From: a candidate division WOR-3 bacterium
Lineage (GTDB): Bacteria; Hydrothermota; Tepidihabitantia; Tepidihabitantales; Tepidihabitantaceae
Direction: 5' to 3'
DNA: 64,000 bases
NCBI GenBank assembly: GCA_965649295.1
Contig: CBFGKH010000010.1
Location: 32,716-96,715, forward strand
Shown here in pieces: positions 1 to 64,000 of this stretch; position 1 is the stretch's first letter; each line of letters starts with the position of its first letter. Below the pieces are notes generated by a model that made no database searches, had not been told where the DNA came from, and was given only the letters and a program-made list of their open reading frames with translations. A program made the translations under genes and the position numbers.

Positions 1-61
1 CGCGTACCACAGCGCTGACCGCCTCAATCAGCTCACGGACTTTGGGCAATGGTATCCGCAT
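1..61 (-). CDS. N-terminus of a probable 4Fe-4S subunit (NuoI/MbhN-like) of the hydrogenase complex, truncated by window edge
   Basis: ATG at 61, 3 nt after the mnhG stop; reads MRIPLPKVRELIEAVSAVVR, resembling N-termini of NuoI-like subunits in group-4 clusters; no Cys motifs visible. Confidence 0.5.
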   Translation of the reverse strand, partial: MRIPLPKVRELIEAVSAVVR

Positions 62-64
62 CTG

Positions 65-412
65 CTATTCCTCGATAATACTCGGTCGCCCGCGGTCAGC
101 GGTAAACTGATCCTTGACTGTATGCTTCCAGAGCTTGACACCAAAGATGAGCGAACCACGTGCCAACGCGTGAGCTGCAATTGGGACCGTGATCAATACG
201 AAGCCAGCGCAGAGCAATGCCTTAATGCCCAAAGCCGTGAACCCAGATAGCAAAAATACACCGAGCAGAATACCGCACGTACCCAAGGTGACACACTTGG
301 TAGCCGCCTGCATCCGATTGTACAAATCTGGGAATCTGACCAGTCCGATACAGCCAAGCAGAGTGAAAGCGACACCAGTGGCGATGGCTGCCCAGCCAAG
401 TACGCTAGTCAT
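65..412 (-). CDS. mnhG: Mrp/Mnh antiporter subunit G (MbhC-like)
   Basis: GLVRFPDLYNRMQAATKCVTLG and PIAAHALAR motifs; start placed at MTSV after GAAGGAG. Confidence 0.92.
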   Translation of the reverse strand: MTSVLGWAAIATGVAFTLLGCIGLVRFPDLYNRMQAATKCVTLGTCGILLGVFLLSGFTALGIKALLCAGFVLITVPIAAHALARGSLIFGVKLWKHTVKDQFTADRGRPSIIEE

Positions 413-659
413 CGAGACTCCTTCCTTCCAAGTACTTGGCCAGCGCCAACGTACCCACAAAGGAGATAACCGCCAGTGCGATTGAAAGGTCCATCAAATA
501 GGACAGCCGGTAACGCAAGGCCATCAAAGCAGTAATACTCGTGAAGATAACCGACATAATATCCACTGCTATCGCCCGATCTGGTATGCTCGGCCCTTTG
601 AGAGCACGGTAAAGGCAGAAGAACGCCCCGCCGACAAGAATCACGACCAGCGTTGTCAT
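405..659 (-). CDS. mnhF: Mrp/Mnh antiporter subunit F (MbhB-like)
   Basis: YRALKGPSIPDRAIAVD motif, 3 hydrophobic segments; ATG at 659 after GGAGG. Confidence 0.92.
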   Translation of the reverse strand: MTTLVVILVGGAFFCLYRALKGPSIPDRAIAVDIMSVIFTSITALMALRYRLSYLMDLSIALAVISFVGTLALAKYLEGRSLDD

Positions 660-670
660 ACTCGCCTCCG

Positions 671-1162
671 TCAATCGAAAATCCGTTTGAGGAAGAACTC
701 AAACGGCCCTATTATCCGTTTGGCCGCGGCATCCGGGTCGTCAGTCGTGACTTCGATCCAGTGGATGTACAAGGTGTCCTCTACCAGTTCGACTGACATA
801 GTACCAGGTGTCAGCGTTATTGAGTTAGCTAAGAAGACACGGGCGATATCAGACTTCAACGATGTTTTTATTCGAACAATCCCTGGGCGGAGCTCAAGCC
901 CAGGCGCAAGAACCCGAAGAGCGACGTCAACGTTAGCCCTGAGGCACTGCCACACAAAAACTGGAACGTAGACAAGTAACCAGAACCATCTAACCGGGTT
1001 CAGCAATCTTGCAAGGCCAACTGGGAAAACGTTTCCAAAGAAGATAGCAGCGAGCACCGCCGCACCGAGTCCGAAGACTAACTCCTGCCAACCAGTACTC
1101 CAGACCAGCAACAACCACACTCCAAGACACAGAACTAGGAGTGCGACCCGGCGCGCAATCAC
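671..1162 (-). CDS. mnhE: Mrp/Mnh antiporter subunit E (MbhA-like)
   Basis: LANSITLTPGT and LYIHWI motifs. Confidence 0.93.
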   Translation of the reverse strand: MIARRVALLVLCLGVWLLLVWSTGWQELVFGLGAAVLAAIFFGNVFPVGLARLLNPVRWFWLLVYVPVFVWQCLRANVDVALRVLAPGLELRPGIVRIKTSLKSDIARVFLANSITLTPGTMSVELVEDTLYIHWIEVTTDDPDAAAKRIIGPFEFFLKRIFD

Positions 1163-1165
1163 TTG

Positions 1166-2671
1166 CTAACCTCCCAGCACTCCAACTGCGTAACGAGAAC
1201 CATCAATGATGGCTTGGGCAGCTGGCCCGATTAGCCAGTCGAGCAGCGGCTTGAAGCCAACTCCGCCTACTAGCGAAAGCAGGACCAAGAACAACATAGC
1301 AGCTACCATTAGCACTGGTGATTCCCTGGCCGGTGTTGGCTCGGTTCCGGGCCGACTGAAGAAAGCACGGTCGACGACAGTTACAAAATAGCCAAGCGTC
1401 ACGACCGAAAACACTGCTGCAAAGACAGCAAGCCAGTACATTCGCGCATGGATTGCCGCGACGATGATGAACACCTTAGCAAAGAATCCAACAAACGGTG
1501 GAACACCAGCAAGTGAAAAGGCTGACAATATGAATGACCACGCCGTGAATGGCATTGTTCGCTCAAGGCCACGCAGGCCGCCGATATCGCGGCAACCGGT
1601 AGCATCTTGTACCGAACCGGCCGACAGAAACAGCGCACCCTTGCCAAGGGCATGGGCCAGAACCAAAAACAATGCACCAACGACACCCCAGTAGTTGCCG
1701 ATCCCAAGTCCGATAACCACGTAACCAACCTGGCTGATGCTCGAGTACGCCAACAATCGCTTCTGGTCGCGCTGAGCGTATGCCAAGACACCTCCGACAA
1801 CAACTGAAACCACGCCCAGCGCAACAAGCAGATCGAAGAACTGCGGTGCGCTTACGCGCGTCAGGCCGAAAACGTTGAACATCACTCGGCTCAGCGCATA
1901 AACGCCCAGCACTTTAGAAAACACACCGGCTAGCATTGCCGCGACCGGCGTTGGTGCCGACGGATAGACATCAGGCAGCCAGGCATGGAACGGAACCAGA
2001 GCCATCTTTATCGCAAAGCCGAAAACGAGTGTCGCGGCAATAAGCCAGAACAACGGCGTACGCCCAGCCGCATCAAGAGCCGTAGCGACCACTGCCATGT
2101 TCAATGCTGAGACCCGCGCATAGAGAAGCGCTATTGCTAACAAGATAGCCATCCCGCCGATCTCGCCGAGCACCATGTACTTGAAAGCAGCCTCCAACCC
2201 TTCTGCTTCGGTGCTGAAAGCGACGAGCGCGTAGGATGCAACCGCCGAAATCTCAACAAAGACGAAGAGATTGAACATGTCACCCGAGACCGCGACACCG
2301 TTCAAACCTGTCAGCATCAACATGAGCAGCGTATAGAACTTCCAGCGTCCTGTGTAACGATCAAGATAGCGCACGGCATAGACAGTCGCGGCCAATCCAA
2401 CTAGCGTAACTACCAAAACGACTAGTGCAGTGAGGCTGTCGTACACCAAAGTTATACCAAGATGAGAAGGCCACCCACCCATTCGATACACAACCGGAGC
2501 CTCACGGAGAATGACGTCGGATACACCCAAACCGGCAAGACCGACTAGCACCGCAGCGGCTGCACTGGCGACAACATCTGATCCTCGCGGCCACAACTTA
2601 GAAAGCAGGGGAATCAGAAACGCCACCGCCATCGGCAGCAACACCAAAGTTGGCACATAACGCGGATCCAT
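1166..2671 (-). CDS. mnhD: Mrp subunit D / MbhH-like proton-translocating antiporter subunit
   Basis: DMFNLFVFVEIS, KMALVPFHAWLPD, KRLLAYSSISQVGY; multi-TM. Confidence 0.9.
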   Translation of the reverse strand: MDPRYVPTLVLLPMAVAFLIPLLSKLWPRGSDVVASAAAAVLVGLAGLGVSDVILREAPVVYRMGGWPSHLGITLVYDSLTALVVLVVTLVGLAATVYAVRYLDRYTGRWKFYTLLMLMLTGLNGVAVSGDMFNLFVFVEISAVASYALVAFSTEAEGLEAAFKYMVLGEIGGMAILLAIALLYARVSALNMAVVATALDAAGRTPLFWLIAATLVFGFAIKMALVPFHAWLPDVYPSAPTPVAAMLAGVFSKVLGVYALSRVMFNVFGLTRVSAPQFFDLLVALGVVSVVVGGVLAYAQRDQKRLLAYSSISQVGYVVIGLGIGNYWGVVGALFLVLAHALGKGALFLSAGSVQDATGCRDIGGLRGLERTMPFTAWSFILSAFSLAGVPPFVGFFAKVFIIVAAIHARMYWLAVFAAVFSVVTLGYFVTVVDRAFFSRPGTEPTPARESPVLMVAAMLFLVLLSLVGGVGFKPLLDWLIGPAAQAIIDGSRYAVGVLGG

Positions 2672-2674
2672 CAG

Positions 2675-3013
2675 CTAACCCCGCAACTTCCTAATCTCAG
2701 CGATATCGAATGTTCGATACTTCTCGTAGATGCGCATCGCTATGGCTAGCATCAATGCAGTGGTGGCGAGGCCAATGACAATTGATGTTAGTACCAAGGC
2801 CTGCGGCAGGGGGTCAACGAAGTTACGAACTGCGCTCGACTGCGTGACGATAGGCGGCAGTGCGTCGCGTTTGAACCCCACAAGAGCAAAAAGGAGGTTC
2901 ACAGCATACTCAATCAGTGTGAAACCGATGACAATCTTCAACAAGTTGCGTTTGGCAACAACTGTGTACAGCCCGATGAGAAACATGAGCACACAAGCAA
3001 TTAGTGGTACCAT
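2675..3013 (-). CDS. mnhC: Mrp subunit C / MbhG-like
   Basis: RNLLKIVIG and VDPLPQALVLTSIVIG motifs. Confidence 0.93.
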   Translation of the reverse strand: MVPLIACVLMFLIGLYTVVAKRNLLKIVIGFTLIEYAVNLLFALVGFKRDALPPIVTQSSAVRNFVDPLPQALVLTSIVIGLATTALMLAIAMRIYEKYRTFDIAEIRKLRG

Positions 3014-3015
3014 GG

Positions 3016-3456
3016 CTAGTCCTTCATGACGAAACGGGACGCTCCCAGTGCCAAGAAGATCGCAAGCAGACCCGCACCAACTTTGATTCCGATCGCAATA
3101 TTAGCTGGCATTATCAAACCACCGGATAGGAGCTGCAACGGCTGTCCGATACCGAATACCGGCTTGTTGGAGAAGAACTCGACGCCGACCATGGCCCCGG
3201 CTACTGCCAGACCTACGAACGCAAGCCCACCAACGCTCTCCAGCGCCGACGAGAAGGTGTAGGAACTCTTCTCGACCTTCTCGACCGAACCAAAAGCAAG
3301 AGACTCCATTATGAACGCTGCCGCCACAAGCACACCTCCGGCGAATCCACCGCCCGGAGTCAAGTGACCATGCAAAATTATGTAGCAACCGTAAAGGAAG
3401 ACGATACCAGCCAGCAGTCTGACGATGACTTGGACAATTGTCGACATCCCCCGCAT
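3016..3456 (-). CDS. mnhB: Mrp subunit B / MbhF-like
   Basis: HGHLTPGGGFAGG and IGIKVGAG motifs; start approximate. Confidence 0.9.
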   Translation of the reverse strand: MRGMSTIVQVIVRLLAGIVFLYGCYIILHGHLTPGGGFAGGVLVAAAFIMESLAFGSVEKVEKSSYTFSSALESVGGLAFVGLAVAGAMVGVEFFSNKPVFGIGQPLQLLSGGLIMPANIAIGIKVGAGLLAIFLALGASRFVMKD

Positions 3457-3457
3457 A

Positions 3458-4000
3458 CTAACTCCTCTCTCCAAGAATGCCGGCTCGCCGGACTACGGTT
3501 AGCACGCCCACGACCGCGGTGAAAAGGACTGTCGCCTCGCCAAGCGTGTCATAGCCACGGAAGTCTAGGATAATTGCCGCAACAACATTCGCCGCGCCTG
3601 TCCGCTCGAGTCCAAGAGCAATATACTCTGTAGCAACTCGCAGCAGTGGACTTCCGAAAGCAGGTAACTCAGCGAAGGCCCTCGCAGCGAGGACAACTAG
3701 CAGGATTGCAAAAACGGCATAGGCAGCGGTGGCGCTCACCGACTCCCGACGGACGGAACTAGCCACAGTTGAATCGACGCTAGTCGAACGCAGAACAACA
3801 GCAGCAAAGAAAACAACCGTGAGGATTTCAACAAGGATCTGAACGATCGCCAAATCCGGCGCTTGTAGCAGTATGAACATAATCGCCACACTAAAACCGA
3901 CGATCCCGAGCGCCACCGCTGCGGCAAGCAGGTCCCTAATCTCGATAGCAATGACTCCCGCAACCAGCATCACCGCGAGCAGCACATAGAGCTCAATCAT
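3458..4000 (-). CDS. Fused MbhD-MbhE-like subunit (MrpA C-terminal part)
   Basis: LQAPDLAIVQ (MbhD/DUF4040-like) plus NVVAAIILDFRGYDTLGEATVL (MbhE-like). Confidence 0.85.
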   Translation of the reverse strand: MIELYVLLAVMLVAGVIAIEIRDLLAAAVALGIVGFSVAIMFILLQAPDLAIVQILVEILTVVFFAAVVLRSTSVDSTVASSVRRESVSATAAYAVFAILLVVLAARAFAELPAFGSPLLRVATEYIALGLERTGAANVVAAIILDFRGYDTLGEATVLFTAVVGVLTVVRRAGILGERS

Positions 4001-4003
4001 CCG

Positions 4004-5908
4004 CTACCTCGCCGCAAGCACAAGATATACTATCAATGCCCCCAAAAATACCCAACCGACGTACAACGGCAGAATACCAGTATGAATCATAGCAAGTGCC
4101 CGCCCAGTAGAGCGAACAAGCCTGCCTGAGGCCGACACAATCCAGTTAATGACATCGTGAACTGCCTCACGTAGTACAAGTCCGGCTCCGCGACTGACCG
4201 CCACCACCCATGAATATAGATCAAAAGCGCCAGCTTCACCGAACCGCAGCAGCTCACTGAGCAATGGTAGCTGCTTCACCGAGGTATAGAACGCCGTCCC
4301 CGTCACACGACTCTCCTCGTTGTCGGCGATTGATTCTCCACCAACGAACGTACGACCAACAATCGGCTTACGCGCTGTCCCCAGCAGGTAAAGGATCGCA
4401 CCAACGCCTAAAGCTATCACCAGCAGCACTGTCGCCTGCCGTGGCTCCCACCATCCAGGCAACATCACGCTGAACGGCAGTCCTGGATAGATAAGTGCTG
4501 ACAACGCCACTGGAAAAGCGAAAACACCAAACAGCACGCAAGTAGCAGCAAGCAGTACCGGCGGGAGCCACATTGCAAAGCTAACTTCATGCGCCCGAGC
4601 CAAAGATGCCGGCCGCTGACCGAAAAAGATAGCGTGCAGCAACTTCAGAAACGACGCAAGCGTTAAAACACTGCCCAACATTGCCGCTACGAGGTAGAAC
4701 GGGAAAACGCTGTTGCCTTCCCGCGCCAGCTCAATCACCCCCTGATAGACCATCCATTTGGAAACAAAACCATTTAGTGGTGGCATACCCGATATTGCCA
4801 GCGCCGCGACTAGGAATGAAAGCATCGTTAGAGGCATCTTTACTGCCAGCCCGCCAAGTTGATCAATTTCATCTGTCTTCGCGACACTTTCAACCGAACC
4901 AGCAGCAAGAAACAACCCTGTCTTGTATATCGAGTTGTTGAGCATATGAAACAGCCCCCCAGCGATACCCACCGGGACACCGGTACCGATCCCCAACACC
5001 ATGTAGCCGACTTGAGACACAGCATGGAATGAGAGCAAGCGCATTACCCGTTTCTGAACTAAAGCCATCAGCACGGCACCAAGGATCGTCACTGAACCAG
5101 TAACCATCAGCAGGGTGCGAACAGTCTGGTTGGTTGCAATGTCAAACAAACTAGTCGATATCCGAACAAGAAGGTATATACCAAGCAGCTTGTCAAGGGA
5201 TGCTGGAATGAACGCCATCACCGTGGCGGGTGACGATTCTGATGCCTTGGGAATCCAAGAATGGAATGGCATCGAACCTGCCTTGGCAAGCGCCCCCACC
5301 GCAACCAGCAAATAGGCAAGGACTGTTAGCGGTTCAAGTAACGGCCAAGGAGCTATCGGCATTAAGTCAATCCAATCGTGAACAATGAGCAATACCACAC
5401 CCAACAGCATAGCGAAGTCAGATAACCCAATTACCACCAGTGCCTTTGCTGCTGCTTGGCTGGCACCAGCGCGTCCGCTCAGTAGCAATCCGTAGGTTAC
5501 GGCAAGCAGAGAACCCCAGAAGAAGAGTAACACCGGCAGATTGGCCGAAGCCAATACTCCATTTGCGCAGGCAAGTGCCAACAACATGAAGAGGAAGTGA
5601 TTGCTGGCCTTAGGCTCACCACGAAGGTACCGCAAAGAATAGGTAAGTATCAGCACAGCGAAGATAGCAACGAACAACAACACAAAGCCTGACAAAGCGT
5701 CGAGTCGGAACGACAGCGGCAGACCACTGAGCCAACCGATATCGTACACTACGATCGTAGTCCGCGTCTTGATGAAAAGCAGCACCGCATAGAACAGCGA
5801 TGCAACTGTCCCGATGAAGCAGAATTCGTTGCGCAGACGCCGCACAACGAAACCAGCCACCCCAGCAGCGGCCGGAACCAGTAACAACATCAATATCGGG
5901 TGCGGCAT
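4004..5908 (-). CDS. NuoL/MrpA-like antiporter subunit with C-terminal extension
   Basis: KAGSMPFHSWIP, RLLSFHAVSQVGY, GMPPLNGFVSKW; C-terminal HTGILPLY. Confidence 0.88.
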   Translation of the reverse strand: MPHPILMLLLVPAAAGVAGFVVRRLRNEFCFIGTVASLFYAVLLFIKTRTTIVVYDIGWLSGLPLSFRLDALSGFVLLFVAIFAVLILTYSLRYLRGEPKASNHFLFMLLALACANGVLASANLPVLLFFWGSLLAVTYGLLLSGRAGASQAAAKALVVIGLSDFAMLLGVVLLIVHDWIDLMPIAPWPLLEPLTVLAYLLVAVGALAKAGSMPFHSWIPKASESSPATVMAFIPASLDKLLGIYLLVRISTSLFDIATNQTVRTLLMVTGSVTILGAVLMALVQKRVMRLLSFHAVSQVGYMVLGIGTGVPVGIAGGLFHMLNNSIYKTGLFLAAGSVESVAKTDEIDQLGGLAVKMPLTMLSFLVAALAISGMPPLNGFVSKWMVYQGVIELAREGNSVFPFYLVAAMLGSVLTLASFLKLLHAIFFGQRPASLARAHEVSFAMWLPPVLLAATCVLFGVFAFPVALSALIYPGLPFSVMLPGWWEPRQATVLLVIALGVGAILYLLGTARKPIVGRTFVGGESIADNEESRVTGTAFYTSVKQLPLLSELLRFGEAGAFDLYSWVVAVSRGAGLVLREAVHDVINWIVSASGRLVRSTGRALAMIHTGILPLYVGWVFLGALIVYLVLAAR

Positions 5909-5928
5909 AGACTATGACTCGCTTTCGT

Positions 5929-7311
5929 TCAAGACAAACCCCGCTCTAAGACCCCAGCCAGGAGTGGATAGAGTAACCCGAGACCTGTGGAAACAAGCGC
6001 TAGCAGCACAACGCAGAACGCCAATAGCCGATTCTCACGGGCTTCAATGCTAATAGTCGAAGGGCCGACAAAGACCCGGAATAGCCGCAACAAGTAAAGG
6101 ACCGTCAGCACCGCTGCCGCGATTGCACCAATACCAACAAGAAGATTGATTCGCACGGCCGCGGCTAGCACATAAAACTTACCGAAGAATCCAAGCAATG
6201 GTGGAATACCAACTACTGATAGCATTAGGAAGGCAGTCGCGACGGCGGTTACAGGCATCTGTCGGCCCACGCCGTTGAGTTCGTGGATATCGCGCTTGTG
6301 CGTGCTGTGTTCGACAACCCCATAGGCCAGAAACAAACCAGCCTTGGCTATGGCATGTCCAACAAGATAAACCAAACCAGCCAGCAGCCCGAGGATTGAG
6401 GGCAAGGCGAAACCAATGAACACGTAACCGAGCTGACTAACAGTCGAGAACGCCAGGACGCGCTTGACGTCTCGCTCTCGAAGCGCACAGCCACCAGCAA
6501 TCAAAGCACCACCGATCCCCAGACCGGCGACAAGCCAAGGCCACCACCAAGGCATCATAGCGCGGCTTTGGATGAATAGCTTGACATAAGCGACCAAACC
6601 CGCCTTGGCCACGACACCCGACAGCACCGCGCTCACTGGCGACGGCGCCGCCGAGTGTGCATCAGGTAACCAAACGTAAAGCGGTAGGCTAGCTGACTTT
6701 GTCACCATACCAACCAACAAGAGGATCGCAATCCAAGGCTCAATAGCGATACCGGCAAGCCCTGTCCAATCTAGCACACCGTAGTTGATATAGAGCGCCC
6801 CCAACCCAACAAGCATCAACGCCGAGCCAAAGAAGGTAATGAGCAAAGTCCGACTCGCAATTGCGATCTCGGCATCACGACGGTAGAAAGCAGTCAGACG
6901 CCAAGTCGAGATTCCCACAAGCTCCCAACAAAAGTACAAAACAATGAGGCTCCGCGAGAGACATAGTCCTACCATTCCCCCAAGCATCAGCAGCAGAAAA
7001 CCATAGTAATCATCAAGCGGGTCATAGGTACGGATGTACTCAAGCGAATAGACAGTGACAATCAACCAGATGCCAGCAAACACTGCGGCGAGCAACAGGC
7101 CAAGACTGTCAAGTCCGAAAAGTCGGCCGGCATCAACAGTTGCACCGTTTTGCCCGCCCAATGCCATGATGATGGCTACGATAATGGTTGTGACTGCCGC
7201 CCCAACGACAGCTATCCACTGCAGCAATCGCCGACTCAGACGTCGCAGCACTAGCGCGGTTAGCCCCAGCAGCAACGGCGTCAGAACAGCGGTAACCAGC
7301 AGCTGCCTCAC
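5929..7311 (-). CDS. NuoL/M/MrpD-like antiporter subunit
   Basis: YFCWELVG, KSASLPLYVWLPDAHSAAPSPVSA, KRVLAFSTVSQLGY. Confidence 0.88.
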   Translation of the reverse strand: MRQLLVTAVLTPLLLGLTALVLRRLSRRLLQWIAVVGAAVTTIIVAIIMALGGQNGATVDAGRLFGLDSLGLLLAAVFAGIWLIVTVYSLEYIRTYDPLDDYYGFLLLMLGGMVGLCLSRSLIVLYFCWELVGISTWRLTAFYRRDAEIAIASRTLLITFFGSALMLVGLGALYINYGVLDWTGLAGIAIEPWIAILLLVGMVTKSASLPLYVWLPDAHSAAPSPVSAVLSGVVAKAGLVAYVKLFIQSRAMMPWWWPWLVAGLGIGGALIAGGCALRERDVKRVLAFSTVSQLGYVFIGFALPSILGLLAGLVYLVGHAIAKAGLFLAYGVVEHSTHKRDIHELNGVGRQMPVTAVATAFLMLSVVGIPPLLGFFGKFYVLAAAVRINLLVGIGAIAAAVLTVLYLLRLFRVFVGPSTISIEARENRLLAFCVVLLALVSTGLGLLYPLLAGVLERGLS

Positions 7312-8495
7312 TTGCCGAACCTCTCCCTGATTGCCTCAGTCTTTGCCCAGGAAAGCTGCAAAAGCTCTCGCCCTGAGTAACGCATCCGACCATCCTCAAA
7401 CGCAGCCATTCGTTCAGTGCAACAATAGCACGGGTCAACGGCTGCCAAGGTCAAGGCAGCATCAGCTATTGAGCCACCACGAACCGCCACAACATTTGAG
7501 GCAATATTCATATAGCTCGGAGCTCGAACCTTGTGACGCAACGGTCGGTTGGTCCCATCTGAGCGAATATAATGAAATACCTCCCCACGTGGCGCCTCGG
7601 TTCTGCCAATACCCTCACCAGGGGGCACTTCGTCGATTCTCGTCTCGATTGGACCATCAGGTAGGTCTCTAAGACACGCTCGAATGATCTTAATCGACTC
7701 GAATATCTCAAGGAAACGGACCCTGGCCTTGGCAAAAACATCGCCCTCATTGAGGACAATCACATTCCATGGCACCCGGTCATAGGCACAGTGAGGCTCG
7801 TCCCGGCGAACATCGATGTCGACACCGGACGGCCGCGCAGTTGGGCCAACAACTGAGTAGGCGACTGCCTGCTCCCGTGTCAACCGCCCCACACCCTCAA
7901 GCCGAGCCCGAATCACCGGATCATCGAGTACGGCATTTGTAAGCATCATCGTCTTCCTCTCGACAATTGCCAACGCCGCCTCAATCTGCGGTATCTGTTC
8001 TGCTGTGATATCATGTCGAACACCGCCGGGCTTGTTCATGGCATAGTGGTTGCGGTTGCCGGTTATCGACTCGAAAACCTGCAGAACATGCTCACGGTAA
8101 CGCCAAGCCCACATCCAGACTGTGTTATAACCGATGAAATGACCGGCAAGACCCACCCAAAGTAAATGGGAGTGAATTCGTTCTAGTTCATGGACGATGG
8201 TCCGGAGGTAGTCTGCTCGTGGTGGCGGCTTGATACCAGCACAATCCTCGATTGCCAGTACGCAGGCAAGTGGGTGCGAATTCGAGCAGATACCACAGAT
8301 TCGCTCAACCAGAAAAGGAATCTGGTCGTAAGTTAGTTCAGGGGAAATGAACTCGTGTCCTCGATGATTGTACCCCAGATGAATCTCCAAATCCACAACC
8401 TTCTCGCCCTCGACGATAAGCTTGAAAAACTCAGGTTCTTCCTGAAGCGGATGATAGGGACCAATCGGCACAATTCGTCGCCCGTTACCGCTCAT
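7308..8495 (-). CDS. Group-4 [NiFe]-hydrogenase large subunit (MbhL/EchE-like)
   Basis: ERICGICSNSH (L1) and DPCYCCTER (L2) CxxC pairs, GPYHP, EAPRGE; ~33-aa C-terminal tail; start after GAGGTGAG. Confidence 0.92.
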   Translation of the reverse strand: MSGNGRRIVPIGPYHPLQEEPEFFKLIVEGEKVVDLEIHLGYNHRGHEFISPELTYDQIPFLVERICGICSNSHPLACVLAIEDCAGIKPPPRADYLRTIVHELERIHSHLLWVGLAGHFIGYNTVWMWAWRYREHVLQVFESITGNRNHYAMNKPGGVRHDITAEQIPQIEAALAIVERKTMMLTNAVLDDPVIRARLEGVGRLTREQAVAYSVVGPTARPSGVDIDVRRDEPHCAYDRVPWNVIVLNEGDVFAKARVRFLEIFESIKIIRACLRDLPDGPIETRIDEVPPGEGIGRTEAPRGEVFHYIRSDGTNRPLRHKVRAPSYMNIASNVVAVRGGSIADAALTLAAVDPCYCCTERMAAFEDGRMRYSGRELLQLSWAKTEAIRERFGK

Positions 8496-8937
8496 GAAAC
8501 TCACCTCGACGTTCGTAGTCACGGCGCAAAGGACGTTGACTGGCATCCCAATCGGTATCAGAAGTGAGCAACGGTTTCAGACCAGGATGGCCGACAAAGT
8601 CAATGCCCAATAGCTCATGCATCTCACGTTCAATCCAATCGGCGGCGGGAAACCAGGTTGCCTGTGACTCCACTGATGGATCATCCTTGGGTAGTAGAAC
8701 TTTAAGAGTATAGATTATGCCCGTATTATCGTCCGAGAAGTGATAAAGAACCTCGAAACCATCGCGGGTATCAATACCCGTGCAGATCGATAATCGCATG
8801 CCACAGTCACAGTGCAAATATCGTGCGGCAGCAGTTACGCTTCCGCGCGGTATTCGGATATATAGACGGCGCGGGTTGTGTTCAAGTACATCAAGTTGGG
8901 GAACGAAACGACGGAGACCATCGAGGATCGAACTCAT
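8485..8937 (-). CDS. NuoC/MbhK-like subunit
   Basis: ADWIEREMHELLGIDFVGHP motif. Confidence 0.9.
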   Translation of the reverse strand: MSSILDGLRRFVPQLDVLEHNPRRLYIRIPRGSVTAAARYLHCDCGMRLSICTGIDTRDGFEVLYHFSDDNTGIIYTLKVLLPKDDPSVESQATWFPAADWIEREMHELLGIDFVGHPGLKPLLTSDTDWDASQRPLRRDYERRGEFHER

Positions 8938-9350
8938 AGTTTACTCAGTGCCTTGACCACTCCGAGAATCATCGCCTCCGGCTTGGGCGGGCAGCCGGGC
9001 ACATAAGCGTGCACCGGAATGTGTCTATCATACGGGCCAACGACATTGTAGGAATTTCGGAAAATGTGGCAGTTGCAGGCACATGAACCGATTGCAATCA
9101 CCAGGCACGGTTTGGCAGTCTGCTGATACACTTCAAGTACCCGAGGCAGTGACTTTCGGTTGACTACCCCAGTCACAAGCAGCGCATCAGCGTGGCGCGG
9201 TGAACCCACCAGCACTACCCCAAATCGTTCCACGTCATAACGTGGAGTAAGCAGTTCAAGTATCTCAATGTCACAGTTGTTGCAGGGCGCCGCCGCCAAA
9301 TGATACACCCAGGGTGACTTCTTAAGACCCCAGAGTTTCGCCCGGCTCAT
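8934..9350 (-). CDS. [NiFe]-hydrogenase small subunit (NuoB/MbhJ-like)
   Basis: CNNCDIE, SPRHADALLVTG, GSCAC, PGCPPKPE. Confidence 0.92.
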   Translation of the reverse strand: MSRAKLWGLKKSPWVYHLAAAPCNNCDIEILELLTPRYDVERFGVVLVGSPRHADALLVTGVVNRKSLPRVLEVYQQTAKPCLVIAIGSCACNCHIFRNSYNVVGPYDRHIPVHAYVPGCPPKPEAMILGVVKALSKL

Positions 9351-10276
9351 AGTCCTACCCATGCCAAACCAACTGCAACTACTCCTAACAGGCCGAGTCC
9401 AAGCCAGAAAAACCTCAGCGCGTGATCAATCTTGAACCGAGGATTGGTGTTCTTTAACAGAATCATTAGCACGACAACAGCAAGCACCTTGGGAATTGCC
9501 CACCAACTTGCAAGACCGCCCCACAGCAATGTTACCAGGAAGACCGGCAGTAGTAAGAACATCATCGCCTTTGTTAGTCGGAAGACGGCTAGCGGCGCTC
9601 CCGAGTACTCAACCATCACGCCGGTCATGATCTCCTGCTCCGCCTCGGCGATATCAAACGGAACGTAGCCAAGTTTGGCCTGGAAGCAGATTAGCACGAT
9701 TATAGTGGCGAGCAGACCGGAAATGGAGTACAGGAAAGGTCCAGCATCCATCTGCAGCAGCACAAGCTCGCCGAGCTTTATTGCACCGCCACTCTTGATA
9801 ATCGGCACCGCCAAGGCTAGCAAAAATGGTAGTTCGTAACCCAAGTACAGTGTCATTTCGCGAGAAGCACCAACCGCACCAATCGGATTGCGTGATGCTG
9901 AGGCCCCTATGATTGTCGCGAGCGGCGGCAGCGCGAGCAGGTAAACAAGCACCAGCACGTCGCCAACGAACGACCGGTTAGGAACAAAACTTGCCGCGAA
10001 AAGCATCACTGCAATAACGCACATTGCTGCCAAACCAAGCAGTGGTGCAAACAGAAAAGTAGTTCGGGCAGCCCCAGTTGGTACAATCGTTTCCTTGACA
10101 AGGAGCTTCAGCATGTCCGCAAAAGGCTGGTAGAAAGGCGGTCCCTGCCGCCACTGGACACGCGCCGAGACGAATCGGTCCACCCAAGTGAGCACAAGCC
10201 CAAGTGTAGCCGTGAACACAAAACCAGGAAAGACGAGAAAGGCGAAAACCAATCCCCAACCGGCAAGCCAGTTCAC
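9347..10276 (-). CDS. NuoH/MbhM-like membrane subunit
   Basis: ARVQWRQGPPFYQPFADMLKL, PFDIAEAEQE, NPRFKID. Confidence 0.92.
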   Translation of the reverse strand: MNWLAGWGLVFAFLVFPGFVFTATLGLVLTWVDRFVSARVQWRQGPPFYQPFADMLKLLVKETIVPTGAARTTFLFAPLLGLAAMCVIAVMLFAASFVPNRSFVGDVLVLVYLLALPPLATIIGASASRNPIGAVGASREMTLYLGYELPFLLALAVPIIKSGGAIKLGELVLLQMDAGPFLYSISGLLATIIVLICFQAKLGYVPFDIAEAEQEIMTGVMVEYSGAPLAVFRLTKAMMFLLLPVFLVTLLWGGLASWWAIPKVLAVVVLMILLKNTNPRFKIDHALRFFWLGLGLLGVVAVGLAWVGL

Positions 10277-10740
10277 TGGCGCCTCCCGTGCGGGGAACGA
10301 GCAACAAAGCCAACCCCAACCCTGACCTCATCGGCCGGTTCTGCCTCGACAAACTGCAACGCTCCGGTGGGACAAGTAGTGGCGCAGCGCGGGCCTTCCG
10401 GACGATCACCACAAAGGCTGCACTTTTGGCTCACGCGCCGTAACAGTGTTGTCTCAATGGCACCGAATGGACAGGCAAGCGCACATGAACGGCAGCCGAT
10501 GCAATGGAAGCTTGAACGCAAAACAAGACCACTCTCTGGATCGCGCCTGATCGCCCCAGAAGGACAAGCCGCAAGACAAAGTGGTTCCTGACAATGACGG
10601 CAAGACATCGGCAGCAACACGGCTGAGGCAACTTCGGCGTGTCGAACCCGAGCTTCCCCCTTGAAGCGACTGCGACAAGCTGCTTCGCAAGCTCGACAGC
10701 CGATGCAGTAGTCCAGCCTCAGTTGAAGCCTTCTCGCCAT
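10273..10740 (-). CDS. 4x[4Fe-4S] electron-transfer protein (FdhB/HydN/CooF-like)
   Basis: CIGCRACEAAC, CRHCQEPLCLAACP, CIGCRSCALACP, KCSLC..CATTCP. Confidence 0.9.
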   Translation of the reverse strand: MARRLQLRLDYCIGCRACEAACRSRFKGEARVRHAEVASAVLLPMSCRHCQEPLCLAACPSGAIRRDPESGLVLRSSFHCIGCRSCALACPFGAIETTLLRRVSQKCSLCGDRPEGPRCATTCPTGALQFVEAEPADEVRVGVGFVARSPHGRRQ

Positions 10741-12350
10741 CAGTAAGCTGCCTCCAGTGGGTAGCGACGGGAAGATGTTGTCGGCCGAATTTCTACTGCG
10801 GCTGGAGGTATTGCTGGAGATCCAGCCGCATCAGCAACAATTCCGAACAACGCTCGGTTCTCACGTGCGTTGACACCGACTACTGCCGTACCGGCTGGTA
10901 CGGCCGGCGTGCGCCGTAGCCGCAGCGTTCGCTCACTTGTACTAGTTCTGAGAACAACCTCATCAACGGTCTGCCCCAACTCATTGTCGGGACCCACCGT
11001 AACGTCTTGTTCGTCAACGTAAAGACCACCAAGACCGATGGCCCGCTTCTCACCAACGAGCCGCAGTGAAGAAGGATTCTGCCAGCGCGCCAGTTCAGTT
11101 TGAGCTAGGTCGGCAATAGCTTCGACTCCGGCTGGAGGGACCGTTGACTCGCCCAGCGGAGCGATGGGGGCGAACTCTTCTAGAATCTGGCCCACCCGAC
11201 GACTACCACTAAACGGTGCAGCCAGTGGCCATCGTCGCACCGCTCCCCAATAGCCAACTCCGGTTGATTCCTTTTCCAGCTCACTCGGAACCGGTAGAAC
11301 TAATCCACGTAATGGCCGGATCGGTCGGAAAATGCTAGTAACCACGATATGCTCAATCTGAGCAGTCTCTGGAAAAAGCTCGGGATAGCTCAAGGGATGG
11401 AGCGAGCCAAACCAGAACAGCGTTCGCAACGTATTGCTGGCCGCTGCCTGACGCAACTGCTCAAACGTATTCGGCCCCAGCCGCACGCGTCCTTCTGCAA
11501 AACCGGTAAACGTTGCTTTCGCCTGCACAGCCAAAAGCTGAGAAGCGTAGCTGTGCAAAGTTGGAAGAGCGGTTCTACCGAGACCGGCAGCACTACCGAC
11601 AAAGGCCAATCCGGTCTTCAGCATGTTTGCCGCCGCCTGTAGTTGTCCAAGTTCGACACCGGCAGCCGCGGCAAGTTGTTCAGCCCCAAGACCGATCTTT
11701 GCACCCAACAGAGCAGCGATTCCGAGCAAAGCAAACGGTTCAGCCCCGGGCCGAACTAGAATACTCAAGTGAGCAAGAGTATCCTGGGCTGTTCGCAGCG
11801 AGTCGATAACGATCAAGCGGTTTTGGCGATTAGCGTAGCGCCATTCCACAATCATTCCGCCGGCAACTGGCGACGTCGCAAAAACGTCGCCAACCAGCAA
11901 AATCGTCTTGGCGCCGCGAACATCGTCCAGACCAGCCTCGCGCACTCCAGCAACTTTCTGGCCGAACAGGTTGCCAGGTTCGATATAGCCACACACAAGC
12001 AGCTGCGCCCTGACAGCTCGAGCGAATCCCCAAACCAAGTCAAGCTCGTCGCCAGTTAGCCCACGGCTGTAGGCAACGGCAAGACGGCCGTCCTGACCAG
12101 CAGCCAAAGCCCTACGACAGTACTCCAACGCCTGCCCCCAGCTCACTTCCCGACCATCGAGCAATGGATAGCCGAGTCTTCGCGGATGGTCGAGCACAAT
12201 GCTGGCACTGTTCCCACGCGGACACAGCCGACCGCGATTGACCACCGCGTCAGACGGATACTCCATTCGGTACTGATAGCCATCGAAAACAACCTCGGAC
12301 TCGCACCCGTTCAAACAAAACGGGCAGGTAGTCCTGTTCCGCGTCAGCAT
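10740..12350 (-). CDS. Divergent molybdopterin-oxidoreductase/NuoG-like protein with N-terminal [4Fe-4S] site
   Basis: TTCPFCLNGC...VNRGRLCPRG, VSWGQAL, LIVID, VRPGAE, VLP..ELEKE; start MLTRN overlaps upstream stop. Confidence 0.75.
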   Translation of the reverse strand: MLTRNRTTCPFCLNGCESEVVFDGYQYRMEYPSDAVVNRGRLCPRGNSASIVLDHPRRLGYPLLDGREVSWGQALEYCRRALAAGQDGRLAVAYSRGLTGDELDLVWGFARAVRAQLLVCGYIEPGNLFGQKVAGVREAGLDDVRGAKTILLVGDVFATSPVAGGMIVEWRYANRQNRLIVIDSLRTAQDTLAHLSILVRPGAEPFALLGIAALLGAKIGLGAEQLAAAAGVELGQLQAAANMLKTGLAFVGSAAGLGRTALPTLHSYASQLLAVQAKATFTGFAEGRVRLGPNTFEQLRQAAASNTLRTLFWFGSLHPLSYPELFPETAQIEHIVVTSIFRPIRPLRGLVLPVPSELEKESTGVGYWGAVRRWPLAAPFSGSRRVGQILEEFAPIAPLGESTVPPAGVEAIADLAQTELARWQNPSSLRLVGEKRAIGLGGLYVDEQDVTVGPDNELGQTVDEVVLRTSTSERTLRLRRTPAVPAGTAVVGVNARENRALFGIVADAAGSPAIPPAAVEIRPTTSSRRYPLEAAY

Positions 12351-13162
12351 CACCAGGGATCCTCGATATCCTTGACCTGTTCCCACGTGAGAACTGGGCC
12401 ATCCTTGCAGGCGAGATAAGGACCCACACGACAATGACGGCACTGACCAACACCACAAGACATGTTCTTTTCCATTGAAAGATAGATGTTGTTACCGGCG
12501 AAACCAGCCTCAACCAAGCGCATAGTAACGAACTTCATCATAATCGGTGGCCCACAAACGACTGCCACGGCCGTCTTCGTGTCGCAAGGGACTTCATCCA
12601 TGAGACAGGTAACCACACCTACCTTGCGCATCCAGCGTTCGTCGCGTACGTCGACCGATAGGTCGATATCAACCTTGGGTAGCTTCTCCCACTCCTTCAA
12701 CTGTGTCTTATACACGATATCATCAGGTGTCCGAGCTCCGTACCGAAGGTAGATCCGTTTGTACTTATCAATCTCGTGAACCAGGGCAAGAAAAAGCGCC
12801 CGCAATGGGGCCAGTCCAACACCGCCCCCGACAATATAGACCTCACGGCCCTCGAACTTCTCAAGTGGATAGCGCTTTCCATAAGGACCGCGTACGCCAA
12901 CTTGAGCACCTGGCCCCAACTCAAACAACGCACCTGTCGCCCTACCGACCTTCATAATCGTCATCTCAAAGGTATCGCGGACAAAGTGCGATGACGACGG
13001 TGTGAACGGTGCTTCGCCGAAGCCGGGAATGGTGAGTTCAACGAATTGACCGGCAAGGAATGGTATTTCCTTCTCCGGCTTCAGGACAAAAGTTCGGATG
13101 TTTGGCGTTTCCTGTACCACGCTCAAAATAGTCGCTGGCACTGGTTGGTAAGGATTGATCAT
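12350..13162 (-). CDS. FAD/NAD(P)-binding [2Fe-2S] oxidoreductase (sulfhydrogenase gamma HydG/AsrB-like)
   Basis: RGPYG, GGGVGLAPLR, VCGPPIMM, MSCGVGQCRHC..CKDGPV. Confidence 0.92.
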   Translation of the reverse strand: MINPYQPVPATILSVVQETPNIRTFVLKPEKEIPFLAGQFVELTIPGFGEAPFTPSSSHFVRDTFEMTIMKVGRATGALFELGPGAQVGVRGPYGKRYPLEKFEGREVYIVGGGVGLAPLRALFLALVHEIDKYKRIYLRYGARTPDDIVYKTQLKEWEKLPKVDIDLSVDVRDERWMRKVGVVTCLMDEVPCDTKTAVAVVCGPPIMMKFVTMRLVEAGFAGNNIYLSMEKNMSCGVGQCRHCRVGPYLACKDGPVLTWEQVKDIEDPW

Positions 13163-14184
13163 ACCTCTGCCAACACCTTCCGAATATCAATACCGCCCAT
13201 GCAAGCCCGGAAACACCGTCCACAACCAGAACAGGCATAGAAGCCGTGGTCGTTCTTGAACTGATTCCACTTGCAGTCGAAGCGATTGGCGAAACGTTTA
13301 AGGAACTTACCCCGGTCGTTAGCGCCACCACCAACTCGGGCATAAGCCGCCTCATAGCATGCATCCCAGACCCTGATGCGCTCAAAGCCTGAATCGCTGG
13401 CTCGATCATAGAGCAAGAAACAGTAGCAGGTCGGACAGCCAAAAAGGCAGCCGTAGCACTCAACGCAGTGCTGGGCATGTCGTTCCCAAAAAGCGGCGTC
13501 AAGGAGACGCTTCTCTATCGCTCGCGACAAATCGCTGTTCCAGGGCTGGGGATTGATCTGTTGCAGTTGTTGCTCAGCGCGCCGGCGCTGTTCAGCGCGT
13601 TGTTCTAATTCAGCTTCGGTCGCCGGACGGAACAAACCCGGAGCTACCTTCACGAGTCGCTCTCCCACCTCGGTCAATGTCTCAATCAACAACCGGTCTA
13701 CCAACGCAGTAACGACAGCATCAGCGCCTTCGGTCGAGTAGGGCTTATTGCCAAGAAGATTACAAAAACAACTGGGCTCGGGTTTCGGACAATCGGCGAC
13801 GACCTTCACTGTTCCCGCAATTCGAGCCAAGTAGAACGGATCCGCATACTCGCCCTGACCAAGTATCCGTTCATGCACGCGGAGCGGCACAAGGTCGCAG
13901 TTCTTCATGCCAAAAACAACCTGATGCGCGGCAACCGGCTCTGGCGCCTTTGGCATCCCAGCCACAACTGCACGCGGGCTGAAGAGAAACGACTTTACTG
14001 GTTCGGCAGCCCGAATACCGCCAAGGGCCCGAAGCAACTCAGTGCCGTCAACAATCGCTCCGGCGGTATACCTCTGCCAGTGAACTTGAGAATCAACTAT
14101 CGTGGGGACGTATACCGTAGCGCCGTCAAGCAGGCTCGCAAGCCACGTTTCCATCTTGGAAGCTTCGATTGCGAACCTGCTCAC
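13159..14184 (-). CDS. [4Fe-4S] protein, sulfhydrogenase beta (HydB/AsrA-like)
   Basis: CVECYGCLFGCPTCYCF, RVWDAC, CSGCGRCFRAC; GTG start inferred from promoter. Confidence 0.88.
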   Translation of the reverse strand: MSRFAIEASKMETWLASLLDGATVYVPTIVDSQVHWQRYTAGAIVDGTELLRALGGIRAAEPVKSFLFSPRAVVAGMPKAPEPVAAHQVVFGMKNCDLVPLRVHERILGQGEYADPFYLARIAGTVKVVADCPKPEPSCFCNLLGNKPYSTEGADAVVTALVDRLLIETLTEVGERLVKVAPGLFRPATEAELEQRAEQRRRAEQQLQQINPQPWNSDLSRAIEKRLLDAAFWERHAQHCVECYGCLFGCPTCYCFLLYDRASDSGFERIRVWDACYEAAYARVGGGANDRGKFLKRFANRFDCKWNQFKNDHGFYACSGCGRCFRACMGGIDIRKVLAEV

Positions 14185-14192
14185 GGATAGCA

Positions 14193-14220
14193 AAAATAGA
14201 GACCCTTCTTCATTTGTCAA
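14193..14220 (-). promoter_or_regulatory. sigma70-like promoter of hydrogenase operon
   Basis: TTGACA-N16-TATTTT, 8 nt before GTG at 14184. Confidence 0.6.
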
Positions 14221-14392
14221 GTTCGACTTTGCGTTTTGTTAGTGCCGCTGAGAACTCACCATCCGAATCTTCGGTCGCCGTTCTGAGAGACAACGCTGTG
14301 AACGGATCGATGATCGTGGCAATAGCTCCCCAGCTTGTCCCTCGCCACAATCGACATGCCGATGGCTTGGTTCGATGAACGACCACTGGCTC

Positions 14393-14420
14393 TTGACCCG
14401 CCGAGTTGTTGGCCTAGAAT
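14393..14420 (+). promoter_or_regulatory. sigma70-like promoter
   Basis: TTGACC-N16-TAGAAT, 9 nt before ATG 14430. Confidence 0.7.
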
Positions 14421-14429
14421 CCTGCGCCA

Positions 14430-15272
14430 ATGAGATTCGGCAGCTTTGAACTGATCTCCCTGAATGATGGCTTCTTTGGTCTTGATGGTGGCGCGATGTT
14501 CGGGGTAGTACCTAGACCGATCTGGCAGAAGCTCAGCCCGCCCGATGAACTCAACCGCATCCGTCTCGCCCTACGTCCACTGTTGGTAGTCACAACAACT
14601 GAACGCATCCTTATCGAAACTGGAATCGGCGACAAGGGTGACTCTAAGTTCAATGACATCTACCGAATCGAGAAGCCAGACAATCTGAAGGCTTCGCTAG
14701 CCCGCGCTGGTTTTGCTCCAGCCGATATCACCAAGGTTGTACTGACCCATTTGCACTTCGACCATTGTGGTGGATCAACCGAACGCGACACGTCGGGCAA
14801 TCTGCGGCCAACATTCCCCAAGGCCCGCTACTATGTTCACCAAGCTGAGTGGGAACTGGCATTGAACCCAAATCGCCGCTCGCGCGCAGCCTATCTGCCG
14901 GAAAACTTCTTGCCGCTGCGGGAGCATGGGCAACTGGAGTTAGTGACTGGCGACCGCGAACTTGTTCCGGGCATCGAACTGGTCCGCGTCGGCGGTCACA
15001 CCCCCGGTATGATGCTCCCTTTCATCCGTACCAGTGGCAGCACCGCCTTGTACTGGTCTGACTTGCTACCCACAAAGGCGCATGTTGCCACACCTTACAT
15101 AATGGGGTATGATTTGTTACCGCTCGAGACAATGGAACAGAAAGAACGCTTGGTCGAAAGGGCAGTTACCGAACAATGGCTCTGCTTCCCAGGTCATGAT
15201 ACCGAATTTGCCTGCGGTAGGCTGGGCATCACTGACGGCAGGCCCGCGCTGGTTCCGTTGACCGAGCACTAA
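14430..15272 (+). CDS. MBL-fold metallo-hydrolase (YtnP-like)
   Basis: LDGGAMFGVVP, THLHFDHCGG, GGHTPG, MGYDL. Confidence 0.9.
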   Translation: MRFGSFELISLNDGFFGLDGGAMFGVVPRPIWQKLSPPDELNRIRLALRPLLVVTTTERILIETGIGDKGDSKFNDIYRIEKPDNLKASLARAGFAPADITKVVLTHLHFDHCGGSTERDTSGNLRPTFPKARYYVHQAEWELALNPNRRSRAAYLPENFLPLREHGQLELVTGDRELVPGIELVRVGGHTPGMMLPFIRTSGSTALYWSDLLPTKAHVATPYIMGYDLLPLETMEQKERLVERAVTEQWLCFPGHDTEFACGRLGITDGRPALVPLTEH

Positions 15273-15307
15273 GTGTCTGAAGGGATGCTATTTGATTGGA
15301 GGAGCTG

Positions 15308-17182
15308 ATGGTCAAAACCGACTGGCGTGACAAGTATAAGGCCAAGATCAAAACCGCCACCCAAGCCCTGGATGTGCTCCGACCGGGGCACCGACTATTC
15401 ATTGGCTCAGCCTGCGGCACACCGCAGAAACTTGTCCAGGCTCTTGCCGACTGCCCGACCGAGGATGTCGAGATAACCCATCTGCTTACGCTCGGCGTCG
15501 CCCCCTATGCCCAGGAGAAACTCGCCAGTCGCTATCGCGCAAATGCCTTCTTCATCAGCGCCAATGTCCGGCCTGCTGTTTGGGAGGGTCGTGCCGACTA
15601 CACGCCCATCTTCCTGTCGGAAATCCCGGCACTGTTCAAGAGCGGCAGGCTACCCATTGACGTTGCACTGATTCATGTGACTCCTCCCGATGAGCACGGA
15701 TTTTGCAGCTATGGGGTGTCGGTTGACATAACTAAACCAGCTGCCGAGTCAGCTCGCTACGTCATTGCTGAAGTGAATCCGCAGATGCCACGCACGCTTG
15801 GCAACAGCTTCATTCATATCGATGAAATAGACTGCCTGGTCGAGAACGACGCACCACTCTACGAGTTCATAACGCCGGGCGAGAGCGAGGTCGCTCGCCG
15901 GATTGCCAAGAACGTGGCCGACCTGATCGAAGATGGTTCAACTATCCAGGTTGGCTACGGCGGCATTCCGAATGCGTTGCTGTCCTATCTCAAGGACAAG
16001 CGTGACCTTGGTGTCCACACCGAGGTGTTTTCAGATTCGGTAATTGACCTGATCGAGGCCGGTGTTATCAACAACCGCCGCAAGACGCTCCATCCGGGCA
16101 AAGTGGTCGCATCGTTCGCCATGGGCAGCCAGCGACTGTTCGACTACATCGACAATAACCCAATGTTTGAGTTCCATCCGGTCGACTACACGAACGACCC
16201 CTTTATCATTAGCCAGAACGACAAGATGGTCTCGATCAATTCAGCACTCGAAGTGGACCTTACCGGGCAAGTCTGTGCTGATTCAATCGGTTACCACTTC
16301 TATTCCGGTATCGGCGGACAAGTTGACTTTGTACGCGGTGCAGCTCGCGCTCACGACGGCAAGGCAATTATCGTTCTCCGCTCAACCCGCGATAACGACC
16401 GCTATTCCCGAATCGTACCAACTCTTACTGAAGGTGCTGGAGTCGTAACCTCCCGCGGCGACGTCCACTATGTCGTTACCGAATGGGGTGTTGCCTATCT
16501 CCACGGCAAGTCAATCCGTGAAAGGGCGCTTGCCCTAATCTCAATCGCCCATCCCAAGTTCCGGGCCGAGCTGTTCAAGCTGGCCAAGGACAAACACTAC
16601 ATCTACGCCGACCAACCCGAACTACCCCTGGTTCATGCTCGCTATCCAGAAGAATTCGAAGCTCCCGCAACAATGAAGGACGGCACGCCAATCTTCCTCC
16701 GGCCGATCAAGCCGACCGACGAACCAGCGATGCGTGAACTATTCTACTCCTTTTCCAAAGACACTGTCTTCTACCGGTTCTTCAGCTATCTCAAAGCGAT
16801 GCCCCACGAGAAACTATCCAAGTTCGTCAACGTTGACTACGAATCGGAAATGGCGATTGTCGCCGTCCTCAAACAAGCTGGTGAGGAACACATCATCGGC
16901 TCGGCACGGTACTATGTTGACCGCGCCACTGGCCTAGCCGAATACGCGATCGAGGTGCGGGACGATTTCCAGAACAAAGGCGTCGGCAACGCGCTCTTTA
17001 GCCATCTCATCCGCATCGCCAAGATGAAAGGCATCAAGGGTTTTGTCGGCTACGTTCTCGACTCCAATACTCGTGCCTACCGCCTGATGACTCGCACCGG
17101 CTACCCGATCGAAACAAAGTGGGAAGACGGCGTTTACACGTTGACGATGCGCTGGTCAGACCAGACAACCAAATCCAAGTAA
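15308..17182 (+). CDS. Acetyl-CoA hydrolase/CoA-transferase fused to C-terminal GNAT domain
   Basis: DLGVHTE, SGIGGQVDFVRGA, YVVTEWG; C-terminal LRPIKPTD..AEYAIEVRDDFQNKGVG; ATG after GGAGGAG. Confidence 0.9.
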   Translation: MVKTDWRDKYKAKIKTATQALDVLRPGHRLFIGSACGTPQKLVQALADCPTEDVEITHLLTLGVAPYAQEKLASRYRANAFFISANVRPAVWEGRADYTPIFLSEIPALFKSGRLPIDVALIHVTPPDEHGFCSYGVSVDITKPAAESARYVIAEVNPQMPRTLGNSFIHIDEIDCLVENDAPLYEFITPGESEVARRIAKNVADLIEDGSTIQVGYGGIPNALLSYLKDKRDLGVHTEVFSDSVIDLIEAGVINNRRKTLHPGKVVASFAMGSQRLFDYIDNNPMFEFHPVDYTNDPFIISQNDKMVSINSALEVDLTGQVCADSIGYHFYSGIGGQVDFVRGAARAHDGKAIIVLRSTRDNDRYSRIVPTLTEGAGVVTSRGDVHYVVTEWGVAYLHGKSIRERALALISIAHPKFRAELFKLAKDKHYIYADQPELPLVHARYPEEFEAPATMKDGTPIFLRPIKPTDEPAMRELFYSFSKDTVFYRFFSYLKAMPHEKLSKFVNVDYESEMAIVAVLKQAGEEHIIGSARYYVDRATGLAEYAIEVRDDFQNKGVGNALFSHLIRIAKMKGIKGFVGYVLDSNTRAYRLMTRTGYPIETKWEDGVYTLTMRWSDQTTKSK

Positions 17183-17194
17183 GGGCGTCGCACT

Positions 17195-19327
17195 ATGGAA
17201 AGTAGCAACCTCGATTGTATCTTCCGCCCGAAATCGGTTGCAGTTATTGGCGCATCCAACCGTGAAGGATCAGTCGGCCGAGCCCTTTTCGCCAACATTC
17301 TGATGAATGGTTACACCGGTGTCGTCTATCCTGTAAATATGACTGCCAAGAGCGTGCTCGGCGTCAAGGCCTATGAGTCGGTCCTACAGGTACCAGACGA
17401 AGTCGAACTTGCCGTTCTCATCGTACCGGCCTTGGCAGTTCCGGCAACTCTGGCCGAGTGTGGCCAAAAGAAAGTAAAAGGCGCTGTTGTCATTTCCGCC
17501 GGTTTCAAAGAACTCGGCCCCAGCGGTGCCCAGCTCGAACAAGCGGTCCGTGACCGCGCTCGCAAGTGGGGCATCCGTCTCATTGGACCCAACTGTTTTG
17601 GCGTAATTGACGGCAGTCCTCAGGTCAGACTCAACGCAACGTTTGGGCGGTCAATGCCGACCTTCGGTAACATTGCTCTCGTCTCTCAATCCGGAGCAAT
17701 TGGCGTCAATGCTCTGGAATATGCGATCGCCGAAGAAGTCGGACTGTCGAAGTTTGCTTCCATCGGCAACAAGGCTGACATCAACGAAAACGACTTACTC
17801 GCCTACCTGCGCGACGACCCTGAAACCGATGTCATCATGCTCTATCTCGAAGACCTGGTGAACCCAGCCGAGTTCCTGCGCATCGCCCGCGAGACCACAT
17901 CGCATCCTCAGAAACCAAAACCGATACTTGCCATCAAGGCTGGTCGCACCAGCGAGGGGGCTCGTGCTGCCAGTTCACATACCGGTGCCTTGGCCGGCTC
18001 AGATGAAGCCTACAATGCCTTTTTTGCTCAAGCCCGCATCCTCCGTGTCGAAACGATCAATGAACTCTTCGCCAAGGCGGCAGCGCTCGCGTATCAACCA
18101 CGGCCGCGTGGTCGCCGCGTTGCAATTCTGACCAACGCTGGCGGCGTCGGAATAATGGCTACCGACGCGGCTGTGCGCTATGGTCTTGAACTCGCCAAGC
18201 TAAGTGACAAGACCCGTGCCGAGCTGAAGAAGCACCTGCCGGTCACTGCCGCAACTGCCAACCCGGTTGATGTCATCGGTGACGCCGATGCCAAACGTTA
18301 TCGCACCGCCCTTGAGCTGCTCGTTGCCGATGAGAATGTTGACGGGCTGATACCCATCTGGACTCCGACGTTGATGGCCGAGTCAACCGAAATCGCTGGC
18401 ATCATTGCTGACGTCGGCCAGAAGTCCGACAAGCCAATCCTCGCTTGCGTCCAGACGATGATGGGTTCAGAACAGGTACGCCGGCAACTTTTGCGCGACC
18501 GCATCCCTCACTACCAGTTCCCCGAAAACGCAGCCCGGGCAATGGCAGCGATGGCCGAATTCAGCGAGTGGAGTCGCCGACCGCAAGGTGAGGTCCGCCA
18601 CTTTGAACATACCAATCCGGAAACAGTGCGTGCGATCATTGCTCGCGCCCGTGAACGCGGCGGCAAGAACCCGGCCTTCGTTTCCGAACCAGAAGGGCAT
18701 GAGATCCTACGCGCCTACGGAATGCCAGTACCGCCATCACGGCTGACCAAAAGCGCCGATGAAGCGATTGGATTTGCTCGTGAAATCGGTTACCCAGTCG
18801 TCATCAAGATAGTCTCGCCGCAGATTCTGCACAAGACCGATGTCGGCGGGGTGCGCGTCGGCATTACCGACGACGACAGCCTAAGCAAGGAATACGCCGG
18901 CCTGCTCGAAGCAGTCAAGCTGCGCAAACCGGATGCAGAGGTCTGGGGAGTCGTCGTCCAGAAGATGGTTCCCAAGGGCACCGAGACTATTATCGGAATG
19001 AAGCGTGACCCCAGCTTCGGACCGTTACTGATGTTCGGCCTCGGTGGTATTTTGGTCGAGGTGCTCAAAGACGTGATGTTTCGAGTGGCGCCTGTCAATG
19101 ACCTATCGGTAGAATCGATGGTCACCGGCATCAAGGCCGCGAAGATACTCCAGGGTTATCGCGGTGAACCACCGCGTGACGTGCCAGCAATCAAAGAAGC
19201 CATTCAACGGCTCTCACAGCTTGTAACCGACTTCAAGGACTTTGACGAAATTGACATCAATCCGTTGATGGTCTACGAAGTCGGCAAGGGCGCCGCAGTT
19301 CTCGACGCTAGATTCCTGATCCGCTAG
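17195..19327 (+). CDS. ADP-forming acetate/acyl-CoA ligase (fused alpha-beta)
   Basis: PKSVAVIGAS, GPNCFG, SQSGA, ASSHTGALAG (phospho-His), HKTDVGGV, DINPL. Confidence 0.92.
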   Translation: MESSNLDCIFRPKSVAVIGASNREGSVGRALFANILMNGYTGVVYPVNMTAKSVLGVKAYESVLQVPDEVELAVLIVPALAVPATLAECGQKKVKGAVVISAGFKELGPSGAQLEQAVRDRARKWGIRLIGPNCFGVIDGSPQVRLNATFGRSMPTFGNIALVSQSGAIGVNALEYAIAEEVGLSKFASIGNKADINENDLLAYLRDDPETDVIMLYLEDLVNPAEFLRIARETTSHPQKPKPILAIKAGRTSEGARAASSHTGALAGSDEAYNAFFAQARILRVETINELFAKAAALAYQPRPRGRRVAILTNAGGVGIMATDAAVRYGLELAKLSDKTRAELKKHLPVTAATANPVDVIGDADAKRYRTALELLVADENVDGLIPIWTPTLMAESTEIAGIIADVGQKSDKPILACVQTMMGSEQVRRQLLRDRIPHYQFPENAARAMAAMAEFSEWSRRPQGEVRHFEHTNPETVRAIIARARERGGKNPAFVSEPEGHEILRAYGMPVPPSRLTKSADEAIGFAREIGYPVVIKIVSPQILHKTDVGGVRVGITDDDSLSKEYAGLLEAVKLRKPDAEVWGVVVQKMVPKGTETIIGMKRDPSFGPLLMFGLGGILVEVLKDVMFRVAPVNDLSVESMVTGIKAAKILQGYRGEPPRDVPAIKEAIQRLSQLVTDFKDFDEIDINPLMVYEVGKGAAVLDARFLIR

Positions 19328-19451
19328 TCCACTACTCCTGCCGGCCACAAAGCGACGAGGCCGAGCAGAAAATGCCCGGCCCCGTACCAATCGCGCCCGA
19401 AGCGCGATGTTCAGCACTAACCCGTACCCCCTGGGTGCTCTGTGGTGCTGA

Positions 19452-19524
19452 TGGAGCTGACCAGAGTCGAACTGGCGACCCCCTGCTTGCAAAGCAGGTG
19501 CTCTCCCAACTGAGCTACAGCCCC
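19452..19524 (-). tRNA. tRNA-Ala(TGC)
   Basis: GGGGCTG/CAGCTCC acceptor stem with G3:U70, anticodon TGC, GTTCGA T-loop; no encoded CCA. Confidence 0.96.
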
Positions 19525-19597
19525 GGATGTATTCGTCTGCCTGAATCTTAGTCTGCCAAGCGATTATGGTCAAGCTACTCGGTTCGACGTCTGGAAG

Positions 19598-19625
19598 TTG
19601 ACTCAATACCGTCCGTGATTAGATT
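19598..19625 (+). promoter_or_regulatory. sigma70-like promoter (leaderless CDF mRNA)
   Basis: TTGACT-N16-TAGATT, 7 nt before ATG 19633. Confidence 0.7.
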
Positions 19626-19632
19626 GATTCTA

Positions 19633-20589
19633 ATGGCAGACCCGACCGCAGTTCAGCTGCGCAAAGAACGCGGCGTCACCATCTGGGGAATGGTGGTCAA
19701 CCTCCTTCTCAGCGTGGGCAAGATTGCTGTCGGGCTGCTTGCCCGTTCGAGCGCAATTGTTGCGGATGGCCTACACAGCGCTTCTGACTTAGCCAGCGAC
19801 ATCGCCGTCCTCTGGGGAATTCATGCGGCCAAACAACCGGCGGACGATGACCACCACTATGGTCACGCACGCTACGAACCAATAGTCACACTCTTTGTCG
19901 GTGTTTTGCTTATTGCCGCGGCACTTGTCGTCGGCATTGAAGCAGTCGCGACCATTGGCCAACGTCATGCCGGCATTGCCAATTGGTGGCCATTCTGGCT
20001 TGCCATCGCCTCAATCGTTGTCAAAGAGTCACTCTACTGGTGGACAAGGTCCGTCGGTCGCCGTTTCCGCAACCCGGCGCTACTGGCCAACGCTTGGCAT
20101 CATCGGTCAGATGCCTTCTCGTCAGTCGCAGCTGCGATTGGCATCGGCGGCACATTGCTCGGCGGCGCACGATGGGCATTTCTCGATCATCTCACCGCAG
20201 TTGTGCTGGCGGCGTTCCTTGTTGTTATCGGCATCCGTATCTGTCGCGACTCATTACGCCGGCTCTCTGATCGAGCGCCCGACCCAGCGGCAGTCCGTCA
20301 ACTCCAAGACACCATCCGCCAGATTCCCGGAGTCATCGATTTCCATGCCCTGCGGGCACGCCACGCCGGCGCCGGCGACCTAATTGAAATGGACGTTCAT
20401 GTCCAAGTTGACCCTAACCTGACCGTCCATGCTGGCCATCTCATCGCCACAGCGGTTGAGGAACAGCTCTATGCCAGCAACGCTGATGTTGCCAACGTCG
20501 TTGTCCACATCGAACCCGCCGCGGCCGAAGCCGCGAGCCTAGAAGCGCCCGCCAATACCGAAAAGCGGAATAAAAGGAATACCGGTTGA
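19633..20589 (+). CDS. Cation diffusion facilitator family transporter
   Basis: ADGLHSASD, HHYGH, NAWHHRSD, VVVHIEP. Confidence 0.93.
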   Translation: MADPTAVQLRKERGVTIWGMVVNLLLSVGKIAVGLLARSSAIVADGLHSASDLASDIAVLWGIHAAKQPADDDHHYGHARYEPIVTLFVGVLLIAAALVVGIEAVATIGQRHAGIANWWPFWLAIASIVVKESLYWWTRSVGRRFRNPALLANAWHHRSDAFSSVAAAIGIGGTLLGGARWAFLDHLTAVVLAAFLVVIGIRICRDSLRRLSDRAPDPAAVRQLQDTIRQIPGVIDFHALRARHAGAGDLIEMDVHVQVDPNLTVHAGHLIATAVEEQLYASNADVANVVVHIEPAAAEAASLEAPANTEKRNKRNTG

Positions 20590-22737
20590 CTGACCGGTGA
20601 TAATACGACCGTCACGATCCTCAAACTGCACCAGATAGTAGGCATTCTGGCGATTATAGACGTTGAGAATCTCCAAGTAGATATGAGGTCGCAGAGGCAA
20701 CTTAGGTAAGTCACGCCGCAGCTTCAGGTCCAGCCGGTGATACAGCGGAACGCGAGCCGAATTCTTCTCACCGACGATCACGTGTCGTGAAGTGCCCCGG
20801 TTCAGGTCAGCATTACCGACACGCTCCTGCGGGGACTGAGTGTATAGCAGCGGCGTGTACGGCACACCGCTGTTGAGGTTGAAAGTACCGGACAGTGTCC
20901 AACCACTGCCCAAGTCCTTCTCCACCGACAACCCAAACTGGTGGCGCCGATCATTGCGGTCCCAATAGAGCATCGTGTCAGTACCCTGCTGCTTGCGAGT
21001 TGCTGCCAGTGTATAGCTCAACCAGCCGCTCCAGCCATTGACCGGCCCCTGCTCGAGTGTTAGCTCCATCCCGCGAGCAAAACCTCGGCCCGCATTGCCA
21101 ACTCCGTCTATTCGACCTTGGTCACTAGCCCGCCAGGTCGGCAACCGCTCGTACTCCTTAAGATATAAATCAACGGTCAGCCGCGTGCGTTCAAACAGCC
21201 GCAGTTCACTTCCGAGCGAATAATGGTCGGCCAGTTTTGCGCCGAGCAAGCCATTCTCAAAAAGCTGATAACTCTCATACTCCCGGTCAAAGACAAAAGC
21301 AGCACACGAACTCCGCAAGAAACTGTAGGAGTGCTGAAAGTGCCGCCGATACCCGGCCCGCAGCGTGATTCGATCACGCACGAACACACTAAGTACGGCA
21401 CGCGGCGACAGTACCTGATCCTCTGCCCAGCGAACATTCTCATAACGCAATCCGAAGTCTAACCGCGCCAAGGGCAGCGGCTGAAATCCTAGCGAACCGT
21501 AAAACGCGTAGCCATTGTCACTTCTCAGTAGAACGGTCGGCTTCATCAAATTGCCCCGATAGGTCTGACGACTGAGTTCACCACCGAATGCGGTTGTCAT
21601 GAGCGGGCCCACCGGCATTGTCACTCCAACGCGCACCCCGTACTCATGCTGTCGAGTCACGGCCGTACCCCACCAGACTGCTGGCGTCAGCACGAAGTCG
21701 TGGGTATTCGAAAAGAGCGTCGCCAAGGACGTTCCCTTGCCCAGTCTTGACTCAATCGTCGCACCCAACGAAAAGCCAGACTCGGTCATTTCCGTTGGAA
21801 TCCCACGCAGCGTGGATGTGATGTGGTCAGAACCCTGGACCGCTGTGGCTCTCAGCCGACTGCTTTGTCCCAACGGCAGACCCACCTGACCGGTGAAATC
21901 CGAATAGCTCGGCCGATTGTAGGTACCACCGCCGATTGGTCCGAACAACACGTTGTAGTACGTCCGCCGCACCGAGCCAAGGAAACCGATGTCTGCCAGA
22001 TTCCCGACATAGGCCGCTTTGAGATTAAGCGGGTCATAGGCCCAGAAACCCTCGTTCTGCTCCTGCTCCTTGGGCCGCATCACCGCGATGCTTGACAAGA
22101 CTCCTCCATACTCCGTCGGCAGCACACTGGGATAGAACGATATCTTGCCAACGATGTCGGGATTGATGACAGAAGAAAAACCCAGCAGATGATATGGCCA
22201 GAGTAGCTCGAGGTCGCCCAGCCAAACTGAGCTCTCATCAGGGTCACCGCCCCTTACAACATAGGCACCGCTCCACTCTCCCCGCGAGCTCGCTGCCACG
22301 CCGGGCAAGAACGACAACGAACGAATCGGGTCCTGCACGAACCCGCCGGCCTGACGTTCGAGCCGCTGCGCTGGTATCTCGCGCACTGTCAATTTCTCCT
22401 CAGCCTCGCGCCTTGCCGACCTCGTCCGTACCTCCGGCATCGGAATCACTTTGGGTGTAAGTGACAGCACTTGCCGAGATGTGTAGTCGGCGAACACCTC
22501 GACCACGGTTGTCTCGGACTCATAGGCAATGTGACTTGCAACCAGCCGATACCTGCCCGGCGCCAGCGGCCCAAGCACAAAAGTACCGTTGTCAGCGGTA
22601 GCAGCACCAAGACTGCTGCCGACAATTGTGAGGCTTGCGCCCGCGATGGGCGCTCCGTTCAGCCGGTCTTCAACGCGGCCACTCAAGAGGCCGGTCGCGC
22701 CAGCCGCCAAAATGATTGTAATGAGACTAGCGAACAA
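20539..22737 (-). CDS. TonB-dependent receptor with N-terminal carboxypeptidase-regulatory-like domain
   Basis: signal peptide, LSGRVED..PIAGA, plug (DPIRSLSFLPGV, VRGGDPDE), YHRLDL, LNVYNRQN, C-terminal Phe. Confidence 0.88.
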   Translation of the reverse strand: MFASLITIILAAGATGLLSGRVEDRLNGAPIAGASLTIVGSSLGAATADNGTFVLGPLAPGRYRLVASHIAYESETTVVEVFADYTSRQVLSLTPKVIPMPEVRTRSARREAEEKLTVREIPAQRLERQAGGFVQDPIRSLSFLPGVAASSRGEWSGAYVVRGGDPDESSVWLGDLELLWPYHLLGFSSVINPDIVGKISFYPSVLPTEYGGVLSSIAVMRPKEQEQNEGFWAYDPLNLKAAYVGNLADIGFLGSVRRTYYNVLFGPIGGGTYNRPSYSDFTGQVGLPLGQSSRLRATAVQGSDHITSTLRGIPTEMTESGFSLGATIESRLGKGTSLATLFSNTHDFVLTPAVWWGTAVTRQHEYGVRVGVTMPVGPLMTTAFGGELSRQTYRGNLMKPTVLLRSDNGYAFYGSLGFQPLPLARLDFGLRYENVRWAEDQVLSPRAVLSVFVRDRITLRAGYRRHFQHSYSFLRSSCAAFVFDREYESYQLFENGLLGAKLADHYSLGSELRLFERTRLTVDLYLKEYERLPTWRASDQGRIDGVGNAGRGFARGMELTLEQGPVNGWSGWLSYTLAATRKQQGTDTMLYWDRNDRRHQFGLSVEKDLGSGWTLSGTFNLNSGVPYTPLLYTQSPQERVGNADLNRGTSRHVIVGEKNSARVPLYHRLDLKLRRDLPKLPLRPHIYLEILNVYNRQNAYYLVQFEDRDGRIITGQSTGIPFIPLFGIGGRF

Positions 22738-22799
22738 ACACGGTGACTACTCGATAGTGTCTCAGTCTAGCAGATTCAGTCCAATTGGTCAACTGTACG

Positions 22800-24123
22800 T
22801 GTAGCCGCAGAGCGATATTGTCATAGGGTAATGGCAAAGCGATTATGTCATACCCCGGGGTGGAAGCCGCTATGCTGGTAGCATGTCACAGCCAGCCAGC
22901 TTCTCTGAGCGAGACATGAGACGCTACAGCGTCATCCAGCAGACCATCCAGGCCGCACTCAGCACTGCCGTTGCCGCCAGGTTGCTCGACCTCAGTCGCC
23001 GCCAAGTCTTCCGTCTCAAGGCCGACGTCCGCAGACACGGTCCCGATGGTGTCCGCCACGGCAACTGCGGCCGTACCCCGGCCAATGCCAAGCCGCAGCG
23101 TCTTCGCCGCCAGGTCGTCGATGGCTACCGTAAGGAATGCTCCGTCTTCAACTTCGCCCACTTCACCGAGACCTTGGCCGATGAGTTTGCGATCAACCTG
23201 AGCCGCGAGACCGTCCGGGCCTGACTCCGAGCCGAATCGCTCGGTCCAAAGCAGCACCATGACCATCACCATCGCCGCTTCCGTGAGCGCAAGCCTCGCT
23301 TCGGGATGATGCTGTTCCTCGACGGCAGCCTGCATCCCTGGCTCGGCACCGATCGGCCGTCACTCACTCTCATCCTTGCCACCGATGACGCCACCGGCCG
23401 GCCCCTGCAGGGGCTCTTTGTACCCGAGGAGACACGCGATGCCTGCTTCGAAGTGCTCCCCCACGTCTGCCGTCGCCACGGCCTGCCCGAGAGCCTCTAC
23501 CTCGACCGCGCCGGCCAGTTTAACACTACCCGCCACGGCGGCACCCATGCCTTCCAGCGCGACGACAAACCCACCCATTTCGAAATCGCCATGGACCGAC
23601 TCGCCGTCCAGCTCATCTTTGCCAACAGCCCCCAAGCCCGCGGCCGCGGCGAGCGGATCAACGGCACCTTTCAGGGCCGGCTGGTCGCCGAGCTGCGCCG
23701 AGCCGGCATCAGAACCGCTGCCGCTGCCACCGACTATCTCAACCGCGTCTTCATCCCCAACTACGCCCGGCGGTTCGGAGTCAAACCCCGGGACCCGGCA
23801 CCCGCCTTCCTTAGGCTGCCGGCCGGTATCAACCTGCACGCCATCCGCTGCGCCCACCACCGCCGCAACGTCGACAATGACAACACCATCAGTCTCCACG
23901 GAGCCCGCTACCAGTTGCTGCCGTCACGGCGGACCGTCCGGCTCGCCGCAACCGACGGCGACGTCCCGCAGTGGTTTGACGGCATGATCCGCGTCCGGCA
24001 CGAACGGACCGAAGCGATAGCAGCCGTCCTACTGCCAGACAGGCACATGCCGCAGTGTCGCCCAAAGCGGACTCTCTATGACGTTTCCGCTGCGGTGGCG
24101 GTATTATACGCTGCAGTTTGACA
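22800..24123 (+). mobile_element. Decayed IS1202/ISNCY-type insertion sequence
   Basis: TGT...ACA ends; AGCG-N5-GTCATA motif at 22811 and 22838 and inverted at 24077-24091; transposase inside; no target duplication seen. Confidence 0.7.
22883..24121 (+). pseudogene. ISNCY/IS1202-like DDE transposase interrupted by in-frame TGA (23222-23224)
   Basis: Both ORF halves are in the same frame; HTH (AARLLDLSRRQVFRL), HGNCGR, LDGSLHPW, DDATG, YLDR, RGRGER. Confidence 0.88.
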
Positions 24124-24204
24124 GAGTAGCAACCGAGGTCTATGTGCAGCGGGAGTGCCAGTTCTGGACAACTGGCAGCTGACGACTATACTTGAGCCAG
24201 TGAC

Positions 24205-24279
24205 GGTGAGTGTAGCTCAACTGGTTAGAGTACCTGACTGTGGCTCAGGATGTTGGGGGTTCAAGTCCCCTCACTCACC
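24205..24279 (+). tRNA. tRNA-His(GTG)
   Basis: G-1, GTGAGTG/CACTCAC stem, anticodon GTG. Confidence 0.95.
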
Positions 24280-24346
24280 CTTTGTCAGTCGTGCTGCGGG
24301 CAACTGTTGCAAGAACCGTTTCGCGTGCTAGAATGCACGCCGCCAA

Positions 24347-24420
24347 GCGCCCGTAGCTCAACTGGACAGAGCGCCGGGCTTCGAACCCGTAGGCTGCGCG
24401 TTCGAGTCGCGCCGGGCGCA
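24347..24420 (+). tRNA. tRNA-Arg(TCG)
   Basis: GCGCCCG/CGGGCGC stem, CGGG-CTTCGAA-CCCG anticodon arm. Confidence 0.93.
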
Positions 24421-24481
24421 ATGGTGTCTTTGACACCGACGGCCTGAAGCGCTATGATTCGCTTCGGGTCTGACAATCTGT

Positions 24482-24555
24482 GCCCCGCTAGCTCAACTTG
24501 GCAGAGCAACGGATTCTTAATCCGTGGGTTGCAAGTTCAATTCTTGCGCGGGGTA
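24482..24555 (+). tRNA. tRNA-Lys(CTT)
   Basis: GCCCCGC/GCGGGGT stem, ACGGA-TTCTTAA-TCCGT arm. Confidence 0.93.
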
Positions 24556-24587
24556 TTCTCTGCTTGCCTTCTCTAAAAGGAGTCTCT

Positions 24588-24890
24588 CTGGCCGAACCGG
24601 TATTGCAACTCCAAGACGTTGACAGTAGGCTCAAATCGCGCTGGCTTGCCATCATCGATATCCTCTACCTCACCCAGGTCACCTGGCTCTATCTTCTTGC
24701 TGCCATCTACCCGTTTGTCGGTATCCTGTATGGAATCCTACTGCTGGCTGGTGGAATAGACCCGAAAACCAAGCGCATTGGCCGCGTCTGCTTGATAATT
24801 GGCATCATCAATACAGCCTTGGTCATTGCCATCCTAATTGTCGTCGTAATCGTTGGTCTAGCCGGTACGCTCGCAGCCGTCAGGAGTTAG
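24588..24890 (+). CDS. Small membrane protein, probable CTG start
   Basis: AGGAG upstream of in-frame CTG; hydrophobic segments around KTKRIGRVCLIIG; the longer ORF would overlap tRNA-Lys. Confidence 0.65.
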   Translation: MAEPVLQLQDVDSRLKSRWLAIIDILYLTQVTWLYLLAAIYPFVGILYGILLLAGGIDPKTKRIGRVCLIIGIINTALVIAILIVVVIVGLAGTLAAVRS

Positions 24891-24897
24891 TCGAACC

Positions 24898-27804
24898 ATG
24901 AATCTCCTGGCGCTGCTCCTGTTACAGACCATCCCCTACGTTCGAATACCAGACAAGACAGCACTTCCCAACCTTCCCGATGGACCAGTATGGGTCCACT
25001 TCACTGACAAGGGCATATTCAACGAACAGAGCCTGAACGCCGCACTCGCGGCTCATAGCCGAACAGTTTCTCCGCTGACATCGGCACGCCGACTGCTGAC
25101 CGCTCACGCCCAAGCTGACTTCGCCGATCTGCCGATTCGCGATGCCTACATCCGCGCGATAGAACAACTCGGCGGACGGCTCCGTCACAAGTCAAACTGG
25201 CTCAATGCAGCAAGCTTCGACATTCCCGCCAGCGCTCGCGCAGCGGTCTATCGTCTGCCATTTGTCTATTCCATTGAACCGGTCATGGCCGGCACAACCA
25301 GCGAGCCTACCCCTGTTCCCCTTGACAAGGACTCGCTAATCGCGACTTACCGACTTGATACTTCCGCGGCTCGTCGCTTCTACGGGCCCTCCTATGATCA
25401 AGCACAGTTGATGGGTGTGCCCGCAATCTTCTTCCGTGGTCACTTCGGAGCCGGCGTCCGGCTTGCCATTTTCGACACCGGCCTCAGGCTAACACACCAG
25501 GCCGTCTCCAGAATGCGCATCTGGAAGCAATACGACTTCTTGTCCGGCGACAATGCATTCGTCTGCCACTCCGCAGACGGCTGGTCGCCACTACCAGTTG
25601 CCAATATTGCCGGCTTCGGTCTTGTCCATAGCCCAGTACTTTTGGCCCATCCGCGCGCCGCTGGCAGCGACACGACCGTCCTAACCTTGCTGTTCGTGGC
25701 TGACAGTTTTGACTACACTCGTGGCCAGCCTGCTCGCGCCATCTTCGTATCACTGAGCTACGACCGCGGCTATTCTTGGACTAATCCCCAGCCAATACTG
25801 AGAACTGCACGCCCTTGGGACGTCACCTACCAGGACCTCTTCGGTTGCCATAATCGTAACGTTGGCTATCTCGCCTATGTCGAGCTCACCGCCAACCCAT
25901 CCGGCCCAGCGACAACGACTATCAACCTCGGACTGCTCGTCAACGGCCTCTGGCAGCACTCACCAGGCTACGTTGCTGCTGGCCGCAACCCCGCCCTCGC
26001 TGTCCAACGCGACACGCTCTACTTGACTTACGTGAAGCAGGACTCGATGGTAGCCCTACGACGCTACAACGTGGCAGGCACCCAGCCATCGTGGCTTGTC
26101 CCCGAGGTCACACTCAACGCTGGTGAACCGTTGACCAGCATCAGTGTTATTGCTGCAGCCGGCCGGCTTGATGCTCTTGCCCGCGGCCGTACTACTGGCC
26201 GACTCCTTCACTGGCGTTCAGAGGACGGCGGGCAGACATTTGGCGTCGCCAGTGTTCTCCTCGATTCTGCTGTTCAAGAGTTCGCTACCTTGGTAACGGG
26301 CGACACCTACTTCATCTGCTACACCGCATCCGCTGGCCTGCCGTTTACTCGTCTTGCCTGCCTGCGTTCGACTGACGGCGGTCAAAGCTGGACTCACGCA
26401 ACTCCGATTGTTGACAGTGTGCTAACGATTGGCAGCTTCTCGACTCACTTCCAATCTGGCACTGTCACTGTCTTCTGTGAGATTGCCGGCCATATCTATC
26501 GCGTCTCTTCCTCCGACCTCGGGATATCATGGACAACCAGTGCATCTCTTGACAGCTCCGGATTCTGCTATCTACCGGCGTCAGCCAGCACTGCTGACTT
26601 CGCCATTGCCACTTGGTTCAAGCGCGGCGATGGCAACGCAGTGTGGGAAGACTCTGACAACCTGCGTTTCAGTTGGGAACAGCCCCATCACGGTACCAGA
26701 ATGGCTTCAATCATCGCTGGCTATGATCCACACGGCATCATCGGGATTGCTCCCGGTGTCGATCTCTTGATTGCCAAGACCGAACTCTACAAAACGCGCT
26801 CCGGTCACTACTACGAATACAATATGGAAGAAGACACCTACGTCGAGGCACTCGAATGGGCCGAAGCTTGTGGCGCCGATATTGTCTCGACATCGCTCGG
26901 CTATCACGGCTGGTACGGAGACGAGCAGCTCGACGGCCGCACAGCGCCAGTCTCGATCGCCGCCGAGATGGCGGCCCGCCGCGGCCTGATTATCGTTGCC
27001 GCCATGGGCAACCGCGACACGACCCTATACCGTTGGCCACGTCCTTTCATAACAGCACCCGGTGATGCCGAGCACGTGATCACTGCTGGTGGAATTCAGA
27101 ACAACGGCGCCATGTGGCGGCTGACCGGCTCAGGGCCCACTGCTGACGGCCGCATCAAACCTGATCTGGTAGCGCTGAGTGATGTCGTAACCGTTGCCGC
27201 CCCGGACTCAGTCTCTGCGCTCGAAGGCAGCTCGGGTACTTCCTGCGCCACCGCCCTGATTGCCGGCGTCTGTGCACTCGTCAAAGAAATCCGTCCCGAC
27301 TGGAATTCAGATTCAATCCGCGCCGCCCTCTTTGCTACTGCCACTCGTTCGGTCAAGAGCTGCACTTTCGGGTTTGGTGTACCTCGGGTAGATTCAATCT
27401 ACAAACTCTATCCGCCAGGGCCGGACAATCCTGACGTAACCAGTGACCGTATCAGCCTTGTTTATCCCAATCCGTTCGTTATCGGACAACACTCCCGAGT
27501 CTATTTTGCCCTCGATCTGACCCAGCCGGCACCGCTGCCTGCCGGTTCGGCTGCCGCCTCGCCTGCCAGCATCTCGATATACTCGGCTTCCGGGGCATTG
27601 ATAAAGGAATTACCGCTGAACACCGTGCCGCTAGGACGCCCTGGCCATTATGGTACCAACGGCGACACGGAAATGCTTGAAACGATCGGCGCCTTCTGGG
27701 ACGGACAGAATACTGCTCGCCGGCCGGTGGCCGCTGGCATCTATGTTGCAGTGCTACACACGACTTTCGGCCGCAGCGTTACTAGATTTGCCGTTGTGCG
27801 CTAG
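24898..27804 (+). CDS. Secreted S8 (subtilase) peptidase with Asp-box insert and C-terminal FlgD-Ig/T9SS-like domain
   Basis: triad FDTG, HHGTRMAS, GTSCAT; KPDLVA; YPNPF..WDGQN..AAGIY. Confidence 0.9.
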   Translation: MNLLALLLLQTIPYVRIPDKTALPNLPDGPVWVHFTDKGIFNEQSLNAALAAHSRTVSPLTSARRLLTAHAQADFADLPIRDAYIRAIEQLGGRLRHKSNWLNAASFDIPASARAAVYRLPFVYSIEPVMAGTTSEPTPVPLDKDSLIATYRLDTSAARRFYGPSYDQAQLMGVPAIFFRGHFGAGVRLAIFDTGLRLTHQAVSRMRIWKQYDFLSGDNAFVCHSADGWSPLPVANIAGFGLVHSPVLLAHPRAAGSDTTVLTLLFVADSFDYTRGQPARAIFVSLSYDRGYSWTNPQPILRTARPWDVTYQDLFGCHNRNVGYLAYVELTANPSGPATTTINLGLLVNGLWQHSPGYVAAGRNPALAVQRDTLYLTYVKQDSMVALRRYNVAGTQPSWLVPEVTLNAGEPLTSISVIAAAGRLDALARGRTTGRLLHWRSEDGGQTFGVASVLLDSAVQEFATLVTGDTYFICYTASAGLPFTRLACLRSTDGGQSWTHATPIVDSVLTIGSFSTHFQSGTVTVFCEIAGHIYRVSSSDLGISWTTSASLDSSGFCYLPASASTADFAIATWFKRGDGNAVWEDSDNLRFSWEQPHHGTRMASIIAGYDPHGIIGIAPGVDLLIAKTELYKTRSGHYYEYNMEEDTYVEALEWAEACGADIVSTSLGYHGWYGDEQLDGRTAPVSIAAEMAARRGLIIVAAMGNRDTTLYRWPRPFITAPGDAEHVITAGGIQNNGAMWRLTGSGPTADGRIKPDLVALSDVVTVAAPDSVSALEGSSGTSCATALIAGVCALVKEIRPDWNSDSIRAALFATATRSVKSCTFGFGVPRVDSIYKLYPPGPDNPDVTSDRISLVYPNPFVIGQHSRVYFALDLTQPAPLPAGSAAASPASISIYSASGALIKELPLNTVPLGRPGHYGTNGDTEMLETIGAFWDGQNTARRPVAAGIYVAVLHTTFGRSVTRFAVVR

Positions 27805-27846
27805 CTTGACTGCAGCCTCGTCGCTCGATAACATCACTCAGTTTAT

Positions 27847-27919
27847 TCCAGCGTAGCTCAACCGGTAGAGCATCCGGCTGTTAACCGGAGGGTCACAGGT
27901 TCGAGTCCTGTCGCTGGAG
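27847..27919 (+). tRNA. tRNA-Asn(GTT)
   Basis: TCCAGCG/CGCTGGA stem, anticodon GTT. Confidence 0.95.
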
Positions 27920-27921
27920 CT

Positions 27922-27951
27922 GCCCGCCGCCATCAGGCGGCGGGCCTTTTT
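27922..27951 (+). terminator. Rho-independent terminator after tRNA-Asn
   Basis: GCCCGCCGCC-ATCA-GGCGGCGGGC followed by CTTTTT. Confidence 0.85.
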
Positions 27952-27957
27952 GAGAAG

Positions 27958-27998
27958 GAAAACAGATGTGCCGGGCCGCCACATCTGACGGCCCGGCA
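27958..27998 (-). terminator. Probable terminator of Kelch gene
   Basis: TGCCGGGCCG/CGGCCCGGCA stem, U-rich tract downstream on minus strand. Confidence 0.6.
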
Positions 27999-28018
27999 GC
28001 ACTCCAGCTCAGAACTGG

Positions 28019-30373
28019 CTAATCGAGCAGTACCGTCTTGCTACCAACCGAAATACCATCAGCAATCAACTGAACGAAGTAGGTGCCTGCTGCAAGTCGT
28101 TGCCCAGAGTTGCTGGTACGGTCCCAGACTAGGCCTCTTAACCCTGCCCCCTGAACCCCGACATCAAGAGAACGGACAAGCTTGCCAGTCGCGTCATATA
28201 CCTGCAGTGAGACTCTGGCACAGGTAGCCAGGTAATAACTAATGCTAGCCTGACCGCGAACTGGATTCGATATCCGGAATAGCTGGGGCAGTCGGGACAC
28301 TTCGTGTCTCTCAGCCACGGCAACTTCGGGATTGAAAATCATGGTCCCGTAGTACCGGGGATTGGCCCAATTCGTCATCATCAGGCTTTGCGGCCACCAG
28401 CCAAGATAGTTTGAACCAGCAGCCGCAGTATATTGGAAGTAGCCAACAGTATCGCCAGGCCGAACTGAGTAATCACTCTTTCGGTCACCGAAAGGCACCT
28501 TGGCTTCCATCTGCAAACGTCCACTAGCAACTGAAATGGCCGACACCGCGTCAAGACCCGGCCCCATCCGCCAGATACTAGGCACAGTGTCGAGGATGGC
28601 TCGATAAAGGGCACTATCACCGCCAACGTACTCCATCCAGTAGTTACCTTCACTCGAATCGCTCGCCCAGGAACGGCTATGGTTTTCGTCCATGTATGGC
28701 CCAAATTGGTCATAGTTCGAACGCACCGTTATACCCGGACAGTCCATTGCGTAGTACATGAATGCGTCGTCGTATAAGAAGTAAGCAATACTCGAGTTCG
28801 GCGGCTTGGGAGTACCCGACCGGCCAGCGATGTCGGAGATGTCATACACCCGCGAACGCGACCACTCGCCCGGCGCTATCATACCATCAATCACCGGTGC
28901 GTCCAACGCCGGTATCCGAGTGACAACAATTGTCTCGCTGAAAACTGCGGCCGAAACCAACGTGGCGGCCCGGACAGTGTCATTGCGCCGGTTCTCGTCA
29001 CCGGCGAGCGAAGTAAACATCGTCACCGCGTAGTTGTTACCAGCCGGCCCCGGCGTCCAGTCGGGCGTGAACTCAACATTGACAGTGCTCCCCGGCGCCA
29101 ACGGCCCAGGATAAGTCACAGTCTGCTCATAAACCCGAGCACCCATCGAATCAATCCAGCAGCTCACAGGAATGTCTGTCTGAGCATTCGTACCAAAATT
29201 CTTCACCTGTGCCGTCGGTCTCAGCGGAACGCCGGGTGGAACGATTGCCGCTGGCAATACCACCGCTTGCACTCCGACATCATTTGTCGTACCAAGTTCG
29301 ATGGTGCCACGCTCAACCGACTGAAGAAATGCCGAACCAGTATAGCCGCAGACTGCGTATAGAGTATTGCCATAGATTGCACCGCCGTGCGAACGGCGAG
29401 CCGCCAGTAGTGAATTACATTGAGTCCACGTGCCAGATGCCACGCTGTAGACCCAAGTAGCACCAGTGACTGCGCCGGTAGAATTGTAGCCACCAAAGAC
29501 GTATATGAGCCAGCCCTCAACCGGGTCATCGTATGCCGCTGCCCGACCCCAGGTTACACCGAATGGCATTGCAGCCCCAACTGTCCAAGTGTTGCCAGAG
29601 ATTGAATACTTCAGAAAGTTAGTAGTCCCGTTGTAGGGTGTGCCGGCAACAGCGTGACCGCCTATCAGATAGATCGTATCGCCGGCCACTGCTGCTGCCT
29701 GGCTGCGAAGTGCAACCGGCATATTGGGAAGAGCCGTAAAGGTATTGCTTACTGGGTCATACCGATAGGCCGCGTTCACGACTGTCGTGCCGGCCGTGGC
29801 ACCTCCGAAGACATAGGCCTGGCCACCGGCCGCGGCCATCGCGAAGTAGTTCCAGCTTGACAGCGGCATGGCAGCGGCCTGGGTCCAGGTGTTGGCGACC
29901 AAGTCCAGCTCAGTCATGTAGTTGTAATACTGAGCACTCGAGTCGTATCCACCGCCAACGCAAATCAACTCATCAGAAACAGCCGCTGCATCACTATTCG
30001 ACACACCGCCGACAGGGTGACGCAATCCTGTACTCCAGGTGTTCGTTGCAAAATCAAAGATCAACTGCCTTGCTCGCCCGCCGCCGCTGACTTCGCCCGT
30101 AACGATATGGAGCTTGTTACTGGCCACAACGGCTGCGAGGCGGGATATTCCCTGAGGACAGGGAACACCGTTCGTCCACGTAACATTGCCAGGATCGATC
30201 CCAACCGACTTGTCAACTGGCGCATTCTCAGCAACCAGGTCAGTGTGGGGGTTCACGGCCGGACAGAGCTCTCCGGCAGTCCCAGCCATCGGTAGGTCCG
30301 CCACACTTGCCGCTGCACTGACACTAGCTACAAAGCTCAGCGTCAACGCAGCAATTACTACGACTCTTGCCAT
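28019..30373 (-). CDS. Secreted Kelch-repeat protein with Ig/CARDB-like, CBM9/DOMON-like and FlgD-Ig/T9SS-like domains
   Basis: signal peptide; ~6 Kelch repeats (YVFGG..RYDP..W); NDVGV..VKNFG; PVIDG..GEW; VYDATGKLVR..WD..GTYF. Confidence 0.85.
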   Translation of the reverse strand: MARVVVIAALTLSFVASVSAAASVADLPMAGTAGELCPAVNPHTDLVAENAPVDKSVGIDPGNVTWTNGVPCPQGISRLAAVVASNKLHIVTGEVSGGGRARQLIFDFATNTWSTGLRHPVGGVSNSDAAAVSDELICVGGGYDSSAQYYNYMTELDLVANTWTQAAAMPLSSWNYFAMAAAGGQAYVFGGATAGTTVVNAAYRYDPVSNTFTALPNMPVALRSQAAAVAGDTIYLIGGHAVAGTPYNGTTNFLKYSISGNTWTVGAAMPFGVTWGRAAAYDDPVEGWLIYVFGGYNSTGAVTGATWVYSVASGTWTQCNSLLAARRSHGGAIYGNTLYAVCGYTGSAFLQSVERGTIELGTTNDVGVQAVVLPAAIVPPGVPLRPTAQVKNFGTNAQTDIPVSCWIDSMGARVYEQTVTYPGPLAPGSTVNVEFTPDWTPGPAGNNYAVTMFTSLAGDENRRNDTVRAATLVSAAVFSETIVVTRIPALDAPVIDGMIAPGEWSRSRVYDISDIAGRSGTPKPPNSSIAYFLYDDAFMYYAMDCPGITVRSNYDQFGPYMDENHSRSWASDSSEGNYWMEYVGGDSALYRAILDTVPSIWRMGPGLDAVSAISVASGRLQMEAKVPFGDRKSDYSVRPGDTVGYFQYTAAAGSNYLGWWPQSLMMTNWANPRYYGTMIFNPEVAVAERHEVSRLPQLFRISNPVRGQASISYYLATCARVSLQVYDATGKLVRSLDVGVQGAGLRGLVWDRTSNSGQRLAAGTYFVQLIADGISVGSKTVLLD

Positions 30374-30498
30374 TCCTCCTCCTTAGGAGTCTGACCTCGA
30401 TTAGAACTACATCGGCGATTCGCCGCCTAGGCCCGGCTCGCCCTGCCGTCTGGGGCAGCCCGGCGTCAGAACACCCAGACGACCCAAATGACGCTGTC

Positions 30499-30526
30499 AG
30501 TGTAGAGCCCGCTGCCAGTGTGTCAA
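30499..30526 (-). promoter_or_regulatory. sigma70-like promoter of Kelch gene
   Basis: TTGACA-N16-TACACT. Confidence 0.7.
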
Positions 30527-30550
30527 CAGTTGTGCATGCCTGAGTCGGTG

Positions 30551-30578
30551 TTGACTGCCAACAGCAACAACCTAGTAT
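30551..30578 (+). promoter_or_regulatory. sigma70-like promoter (leaderless)
   Basis: TTGACT-N16-TAGTAT, 8 nt before ATG 30587. Confidence 0.65.
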
Positions 30579-30586
30579 GTCAGCGC

Positions 30587-31288
30587 ATGCGGATTCTTGG
30601 ATTTCTCGAAACATCGCTACTTGACTGGGACGGGCGAATAACGTCGGTCATTTTCGTTGGCGGCTGCAATTTCGTCTGTCCGTTCTGTCATAACCACGAG
30701 ATTGCCAACGACGCGCCGACTATGGAATCGGTGGAATGGCCCGCTATTCAGGTAGCGCTCCTCGGCAAGGACAAATGGCTCGATGGCGTCGTTATCACTG
30801 GTGGCGAGCCGATGATTCATCCTGAGGTCTCCCGACTCTGTGCCGACATCAAACAACTGGGCAAACCAGTCAAGCTCGACACCAATGGTTCGTTTCCTTT
30901 TCGACTCAAACGGCTCATTGATAGACACCTAGTTGACTTTGTAGCAATGGACATCAAAGCGCCGCTCAGCGATGAACGCTACTCAACTGCCGCTGGTCGT
31001 CCCGTTGACGTCGCTCCACTACTACGTACCATCAGACTATTGCGGGAGACCGGCATCGAACATGAGTTTAGGATCACGCTTGTCCGCGACCTGATTCGTC
31101 CTGACGACATACCGATGATTGGCGAATCGCTACGTGGTGCTCGAACGGTAGTGCTTCAACGCTACGAACCCGCCCGCGCTCGGATACGTGGCTTCAGCGC
31201 CACCTACTCGCGCGCTGAAGCCGAGGCTATGGCTGAGGCGCTCAGACCATTTGTCAGCACCGTGACGTTACGCGGCAACTGGGTCTGA
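30587..31288 (+). CDS. nrdG: Anaerobic ribonucleotide reductase activating radical-SAM protein
   Basis: SLLDWDG, GCNFVCPFCHN, ITGGEP, KLDTNG, AMDIKAP. Confidence 0.85.
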   Translation: MRILGFLETSLLDWDGRITSVIFVGGCNFVCPFCHNHEIANDAPTMESVEWPAIQVALLGKDKWLDGVVITGGEPMIHPEVSRLCADIKQLGKPVKLDTNGSFPFRLKRLIDRHLVDFVAMDIKAPLSDERYSTAAGRPVDVAPLLRTIRLLRETGIEHEFRITLVRDLIRPDDIPMIGESLRGARTVVLQRYEPARARIRGFSATYSRAEAEAMAEALRPFVSTVTLRGNWV

Positions 31289-31926
31289 AACCGTAGTCCA
31301 AACACAGTCTCAAAACCAGCAACGATCGCATCCCGCGCTTCTGCTTCATCGACGTATCCGCGCTCAGCGCGCACCGAGGTCATCTGTACGCCAGCGATAC
31401 CACAAGGGTTGATAAGTCGGAAAGCGCCGAGGTCGGTGGCAATATTCAGAGCAAAACCATGAAATGTGACGCGCCGGTTGACAGCAATACCAATGGAAGC
31501 AATTTTGCGGTCGCTCACCCAGACGCCGATGTAGCCAGGATTCACCCGTGCCTTCACTCCCAGCTCCTGCAGGGCATGGATGATGGCCTCCTCAACACCA
31601 GCGACGAATCTTCTCACGCTCACCAATTCTGATTCAAGCCGGAAGATTGGATAGCCAACAAGCTGCCCCGGACCGTGATAGGTAACATCGCCACCCCGCT
31701 CAACCCGCCGCACGACTATCCCGCGGCGTCGTAGATCAGGTTCCGAGACAAGAATGTTCTGCATTTTAGCCGAACGCCCAAGCGTGAGGACTGGGGGATG
31801 CTCAAGCAGGATTAGGGTGTCGGGCACTTCGTCCTGTTGCCTTAGCCCGACAACGGCGCGCTGCAGTACGAGTGCCCGATCGTATTCAACCTGCCCTAGA
31901 CTGATTAGCAGTGCGGACCTTTGCAC
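31204..31926 (-). CDS. lipB: Lipoyl(octanoyl) transferase
   Basis: LEHPPV, RGGDVTYHGPGQLVGYP, KIASIG, HGFALN, INPCG. Confidence 0.95.
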   Translation of the reverse strand: MQRSALLISLGQVEYDRALVLQRAVVGLRQQDEVPDTLILLEHPPVLTLGRSAKMQNILVSEPDLRRRGIVVRRVERGGDVTYHGPGQLVGYPIFRLESELVSVRRFVAGVEEAIIHALQELGVKARVNPGYIGVWVSDRKIASIGIAVNRRVTFHGFALNIATDLGAFRLINPCGIAGVQMTSVRAERGYVDEAEARDAIVAGFETVFGLRFQTQLPRNVTVLTNGLSASAIASASARE

Positions 31927-31949
31927 TTTTCGGCCGTAGCTAGAGACTA

Positions 31950-33350
31950 TCAGCGATTAACGATATGAACAGCCCGGCCGTGAATCGCCTCGGCCGCCTC
32001 GAAAAGTAGCTCACTCATGGTCGGGTGGGCGTGAACAACCCGACCCAGTTGCCTGGCGGTCAAGCCAAGTTCAACCGCCAATGTGGCCTCAGCGATGAGC
32101 ACGTCCGCCTGCGGTGCCAGCAAGCTCACACCAAGAATCCTATCAGTCGCAGCATCAACCACCATCTTACACAGCCCATCGCTCCGTCCCAAAGTGAGCG
32201 AACGCCCAACGGCACTGAGCGGCACCCGACTGACCCGCACCTCGCGACCAGCAGCCTGCGCCTCAGCCTCACTCAGGCCAACCGCTGCCGCCTCCGGGTC
32301 CGAATAGACACAAACTGGAACCGCGGTGAACTTTGCCGGCCGGCCGCCAGCAAGCAGTTCAGCCAGGGCCAGCCCTTCAGCCATGGCCCGGTGAGCGAGC
32401 TGCGGCCCGGGTTTCACGTCACCGATGGCATAGATGTGACGCACGCTGGTCCGGAAACGGCTGTCAACGCGGATGGCCCCACGCTCATCTAGTTCTACGC
32501 CAACGCGCTCCAGGCCAAGCCCATCGGTCAATGGCCGCCGGCCGACTGCCACCAATACGAGGTCACTGCTGAGCAGATGTTCGCCGCCGCTATCAGCGTA
32601 GCGCACTGTGAGACTATCTGCCCGATCAACTGCCAATACGCGCGCCGCCAGCACAAACTCAATGCCCTCACTCCTCATCGCTCGTTCGACACCGCCGGCA
32701 ATGTCAACGTCCATTCCAGGCAGAATCTGATTCGCCAGCTCCAGCATCGTCACCTTAGCACCCAACCGACCGAAAGCAGTTGCAAACTCAACACCCACAA
32801 CACCAGCGCCGATGACCACGAGTCGCTTGGGCACAGCTGTCAGCCGAAACATCCCGTTCGAATCAACAACCGCCTGCCCATCAGGTTCCAAACCGGGTAG
32901 CATTACTGGTTTTGAGCCAGTGGCAATCACCACGTCCCGAGCGACGAGCTGCTCTTGGGTCCCGTCGGCCAGCGCCACCCTAACGCTGCCGTCATCAACC
33001 AGGTGACCGCTGCCGCGGATGAGCTCAACACCGTTTGTTCGAAACAGAAACTCAATACCGCGCACCAGCCGGTCAACGATGCGGTTCTTCCAGCTCATCA
33101 GGGCCTGCAGATCAACTGCGGGCGACTCGAAACTGATTCCCATTCGCCTTGCTTCGGCAGCACCACGCACAATGCTGGCAGCGTGCAACAATGATTTGGC
33201 CGGAATGCAACCCCAGTTAAGACAAACACCGCCAACTCGTTCCCGTTCGACTACGGCCACCTTTTTGCCAAGCTGGGCGAGCCGAATCGCAGCGACGTAA
33301 CCGCCAGGCCCGCCGCCAATAATGACTACATCAGACTGTCGCGCTGCCAT
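31950..33350 (-). CDS. lpdA: Dihydrolipoyl dehydrogenase
   Basis: GGGPGG, GGVCLNWGCIP, HAHPTMSE. Confidence 0.95.
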   Translation of the reverse strand: MAARQSDVVIIGGGPGGYVAAIRLAQLGKKVAVVERERVGGVCLNWGCIPAKSLLHAASIVRGAAEARRMGISFESPAVDLQALMSWKNRIVDRLVRGIEFLFRTNGVELIRGSGHLVDDGSVRVALADGTQEQLVARDVVIATGSKPVMLPGLEPDGQAVVDSNGMFRLTAVPKRLVVIGAGVVGVEFATAFGRLGAKVTMLELANQILPGMDVDIAGGVERAMRSEGIEFVLAARVLAVDRADSLTVRYADSGGEHLLSSDLVLVAVGRRPLTDGLGLERVGVELDERGAIRVDSRFRTSVRHIYAIGDVKPGPQLAHRAMAEGLALAELLAGGRPAKFTAVPVCVYSDPEAAAVGLSEAEAQAAGREVRVSRVPLSAVGRSLTLGRSDGLCKMVVDAATDRILGVSLLAPQADVLIAEATLAVELGLTARQLGRVVHAHPTMSELLFEAAEAIHGRAVHIVNR

Positions 33351-33354
33351 CTGG

Positions 33355-34506
33355 CTACCAGGCAGTACCTTTAATCATCTCCGACGCGATGACCAGTCGC
33401 TGAATCTGATTCGTCCCTTCGTAAATTTGGGTTATCTTAGCATCCCGCATCATCTTCTCGACCGGATAATCGCGCATGTAGCCGTAGCCGCCGAAGATCT
33501 GGACAGCATCGGTAGTTACCTTCATGGCCGTATCCGAAGCAAGGACCTTGGCCATCGAGGCAATCGCCGAGATGTTCTTCATGCCCGCATCTGCCGCCCG
33601 CGCCGCCTGATAGATAAGGGCGCGCGACGATTCAACGGCAATCGCCATGTCGGCCAGCATCAACTGAATTGCCTGGAAACTGGAAATTGGCTGGCCAAAC
33701 TGAATGCGCGTCTTGGCATACTCAAGCGCCTCATCAAGCGCACCGGCCGCGATGCCAAGAGCCTGGGCAGCAACACCTGGCCGGGTCCGGTCAAATGTCT
33801 TCATGGTATGGACGAACCCCAGCCCCTCCTTACCGCCGATAAGATTCTCCGCTGGTACGCGGCAGTCCTGAAAGACCAACTCGGCAGTCTTGGAGCAGCG
33901 AATGCCCATCTTGTCCTCAATCTTGCCGTAGCCAAGACCCGGCGTGCCGTCTTCGACGATAAATCCTGACAGGCCACGCGCTCCCTTAGCTGGATTGGTG
34001 CTGGCAATCACTGTGTATATCTTCGCGACGCTGCCGTTGGTTATGAACTGCTTCGTACCGTTGAGCACGTAGTAGTCACCCTGGCGAACGGCCCGCGTCT
34101 TGACGCTGGCGGTATCTGACCCAGCACCAGCCTCGGTGATGGCAAAGCCGGCAATCTCACCAGCAGCCAGCCGCGGCAGATAGCGCTGCTTCTGTTCTTC
34201 AGTTCCACCAACGATTATGGGAAACGTCCCAAGACCACAGGCGGCGTAGCAGAGTCCAGCCGCACCATCAACCCGGCAGAGCTCCTCAACTACGAGACAC
34301 ATCTCCATTATGCCACCGCCAAGCCCGCCATACTGCTCAGGGATATAGACTCCCATCAAACCAAGCTCACCCATCTCCTTGAGCAGGCCAAATGGAAACT
34401 CACCGGTCCGATCTAGCTCAGCCCGCAGCGGCTTCATTTTCTCTTGGGCGAATCGCCGCGCTAGGTCACGAATCTCCTTCTGAGTCTCGGTCAGGAAATA
34501 CTCCAC
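33355..34506 (-). CDS. Acyl-CoA dehydrogenase
   Basis: FAITEAGAGSD, NGTKQFITNG, QIFGGYGY, QIYEGTNQIQR. Confidence 0.95.
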   Translation of the reverse strand: MEYFLTETQKEIRDLARRFAQEKMKPLRAELDRTGEFPFGLLKEMGELGLMGVYIPEQYGGLGGGIMEMCLVVEELCRVDGAAGLCYAACGLGTFPIIVGGTEEQKQRYLPRLAAGEIAGFAITEAGAGSDTASVKTRAVRQGDYYVLNGTKQFITNGSVAKIYTVIASTNPAKGARGLSGFIVEDGTPGLGYGKIEDKMGIRCSKTAELVFQDCRVPAENLIGGKEGLGFVHTMKTFDRTRPGVAAQALGIAAGALDEALEYAKTRIQFGQPISSFQAIQLMLADMAIAVESSRALIYQAARAADAGMKNISAIASMAKVLASDTAMKVTTDAVQIFGGYGYMRDYPVEKMMRDAKITQIYEGTNQIQRLVIASEMIKGTAW

Positions 34507-34631
34507 GGTTGCGTTCTCCTTGATTGTAGGCTACTTTGGCTGGCCGGTCCGATAACTGGGCACACTCGTCACGGCCAATCTATCAAGGCAAGTATTGCGA
34601 GAATTGACGCACTGTCAACGCGGGCCGCAGC

Positions 34632-35897
34632 CTAAGCTTTGGCCGTAAGTCCGCGCGCACCAATGTCAGTACGATATACCATCCCATCGAAACGGACCCG
34701 ACTCAGAGCAGCATAAGCACGTTCTCGCGCTTGCAACAGAGTATCGCCAATACCAGTCACTCCCAGAACCCGTCCACCGTTGGCGACGACTTTCCCACCC
34801 TGCATCTCGGTCCCAGCATGAAAGACGATGACGTCATCAGTTCCCACGTCATCGCCACTGATTGGCATTCCGCGAGGATACATCCCGGGATAGCCACTGG
34901 CCGCTGCCACAACGCACAACGCGGAGCGTGTTGACCATTGCGCCGAAGCTTTGCCCAACCGTCCCTCAACACAAGCCATCGCCAACTCGGCCAGATCGGT
35001 CTGCAAAAGGGGCAGGACTGCCTGCGTCTCAGGGTCGCCGAAACGGCAGTTGAACTCAAGCACCCGTGGCCCGCTGGCGGTCAACATCAGGCCGGCATAG
35101 ATCACTCCGCGATACTCGATACCGTGCCGGGTTAGTGTCGCCAACAATGGCTCAAACACAGTTGCTCGCACCTGTTCGACAACACTAGTAGTGACAACCG
35201 GAGCCGGCGCATACGCCCCCATTCCCCCAGTGTTCGGGCCGCAATCGCCATCAGCCAACCGCTTGTGGTCTTGGGCCGGCAACATTAGCAGCACCTGCCG
35301 GCCATCGCAGAACGCCATCAAAGACGCCTCCTCACCTTCTAGATACTCCTCAATCACCACTGTCTGACCTGCCGACCCGAACTGGCCATCAACCAGCATT
35401 GCCCGCACCGCTGCGACCGCCACAGCCGGGGATGTGGCAACAACCACCCCCTTGCCGGCTGCCAGACCAGCCGCCTTAACCACAACCGGTGACTTTCCTT
35501 GTTCGATGTAGTTGACAGCCGAATCAACATCGGTGAACGCGGCAAACCTGGCCGTCGGTATCCCGGCCTGTTCCATCAGTTCCTTGGCGAACCGCTTGTC
35601 GCCCTCAAGCCGAGCTGCTGCCGCATTTGGGCCAAACAAGACCAGTCCATGCCGGGAGAACTCATCCGCAATACCAGCACAGAGCGGCGCCTCCGGCCCA
35701 ACGATGGTCAAATCAATAGCCTGATTGCGGGCAAAATCCGCCAGCCCGGCGCTATCGTCAGCGGCAATGCTCACCCGCTGCGCCAACCGACCGATTCCCG
35801 CATTGCCGGGCGCACACCAGACGCGGTGGCCGAACCGGGCCAGAGACCAGACGATGGCGTGCTCGCGTCCCCCGCTGCCGACGACGAGAATCCTCAA
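34632..35897 (-). CDS. purD: Phosphoribosylamine-glycine ligase
   Basis: [37 protein letters not shown]. Confidence 0.96.
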
Positions 35898-36466
35898 TGC
35901 TTGAGCAAACGCTCCAGTCCGGCGGCCTTCATTGCCGCGGCCCAGCTACCAAAGTAACGGACTGCAGCCGCGTGCAGAATTCGATACTTGGCCCGAACCG
36001 GAATAGTCGTGGCAAGATTCAGCCCTGTGCGTCGCACCCTTCGAATCTCGCGGATGACCGCGGCTCGCGACCAATCGCGCTGTCGCTTAATCTGAGAATA
36101 ATCAAGACCGGCGGCAGAAATTGCCTTCCGCCACGAACCGAAATAGGCCGAGGCCGCGCCAACGAGACCGCCGTGCTCACGCTCAGCCGCACTGACGTTG
36201 AGTGACGCACCTGCCCGGTGCAGCTCGCGAATCCGTTCAACAACGCGCTGACGGTCCCAGAAGTTCTTTCGCCGGATCTGCGAATAGTCATAGCCGGCCT
36301 CAGTCACCGCCTTCTCCCAACTGCCAATATAGCGGCGACCAGCATAGGCCAATGCCGGGTAGTTGCGAGCGATGTAACCGGAGTTCAGGGGAACCCCGCG
36401 GGCGTGCAGCTCGTGAATCAGCCGCAGCACCTCTTCTTTCGACCAACGTTTATAAGCACGTTTCAC
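35894..36466 (-). CDS. Protein of three ~62-aa repeats resembling homing-endonuclease-associated repeats
   Basis: 3x W-S/D..V..I..H/R..G..LN...L...YFGSW..A..AAG.DYSQI; GTG after GGAGG. Confidence 0.75.
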   Translation of the reverse strand: MKRAYKRWSKEEVLRLIHELHARGVPLNSGYIARNYPALAYAGRRYIGSWEKAVTEAGYDYSQIRRKNFWDRQRVVERIRELHRAGASLNVSAAEREHGGLVGAASAYFGSWRKAISAAGLDYSQIKRQRDWSRAAVIREIRRVRRTGLNLATTIPVRAKYRILHAAAVRYFGSWAAAMKAAGLERLLKH

Positions 36467-36530
36467 AGGGCCTCCCACAGCAATCTACAGCAGTCACCGA
36501 ACTTGTCAATAGGCTTGTCACAATCCGGTC

Positions 36531-36558
36531 TTGACTTCGGATTGCCGAACCCTATCAT
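36531..36558 (+). promoter_or_regulatory. sigma70-like promoter (leaderless glyS)
   Basis: TTGACT-N16-TATCAT, 6 nt before ATG; divergent TTGACA-N16-TAGATT at 36509-36482. Confidence 0.75.
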
Positions 36559-36564
36559 CCAGCC

Positions 36565-38637
36565 ATGCCGTCACTACTTCTCGAAATCGGCACTGAGGAA
36601 TTGCCAGCATCATTTCAGCGGCCAGCGGCAACCGAGCTTGAGCAGCGTCTCCGGCAACTGCTCAGTGAACACCGCATTCCAACCGGACCGAGCCAGATCT
36701 TCCATGCACCACGTCGCCTAGCGGTGCGGTTTGCCGACGTGGCCGAAGAGAAATCGGCGGCCGAGATCGAGGTCCAAGGTCCGCCGCGTAAGGCGGCACT
36801 CGCTGCCGACGGCTCGCCAACTAAAACTGCCATCGGTTTCGCCCGGGCCCATGGAAAAGAGCCGGCCGACCTCTACACCAAGGAGACGCCCCGCGGCGAA
36901 TACATCTTTGTCCGCAAACTGCTACCAGCTGTGCCCACAACAGCGATTCTTCAGTCCGAGCTGCCCGGCCTAATAGCCGGCCTGCCTCTGCCCAAATCAA
37001 TGCGCTGGACACCAACCAACCTGAGTTTCGCTCGCCCAATCCGCTGGCTCCTCTGCCTGCTCGGCAACCAGCCAGTCCCGTTTAGTCTCGATGGCATCAC
37101 CGCTGGCAGCACAACTTTCGGTCATCGCAACTTCACCGCGGGCCCAATTCCAGTACCCGACGCCGACCAATACGAGGCCGCGCTGACTGCCTGGCGAGTG
37201 ATACCCAGTCCCGAGGCTCGGCGCCAGCGCATCGTTGCCGAGCTGAACCGCCTGAGCACCGAGATCAACGGCACCGTCGTGCTCGACGAGGAACTGCTTG
37301 AGGAGACAATCGGCGTCACCGAGTATCCAGAACCGATTCGCTGCTCATTCGCGCCGGACTACCTCGACATCCCTGAGGAGGTCCTGGTAACCGCCCTCAA
37401 GAAGCACCAGCGCTGCTTCGCAATTCGGCACCAAGATGGAACAGGACTGCTACCTGCTTTCATCGCCGTAACCAACACACCCGGCTGCAACCGGCAGTTA
37501 GTCACCACCTGGTACGAGAAGGCAATTGAATCCCGCCTGCGCGACGCACGCTTCTTCTTCCAGACCGACCTCAAACTCGGCCTGGTGCCTTTGGTCGAGG
37601 AAGAGAAACGCGTCGTCTGGATTGAGGGCATGGGTAGCTACTTCGATAAGACCGAACGGCTGCGTCGGCTCTGCCGTTACCTCGTCGGCGCAGTTCCCAA
37701 TGCCGACCCCGCCGCCCTTGACCGGGCCGCACTCTTAGCCAAGACCGACCTGCTCACCAACATGGTGCGCGAGAAAGAGTTCACGTCCCTGCAGGGCCGA
37801 ATCGGCGGCATCTACGCGCGACTCCTCGGCGAGTCCGAAACAGTTGCCACCGCCATCGCCGAGCAGTATCTGCCCAACTACATCGGCGACGAACTACCTA
37901 AGACCCGGACCGGTGCGCTCCTCGCCATCGCCGACAAAATCGACAACATCGTCGCCACCTTTCTCACCGGCAACATTCCCACCGGCTCGGAGGACCCATT
38001 TGCCCTGCGGCGCCAGGCTACTGGCCTGTTGCTCATCATCATCGAGCACCAACTGCCCATCAGTCTCGACGAACTCCTCCAGACCGGCATCAACCTATTT
38101 CCCAACCACAACCAGGAATACGCCTCTGCCCTGCCCCCATTCTTCCGCGAGCGCGTTGCCAGTCTTATCGCCGACTCTGGCATCGCCTACGACATCGCTG
38201 CTGCCGTATTAGAGACCGCCTGGACCGAACCGGTTCTGGCCATAGCCCGTGCCCGAGCGCTCGCCGCCTACCGCAGCCGGCCCGAATTCGAACGGCTGAT
38301 CGTCGGCCAAAAACGGGTCGCCAACATTCTCCGTAAAGAAGAAATCACCGGCCAACCCGACCCCTCACGTTTCACCGAATCAGCCGAGCGCCAGCTTTGG
38401 AACCAAGCTCAGGCTGCCGAACCCGAACTCGTTGCCGCCCTCGACGACCACGACTACGAAAAGGCCTTCCGCCTGCTGCTTGAACTGCGGCCAACGATTG
38501 ACCGCTTCTTCGACGAAGTGCTAGTAATGGACAACGACCAGGCAATACGCACCAACCGGCTGCAACTACTCAGCTATGTCCGCTCCCTTTTTGGCCGCGT
38601 TGCCGACCTCTCCCGCATTGTAGTTGACGGCGAGTAG
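36565..38637 (+). CDS. glyS: Glycine-tRNA ligase beta subunit
   Basis: LLEIGTEELP, PKSMRW, EFTSLQG, TGSEDPFALRR, RTNRL. Confidence 0.96.
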   Translation: MPSLLLEIGTEELPASFQRPAATELEQRLRQLLSEHRIPTGPSQIFHAPRRLAVRFADVAEEKSAAEIEVQGPPRKAALAADGSPTKTAIGFARAHGKEPADLYTKETPRGEYIFVRKLLPAVPTTAILQSELPGLIAGLPLPKSMRWTPTNLSFARPIRWLLCLLGNQPVPFSLDGITAGSTTFGHRNFTAGPIPVPDADQYEAALTAWRVIPSPEARRQRIVAELNRLSTEINGTVVLDEELLEETIGVTEYPEPIRCSFAPDYLDIPEEVLVTALKKHQRCFAIRHQDGTGLLPAFIAVTNTPGCNRQLVTTWYEKAIESRLRDARFFFQTDLKLGLVPLVEEEKRVVWIEGMGSYFDKTERLRRLCRYLVGAVPNADPAALDRAALLAKTDLLTNMVREKEFTSLQGRIGGIYARLLGESETVATAIAEQYLPNYIGDELPKTRTGALLAIADKIDNIVATFLTGNIPTGSEDPFALRRQATGLLLIIIEHQLPISLDELLQTGINLFPNHNQEYASALPPFFRERVASLIADSGIAYDIAAAVLETAWTEPVLAIARARALAAYRSRPEFERLIVGQKRVANILRKEEITGQPDPSRFTESAERQLWNQAQAAEPELVAALDDHDYEKAFRLLLELRPTIDRFFDEVLVMDNDQAIRTNRLQLLSYVRSLFGRVADLSRIVVDGE

Positions 38638-38667
38638 GCATCAACCGACCCCAGCCGCTGCTCGGCT

Positions 38668-39180
38668 GTGAACAGCAACTCTGTCAGCACCACCACTATT
38701 GCCACTGTCGGAAGCCCCGCTGCGCGCATCCGGCACGGCCTCCTCGCCCTCAGCCTTTGCCTACTCGTAACAACCGGATGTCAACCATCAATACGGCCGA
38801 AAAGGCGACTTCCCTTGCCCCGCACCCGGCTCACAATCAAAGGCCACACTGCCTACGTTGAACTCGCCCGGCTGCCCCATGAACGCAACCTCGGCCTGAT
38901 GTACCGGCACAAACTCGCACCCGACTCCGGTATGCTCTTCATCTTCGACCGCGACGAGACACTCCGTTTCTGGATGCGCAACACCTACATCCCCCTCAGC
39001 ATCGCCTTCTGCGACAGCAGTGGTATCATCACCGACATCCTCGACATGGCACCACTCGACGACACGACCGACTACTCATCATCCCAGCCAGTCCGCTTTG
39101 CCCTCGAAATGAACCAGGGCTGGTTCGCAACCCGTGCCATCACCCCAGGCGATACCATCCACAACATTCCCAAACCCTGA
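38668..39180 (+). CDS. DUF192-family protein
   Basis: GLMYR..GMLFIF..FWMRNTYIPLSIAF..ALEMNQGWF. Confidence 0.9.
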   Translation: MNSNSVSTTTIATVGSPAARIRHGLLALSLCLLVTTGCQPSIRPKRRLPLPRTRLTIKGHTAYVELARLPHERNLGLMYRHKLAPDSGMLFIFDRDETLRFWMRNTYIPLSIAFCDSSGIITDILDMAPLDDTTDYSSSQPVRFALEMNQGWFATRAITPGDTIHNIPKP

Positions 39181-39823
39181 CCGCCAACAGATACGAATAC
39201 GCCCCGCCCAGCGGCCGGTTGTCCAACCGCAGTATCGGCGATGCCGAAACTGCACTCTCGTATAGCCCGCGGTAACCTGCCACACCCGATGAGGCATCAC
39301 ACCCCTCATTCCCTCCGGATTCTCGACTAGCGAGAGACTTCCGCACTACAGTCGCAGACCACTGTCTGATTCGCACCACAAGTAACCTCACCACTACTGC
39401 CGCTTCTCAAATCGGGTGTCCTCTGACACATTCCTCCGCCACTACCACTTATGCTCATCCCCATTCTCGAATAGTTGCTCAACCAACTACTGTATAAGCA
39501 TTTAGAATCACAGCTTACCACAAGTCTGCCTCCACCACCCAATCTCAGGCTTGCCCCGAGACTGACTGGGGGAGTCACCCTCCCCTCTCGGTTCAACTCG
39601 ACCCCATGCATAACAAACACCTGCTCAACCGGATACCAACGCGTCCCAGTAATCGTCCAGTGGCTGCTCCACCCATCATCCGTCTTGTCTTCACTTAGCT
39701 CCTCAGCTATGCGTTCAACCATCTCGAAGCCTGCCCGAGCTACCGCGAGAACTGGCGAACCTAACTTGACCACCTCCGCAGCTTGTCTAGAATCAGGCAC
39801 ACACCAGGACAAAGGAGTAACCA

Positions 39824-40261
39824 ATGGCCACTTGCCCGTTCTGTGAAATCGTCGCCGGCCGAGCACCGGCAAGAAAGGTCTATGAGGACGAACAAACCCT
39901 CGCCTTCCTCGACCTACACCCCATCTCCCGCGGCCACACGCTTGTTATTCCCAAGAAGCACATCCAGTGGTTCACCGACATCGAACCACAGGACGGAATC
40001 GCCGGCCCGTTTCTGAAGACCTGCTACATTGTCGCCCGCAAAATCAAGCACGCATTCAACTGCGAATACGTCACGATGCTCATTCGCGGCACCCGTGTGC
40101 CCCACCTGCACATGCTGCTCATCCCCACCATCAAGGGAGAAGAGAATCTGCTCGACCGAACCCTGGCCCTCCACCACTTCGCCCAAGTACGGATGAAGGA
40201 ACCGTTCACTGCTGCCGAGCTCGACGAGATTGCCGAAAAGATAAAGTCGGCCAGTGTCTAA
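39824..40261 (+). CDS. HIT-family protein
   Basis: CPFC, AFLDLHP..GHTLVIPKKH, VPHLHML; SD AAGGAG; promoter TTGACC-N16-TAGAAT at 39766-39793. Confidence 0.9.
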   Translation: MATCPFCEIVAGRAPARKVYEDEQTLAFLDLHPISRGHTLVIPKKHIQWFTDIEPQDGIAGPFLKTCYIVARKIKHAFNCEYVTMLIRGTRVPHLHMLLIPTIKGEENLLDRTLALHHFAQVRMKEPFTAAELDEIAEKIKSASV

Positions 40262-40982
40262 CCCTGCGTCCGCCGCCCGGCACCCTGGCCGCTGGCACGA
40301 CCGCCTCTTTGTCCGCGTCTGGGACGCCCAGCCGATCAACCTGCTCAAGGCCGAACAACTCGATATCCTCATCGCGGCCATGGCCGCGAGCTGGCGCCGC
40401 CGCAGCCGCATCCTCAATCTCGGTTGCGGCACCGGCAAACTGGAAGCTCTCGTACTGAAGCGCCTGCCTGACGCCCAATTTCTTAGCGTTGATCGTTCAG
40501 AAGTGATGCTCGAACTGGCCCGCAAGCGCCTTCGCCGCCACCAGCAGTCCTGTCGCTTCCTCATTGCCGACCTCAGCCGCCTAAGCACTGCCAACACTGG
40601 TCGCGGTCGGTTCCGCTTCATCACTGCTGTTGACGTCCTCCACGAACTCCCACCGCCGGCCCAACAGCGCTTGTTTCGATTCTGCCATGCCCGGCTCAGC
40701 CGTAACGGTCTGCTGCTCTTACTTGACCGGGTAGCCTTGGACCTGGCCTGTCTCCGCCGGCCGCTCACTGGAGTGCTCCGCCGTCTTCAGCAGGTGACAG
40801 CATTGCGTACCGGTCAACTCAGCGACTCCTTTCTTGACCCGCGTCAGCAGGACCACGAGCACCCGCTCACCCTCACCGCCTGTCTGGCCAGCCTGGAGCG
40901 GGCCGGGTTGAAACCGGCAGTACTCCATCACCACCTGCACAAGACCCTGATTGCTGCTGTCCCCTACCAGAGCTGCACCTGA
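40254..40982 (+). CDS. Class I SAM-dependent methyltransferase
   Basis: ILNLGCGTG, VDRSEVML, VLHEL. Confidence 0.85.
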   Translation: MSNPASAARHPGRWHDRLFVRVWDAQPINLLKAEQLDILIAAMAASWRRRSRILNLGCGTGKLEALVLKRLPDAQFLSVDRSEVMLELARKRLRRHQQSCRFLIADLSRLSTANTGRGRFRFITAVDVLHELPPPAQQRLFRFCHARLSRNGLLLLLDRVALDLACLRRPLTGVLRRLQQVTALRTGQLSDSFLDPRQQDHEHPLTLTACLASLERAGLKPAVLHHHLHKTLIAAVPYQSCT

Positions 40983-41019
40983 CAACACTGTCGAGCCCTG
41001 GCCTCCGCACTCTGCGGCC

Positions 41020-41047
41020 TTGACTCTGTCTCTGGCTCTGCTAGACT
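41020..41047 (+). promoter_or_regulatory. sigma70-like promoter (leaderless gcvT)
   Basis: TTGACT-N16-TAGACT, 8 nt before ATG 41056. Confidence 0.7.
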
Positions 41048-41055
41048 ACGCGCCC

Positions 41056-42153
41056 ATGCCCAAATTGACCCCATTCCACGACCGCCACGTCGCCAACGGC
41101 GGCCGGCTAGTGGAGTTTGCTGGCTACGAACTGCCCATCCAGTTCCGGGGGATCATCCCTGAGCACCAGCGCGTCCGCACCACGGTCGGTGTCTTCGATG
41201 TCTCGCACATGGGGCGGATCGAGGTCCGCGGCCGTGACGCCCTAGCTTGGCTCAACCGGATGGCCACTAACGACGTCAGCCAGCTTGCCCCATATCAGGC
41301 CCAATACTCGATTCTTTGTTACCCGGACGGCGGGATTGTTGACGACCTCGTTGTCTATCGCCTGCCTGATTACTGGCTCCTCGTCGTCAACGGCGCCAAC
41401 AACGCCAAGGACACCGCCTGGCTCAAAGAACACCTGACCGGCGATGTCCAGCTCACCAACCGCACCGACGAGATTGCCCAGCTTGCCATTCAGGGCCCCA
41501 AAGCCGAGCCGGCGATGCAGAAAATCGTCTCGGTGCCGCTCGCCCGACTCGGTTTCTACTGCTCAGTCTTAGCTGAGGTTGCTGACGTTCCGACACTTAT
41601 CTCACGCACCGGCTACACTGGTGAGGACGGATTCGAGTTCTACTTTCCAGCCACTGCCGCCGACCAGGTCTGGGATGCCATTTTTGCCGCTGGTCGCGAG
41701 TTTGAGATTGAACCGATTGGACTGGGCGCCCGCGATACCCTGAGAATGGAAATGAAGATGGTGCTGTACGGCAATGACATTGATCAGACTACCAATCCGC
41801 TAGAGGCCGGCTTGGGTTGGGTTGTCGCCCTCGCCAAGCCCGACGGGTTCATCGGCAGCGATGCTTTGCGCCGCATCGAAGCCGAGAAACCCAAACGCCG
41901 GCTCGTCTGCCTGGAGATGATTGACCAGGCTATTCCGCGGCCACACTACGACATCTTCAGCGCCGATCGTCGGGTAGGCGAGGTGACAAGCGGGACACTC
42001 TCGCCGTCACTTGGCAAGGGCATTGCCCTCGGCTACGTCGAAAGAGAGCTGAGCAAGGCCGGTACCGAGCTTGACATTGACATTCGCGGCCGCCGTGCCC
42101 GGGCGGTGGTCGTGAAACCGCCCTTCTACAAGAATGGTTCACGCAAACGCTAA
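41056..42153 (+). CDS. gcvT: Glycine cleavage aminomethyltransferase T
   Basis: FDVSHMG, SRTGYTGEDGFE, GLGARDTLRME. Confidence 0.96.
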   Translation: MPKLTPFHDRHVANGGRLVEFAGYELPIQFRGIIPEHQRVRTTVGVFDVSHMGRIEVRGRDALAWLNRMATNDVSQLAPYQAQYSILCYPDGGIVDDLVVYRLPDYWLLVVNGANNAKDTAWLKEHLTGDVQLTNRTDEIAQLAIQGPKAEPAMQKIVSVPLARLGFYCSVLAEVADVPTLISRTGYTGEDGFEFYFPATAADQVWDAIFAAGREFEIEPIGLGARDTLRMEMKMVLYGNDIDQTTNPLEAGLGWVVALAKPDGFIGSDALRRIEAEKPKRRLVCLEMIDQAIPRPHYDIFSADRRVGEVTSGTLSPSLGKGIALGYVERELSKAGTELDIDIRGRRARAVVVKPPFYKNGSRKR

Positions 42154-42176
42154 CGGTCTAGTTTTCGGGAGGAATC

Positions 42177-42572
42177 TTGGCCAATATACCCGCTGAACTC
42201 AAATACTCCAAGACCCACGAGTGGGTCCGGCTCGAAGGTAACATTGCCACTGTCGGCATCACCGATTTTGCCCAGAGCGAGCTTTCCGATATCGTCTATG
42301 TTGAAGTAACTGCAGTTGGCCGTACCGTCAAGGCCCAGGAACCGATTGGGACGATCGAGGCGGTCAAGGCGGTCTCCGACCTTTATGCGCCGGTTGCCGG
42401 TACAGTCGTGGCCGGTAACGACGCCCTCAAAGACTCGCCGGCCACCGTCAACCAAGACCCCTATGGGGCTGGCTGGATTGCCCAAATCAAGGTCAGCGGC
42501 CCCGAAGCCCTTGCCGGCCTGCTCGACGCATCAGCCTACGAGGAACTGGTCAAGAAGTCAGCCCATCACTAG
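42177..42572 (+). CDS. gcvH: Glycine cleavage H protein
   Basis: HEWV, GITDFAQ, IEAVKAVSD (lipoyl Lys), NQDPYG; TTG start after GGAGG. Confidence 0.96.
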   Translation: MANIPAELKYSKTHEWVRLEGNIATVGITDFAQSELSDIVYVEVTAVGRTVKAQEPIGTIEAVKAVSDLYAPVAGTVVAGNDALKDSPATVNQDPYGAGWIAQIKVSGPEALAGLLDASAYEELVKKSAHH

Positions 42573-42578
42573 TCGCTG

Positions 42579-43922
42579 ATGACATTCGTTCCCCACACTC
42601 CCGCTGACCGCCGGCAAATGCTAGCGGCAATCGGCGTCAGCTCGGTCAAGGAACTCTTCGCCACTATCCCGGCTGAGCTTCGGCTAAAGCAGCCGCTCGA
42701 CCTGCCGCCGCCGCTCTCAGAACCCGAAGCCGTCGCTGAGCTCGAACGGTTGGCAGGAATGAACGTAGGCACCGACCGACTGGTCTGCTTTGCCGGTGCC
42801 GGCGCCTACGATCACTACATCCCAGCAATCGTTGACTCAGTCATCGCCAAACCGGAGTTCTACACCGCCTACACTCCCTATCAGGCTGAAGTAAGCCAGG
42901 GCACATTGCAAGCAATCTACGAATTCCAGTCACTCGTCTGCCGCCTATACGGCATGGAAGTAGCGAACGCCTCGATGTACGACTGCGCCTCGGCCCTGGC
43001 CGAGGCCGTGCATATGGCCCGCGACATTACTGGCCGACCGCGAGTGCTGGTAGCCAGTAGCGTCCATCCCCACTACCTCGCCGTCATCCGCACCTATGCT
43101 CACGGCCTAGGCATCCCGATTGATATCTTGCCGCTTGCCAACGCTACCGCGGACACTGCCACGCTGACACGAAACATCACCGTTGAAACCGCTGCGCTGG
43201 TGATTCAACATCCGAACTTCTTCGGGCTACTCGAACCAGTACGTGAACTGAGCAATGCTGCCCACGCTGCTGGCGCCCTGCTAATAGTGGCTGCCAATCC
43301 AATCTCTCTTGGCATTCTCGAACCGCCCGGCGCCTACGACACCGACATCGCGGTCGGCGAAGGCCAGCCTCTTGGCATACCACTCAACTTCGGTGGTCCC
43401 TATCTTGGGATAATGGCCACGAAACGTAAGTTCATACGCAACCTACCAGGCCGAATCGTCGCCCGCACGACCGACACCGTTGGTCAGACCGGCTACGTAC
43501 TTGCTCTACAGACGCGCGAGCAACACATCCGCCGCGAACGGGCATCTTCCAACATCTGCACCAATCAAGCTCTCTGCGCGCTTGCTGCCAGCGTCTATCT
43601 CGCCGTGATGGGCAGAACCGGACTGCGAGAAGTAGCAAGACAGTGCTTGGCCAAAGCCCACTACCTCGCTTACCGAATTGCCCAAATCCCCGGCTTCAAA
43701 ACCGAGACTATCGGCCCGTTCTTCAACGAGTTTGTCGTTCAGACCCCGCTCCCTGCTGCCCAAGTTATTGCTCGCGGCGTTGAAAACGACATCCTTGCCG
43801 GTGTTGACCTCGGCCGCTTCAACCCCGAATGGCAGCACCGCCTGTTGGTCGCCGTAACCGAGCGCCGCACCCGGGCTGAGCTTGACCGCTACTATGATTT
43901 CCTCAAGGAGCTTGCCGCCTAA
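42579..43922 (+). CDS. gcvPA: Glycine dehydrogenase subunit 1
   Basis: [34 protein letters not shown]. Confidence 0.96.
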
Positions 43923-43923
43923 G

Positions 43924-44118
43924 ATGGAATGCAACATCAAAGCCAACCTCGCGCACTGCACCTGTACCTATGAACCCTGTTCGCGCAAGGGCAAGTGCTG
44001 CGAGTGTATCGCCTATCACCGTGAAGCCGGTGAACTCCCTGGCTGCCTCTTCCCACCCGCAGCCGAACGTAGCTATGATCGCTCGGTCGCCCGCTTCATT
44101 GCCAGCCAGAAGAAATAA
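43924..44118 (+). CDS. Small Cys-rich protein (DUF6485-like)
   Basis: [32 protein letters not shown]; fills the gap between gcvPA and gcvPB. Confidence 0.8.
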
Positions 44119-45542
44119 TGCCAGAGCCGACTCTTTTTGACCTATCAAGCCCTGGCCGGCAGGCCTGGTCGCTGCCCGAACTTGATGTGCCAGCGGCCCC
44201 GCCACTGCCGGCAGAGCGCGACGACCTACCCTTGCCGGAACTGAGCGAGATTGACATCGCCCGCCACTATGCCCGCCTCGCCACAATGAACCATCACGTC
44301 GAGCGCGGCTTCTACCCGCTTGGTTCCTGCACGATGAAATACAATCCCAAGGTCAACGAGCTGACCTCGCGACTGCCTGGCTTCTCTCGGCTCCATCCCT
44401 ACGAGCCGAAAGAGTTGACCCAGGGCGCACTACGGCTGATGTACGAGCTGGGCGAGCTGCTGAAGAAAATCACCGGATTTGATGCCATCACCCTGCAGCC
44501 GGCAGCCGGCGCTCACGGCGAGCTGACCGGCATCATGATGATTCACCGCTACTTCGAAAAGCGCGGTGAGAAGCGCGATATCGTACTCGTACCTGATTCT
44601 GCCCACGGAACCAACCCGGCATCAGTCACCCTGTCTGGATTCCGTTCGGTCCAGATCAAGTCTGATGCCCATGGCCGAATTGACCCGGCTGAGCTGGCCC
44701 GTGCCTGCACTGATTGCGTCGCCTGTCTGATGGTGACGAATCCTAACACGCTGGGCATCTATGAAACCGACGTCAAGCGCATCTGCCAGATAATGCACGA
44801 CCAGGGTGCACTGGTTTACCTCGACGGAGCAAACCTCAATGCCTATGTCGGCATCCATCGCCCTGCTGACGCCGGCTTTGACGTCATGCACATCAACTTG
44901 CACAAGACGTTTTCTACACCCCACGGCGGTGGCGGCCCCGGTGCCGGCCCGGTTGCCGTTACTAGCCGGCTTGAGCCGTTCCTCCCTACTCCGGTACTGC
45001 AGAAACGTGGGAACCAGTATCTGCTTGACTTCGACCGTCCCGATTCAATCGGCCGCGTCATGGCTGGCAACGGCCAGTTTGCCGTCTTGGTTCGGGCCTA
45101 TACCTACATTCGGATGCTTGGGGCAACCGGCCTAGCTGAAGTGGCCGAATCAGCCGTACTGAACGCCAACTATCTGCGCCAGGCCCTGATCGGCACCTAC
45201 GACCTGCCCTATTCTGAACCAACACTGCACGAGGTAGTCTTCTCCGGTACCAATCTCCGTGAGTATGGTGTCAAGACCCTCGATGTGGCCAAACGACTGC
45301 TCGACTACGGCTTCCACGCTCCCACTATCTACTTCCCGTTGATTGTGCCAGAGGCACTGATGATTGAACCCACCGAAACCGAGTCCCGCGAGTCGCTCGA
45401 CGCTTTCATTGCCGCAATGAAGCAGATTGCCGAAGAAGCAAGGACCAACCCTGACGTCGTACGTTCTGCGCCATCCCGAACCCCGGTGCGGCGACTGGAT
45501 GAAGCCCGCGCCTCGCGCGAACTCGACGTCTGCCAACGCTGA
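44118..45542 (+). CDS. gcvPB: Glycine dehydrogenase subunit 2
   Basis: YPLGSCTMKYNP, SAHGTNPAS, HINLHKTFSTPHGGGGPG. Confidence 0.96.
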   Translation: MPEPTLFDLSSPGRQAWSLPELDVPAAPPLPAERDDLPLPELSEIDIARHYARLATMNHHVERGFYPLGSCTMKYNPKVNELTSRLPGFSRLHPYEPKELTQGALRLMYELGELLKKITGFDAITLQPAAGAHGELTGIMMIHRYFEKRGEKRDIVLVPDSAHGTNPASVTLSGFRSVQIKSDAHGRIDPAELARACTDCVACLMVTNPNTLGIYETDVKRICQIMHDQGALVYLDGANLNAYVGIHRPADAGFDVMHINLHKTFSTPHGGGGPGAGPVAVTSRLEPFLPTPVLQKRGNQYLLDFDRPDSIGRVMAGNGQFAVLVRAYTYIRMLGATGLAEVAESAVLNANYLRQALIGTYDLPYSEPTLHEVVFSGTNLREYGVKTLDVAKRLLDYGFHAPTIYFPLIVPEALMIEPTETESRESLDAFIAAMKQIAEEARTNPDVVRSAPSRTPVRRLDEARASRELDVCQR

Positions 45543-45859
45543 TGCTCGCCTCAAACATCACTCCCGAACGTCGAGTTGCCATTATTGAACGCATCGCCAG
45601 TCGAGTCGTTGACCTGAAACTGACTCCGCTGGCCATCGTGATGCTGGAGTCGAGCAAGCCGCTGTCGTTCATTGGCTCACAGCTAATGGTCTTCTTCCAG
45701 CCGATAATCACGGCAATATTCCCATTCCAGCAGTACGACGAGGTCGCAGCACTGCTCGAAGATAGAACTAGCATTGAAGAACTCATCCAGACGATTGAGC
45801 GTCGGGAGGACGAGAAACGCCATGCAAAAAGAGAAAATCGAGCGAATCCTGGCAACTGA
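45542..45859 (+). CDS. Conserved-looking hypothetical protein
   Basis: coupled to gcvPB stop; LESSKPLSFIGSQ..LLEDR. Confidence 0.7.
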   Translation: MLASNITPERRVAIIERIASRVVDLKLTPLAIVMLESSKPLSFIGSQLMVFFQPIITAIFPFQQYDEVAALLEDRTSIEELIQTIERREDEKRHAKRENRANPGN

Positions 45860-47621
45860 CTGCGGGTCAACAACGACTAAGGCAATCCTAATTGAGAAAC
45901 GGGGCAATGAATACCGCCTTGCGACCCGCGGTGAGGCGCCCACCACTGTCGAGGCCCCGTTCGAGGATGTCACGCGTGGCGTCCTCAACTCAGTAATGGA
46001 AGTAGAGGAACTCTCGGGCATCAAACTGCTCGACGGCGAGCGCATCATCAAGCCCAAGGTCCATGCCAAAGAAGGAACCGATACCTACATATCAACCTCC
46101 TCTGCTGGCGGCGGACTACAGATGATGGTAGCCGGGGTAGTGCTGACAATGACTGGCGAGAGTGCGGCCCGCGCTGCGCTTGGTGCCGGTGCGATTGTCA
46201 TGGACGTCATCGCCTCGAACGACGGCCGACTACCACACGAGAAGATCGAACGAATCCGTACTCTCCGACCGGACATGATTCTACTTTCCGGCGGCGTTGA
46301 CGGTGGAACAGTCTCTCATGTCGTCGAACTGGCCGAGCTGATATCGGCAGCCGACCCCAAACCGCGCTTCGGCGTTGGCTACAACCTGCCGGTGATTTTT
46401 GCTGGTAATGTCGCTGCCCGTGAGCTCATCATCAAGACCCTGAAGGATAAGAGTGCCCTGGAAATAGTCGAGAACATCAGACCGGTTCTGGAGCGCGAAA
46501 ATCTCGGCCCGGCTCGCCACAAGATTCACGACCTCTTCATGGAGCACGTCATGGCCCACGCACCCGGCTACCGCAAGCTGATGAGTTGGACTGATGTGCC
46601 GATTATGCCCACGCCTGGCGCTGTCGGATTGCTGATTGAGAATATCGGCAAATCGCAAGGGATTGCTGTCCTGGGTGTGGACATCGGCGGTGCAACCACG
46701 GACGTCTTCAGCGTCTTTGAAGGTATTTTCAATCGAACAGTTTCCGCCAACCTCGGAATGTCCTATTCAATCTCAAACGTTCTTGCTGAAGCCGGCGAAC
46801 AGAACATAATGCGCTGGTTGCCGATGCCGATGTCTGCAGCCGAAGTACGCAACCGCATTCGCAACAAGATGATTCGGCCGACAACCATTCCCTCGACACT
46901 TGAGGACCTCAAACTCGAACAGGCAATCGCCCGCGAAGCACTACGACTGGCGCTGGTCCACCACAAATCAATGGCAGTCGGGCTAAAGGGAGTTCAGCAG
47001 GAACGAACAATCTCCGACGCCTTTGCCCAGACCAGGACTGGCGAAACACTCGTCAACATGATGACTCTCGATCTCATTGTCGGCTCTGGCGGCGCACTCT
47101 CCCACGCACCTCGTCGCGCCCAATCGGCGCTGATGACGATGGATGCCTTCCAGCCTGAGGGTGTCACGCGACTAACAGTTGACTCAATCTTCATGATGCC
47201 CCATCTCGGTGTTCTCACCGAGATTCATCCCGAAGCCGCCTATGAGGTCTTTGAGAAAGACTGCCTCGTCCATCTTGGTACTTGCATTGCTCCTGCCGGC
47301 CTCGGCCGCGAAGGCCAGAAGTGTGTAACGGTCAGGTTGACTCTACCCGGCGGGACACCATCTGAGGTCAAGGTCGCATTCGGCGATATCCTTGTTCTGC
47401 CGTTACCTGTCGGTGCGTCGGCACAGGCGGTTATCATCCCCGAACGCGGATTTGATGTCGGCGCTGGCCCCGGTAAGACAGTCGAGAGCAGAGTCGAAGG
47501 TGGTCTGTCTGGCGTAATTATCGACTGCCGCGGCCGGCCACTCGACCTTCCGGCAGACGATGCCAGACGCATGGAAAGTCTGCGCAAGTGGGCCGCGCAG
47601 ATGAACGCCTATCCTTCCTAG
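45822..47621 (+). CDS. GlmL/MutL-like (glutamate mutase reactivase family) actin-fold ATPase
   Basis: TDCGSTTTKA, TSSAGGGL, AALGAGA, LSGGVDGG, MPTPGAV, VDIGGATTDVFS. Confidence 0.85.
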   Translation: MQKEKIERILATDCGSTTTKAILIEKRGNEYRLATRGEAPTTVEAPFEDVTRGVLNSVMEVEELSGIKLLDGERIIKPKVHAKEGTDTYISTSSAGGGLQMMVAGVVLTMTGESAARAALGAGAIVMDVIASNDGRLPHEKIERIRTLRPDMILLSGGVDGGTVSHVVELAELISAADPKPRFGVGYNLPVIFAGNVAARELIIKTLKDKSALEIVENIRPVLERENLGPARHKIHDLFMEHVMAHAPGYRKLMSWTDVPIMPTPGAVGLLIENIGKSQGIAVLGVDIGGATTDVFSVFEGIFNRTVSANLGMSYSISNVLAEAGEQNIMRWLPMPMSAAEVRNRIRNKMIRPTTIPSTLEDLKLEQAIAREALRLALVHHKSMAVGLKGVQQERTISDAFAQTRTGETLVNMMTLDLIVGSGGALSHAPRRAQSALMTMDAFQPEGVTRLTVDSIFMMPHLGVLTEIHPEAAYEVFEKDCLVHLGTCIAPAGLGREGQKCVTVRLTLPGGTPSEVKVAFGDILVLPLPVGASAQAVIIPERGFDVGAGPGKTVESRVEGGLSGVIIDCRGRPLDLPADDARRMESLRKWAAQMNAYPS

Positions 47622-48040
47622 TCACCTTTTGAGCTCTTGAATTGGATACTGGCCAGGTAGTCGGCCAGTATTCTTTTATGATCAAATACCAATTGTAACC
47701 TGCTGACTTCTTCGAGATCGAAGAGCCGAGCCGCTCCCGCGTCGTCCCCCGCCCGCAATTCGCCAACCCCTCGGGCCGTAAAGACAATTGAAATGCAGTC
47801 AAACCGCGGATCGCGTTCCGGCTCAGAATAGACGCCAAACAGTCTAAGGTCGCCTAGCGACAGCCCTGTTTCCTCCTGCATCTCGCGACGAACCGCCGCC
47901 TCGACTGTTTCTCCGCAGTCAACCAGCCCTCCTGGAAGCGCCCAGCCGATTGGCGGATTTCGTCGCCTTATCAGCACGAGCTGCCCGCCAACTTGAATGA
48001 TGCAGTCAACGCCGATAAACGGCCGACGGAAATCAGCCAA
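47618..48040 (-). CDS. NUDIX hydrolase
   Basis: WALPGG..GETVEAAVRREMQEETG, RDPR, AGDDA. Confidence 0.93.
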   Translation of the reverse strand: MADFRRPFIGVDCIIQVGGQLVLIRRRNPPIGWALPGGLVDCGETVEAAVRREMQEETGLSLGDLRLFGVYSEPERDPRFDCISIVFTARGVGELRAGDDAGAARLFDLEEVSRLQLVFDHKRILADYLASIQFKSSKGD

Positions 48041-48866
48041 GATACTCCTTCAACGCTTCCTGCCAGCTTCGTAACTTGCGACCGAATTTGAGTCGAAACC
48101 GCCGATTATCAAGAACCGAAAAAGCTGGCCGCGCGGCCGTTCGCCCCAACGTGGCCGAATCAATCGCCACAATTTCACAGTCTCTACCCAACTGAACAGC
48201 TATCTCCTTGGCAAACTCGTACCACGAACAGCAGCCACTGTTAGTTAAGTGATAGATGCCGTAGGCATCTGTCCGAACCAGTTCACGTAGCGGCTGGCAT
48301 AGGTCATAAGCCCAAGTCGGTGAGGTCACCTGGTCAGCAACAACTTCGATTCTGGAGTTCGTGACCAGCTTGGCGCGAATTGTGTCCACGAAGTTGCGGC
48401 CACCATGACCGTATAGACCGCTGGTTCTCACAATGAAATGGTGGCGGCAAGCCTTTGCCACTGCCTGCTCTCCCATTAGCTTGGTCTTGCCGTAGACCGA
48501 CAATGGATTTGGAGAATCATCTTCACGGTAGGGCCGGACAGTCCGGCCGTCAAAAACGTAATCAGTTGACAGATAGACAAGCTTGCACCCTAGCTCTGCT
48601 GCTCCTAGGGCTACTGCCCAAGCACCTTGGAAGTTGACTGCCGAAGCTCGGCCCACATCAGTCTCACAAGCATCAACATCGGTCCACGCTGCCAGATGAA
48701 ACACGACTTGCGGTCCCACTTTATGCATCTCGTTGATAGTCTTCTCTACCTCAGTGACATCGTGTTGCGGCAAGTCCCAGCATAGCACGTCGTCGCCCTG
48801 CTCTCTCAAATAGGCAACTAGTTCAGAACCGAGCAGTCCCTTGGCTCCGGTGACAAGACACCGCAC
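48033..48866 (-). CDS. rfbD: dTDP-4-dehydrorhamnose reductase
   Basis: TGAKGLLG, STDYVFDG, YGKTK, RPAFSVL; promoter TTGCGA-N16-TAGACT 6 nt upstream. Confidence 0.93.
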   Translation of the reverse strand: MRCLVTGAKGLLGSELVAYLREQGDDVLCWDLPQHDVTEVEKTINEMHKVGPQVVFHLAAWTDVDACETDVGRASAVNFQGAWAVALGAAELGCKLVYLSTDYVFDGRTVRPYREDDSPNPLSVYGKTKLMGEQAVAKACRHHFIVRTSGLYGHGGRNFVDTIRAKLVTNSRIEVVADQVTSPTWAYDLCQPLRELVRTDAYGIYHLTNSGCCSWYEFAKEIAVQLGRDCEIVAIDSATLGRTAARPAFSVLDNRRFRLKFGRKLRSWQEALKEYLG

Positions 48867-48986
48867 AGCGATAGTCTACATGTAACTGGCACTCTCGCAA
48901 GCGTCAGCCACAAACCAACAATCGTATTCGAAAAGGCGACAATTCATGAAAGTGCATAGCCGCTCTTGCGCAGTGCAACTGCAGTA

Positions 48987-49015
48987 TTGACACCCGACGT
49001 CCCCATTTCTAGATT
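48987..49015 (+). promoter_or_regulatory. sigma70-like promoter (leaderless)
   Basis: TTGACA-N17-TAGATT, 6 nt before ATG 49022. Confidence 0.75.
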
Positions 49016-49021
49016 TCGGAC

Positions 49022-50224
49022 ATGCTCGTATGTCTGATTCTGTCACTCGCGGCTGCTGACGGTTCGACCAGAACTCACCACGATGCCCTCACAGTTGTTG
49101 GCACCTGGCTGATTGACGCCTACCAGCGAACGCTATCGCGGGCACAAGCATCCAACACCTGCAATTTCCAACCCTCCTGCTCACAGTTTACCCGCATCGC
49201 GATAGGGGAACATGGCTTGCCGATCGGTGTCCTGCTCGGCGCTGACCGACTCACTCGCTGCAATCCTTACGCCTGGACTCTGTTGGGCAGCTATTATGAC
49301 AGTGTTTGCAATGATCGACTGTATGACCCTGTCTGGAAACATCTTCCATTCTCACGACCACGCCAGACAGTCACGACGTTCCTCACGCCTCCCCCAACAG
49401 CCAGCGACAGTGACGGCGGACGTTGTACCGAGTTTCGATTTGCTGATTGGCTCTACTCAAATGGCAATTACCGAGCCGCAGCTACCGAATACCTACGCGT
49501 CAGGTTCTCTACAACCGATACTCTCACCCGACAACTGGCTGGCCTCCTTGCCGCAGAATCGTTTCTGGCTGCCGGCGCCACTGACGTGGCGCTCCACGCC
49601 TTCGATGACTGTTCTGAACCAGGGATAGCGACCTTCTGCGACTACGGACGTGCCCGTGCCTGGTTCGCACAGGGTAACTACGATTCAGTGATAGCCATAA
49701 CTGAACGCATCAAGCAGGCTACCCCTGTCCAAGATATCAACCCACGCCTCCTCCAAGCTTGGGCGTTGTTCCGCCTCCGTCGTTTCCCAGCTGCCCGGGC
49801 GACGCTCGCAGACGCAGCTAATACCGATTCCCAAGAACTAGCGAAACTCATTCCGCCAAGACCGCGCTACAAGAGTCGCATTGCCGCCAGCCTGCTCTCG
49901 GCACTCCTACCAGGTGCCGGGCAACTCTATGCGGGCCGCGCCGGTGATGCAGCCTACACTTTCATGGCTGTCGTAGGTCCAACAGCGATTGCCTGCTGGT
50001 ATGCCGCCGACCAGCGGCGTCGCGACCCCACGCGCATCAAGACGGTGCTGTTCGGATTGACCGCTGGCACTTTCTACCTCGGCGGAGTCTATGGAGCCAA
50101 CACTGCTGCCCGCGACTACAATGACTTGCAGGAATCAAAATACGTGCGGCAGGCTGACATTATCATTGGGCGCATGAATCTCGTTCCTAACTACCGTAGC
50201 AACATCGAAGGCGGATCGAACTGA
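49022..50224 (+). CDS. YidD-like domain fused to TPR-like repeats and C-terminal membrane domain
   Basis: YQRTLS..CNFQPSCSQF..GADRLTRCNP; FADWLY..AATEY; SALLPGAGQLYAG. Confidence 0.75.
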   Translation: MLVCLILSLAAADGSTRTHHDALTVVGTWLIDAYQRTLSRAQASNTCNFQPSCSQFTRIAIGEHGLPIGVLLGADRLTRCNPYAWTLLGSYYDSVCNDRLYDPVWKHLPFSRPRQTVTTFLTPPPTASDSDGGRCTEFRFADWLYSNGNYRAAATEYLRVRFSTTDTLTRQLAGLLAAESFLAAGATDVALHAFDDCSEPGIATFCDYGRARAWFAQGNYDSVIAITERIKQATPVQDINPRLLQAWALFRLRRFPAARATLADAANTDSQELAKLIPPRPRYKSRIAASLLSALLPGAGQLYAGRAGDAAYTFMAVVGPTAIACWYAADQRRRDPTRIKTVLFGLTAGTFYLGGVYGANTAARDYNDLQESKYVRQADIIIGRMNLVPNYRSNIEGGSN

Positions 50225-50229
50225 GTCCG

Positions 50230-51084
50230 GTGGCTCTGGTCATCACTTTCGCATGCGTCCTGATGATTGATAAGGGTCGCCTGGCGCTGGCTGAATCCCT
50301 CTATAGACACGGGTACTTCGAAGAAGCAATGGTCGAGTATCAACGCTTTGAGATTTGCGACAGCATCGGGCTGAGCACGATGCGTGATGAACTAAACTGG
50401 CGCGCTGCACTGAGCGCAACCGCAGCAGGGAATCGACGTGCCGCACGAAACCTGGTGGCCAGTGATACCGCCATGACGCCCGGCGTTCGCACTCGGCTGG
50501 CATTAGCTGCGGCCGGCCTTGCTGCTTCGGCAGGACACCTTGATGAGGCAGAGATGCTTCTAGACGAGGCTATGGGGAAACAGGCCGATACGACTGGTCG
50601 TCGGGCTTTGCTATATGCTCGAGGGTGGCTCGAACTTCACCACCACCCACCCCGACCGGCTGCCGCTGCCACTTTTGCTGAAGCGGGACGGGCAGACATC
50701 GCCAGTGCCATTATCGCGGCCTGTTCCTCTGCAGAACGACGCAATCTGGCGCTCGCTCTAACCATGTCAACGCTGCTACCAGGGCTAGGCGAAGTCTACG
50801 CCGGCCAACCATTGCGCGGTCTCCTGACCTTTACCACCGTGGCAGTATCGGCAGTTGGAACGGTCTGGGCCGCAAAACGAAACGACTGGGTACTGGCCAC
50901 TACAATTGCAAGTTTGATGTGGTACCGGTTTCACACCGGGGCCGTCCACAACGCCGTGCGCAGTGCCGATGAATACAACATCAGCCAAATCCGGCAGAAA
51001 CTTAGGCAGCTCGAGATTCCCGAGCCAGACTGGTATTGCGGTGATTCAATCTTGGTTCGCCGCTACGGACCAATCGTCCGCTGA
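50230..51084 (+). CDS. TPR-like protein with the same C-terminal membrane motif as the upstream gene
   Basis: LAESLY..EAMVEYQR; STLLPGLGEVYAG. Confidence 0.65.
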   Translation: MALVITFACVLMIDKGRLALAESLYRHGYFEEAMVEYQRFEICDSIGLSTMRDELNWRAALSATAAGNRRAARNLVASDTAMTPGVRTRLALAAAGLAASAGHLDEAEMLLDEAMGKQADTTGRRALLYARGWLELHHHPPRPAAAATFAEAGRADIASAIIAACSSAERRNLALALTMSTLLPGLGEVYAGQPLRGLLTFTTVAVSAVGTVWAAKRNDWVLATTIASLMWYRFHTGAVHNAVRSADEYNISQIRQKLRQLEIPEPDWYCGDSILVRRYGPIVR

Positions 51085-51626
51085 ACTCACTCCGAAAAGC
51101 AACTCGCCCAACTCCTTGGCGTGAGCTACGCACAGTTCATCGAGCGTTTCACGCAGACTGAAGTTGAACACAGTCTTGCCCGATCTAATCACTACGCCGC
51201 CAACGACACCGACCGACACCTGTGGCTGCACTGCCAACCTGGCGCCGAGACGCTCGCTGTCAAGCTGCGACATAGTGACCACCGCATCTTTTTTAGCGTA
51301 ACGCGCTACCAACTCGCTCACTAGCTCAGGATATTCAGGATCGCTCAGCACTCGCTGTTCCGCCGTAGTCACAACGCAACGCAGTACTCGCCATCGTGCC
51401 GCGAGGACTGCATTTCGCACCAGCAGGCGAGCCTTGCCACGGGCTCGATCAAGTAACGCTGCGACGCTGGCGTCGGTCTGCCGCCTAGCTTCAGATTCTA
51501 TCGCTGCTGCAACCGCGCGAGCCCGGGCTTCAATCTCCTTAACGGCAGCGTCGCGTTCCGATTCAATCTGTCGGACTCGGGCTTCAGTGTCGGCCCGAAT
51601 CGCCGCCAGCAGTTCTTCTGAACCCA

Positions 51627-51627
<1 letters not shown>
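51046..51627 (-). CDS. ntpE: V/A-type ATPase subunit E
   Basis: N-terminal coiled coil, GGVVIRS; operon context. Confidence 0.8.
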
Positions 51628-52118
<491 letters not shown>

Positions 52119-54344
52119 TTAAGGCTTAACCTTCACAAACTGGTAGTTCTCCTGAAATGGAACAAATGGCTCGCCACCACCAGTATAGAACCTCGGGAAG
52201 AACTCAACGTACTGTAACCTAAGTGAATGAACGAATGCCCCGAGCACATTGACGGCTATGTTATAGCCGTGGCCCACCAGTAGCACAACTAGCGCCGCGA
52301 GAACACCCACCACTGGCACTGATACCAGCATCCAAGCGATTACATTGATGGCAACTGCCACGCCACCAGTACACATACCTAATGCCATCAGACGAATGTA
52401 CGAGAGTATCACACCGATGTATCCTGTTGCCCCGTAAAGTGCATAGCTGCCCCAGGCCAACTTCGCTCCCAATGATCGACCAGCCGGTGCAATAAGGACA
52501 AACAGCAACGCTGGTGTCAGAGCGATAGCAGCCGGAAGCACGCGGACTATACAGAGCACCACGCCCAGTGCGCCGACTACGCCAAGGGCGATTCTAAACG
52601 GCTGATACTGACGTTCGCTAACGAGCGTCCAGGCGGCGTAAAGAGTCATTATTGAAACGAGCCCTATTGAGAACCAGCGAGAGACCAAAAACGTGCTCGG
52701 CAGCCACCCAAATCTGGCAGCTAAGTACAAGAACACTGTAGCCACTAGTAGAAACCAAAAAGTCTGAATAATCCACGTCTGACGGTCACGTTGGGTGAAC
52801 ACAATAATCGCAGCTACCGAAAGAATAACCATCACGACTAGCGAAGCCTCAGCCCAAACAGTCAGTGACCGAGCCAGTAGCACACGCGCCGTCAGCGAAT
52901 TAATCAGTACAAACCACGGCAACTGTCCAAGTAACCCATCGCCGTAGCGTTTCAGTCGCACACAGTCAAAAACCTCGAGCGCGATGCCAGTAATCAACTG
53001 CAGGTAACCAAGTGCAACTGAAAGGACAAAGAATTTCATCGGTTCGCTAACCGGGTCAAACCACATCAACCTGCTTCTGGCGAGACTGAGCCAGCCAATT
53101 CCTAGTCGATCCGGAATGTCCCCGAACCAGCCGCCCACCAATGCACCCGCAGGTACGGTGAGTAATGCCCCAACAAGTATCATACCGAGCAACTTGTTCT
53201 CCCTGCCCAGCTTCCTCATTAGAAAAAGAGTGAACGCAGTCACAACAAGCCCATAACCGGCATCCGTAAGACAGAGAGCGAAAAAGACTCCGAAAAATGG
53301 AGCAATTACTGCAGTTGGGTCAAGCTCAGTCGGCGAAGGCAGGCTGAATAGCTCCAGTACGAGCTCGAAAGGACGAAAGATGCGACGATTGACTAAAGCC
53401 ACCGGAGGTTGTTCGTCTGGCCCCGGCTCAATAGCCTCAACTGCTGCGGCACCAGTCTCTTCGACAATGCGCTCAAGCCTGACGAAGTCACGCGTTCTAA
53501 CCCAACCGTGGATGAAGGAAACCGCTGCCGACCTCTCAAGCATGGCAGATGCTGCAGCCAGCTCCAATTGGGCCGCGGTAGCGTCCGCGGCAACGCACAG
53601 CTTTGGCACCGACTGCGCGAGCGATCGCAACTCCTCTTCAACGCTCTTTCGCTCTCGTTGCAGCACACCGATCTGCTGGTCAAAGCTCGTAAGCATATCA
53701 GCAGGCTTCGTCTGCAAATTGCTGAGATCAACCAACTCAAAACGCAGTTCGCCCAACAACTCCGCAACAGAGGCTTCATGCGAACGAAGGGTCAGAACTA
53801 CCACCGCCAGACCATCAGAAGATTCACTGACAACCTTAACCGTGACTGGCTTGCCGTCCACTGCGGCACTGAATCGCGCGAGAGCCCCTTCGTCAGCGAA
53901 GAAACCAAAGATAACCGTCACCGTGGAAAGCGCCAGCAGCTCCCGTGGGGCATACTCTAGACTCTCCCAAGGCCGAAGCCGGTTAGTTTCTGCGGCGAGC
54001 GCGGCAATCTGGGCGTCTATCTCCGCCCGACGACTCGCCAACTGATGGAAACGACCAATGTCCGCATCGGGATTGTATTCAGCGGCGAGGCGTTCAAACT
54101 CACTACGCGTCATTGTAGTCCTGCTACCGGCGAACGCCGACCGCCTTTGCTTCTGCAAGGGCATCAGGGCCTCTACGGCTGACAACAACCGAGTCAAAGC
54201 TGCCGCCGTCTGCTGGTCCAATGCTGTATTCTCTGCCCCCCTTACGAAGTGCAAAATACCGCTACGTCGCAGCGTTCGGAGTAGTCTTTCCCGTCGTGTC
54301 TCATGGACTGCAACGAGAACACGCGTCACTCGGTCAATCGCCAT
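52119..54344 (-). CDS. ntpI: V/A-type ATPase subunit I (a)
   Basis: GWVR, ELDPT, DAGYG, LSYIRLMALG, VHSLRLQYVEFF. Confidence 0.92.
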   Translation of the reverse strand: MAIDRVTRVLVAVHETRRERLLRTLRRSGILHFVRGAENTALDQQTAAALTRLLSAVEALMPLQKQRRSAFAGSRTTMTRSEFERLAAEYNPDADIGRFHQLASRRAEIDAQIAALAAETNRLRPWESLEYAPRELLALSTVTVIFGFFADEGALARFSAAVDGKPVTVKVVSESSDGLAVVVLTLRSHEASVAELLGELRFELVDLSNLQTKPADMLTSFDQQIGVLQRERKSVEEELRSLAQSVPKLCVAADATAAQLELAAASAMLERSAAVSFIHGWVRTRDFVRLERIVEETGAAAVEAIEPGPDEQPPVALVNRRIFRPFELVLELFSLPSPTELDPTAVIAPFFGVFFALCLTDAGYGLVVTAFTLFLMRKLGRENKLLGMILVGALLTVPAGALVGGWFGDIPDRLGIGWLSLARSRLMWFDPVSEPMKFFVLSVALGYLQLITGIALEVFDCVRLKRYGDGLLGQLPWFVLINSLTARVLLARSLTVWAEASLVVMVILSVAAIIVFTQRDRQTWIIQTFWFLLVATVFLYLAARFGWLPSTFLVSRWFSIGLVSIMTLYAAWTLVSERQYQPFRIALGVVGALGVVLCIVRVLPAAIALTPALLFVLIAPAGRSLGAKLAWGSYALYGATGYIGVILSYIRLMALGMCTGGVAVAINVIAWMLVSVPVVGVLAALVVLLVGHGYNIAVNVLGAFVHSLRLQYVEFFPRFYTGGGEPFVPFQENYQFVKVKP

Positions 54345-54664
54345 CGTTCACGCAGGAGTCTTACGAGTAGATCGACAGCCAACGGCACACGTCTCTCAGC
54401 TGACGCTTCAACCTCCTTTGCCGCAGCATCCGCTTCCCGTGTAGCCTGTTCCAATATCTTTGCGGCTTCTACCTGAGCCATCGCCAACCGTTCCGTGCGT
54501 TCCTTCTGCGCCGATTCCCTAGCGGTAGCAACTAACTCAGCCGCCATTGCCTCCGCCTTGCGAATCGCTTCCCTTCGTTCCCTTTCCGCCGTTGCAATAG
54601 CGGCGGCCGCGTCGGTGTCCGCCGCCTTGACTAAACCGACAATGTCAGAGGTTGAAACTGTCAC
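54326..54664 (-). CDS. V/A-type ATPase subunit G/H-like coiled-coil protein
   Basis: Ala/Glu-rich coiled coil; GTG start inferred since the ORF-track TTG at 54703 is the -35 box (TTGACT-N16-TAGCAT). Confidence 0.7.
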   Translation of the reverse strand: MTVSTSDIVGLVKAADTDAAAAIATAERERREAIRKAEAMAAELVATARESAQKERTERLAMAQVEAAKILEQATREADAAAKEVEASAERRVPLAVDLLVRLLRERWRLTE

Positions 54665-54974
54665 TTTGTTCGCTAATGCTATTGCGTGTGAAGCAGAAGT
54701 CAAGCTAGCTATATTCGAATCTCACGACCGAAGCGCCGCACGCAACAACAAGCAGAAATAGTCGCTCGCAGAAGCTGGAGTTCGCTAAGAAGATGAAATC
54801 CGCCCGCGATACCACGGCCAACTGTCCCACTGTCCTAGGGTAACTAACCGTTGCGTGATATACCTCTGATGTGAAAATTGCACGAAGTACGACACATCGC
54901 CGGTGGTCAACGAATGAGAAATGTCCCCCATTCGCCTGATTCAGTTTTGCTCAACGAACCTGGTTTCCGCGGAG

Positions 54975-55715
54975 CTATTCAGACTTGTGCCGAAGTCCAC
55001 CAAACCCCGGCCAGAAAAGCGGGACCTTCTTTGAATAGCTTGCGAATTCAGAGCGGCAAATATTGTGTAGCGACCGGTCCTCACGCGCTGCCTGAACAAG
55101 AATCATAGGCAAACCGATGAGAAACAAGCCTAAGATGCCACCCCAGGAACAAAGGGCCATTGCCGCTCCCAACAACTGAAAGAACGTCCCCAGGTAGCGT
55201 GGTTGCCGACAGACACGCTGCAACGGCAGATTGACCAGCTGCCTTTCCGGCACTGCTACTGGCCCAGTTCCGGCCCTTGATGGCGCAACAACGCGCGCTT
55301 TGTTGCTAACGACGCGCAGCAAACTGACCAACGATGACAATCGCAAGTATATACCCAAACCAAGAGCTGCTAACCCTAGAACAGAAAGAACAGGACAAAA
55401 CAGCGTAACCTGAGTTAGACGCCACCATACATAGTCAGCCAGAAGGTAACCGAAATAGGGATAGACAAAGAAAGCAAACAGACCGCGCCACACTGCCGAC
55501 GGCTCGACCAGACCAGACTGGAAGAACGGTGAACCATAGTAATACTCTACCGACATCCACAGTACTAACAAAACCGCAACGACGAGGGGCAGCAACGCTC
55601 TACCTGCTGCAGCATCACGTAAGAAGTTCACAGAGAAAGTCGTGAAGTAGAAAGCAACCAGCACGGTCCACAAGAGTCGTGTAAAACGAGGCCTTGCGAT
55701 GATAGTGGTCAACAC
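54975..55715 (-). CDS. Isoprenylcysteine/phospholipid methyltransferase-like membrane protein
   Basis: multi-TM, CRQPRYLG, AREDRSL..Y..KVPLFWP; start approximate. Confidence 0.7.
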   Translation of the reverse strand: MLTTIIARPRFTRLLWTVLVAFYFTTFSVNFLRDAAAGRALLPLVVAVLLVLWMSVEYYYGSPFFQSGLVEPSAVWRGLFAFFVYPYFGYLLADYVWWRLTQVTLFCPVLSVLGLAALGLGIYLRLSSLVSLLRVVSNKARVVAPSRAGTGPVAVPERQLVNLPLQRVCRQPRYLGTFFQLLGAAMALCSWGGILGLFLIGLPMILVQAAREDRSLHNICRSEFASYSKKVPLFWPGFGGLRHKSE

Positions 55716-55719
55716 GGTC

Positions 55720-56553
55720 TCACTTGCTATCGAACTCGACTGTGTCCAGCGAACTGACCACTGCCATAACGGCTGAATCGGGAAGGATATCGTCTGAAAG
55801 AGCAAATGTTGTCATTGTAAGGCGAGCTGTTCCACTGAGCGTTTGGACATCAAGTCGGCATAGCTCATTAGCAGACTTTGGCAATAATGATGGAGCACCA
55901 TCAGCAGTGGCACCTGCAACAAAGTCAAAAGTCCAGCCCGGTACCTGCCGACCCGAACCTACTAAAGCTCCAACCAAATCAGCACGCTGCCGCACAGCCG
56001 GTTCTAGTAGACCAGCAACGTAGTCTGGGTTACGCCAGGACCATCCGGGAACCGAATCCAGCAGGAAACCAACCACCCCAATACGTACTCCACCTACCCG
56101 CTTGATCATCAACTCCCGACCGACCGCTGAGCCGTTCTTTTCCAGATAGCTAGCATTGAGCAAATAGCAAGAAGACTGATCAACAAGTCGCCGGAGTCGG
56201 GGAAGATTCTCCAGTTGAAACCACGCTTCATCAAGAAGCACTCCATCAACGCCAGCAGCATTCAAAACTGCAACAACACGCTCGGCGTATTCAATACTAC
56301 TTTTCGAATGGAGAACCGGTCCGACTACAAGCCAGACCGTCGGAGTCGTCATACGATGCGCTGCGATGACCGCTGCGTGACGCGCGACCAGAGCTGGATC
56401 GAAAGATGTGACATAAATGGAGGCGACCGGCGAAGGACGGATTATGCCACGACGTCCAGCACAGCCCACAGTTATCGACGTCGTCACAAAGATTATGATG
56501 CACAGTAGTATGAACGCAACAGTCGGTCTCGAACGAGTACGACCAATTCTCAA
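55720..56553 (-). CDS. Putative lipoprotein, degenerate 5'-nucleotidase/metallophosphoesterase fold
   Basis: TM + VGC; LNAAGVD..LLNASY..IKRVGGVRIGVVG. Confidence 0.55.
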   Translation of the reverse strand: MRIGRTRSRPTVAFILLCIIIFVTTSITVGCAGRRGIIRPSPVASIYVTSFDPALVARHAAVIAAHRMTTPTVWLVVGPVLHSKSSIEYAERVVAVLNAAGVDGVLLDEAWFQLENLPRLRRLVDQSSCYLLNASYLEKNGSAVGRELMIKRVGGVRIGVVGFLLDSVPGWSWRNPDYVAGLLEPAVRQRADLVGALVGSGRQVPGWTFDFVAGATADGAPSLLPKSANELCRLDVQTLSGTARLTMTTFALSDDILPDSAVMAVVSSLDTVEFDSK

Positions 56554-56572
56554 GAATGGCCCCGTGACAATC

Positions 56573-57709
56573 TTACTTCATATTCTCGACCTTGCCCCAG
56601 GAACGGTCGAACCGGAATTCATCAAGATCGATGGAGCTTGAGCCACAGTCCATCAGCTCAGCCATCAACTCACCTAGTGCCGGTCCAAACATGAAGCCAT
56701 GGCCGCTCATACCCGTGGAAAGATACAGTCCACGAATCGGCGTCTGTCCACATATCGGGTTGCCATCCGGGGTCATCTCGTAGGAACCAGCCCATTGACG
56801 GAGCACCTTGACCCCCGCGAGTTTAGGCACCAGCCTAACCATTCTTCGGGGCATCTCGGTGATAAACTCTAGGCTGGAATTGATGTTTCTACCCGGTACC
56901 AGTGGTACCGGCGTGTAACAACCAATGAAGTGGCCCGTGCCGTAATTCTGGACGAAGTAACAGCCGTCTGCTCGGTAATCAACAAGCATTGGGCTGAATA
57001 ACGGCTCGACCGCCTCCGTAACCAGTGATTCATGCCGATCGGCAGTAACTGGAACCTTTACGCCAGCGAGCTCTCCTACCACGTCTGACCAACACCCGGC
57101 GGCAATCAATATCTGACCACCGAAAAACTCCTCTCCTTTTCTAGTGGTCACCGAAAGTGCCCTGTCGCCACTCCGGTTGATTGCGACAACTTCAGCGTCA
57201 GTGACAACCTCTCCCTTCAGACGTCTAATGCCCCCCAGGTATCCATATGTAACCTTGAACGGATTGGCTTGTCCATCAGTTGGACAATACGTACCACCAA
57301 GTAAGCCAGTCGGGTCGAGACCAGGTACAATCCGGCAGCAATCATCTGCTGAGATAAACTCGACATCTAGACCGTAACTCTTCTGAATCGCCACCGCTTC
57401 CCGAAAAATCCTACTCCGCTTCTCATCGAAAGACAGAAAGAGATACCCACCCTGATACCACTCGATATCAGTAGCTAACTCCTCGTGCAACTCGGTGAAC
57501 ATTCTGATGCTCTTAAGCATCACCCGTATCGTTAGGTCATGGGTGAACTGTGCGCGTATGCCGCCAATACAGCGTCCAGTTGAACCGGCACATGGAAAGT
57601 CACGTTCCAATACGATCACCTTGCGCCCGCGTTTGGCGAGATAGTAACCAGTGGCTGCTCCGATTATACCAGCACCGATTACTACAACGTCCGCTGTCCT
57701 ACTGCTCAT
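56573..57709 (-). CDS. FAD-dependent oxidoreductase (sarcosine oxidase beta / proline dehydrogenase-like)
   Basis: IGAGIIG, GSTGRCIGGIRAQF, DGQANPF, QWAG.YEMTPDG, SGHGFM. Confidence 0.9.
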   Translation of the reverse strand: MSSRTADVVVIGAGIIGAATGYYLAKRGRKVIVLERDFPCAGSTGRCIGGIRAQFTHDLTIRVMLKSIRMFTELHEELATDIEWYQGGYLFLSFDEKRSRIFREAVAIQKSYGLDVEFISADDCCRIVPGLDPTGLLGGTYCPTDGQANPFKVTYGYLGGIRRLKGEVVTDAEVVAINRSGDRALSVTTRKGEEFFGGQILIAAGCWSDVVGELAGVKVPVTADRHESLVTEAVEPLFSPMLVDYRADGCYFVQNYGTGHFIGCYTPVPLVPGRNINSSLEFITEMPRRMVRLVPKLAGVKVLRQWAGSYEMTPDGNPICGQTPIRGLYLSTGMSGHGFMFGPALGELMAELMDCGSSSIDLDEFRFDRSWGKVENMK

Positions 57710-58031
57710 CTCGACGTGAACCAAGCAAACCCAGCGGAAGCGGTTTCAGTGGTGGACGCGGGAACGGCTGTTTCTGTTCTGATGCTGGAACACCGGTTTC
57801 ATCCTGAATAATACGCGTAATAAGCCGCAGACATCCTCGTCCTTGACAGTGACCCATTCCCGTGCGCAGTAAACGCTTCACTTCCTCGAGAGTCCGGTAG
57901 CCGAGGCGAATGACTTCGCGTACCTCTTCCTCAGTTACCTCTTCACAACGGCAGACGATTCTCAATGACGGACGCCGCTTGGACAAGGAATTTCGCCTAC
58001 GACGCCGGCACGAGTCCCGACTCTTTCTCAT
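57699..58031 (-). CDS. BFD-like [2Fe-2S] protein (sarcosine oxidase alpha C-terminal-like)
   Basis: IVCRCEEVT, KRLLRTGMGHCQGRGC, PRPPLKP; start uncertain. Confidence 0.85.
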   Translation of the reverse strand: MRKSRDSCRRRRRNSLSKRRPSLRIVCRCEEVTEEEVREVIRLGYRTLEEVKRLLRTGMGHCQGRGCLRLITRIIQDETGVPASEQKQPFPRPPLKPLPLGLLGSRRDEQ

Positions 58032-60229
58032 TCAAGAATACCAATAAGCAATCTCTCACCAATGGCCCGGCCTAGTTTCGAAAAAATCTCCGCCCTTGGT
58101 TTAGGGTAACAGACAATATCACAATCCTTCAGTCCTGCCTCCTTCTTCGCCCACTCAATTGCATCAAGCAAACCACCGAGCGAATCAACGAGCCCGATCC
58201 GCTGCGCATCAACACCAGCCCAGACTCGCCCCTGCCCGACCGAATCAACCTGTTCAAAGGTCAACCTTCTTCCGACAGCCACCTTCTGCACAAACTGCTC
58301 ATAGAACCAGTCGGCCTGAGCCTGGATCATCGAATCCTCTTCGGCTGTGTACTCGCGAATGTCGCTTCCAGCGTCAGCATGCTCGCCACGTTTGATCATT
58401 TGACGCCTAACACCAAGCTTGTTGTACAACCCTTCGGTCACGAACTTAAGGCTGAACACGCCTATCGAACCCGTCAGCGTAGTTGGCAAGGCGAAAATGC
58501 GGTTTGCATTGCAAGCAATGTAGTAACCGCCCGAGGCCGCTACCGTTCCCATTGAGACTATGACTGGCTTCTTACGGACAGTAAGTTCCATCTCACGCCA
58601 GATGAGATCGGACGCAAAGCCGTCACCGCCGGGCGAATTGATACGCAAAACAATTGCCTTTACTCGTTTGTCTTTTCGTGCCGCGGCCAGTGCCCGGGCA
58701 ATTGTCCGGGCACCCATACGCACCGTCCCACGCAGGAAATCTGTGCCACTTTCGCCACCGCCGATTTCACCGCTTGCGTAGATAACAGCCACTGCCGGCC
58801 GCTCCTGCCACTCGTACACGTAACTCTTCTGATTGACAAACTTTCTCTCCCCCACCCGTCGCAGCCCATCCAATTCTAACTTAAGCAAACTGTCTAGTTC
58901 ATCTCGATAGCAGAACGTATCAACGAGTCCAGCCTGCTTCGCTTCGTGGGCCATGAACCAAGCACGGCCGATAAGGTGGTGGACGCTATCTACGCTCAGG
59001 TTTCGACCCGATGCGACTGCTCCTACGAACTGCTCAAGCAGCACATCGAGCAAGGCCTCGTACTGCTCACGATTGGTCGCAGTAAGAGAATCTTCGGCAA
59101 ATGTCTCGACCGCGGACTTGTACTTGCCGTGGCGTGTGTATTCAACCTTGAGACCCAGCTTCTCCAGTGCCCCCTTGACGAATGGCGTCAACACCGAGAA
59201 TCCCGCAATCTCAACCCCGCCCTGCACATGCGTGTAAATACGATGGCATGCCGATGCCAACAAATACGAAACCATGCCGTAAGAATCCGCATAGCAATAG
59301 ACCTTTTTGCCAGAAGACCGAAGCTCCACGATCTCGTTTCTCACTTCCTGAGCCTGAGCAAAGCTCATGCTCGCGCCATCGAGTTCCAGCAATACGGCGC
59401 GCACTTGTCTATCCTCTCGACAACGCTTCAGCAGGCTAAGTAGTTCCCATGTGGTCCTAGTCTCTCGCATTGCGAGACTCAAACCCGGCTTCTGGTCGGC
59501 AACGACTTCGTTAAGGCGGATTTCGACGCACTTAGCCGAAGATGGTATGACCGTTCGTCTTCTGGCGCTTCCGATACGCACAAATGTCGTGATCTCGTTC
59601 GGATAGCGAGCCCCAAAGACCCCAATGCCTCCCTTGCCTAACCCCAGTGTCAATCCTGCTGAGAAATTCGTCTCCCGAACACTAGCCCCGGGCAGAACTC
59701 TCGCCGACACCGCAACCCCATCAACCGGTTCCGCCTCCAAGCCCAAGAGTCCAACTAATGGACGGCGCACGAATAGTTCTGCAAAAAGTGACAAGCGACT
59801 ACCGAATGGCCTGACTGCTGCACCCAGCTGCCACGTACCACCGTTGCGACCAAGGTCAGAAGCAAGCAGACCAATTGACAGCCAATTGCTATGCCGCCCC
59901 AGGATACCGAAATCACAGCGTGTCAGAGTATCACGCGCCACTCTCACTCCGAACATGAATCTCCGCACTCCAGTACCGATGGCAAGACCGTAGCGATCGC
60001 CGGGCGACCAGAAGGCACCTACTGGGCCAAGACTACCTGCCACCAATAGGTTACTATGTAATGCCCGCACCGACACTGGCCGGAAACCGTAGAAACAGTA
60101 AAGCTCGGGCTCACGTCCGAAACCGAGCCCAGCCGGATTCGCAAGCACAGCGAGAGCATCATCAGTGGTTGTTAACGTCAGTGGCATTTGGGGTGTCAAC
60201 GCCAGAAGCGAGAAGAAGACCGCAATCAC
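58028..60229 (-). CDS. sppA: Signal peptide peptidase SppA with N-terminal beta-barrel-like domain
   Basis: GKYKSAVE, LRINSPGG, SMGTVAASGGYY, TGSIGV, QGRVWAG; GTGA overlap with upstream stop. Confidence 0.9.
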   Translation of the reverse strand: MIAVFFSLLALTPQMPLTLTTTDDALAVLANPAGLGFGREPELYCFYGFRPVSVRALHSNLLVAGSLGPVGAFWSPGDRYGLAIGTGVRRFMFGVRVARDTLTRCDFGILGRHSNWLSIGLLASDLGRNGGTWQLGAAVRPFGSRLSLFAELFVRRPLVGLLGLEAEPVDGVAVSARVLPGASVRETNFSAGLTLGLGKGGIGVFGARYPNEITTFVRIGSARRRTVIPSSAKCVEIRLNEVVADQKPGLSLAMRETRTTWELLSLLKRCREDRQVRAVLLELDGASMSFAQAQEVRNEIVELRSSGKKVYCYADSYGMVSYLLASACHRIYTHVQGGVEIAGFSVLTPFVKGALEKLGLKVEYTRHGKYKSAVETFAEDSLTATNREQYEALLDVLLEQFVGAVASGRNLSVDSVHHLIGRAWFMAHEAKQAGLVDTFCYRDELDSLLKLELDGLRRVGERKFVNQKSYVYEWQERPAVAVIYASGEIGGGESGTDFLRGTVRMGARTIARALAAARKDKRVKAIVLRINSPGGDGFASDLIWREMELTVRKKPVIVSMGTVAASGGYYIACNANRIFALPTTLTGSIGVFSLKFVTEGLYNKLGVRRQMIKRGEHADAGSDIREYTAEEDSMIQAQADWFYEQFVQKVAVGRRLTFEQVDSVGQGRVWAGVDAQRIGLVDSLGGLLDAIEWAKKEAGLKDCDIVCYPKPRAEIFSKLGRAIGERLLIGILE

Positions 60230-60783
60230 TTCTTGTGACCTACGGATGGCCGACAGTGTCGCACGGTATTCCAAAGCCTCTTGGCAACAGCAACAGTCAC
60301 CACTGCACAGCGGTCCTGGCTGGGCGAGTCAACTATTCGCACGACCTTACCACGTCCCACCTTCCTCCCGGCTCGGTCAAAAACATCCACCAGCTCGCCC
60401 TGAACAGGCCTAGGCAATAACTCGTATGGCAATGTCACTGTCGCCTGAGTGGGGCTGTAGCGACGGTTGACGACAAAAATGGCTAATCCTGGACACTTAG
60501 CGATGCAAAGCGTGCAACCATTGCACTTCTCAAAATCGACCTTGGGTGTATCGGTCAGAGGACCAGCAATCGTTATCGCCTCACGCGGACAAGCGAAAGC
60601 ACAAGGATTACAGGGTATGTTCTGAATGCATTCAACGATAACAACCGGGCCGCGATCAAGGCGCTTCCGACTTGGAAACATAACCCGCCGCCACAACTCC
60701 GCACCAGTAAGCACGCCGGTCCTCTCCGAACCACTAACGCGCATCAGACTCCTTATTTGAGACGTAGTTGGGCGATCTGGCAC
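60226..60783 (-). CDS. 4Fe-4S protein typical of dye-linked proline/sarcosine dehydrogenase clusters
   Basis: ECIQNIPCNPCAFACP, CNGCTLCIAKCPGLAIF, LPYELLP; promoter TTGACT-N16-TATAAT 5 nt upstream. Confidence 0.85.
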   Translation of the reverse strand: MPDRPTTSQIRSLMRVSGSERTGVLTGAELWRRVMFPSRKRLDRGPVVIVECIQNIPCNPCAFACPREAITIAGPLTDTPKVDFEKCNGCTLCIAKCPGLAIFVVNRRYSPTQATVTLPYELLPRPVQGELVDVFDRAGRKVGRGKVVRIVDSPSQDRCAVVTVAVAKRLWNTVRHCRPSVGHKK

Positions 60784-60828
60784 GGCCGATTATAGAAACA
60801 GCTAACAACCAGTCAAGCTGCCCGCACT

Positions 60829-61671
60829 TCAGGGTCGAACGACGATGTTGTCGATTAGACGAGCCTTGCCAAAACGAACTGCCAACGCGATCAACGTGCG
60901 TCCCTTAATACGCGCCACTGGTTCAAGCTGGTTGGGGTCAACTATCTCAATGTACTCGATTAAGCCATCCGACTGGCTGCGAATCAGTCCTCGAATCGCC
61001 GACTTGATACGTCGACTGTCGCATTCACCTGAGTGAATCAATTCCCGAGCAAGCCGAAGAGACCGGTAAAGCACGACAGCTTGGGCTCGCTGTTCTGTTG
61101 AGAGATACCTGTTGCGCGAACTCATCGCCAGCCCGTCATACTCACGTATGGTCGGCACTACTGCAACCTTGACCGGCATGTTCAGGTCGCGAACCATCCG
61201 CCGAACAACGGCTACCTGCTGAGCATCCTTCTGTCCGAACACGACCACATTCGGCCGAACAATGTTAAGTAGCTTGACGACAATCGTCGCTACACCTCGG
61301 AAATGGCCAGGTCGGAACGCTCCACACATATGCTCTGTCAGTCGTTCAACATCGACATAGGTCGCGTACCCCGGTGGGTACATAGCCCTTACTGACGGAA
61401 CAAACACAACGGCAACGCCCGTTGATTCGAGTAACCGGCAGTCATGCTTCTGGTTCCGCGGGTAGGTTCGGTAATCCTCCTTAGGGCCAAACTGCTTTGG
61501 GTTGACGAAAATCGAAACTACAACGTACTGGCATAAACTAAGAGCACGACGGACCAACGCCAAGTGTCCGTTGTGCAACGCTCCCATGGTCGGAACGAAA
61601 GCTATGGTTCCTGTCTTTCGCAAACGGTCAATCGCAACGCGGGCTGCCGTCGGACTAGTGACTACTTGCAT
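60829..61671 (-). CDS. panC: Pantoate-beta-alanine ligase
   Basis: VPTMGALHNGH, SIFVNP, RPGHF, GQKDAQQ, LAMSSRN, RLIDN. Confidence 0.96.
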   Translation of the reverse strand: MQVVTSPTAARVAIDRLRKTGTIAFVPTMGALHNGHLALVRRALSLCQYVVVSIFVNPKQFGPKEDYRTYPRNQKHDCRLLESTGVAVVFVPSVRAMYPPGYATYVDVERLTEHMCGAFRPGHFRGVATIVVKLLNIVRPNVVVFGQKDAQQVAVVRRMVRDLNMPVKVAVVPTIREYDGLAMSSRNRYLSTEQRAQAVVLYRSLRLARELIHSGECDSRRIKSAIRGLIRSQSDGLIEYIEIVDPNQLEPVARIKGRTLIALAVRFGKARLIDNIVVRP

Positions 61672-62479
61672 CGCGAAAGAACGAATGCTCAGGACCTGGG
61701 AACCGTCCGGCACGAACGTCGTCACAGTAGCGCTTCACAGCGTCGGTAATAGCATCGCCAAGCTGGGCGTAGGCCCGAACGAAGCGAAGCTCTGGAATGA
61801 CCGGGATCCCCAACATATCATGCAACACGAGAATCTGACCATCACAGTCAGGGCCAGCACCGATGCCAATAGTAGGGATCTCCAACGACTTAGTCACTAA
61901 CCGAGCCACTTCGCTCGGAACTTTTTCAATGACCACGGCAAAACAGCCGGCCTCTTCCAAACGCCGGGCATCAGCCAAGAGCTGCCGCTCGCCGTCTTCA
62001 GTATCTGCCTGCAATCGGTAACCGCCCAATTGGTGAACCGATTGCGGCAACAAGCCAATGTGGCCCATCACTGGTATTCCGAGCGAAACAAGTCGGTTGA
62101 TTGTAGCCAGAACCGGCCCCGCGCCCTCCAGCTTGACAGCTTCAGCTCCTGCCTTAACAAGGCGGCCCGCGTTAGCCACGGCCTCAGGAACCGACACCTG
62201 ATAGGAAAGGAACGGCATATCCGCGACAATCAAGGCACGCTTTGCCCCAGCTGCAACCGCCCGGGTATGATAGAGCATCTCCTCCATGCCAATTCCAATC
62301 GTTGTTGGTTGACCATAGATCGTATTTGCTGCTGAGTCACCAACAAGGATGATATCAATGCCGGCCTGGTCCAACAGCAAAGCAGTCGGGTAGTCGTAAG
62401 CAGTCAGACAGGCAAGCCGTTCGCCCCGTCGTTTCTTCGCTAATGCTGTTCGAATCGTGAACTTCGCCATGAGCATCAC
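61655..62479 (-). CDS. panB: Ketopantoate hydroxymethyltransferase
   Basis: LTAYD, LVGDS, ADMPF, VKLEG, GHIGLLPQ, GIGAG..DGQILV. Confidence 0.96.
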   Translation of the reverse strand: MMLMAKFTIRTALAKKRRGERLACLTAYDYPTALLLDQAGIDIILVGDSAANTIYGQPTTIGIGMEEMLYHTRAVAAGAKRALIVADMPFLSYQVSVPEAVANAGRLVKAGAEAVKLEGAGPVLATINRLVSLGIPVMGHIGLLPQSVHQLGGYRLQADTEDGERQLLADARRLEEAGCFAVVIEKVPSEVARLVTKSLEIPTIGIGAGPDCDGQILVLHDMLGIPVIPELRFVRAYAQLGDAITDAVKRYCDDVRAGRFPGPEHSFFRDASSH

Positions 62480-62485
62480 CAGGCG

Positions 62486-63139
62486 TTAACGCTGCTTCCC
62501 ACGCGGTGAGTAGAATCGCCGTCCGGAGGTCGTCGACTGAATTGCCCGCAACAAATCTTCAAAGTCATCCCGACTCGCGACAATATCAAGTCGCTCGGTG
62601 TTGACTATCAGCAGGGGCGCCGCTTCGTAATGCATAAAGAAATGATTATAGGCATCGGCAAGGCTGTTCAGGTAGTCCGGATCAATTGCCGCCTCCATCG
62701 GTCGACCCCGCTGCCGAATCCGCGATAGCAGCATATCGGTACGTGCCTGCAGATAGACTATCAGGTCTGGTTTAGGTATCTCCTTGGCAACAAACTCATA
62801 GATGCGCTCATACAGCACCAATTCGTGTTCCGTGAGATTAACGTAGGCAAAGATCCGGTCTTTGTCGAACAGATAGTCACTGACAACGACTTCATGAAAA
62901 AGCTCGGACTGCCCTATCTCGCGCTGTTGACGGTGCCGGGAAAGAAGAAAAAAGAGTTGCGTCTGAAAAGCGTAGCTACGCATGTCGCTGTAGAAGCGCT
63001 CAAGGAAAGGGTTTTCCTCTACTTCCTCAAGGACAAGCCGAGCGTGTAGCCGCTCGGCCAGCCGACGTGCCAACGCGGTCTTTCCAACCCCAATCGGTCC
63101 TTCGATCGCTATGTAACGCACGACCCACTCCAGAGCCAA
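62486..63139 (-). CDS. Deoxynucleoside kinase
   Basis: EGPIGVGKT, NPFLERFY, QLFFLLSR, PDLIVYL, RGR.ME. Confidence 0.93.
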   Translation of the reverse strand: MALEWVVRYIAIEGPIGVGKTALARRLAERLHARLVLEEVEENPFLERFYSDMRSYAFQTQLFFLLSRHRQQREIGQSELFHEVVVSDYLFDKDRIFAYVNLTEHELVLYERIYEFVAKEIPKPDLIVYLQARTDMLLSRIRQRGRPMEAAIDPDYLNSLADAYNHFFMHYEAAPLLIVNTERLDIVASRDDFEDLLRAIQSTTSGRRFYSPRGKQR

Positions 63140-63597
63140 ACTCCGGCAGTTGAAACACGACCAAGCATCTCTGTCACAGTTGTCCCCAATAGAGGATGAC
63201 GCAGTTCCGGCGCCAGCTCTGCCAAAGGCACCAACACAAATGCCCGGTCCTGTAAGCGAGGGTGAGGAACAACTAACGAAGGTGTACTCACTATCAAGTC
63301 ACCATAGAAGAGAATATCGATGTCAATCGTGCGGGACATCGAAAGTACTTCGCGGACTCGGCCGAGCCGAGACTCCACCTTGCTCAACTCAACCAGCAGA
63401 CTCTGCGGGCCGATCTGGGTCAACAACTCACAGACGCAGTTTAGGAACAATGGAGCCCCGGGCAAGCCTACAGGCACCGTCTCATAAAAGCGTGATACTC
63501 GGATCTGACCGAACTCGCGGATGTTTAGCAACGCCGCACTCAATACGCTAGCTCGGTCCCCGAGGTTCGACCCACAGCCGAGATAGACTCTATTCAA
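63109..63597 (-). CDS. folK: HPPK (2-amino-4-hydroxy-6-hydroxymethyldihydropteridine diphosphokinase)
   Basis: GSNLGDR, RTIDIDIL, PHPRLQDRAFVLVPL. Confidence 0.95.
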   Translation of the reverse strand: MNRVYLGCGSNLGDRASVLSAALLNIREFGQIRVSRFYETVPVGLPGAPLFLNCVCELLTQIGPQSLLVELSKVESRLGRVREVLSMSRTIDIDILFYGDLIVSTPSLVVPHPRLQDRAFVLVPLAELAPELRHPLLGTTVTEMLGRVSTAGVWLWSGSCVT

Positions 63598-63630
63598 GTA
63601 TGACTACCTGACAGCTGACAACAGCTTATC

Positions 63631-63840
63631 CTAAGCAGAGTGAATCGACCTAACCTGGCGAGCTCGTCGCCCGCGCGGCGTCTCAGTTACCTCAAACTGA
63701 ACCCGTTGGCCTGGCTCTAGCGAACGATGGCCCTCACCAACAATGTCACCGAAGTGAACAAAAACATCGGCCCCACCGTCATCAGCGGTGATGAAGCCGA
63801 AACCTTTCTTGTTATCGAACCACTTCACACTGCCATTCAT
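63631..63840 (-). CDS. Cold-shock protein
   Basis: GSVKWFD..KGFGFI, DVFVHF; promoter TTGACA-N16-TAGATT at 63922-63895. Confidence 0.95.
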
Positions 63841-64000
63841 ACAGGCTGAGCAACCTCTTTCGCGGCCTCGGATCGCAGGCGGCCGCCGACCCAGAATCTA
63901 TGCCATTCGGTGACCGTGTCAAGCAGAGCGTAATCGACTTGCACCATGCCCAACTGCCAAGTTCCCTCAGCGCGCGGTGGGGGGGCGAAACCCCCCCCCC

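Follow-up and report, generated by a model that had tools for sequence, protein, structure and literature searches.

The window, a stretch of 64,000 nucleotides from a candidate division WOR-3 bacterium, harbors an operon of 18 genes (g1–g18), all on the minus strand and all joined by overlaps or by gaps of at most 20 nt, as calculated for the 17 junctions from ORF coordinates. The widest junction (20 nt) lies between g9 and g10. In order, g1–g8 encode HydB/AsrA-like, HydG/AsrB-like, formate dehydrogenase (Fdh)-like, HycB-like, NuoH, NuoB, NuoC and [NiFe] large subunits; three antiporter-like subunits follow among a full Mrp set with a split MrpA, and a NuoI-like gene comes last. Every gene, the order and the strand given in a preliminary description of this sequence were borne out by the ORF listing and by the Pfam and NCBIfam matches, and its reading of the cluster as a single, tightly coupled operon is supported. 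The ORF of g1 begins with a TTG at 14220, which falls in the -35 hexamer of a sigma-70 promoter-like match (TTGACA-16-TATTTT, 14193..14220, minus strand, 10 of 12 consensus positions), and the first start assigned to g1 was corrected: homologue alignment places the real start probably at GTG 14184 or ATG 14154. The promoter assignment is only suggestive, as it is a consensus match and the same scan found 10 sites in the stretch it covered, where shuffles gave an expectation of 7.4. A 19th minus-strand ORF of 168 aa, located 168 nt further downstream of the operon, matched no family and lacks a counterpart in relatives; it was therefore rejected as a member of the operon.

The first two genes encode a putative electron-input module. 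The product of g1 (HunA; 13159..14220) is a HydB/ShyB/AsrA-like iron-sulfur subunit (Pfam Fer4_22, 4.2e-21; NCBIfam ShyB, 6.3e-34, and HydB, 9.3e-33), the family profile of which aligned over nearly the full length of the beta subunit of Pyrococcus furiosus sulfhydrogenase 1 (9nez_B, 7.4e-53). Sixteen of its cysteines, namely, 108, 144, 151, 153, 252, 255, 258, 262, 265, 267, 288, 316, 330, 333, 336, and 340, were invariant in 12 sequences. The second gene, g2 (HunB; 12350..13162), encodes a HydG/AsrB-like flavoprotein with FAD-, NAD(P)- and [2Fe-2S]-binding regions (Pfam NAD_binding_1, 2.6e-15; FAD_binding_6, 2e-05; DHODB_Fe-S_bind, 5.7e-08), matching the sulfhydrogenase 1 gamma subunit (9nez_C, 2.5e-46) and, at a distance, the PyrK-type subunit of NfnI (5jca_S, 7.3e-09). 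Among 15 sequences of g2, residues G49, E50 and F53 of the GEAPFTPSS motif, the RGP motif, C203-G-P-P and the cluster ligands Cys236/241/244/252 were invariant, and the GGGVGLAPLR motif was invariant or at least 90% kept except for one Val. In the NAD(P)H module proposed earlier, the motifs for FAD, NAD(P) and [2Fe-2S] are thus kept across the family, and this conservation, as judged from the alignment, is one of two points that the present analysis adds to the published description of such complexes (see below). The beta/gamma pair of sulfhydrogenase 1 is NADPH-linked. The operon itself was rejected as a group 3b sulfhydrogenase because the catalytic subunits next to g1 and g2 are of the group 4 type; in place of the soluble alpha/delta pair, the full-length homologues of beta and gamma have a membrane-bound enzyme of group 4 as their partner.

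It is very improbable that g1 and g2 belong to a soluble hydrogenase whose genes lie elsewhere, being merely co-transcribed with the membrane complex. A second [NiFe] hydrogenase with no adjoining diaphorase genes (small subunit 325 aa, large subunit 489 aa; contig C9) could be such a partner, but the g1–g2 pair is translationally coupled to g3 (overlaps of 4 nt for g1–g2 and 1 nt for g2–g3), and it stays with the membrane operon across families. All 16 related loci were collinear with the operon, g1–g2 included, to the limits of their contigs, as were five of seven more distant loci, and the pair was found beside the hydrogenase in four further families. In relatives, too, the HydB/HydG-like genes are thus syntenic with those of the hydrogenase and the Mrp module. 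At one locus (L028) the pair is kept and the Fdh-like gene is missing. Moreover, two further HydB/HydG-like pairs occur in the genome with other partners, one adjoining a polyferredoxin gene (contig C3) and the other adjoining HdrCBA-MvhD (contig C2), the latter being more natural for an Mvh-like enzyme.

The third gene, g3 (10740..12350), encodes a formate dehydrogenase-derived subunit of 536 aa, in which Molybdop_Fe4S4 (4.1e-06) was the sole Pfam domain above threshold. Its single [4Fe-4S] site (C9, C12, C16, C43) was invariant in 30 close family members, and its named homologues come mostly from candidate division WOR-3. The best PDB match of the family profile was F420-dependent FdhA (9t1s_L, 8.6e-30). 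The AlphaFold model (pLDDT 91) was matched by Foldseek to FDH1 (7vw6_A) and to FdhH, the FdhF of 7z0t_A, in formate hydrogenlyase (FHL), both with a TMq of 0.79, and to NuoG of 8e9g (8.2e-22). As the g3 profile is nearer to genuine formate dehydrogenases than to NuoG (8.6e-30 vs. 4.7e-09), its degeneration is independent of that of NuoG. The CARLXH motif of formate dehydrogenases aligned with CGYIEP of the g3 family, placing Glu-Pro where the Cys/Sec-His dyad stands, and the dyad is missing from all 27 other short g3 relatives in the alignment as well. PF00384 matched neither g3 nor any other protein of the genome. The genome, which is 100% complete, gave no match to MoaC, the MoaA C-domain or MoeA_N. 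A MoaC match was present in only 3 of the 127 genomes of the phylum that carry g3, two of the three being contig-end fragments, compared with 30 of the 145 without g3, a contrast that overstates the statistical support because related genomes are not independent. Hence, g3 is, on this predicted basis, a Moco-free relic or scaffold without a catalytic dyad, in a host that makes no molybdopterin. The scaffold resembling a molybdenum enzyme that had been noticed earlier can accordingly be described as non-catalytic.

These findings bear on the possibility that the operon encodes an Fdh-Mfh-Mnh formate hydrogenlyase like that of Thermococcus, with formate oxidized by g3. The fold and the top sequence matches of g3 are those of formate dehydrogenases, and the adjacent g4 and the terminal g18 are HycB- and HycF-like, reproducing the wire of FHL (E. 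coli 7z0s/7z0t and the Thermococcus enzyme) from FdhF-like through HycB-like, HycF-like and HycG-like subunits to the large subunit. Formate oxidation by a protein lacking the dyad and PF00384, in a host lacking Moco synthesis, can nevertheless be regarded as most unlikely, and the operon differs from FHL further in its added NAD(P)H module. The E. coli enzyme is also set apart by the full Mrp module of the operon; such a module is present in the Thermococcus clusters and absent from E. coli FHL. The wire subunit g4 (HunC; 10273..10740) is a HycB/CooF/DmsB-like polyferredoxin (Pfam Fer4_11, 6.1e-20; NCBIfam HydN, 1e-18, and DmsB, 2.3e-24), the 16 cysteines of which suffice for four [4Fe-4S] clusters and were all invariant in 13 sequences.

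The hydrogenase core comprises g5 (9347..10276), a NuoH/MbhM/HycD-like membrane anchor (NADHdh, 2.6e-58); g6 (8934..9362), a NuoB/MbhJ/HycG-like small subunit (Oxidored_q6, 4.2e-28) with the cysteine motifs PCNNC, GSCAC and PGCPP; g7 (8485..8937), a NuoC/MbhK-like protein (Complex1_30kDa, 1.3e-25); and g8 (HunG; 7308..8495), the large subunit of a group 4 [NiFe]-hydrogenase (Complex1_49kDa, 1.5e-66; NiFeSe_Hases, 2.8e-14) and the sole PF00346 gene in the genome. Both Ni-Fe CxxC pairs that had been reported for the large subunit are indeed present in g8, as L1 (RICGICSNSH) and L2 (DPCYCCTER), with all four NiFe-binding cysteines kept. Of 14 full-length relatives, 13 share the CGIC...CYCC signature, and the one at L028 has CYSC. 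The subgroup placement of g8 is here a matter of similarity to PDB chains, which ranked MbhL (6cfw_L, 1.9e-79) first, followed by HycE of FHL (7z0s_E, 2.9e-74) and MbsL. The genome also has maturation genes, which, with the two CxxC pairs of this NuoD-like large subunit, agree with a group 4 [NiFe]-hydrogenase: HypD (1.8e-142), a HypE-like gene of the AIR-synthase fold adjoining it, and a HycI-type protease (1e-11). The last operon gene, g18 (HunP), encodes a NuoI/HycF/MbhN-like subunit with two [4Fe-4S] clusters (Fer4_7, 7.9e-14). The NuoI that had been listed as probable is real, matching the model for the iron-sulfur subunit of formate hydrogenlyase (NCBIfam NF009053, 1.3e-25), though only its first 20 codons lie inside the window (1..61). 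The whole gene (206 aa, L001 9441-10061) extends 559 nt beyond the left edge of the window, its remaining 186 codons occupying L001 9441-10000, and its counterpart is likewise the last operon gene in L023, L026, L027 and L029.

Three PF00361 antiporter-like subunits are encoded in the operon. The first, g9 (5929..7311; 460 aa; Proton_antipo_M, 4.2e-59), was closest in the PDB to MrpA (6z16_A, 1.1e-45) and MbhH (8.7e-43). The second, g10 (4004..5908; 634 aa; Proton_antipo_M, 2.6e-45, and Proton_antipo_N), resembles the MrpA N-domain, NuoL and MbsH', with an NCBIfam NuoL alignment spanning residues 8-631 and PDB matches to MbhH (6.2e-42), MrpA (4.4e-37) and 6u8y_X (1e-34). The third, g14 (1166..2671), is MrpD/MbhH (Proton_antipo_M, 4.6e-66) and matched MbhH over its full length (6cfw_H, 5.8e-78). 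The remaining genes encode the MrpA C-terminal domain as MbhD plus MbhE (g11, 3458..4000; MbhD, 1e-14; MbhE, 1.7e-08; aligned to residues 603-760 at the C-terminus of NCBIfam MrpA), MrpB/MbhF (g12, 3016..3474; MnhB, 2e-23), MrpC/MbhG/NuoK-like (g13, 2675..3013; Oxidored_q2, 2e-27), MrpE/MbhA (g15, 671..1162; MNHE, 1.2e-40), MrpF/MbhB (g16, 405..674; MrpF_PhaF, 3.2e-14) and MrpG/MbhC (g17, 65..460; PhaG_MnhG_YufB, 1.5e-23; start probably the ATG at 412). All seven Mrp types are therefore represented, MrpA by g10 plus g11 and B–G by g12–g17, and the module is predicted to carry out Na+/H+ exchange. Counterparts of MbhA–G, J, K, M and N of the P. furiosus membrane-bound hydrogenase (MBH; 6cfw) thus occur in the operon besides those of MbhL and MbhH; MBH lacks HycB-like, Fdh-like and HydB/HydG-like subunits, all of which the operon has. 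MBH takes up ferredoxin directly and has one antiporter-like subunit, compared with three here.

The architecture is not new, contrary to what had been implied. It was named the "Hun" supercomplex (hunA-P) from genome data by Glass et al. (bioRxiv 10.1101/536078), and Matheus Carnevali et al. (2019; PMC6349859) noted an equivalent gene set in Saganbacteria RX5A, a member of another phylum, as a group 4 [NiFe] hydrogenase that they called "enigmatic". As described in the Hun section of the former, AsrA/AsrB-like HunAB lead, followed by an FeS protein, a NuoH/B/C/large-subunit module, antiporter-like and Mrp A-G homologues and a terminal NuoI-like gene. HunG is given the diagnostic signature CGIC...CYCC, which g8 bears, and in some MAGs HunB and HunC are separated by a 4Fe-4S molybdopterin-domain protein, in the position taken by g3. 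By gene content, gene order and the HunG signature, the operon is judged to be of the Hun type. It differs in having 18 genes, compared with the 16 subunits described, the extras being one more antiporter-like subunit and the Fdh-like gene, and its host apparently belongs to a lineage unnamed in that section. The cofactor-less state of g3 is added here to the published picture; the passages on the Saganbacteria gene set say nothing about a lost dyad or Moco biosynthesis. Prior characterization, which would have counted against the preliminary description, applies to the published and named architecture and not to its biochemistry: no biochemical, transcript or structural evidence on a Hun-type complex was found in the literature for any organism.

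All parts of a redox-driven complex are present and intact, with the NiFe and FeS ligands and the cofactor motifs of g2 conserved. On balance, the complex is somewhat more probably than otherwise a reversible, ion-coupled NAD(P)H:H+ oxidoreductase, as predicted from its sequences. It would be built on an Mrp-linked membrane [NiFe]-hydrogenase of group 4, with a wire in the style of formate hydrogenlyase lengthening the cytoplasmic arm and an NAD(P)H module of the sulfhydrogenase type at its tip. Electrons from NAD(P)H would enter at the FAD and [2Fe-2S] of g2, pass to the FeS clusters of g1, the single [4Fe-4S] of g3 and the four clusters of g4, and leave through the two clusters of g18 and the one cluster of g6 to the NiFe site of g8. 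In such a chain, g3 could act as a docking scaffold comparable to the NuoG C-terminal domain in complex I. The analogy to complex I drawn earlier appears apt, as NuoG/Nqo3 is likewise a dead molybdoenzyme fold, an FeS-bearing scaffold that links an NAD(P)H flavoprotein to the NuoI/NuoB chain; here, however, the flavoprotein is FNR/PyrK-type rather than NuoF, and the terminal site is NiFe rather than quinone. A respiratory complex I proper was rejected, as the operon has no NuoE/NuoF FMN module and the large subunit keeps the four NiFe cysteines; Complex1_51K was found nowhere in the operon, the one seen adjoining the gene for an [FeFe] hydrogenase on contig C6. Ion movement via g9, g10 and g14 with the Mrp module (g10–g17) would be coupled to redox turnover where g8, g6 and g5 meet. 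The established potentials of NAD(P)H and H2 are -320 and -414 mV, so that H2 formation from NAD(P)H is uphill by ∼18 kJ/mol under standard conditions, and reversibility of the enzyme is therefore to be expected. It might spend an ion gradient to release electrons of NAD(P)H as H2 or, running the other way at high H2, reduce NAD(P)+ while pumping ions.

The energy between NAD(P)H and H2 is small, which sits poorly with three pump modules if pumping takes place during H2 evolution. This point favors a ferredoxin-coupled, H2-evolving, ion-pumping Mbh, the larger ferredoxin-to-H2 driving force suiting three antiporter-like subunits. In such an enzyme, 2-oxoacid oxidation would reduce ferredoxin, HunABC or the NuoI-like subunit would pass the electrons on to protons, and the H+/Na+ gradient would feed an ATP synthase, leaving the g2 flavoprotein as merely a side branch or regulatory exit. 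MBH, the solved enzyme with the large subunit closest to g8, is ferredoxin-dependent, and MbhN is its ferredoxin-docking subunit; ferredoxin may, by analogy, enter through g18, the MbhN homologue. Eight matches to POR_N (ferredoxin-reducing enzymes) were found in the genome, and a V/A-type ATPase is encoded in the window. Ferredoxin is also the donor predicted for Hun by Glass et al. (bioRxiv 10.1101/536078), who assigned HunG to HydDB group 4g, annotated as ferredoxin-coupled, and whose argument, in the Hun section, rests on AsrAB accepting ferredoxin electrons; the conserved NAD(P)/FAD motifs found here argue for NAD(P)H instead. A purely ferredoxin-fed complex would leave unexplained why a complete, conserved FAD/NAD(P) subunit stands as the second gene across the examined relatives, and among solved structures the closest homologue of g1/g2 is the NADPH-linked sulfhydrogenase pair. 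This reading is considered rather unlikely.

An enzyme with two donors to the NiFe site, ferredoxin and NAD(P)H (confurcation), or one in which electrons from H2 and ferredoxin are shared to NAD(P)+ as in MBX plus Nfn and the ion gradient evens out the energetics, appears improbable. Potential entries exist at the g2 flavoprotein and at the ferredoxin-like surfaces of g18 and g4, and the g2 homologues include the PyrK-type subunit of NfnI mentioned above. A bifurcating flavin is carried by GltD/NfnB-type or HydB/NuoF-type subunits, and the operon encodes neither; sulfhydrogenase, the nearest homologue of g1/g2, is not known to bifurcate. Against the favored NAD(P)H:H+ reading, besides the POR_N matches, stand the Rnf encoded in the genome and the HydABC-like layout on contig C6, where the NuoF-like gene lies next to that of the [FeFe] hydrogenase, as they already provide the host with ways to pass electrons from NADH and ferredoxin to H2.

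The host genome (G000; 2.28 Mb in 19 contigs) was rated as 100% complete with 0.58% contamination in the genome search. The window spans positions 32716–96715 of its contig C10. The ORF listing showed an uninterrupted series of minus-strand ORFs over positions 1–14220 of the window, and the genes, numbered g1–g18 in the order of transcription, were named with Pfam and NCBIfam. The series opens with g1 (HydB/ShyB/AsrA-like, Fer4_22) and g2 (HydG/AsrB-like, with FAD_binding_6, NAD_binding_1, and DHODB_Fe-S_bind), followed by the formate dehydrogenase (Fdh)-like g3, with only the Molybdop_Fe4S4 domain above threshold, and the polyferredoxin g4 (HycB/DmsB-like). Next are g5 (NuoH), g6 (NuoB), g7 (NuoC), the hydrogenase large subunit g8, the antiporter-like subunits g9 and g10, g11 (MbhD+E), and g12–g17 (MrpB, MrpC, MrpD, MrpE, MrpF, and MrpG). 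The last gene, g18, extends to the left beyond the window and encodes a 206-aa protein with two [4Fe-4S] clusters, matched by the formate hydrogenlyase iron-sulfur subunit model (1.3e-25), which bears out the “probable NuoI” of the preliminary description. The tight coupling claimed there for the gene row was also confirmed, as the ORF coordinates gave an overlap or a gap of ≤20 nt at 17 of 17 junctions. The motifs RICGICSNSH and DPCYCCTER of g8 showed that both NiFe-binding CxxC pairs are retained. Just left of the window, across a 168-nt gap downstream of the operon, lies a 168-aa ORF with a hydrophobic N-terminal stretch (L001 8766–9272, minus strand; L001 is the adjoining contig stretch), after which comes purL. 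This ORF was considered as a 19th gene and dropped, since it had no family match in Pfam or NCBIfam and no downstream counterpart in relatives; hence, the operon comprises 18 genes.

The same gene set has been described earlier in two papers, both from genome data. A Saganbacteria cluster containing it was termed “enigmatic” (Matheus Carnevali et al., 2019; PMC6349859), and the set was named the Hun supercomplex, hunA–P, by Glass et al. (bioRxiv 10.1101/536078), who reported hun in MAGs of Atribacteria, Firmicutes, Omnitrophica, Elusimicrobia, and Bacteroidetes and in cultured Kosmotoga. In that preprint, HunG is assigned to HydDB group 4g yet is distant from other 4g sequences, its signature is CGIC…CYCC, and a 4Fe-4S molybdopterin-domain protein is noted between HunB and HunC in some MAGs (Glass et al., bioRxiv 10.1101/536078). 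The signature is matched exactly by g8 and is also present in 13 of 14 full-length relatives. The window copy differs in being an 18-gene form from a lineage that is seemingly not named in the Hun section of Glass et al. The novelty of architecture implied by the preliminary description therefore does not stand; the operon adds a further copy to an architecture already published and named. Biochemical work on a Hun-type complex was not found in the open-licence PMC/bioRxiv literature, a search in which work in subscription journals could be missed. What is new here is the phylum-wide evidence for g3 as a molybdopterin-free relic, the conservation of the nucleotide and flavin motifs of g2, and the presence in the host genome of HydB/HydG module paralogues that belong to different partners.

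As the most distinctive part of the operon, g3 was taken as the search probe. A word-indexed search returned 114 relatives of ∼540 aa, and those bearing a name were nearly all from candidate division WOR-3. In a scan with one genome per species, 16 loci were mapped by tblastn with 19 query proteins. The synteny of hydB/hydG with the membrane genes in relatives, on which the earlier reading had been made to depend beforehand, was found to hold: all 16 loci were collinear with the window to their contig limits, in the order HydB, HydG, Fdh-like, HycB, NuoH, NuoB, NuoC, large subunit, two antiporter-like subunits, MbhDE, MrpB, MrpC, MrpD, and MrpE. Seven further loci (L023–L029) were drawn from less closely related families within the phylum. 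The full order to MrpG and the NuoI-like gene was present in L023, L027, and L029, and likewise in L024, whose stretch goes no further than MrpG; L025 showed homologues of g3, g4, and g6 only. The operon in L026 (genome G166, from the same taxonomic order as the host) is leaner, lacking the counterparts of g9 and g14 and retaining one antiporter-like subunit only, which indicates that members of the family differ in how many pump modules they carry. In L028 (genome G260, from another class of the phylum), HydB and HydG immediately precede HycB and NuoH, and the Fdh-like gene is absent. The L028 stretch (3829–7641 and 10885–19815) holds this Hun-like operon, with ∼1.2 kb without an assigned gene between NuoB and NuoC, and a shorter preceding cluster of HydB-like, Fdh-like, HycB-like, and NuoI-like genes with a large-subunit homologue, which lacks the L1 NiFe motif in the aligned stretch (query residues 42–332; the L2 position is not reached). 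The Fdh-like family was present in 127 of 272 genomes of the phylum and was near-universal in the class of the window, e.g., in the families f1 (41/43), f2 (10/10), and f14 (31/31).

The first two genes encode a sulfhydrogenase-type NAD(P)H module. The g1 profile matched the beta subunit of Pyrococcus furiosus sulfhydrogenase 1 over nearly its full length (9nez_B, 7.4e-53), and g2 matched the gamma subunit (9nez_C, 2.5e-46). Alignment of 15 g2 sequences, comprising 13 operon-linked copies and the two paralogues of the host, showed no variation at G49, E50, and F53 of the flavin-site stretch GEAPFTPSS, in the RGP and CGPP motifs, or at the four [2Fe-2S] cysteines. Within GGGVGLAPLR, the stretch at the nucleotide site, all residues except one Val are invariant or conserved to at least 90%. 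The two further HydB/HydG-like pairs of the host are located on contig C2, after HdrC-HdrB-HdrA-MvhD, and on contig C3, after a polyferredoxin. The C2 cluster (G000:C2:173440–180209; L022 2440–9209) consists of HdrC-like, HdrB-like (CCG), HdrA-like, and MvhD genes, a gene for a 280-aa protein without a name, and the HydB-like and HydG-like genes; it looks like an NAD(P)H-linked heterodisulfide-reductase-type complex using a paralogous module. The occurrence of such pairs beside different partners indicates a portable module located with the enzyme that it serves. The host also carries a second [NiFe] hydrogenase on contig C9, with genes for the small and large subunits only (325 and 489 aa; G000:C9:46010–48453, L018 6011–8454), placed between the EF-G and glycosyltransferase genes with no adjoining partner genes. 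The possibility that g1/g2 serve a soluble hydrogenase in trans is unlikely, as the pair is translationally coupled to the membrane operon and stays syntenic with it in relatives; the C9 enzyme itself may borrow a module in trans.

The third gene is a molybdopterin-free relic of a formate dehydrogenase, on which five lines of evidence agree. PF00384 did not match g3. The profile of its family (30 members) found real formate dehydrogenases as best matches, with F420-dependent FdhA (9t1s_L) first and also FdhF of HDCR and FdhH. The profile alignment places CARLXH of Fdh opposite CGYIEP of the g3 family; thus, the catalytic Sec/Cys-His position is Glu-Pro in g3. When the window g3 was aligned with 27 short (520–615 aa) and five canonical (∼670 aa) relatives from a cluster-representative library, the canonical sequences had Cys-His (three) or Cys-Gln (two) at the dyad, and none of the 28 short sequences, window g3 included, had Cys there. 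The AlphaFold model of g3 (pLDDT 91) has the Mo/W-bisPGD fold and reached a TMq of 0.79 to both FDH1 and FdhF of E. coli formate hydrogenlyase (FHL), with NuoG and Nqo3 further down the list. Lastly, MoaC, the MoaA C-domain, MoeA_N, and PF00384 proteins were all absent from the 100%-complete host genome, each of these searches being positive in 11 of 14 control genomes. Across the phylum, 33 of 272 genomes contained MoaC, namely 3 of 127 with the g3 family against 30 of 145 without it, and two of the three matches among the g3 carriers were short fragments at contig ends; MoaC is clearly rarer among g3 carriers, a contrast that is inflated by kinship, with its direction standing. A formate hydrogenlyase reading of the operon was rejected on account of the Glu-Pro dyad and the absence of PF00384 and molybdenum cofactor genes. 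A WOR-3 MAG with an FDH-like sequence that could not be placed has been noted in a Lost City study (PMC9469722).

The N-terminal [4Fe-4S] cysteines of g3 are retained; none of the four varies among the 30 close members, and in the 33-sequence set three are invariant and the fourth is at least 90% kept. The best reading of g3 is a docking scaffold that conducts electrons. This role parallels that of the NuoG C-terminal domain of complex I, but the origin is separate, as Fdh is by far the closer match (8.6e-30, compared with 4.7e-09 for Nqo3). Complex prediction of g3 (1–521), g4 (1–148), and g1 (23–352) with custom alignments gave a score of 0.18, the mark being 0.32, a value that favours neither binding nor its absence.

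In the membrane arm, g14 is assigned as an MbhH/MrpD orthologue by its match to 6cfw_H (5.8e-78), and g9 is nearest to MrpA and MbhH. The 634-aa g10 aligned with NuoL along its full length and also with MbhH, MrpA, and the 618-aa MBS subunit 6u8y_X. Together, g10, g11 (the equivalent of the MrpA C-domain), and g12–g17 make up a complete Mrp set with MrpA split, and one extra antiporter-like subunit is present, in agreement with the three ion-pumping subunits counted at first (g9, g10, and g14). The ion specificity of the arm we infer from homology. A V/A-type ATPase operon is also present in the window (51627–52109, with 52119–54344 and 51046–51627, all on the minus strand); its proteolipid of 160 aa contains a pair of PF00137 repeats, and its residues PGTQG, WQG, and VETYA are similar to those that bind Na+ in the NtpK ring of Enterococcus hirae. 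Na+-based energetics would fit these residues.

To our knowledge, the electron donors of characterized group 4 hydrogenases are in every case ferredoxin, formate, CO, or F420-linked carriers. For the present complex, the sequence motivates an NAD(P)H-coupled reading, which is considered somewhat probable. Ferredoxin was proposed as the donor in the published Hun model by analogy with Asr (Glass et al., bioRxiv 10.1101/536078); however, NAD(P)H is the likelier donor because the operon retains at its head an NAD(P)/FAD subunit that is complete and conserved, even where the Fdh relic is missing (L028). Ferredoxin as the donor appears rather unlikely. It is possible that ferredoxin enters at g18 or g4 or that two donors are used, mixed modes being in themselves improbable. 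With NAD(P)H as the donor, electrons would pass from FAD and the [2Fe-2S] cluster of g2 through the g1 clusters to the [4Fe-4S] cluster of g3 and the four clusters of g4, and onward to the two clusters of g18, the one of g6, and the NiFe site of g8 at the g5 interface. The second half of this putative wire has the layout of E. coli FHL, whose cluster order is known, g3, g4, g8, and g18 being homologous to FdhF, HycB, HycE, and HycF.

By the established potentials, evolution of H2 from NAD(P)H is endergonic by ∼18 kJ/mol at standard state and hence cannot drive the three-pump arm. Either an ion gradient would drive H2 evolution, or H2 oxidation would drive ion pumping. The host context, with POR, Rnf, [FeFe] hydrogenase, and V/A-type ATPase, allows both directions. 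Eight POR_N matches indicate many 2-oxoacid:ferredoxin oxidoreductases, Rnf is present, and g8 is the only NuoD homologue of the host, so there is no complex I. Two adjacent genes of the Rnf-Nqr family (PF02508, RnfA/RnfE-type) lie ∼28 kb from the operon (G000:C10:3837–4999). On contig C6 (G000:C6:34400–37537; L019 7401–10538), a 650-aa [FeFe] hydrogenase with a NuoG-like N-terminus adjoins a 393-aa NuoF-like flavoprotein, a HydABC-like layout that is possibly bifurcating.

Taken jointly, Hun could tentatively be viewed as a reverse-running analogue of complex I, i.e., a gradient-driven NAD(P)H:H+ oxidoreductase (or, when H2 is high, an H2:NAD(P)+ oxidoreductase that pumps ions) with an independently built arm and a convergent N-module, a reading that is somewhat less likely than not. 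The arm would derive from a sulfhydrogenase beta/gamma pair, an Fdh scaffold without molybdopterin, and an FHL-type wire. If true, an N-module that combines a flavoprotein with a dead molybdoenzyme would have arisen a second time, by convergence. The complex would also be a specialized enzyme for a process long postulated in fermenters and syntrophs, in which an ion gradient drives the release of NAD(P)H electrons as H2. An NAD(P)H-linked and ion-coupled complex would let fermenters connect their pyridine nucleotides directly with H2 and the membrane potential, and would offer a living parallel to the possible acquisition of the NADH module by complex I. The Fdh-relic family is common, and the reported occurrence of hun in cultured Kosmotoga opens the question to bench testing.

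At the operon head, TTG 14220, where the g1 ORF starts, overlaps the −35 hexamer of a promoter-like match, TTGACA-16-TATTTT, in a scan that was not significant overall (10 sites against 7.4 expected). Since homologues of g1 align from ∼13 residues upstream of Trp26, GTG 14184 or ATG 14154 is more likely to be the start than TTG 14220. No sign of Rex control of the operon was seen, as a scan of the entire window with a Rex-box consensus, allowing ≤3 mismatches, returned 0 sites where 1.79 were expected. Among the sequencing runs listed for positions 7000–14400, none contained RNA reads. Divergent from the upstream region are three plus-strand genes (14430–19327), encoding a metallo-beta-lactamase-fold protein, an acetyl-CoA hydrolase/transferase-GNAT fusion, and an ADP-forming acyl-CoA synthetase; this set represents substrate-level-phosphorylation chemistry, typical of fermenters.
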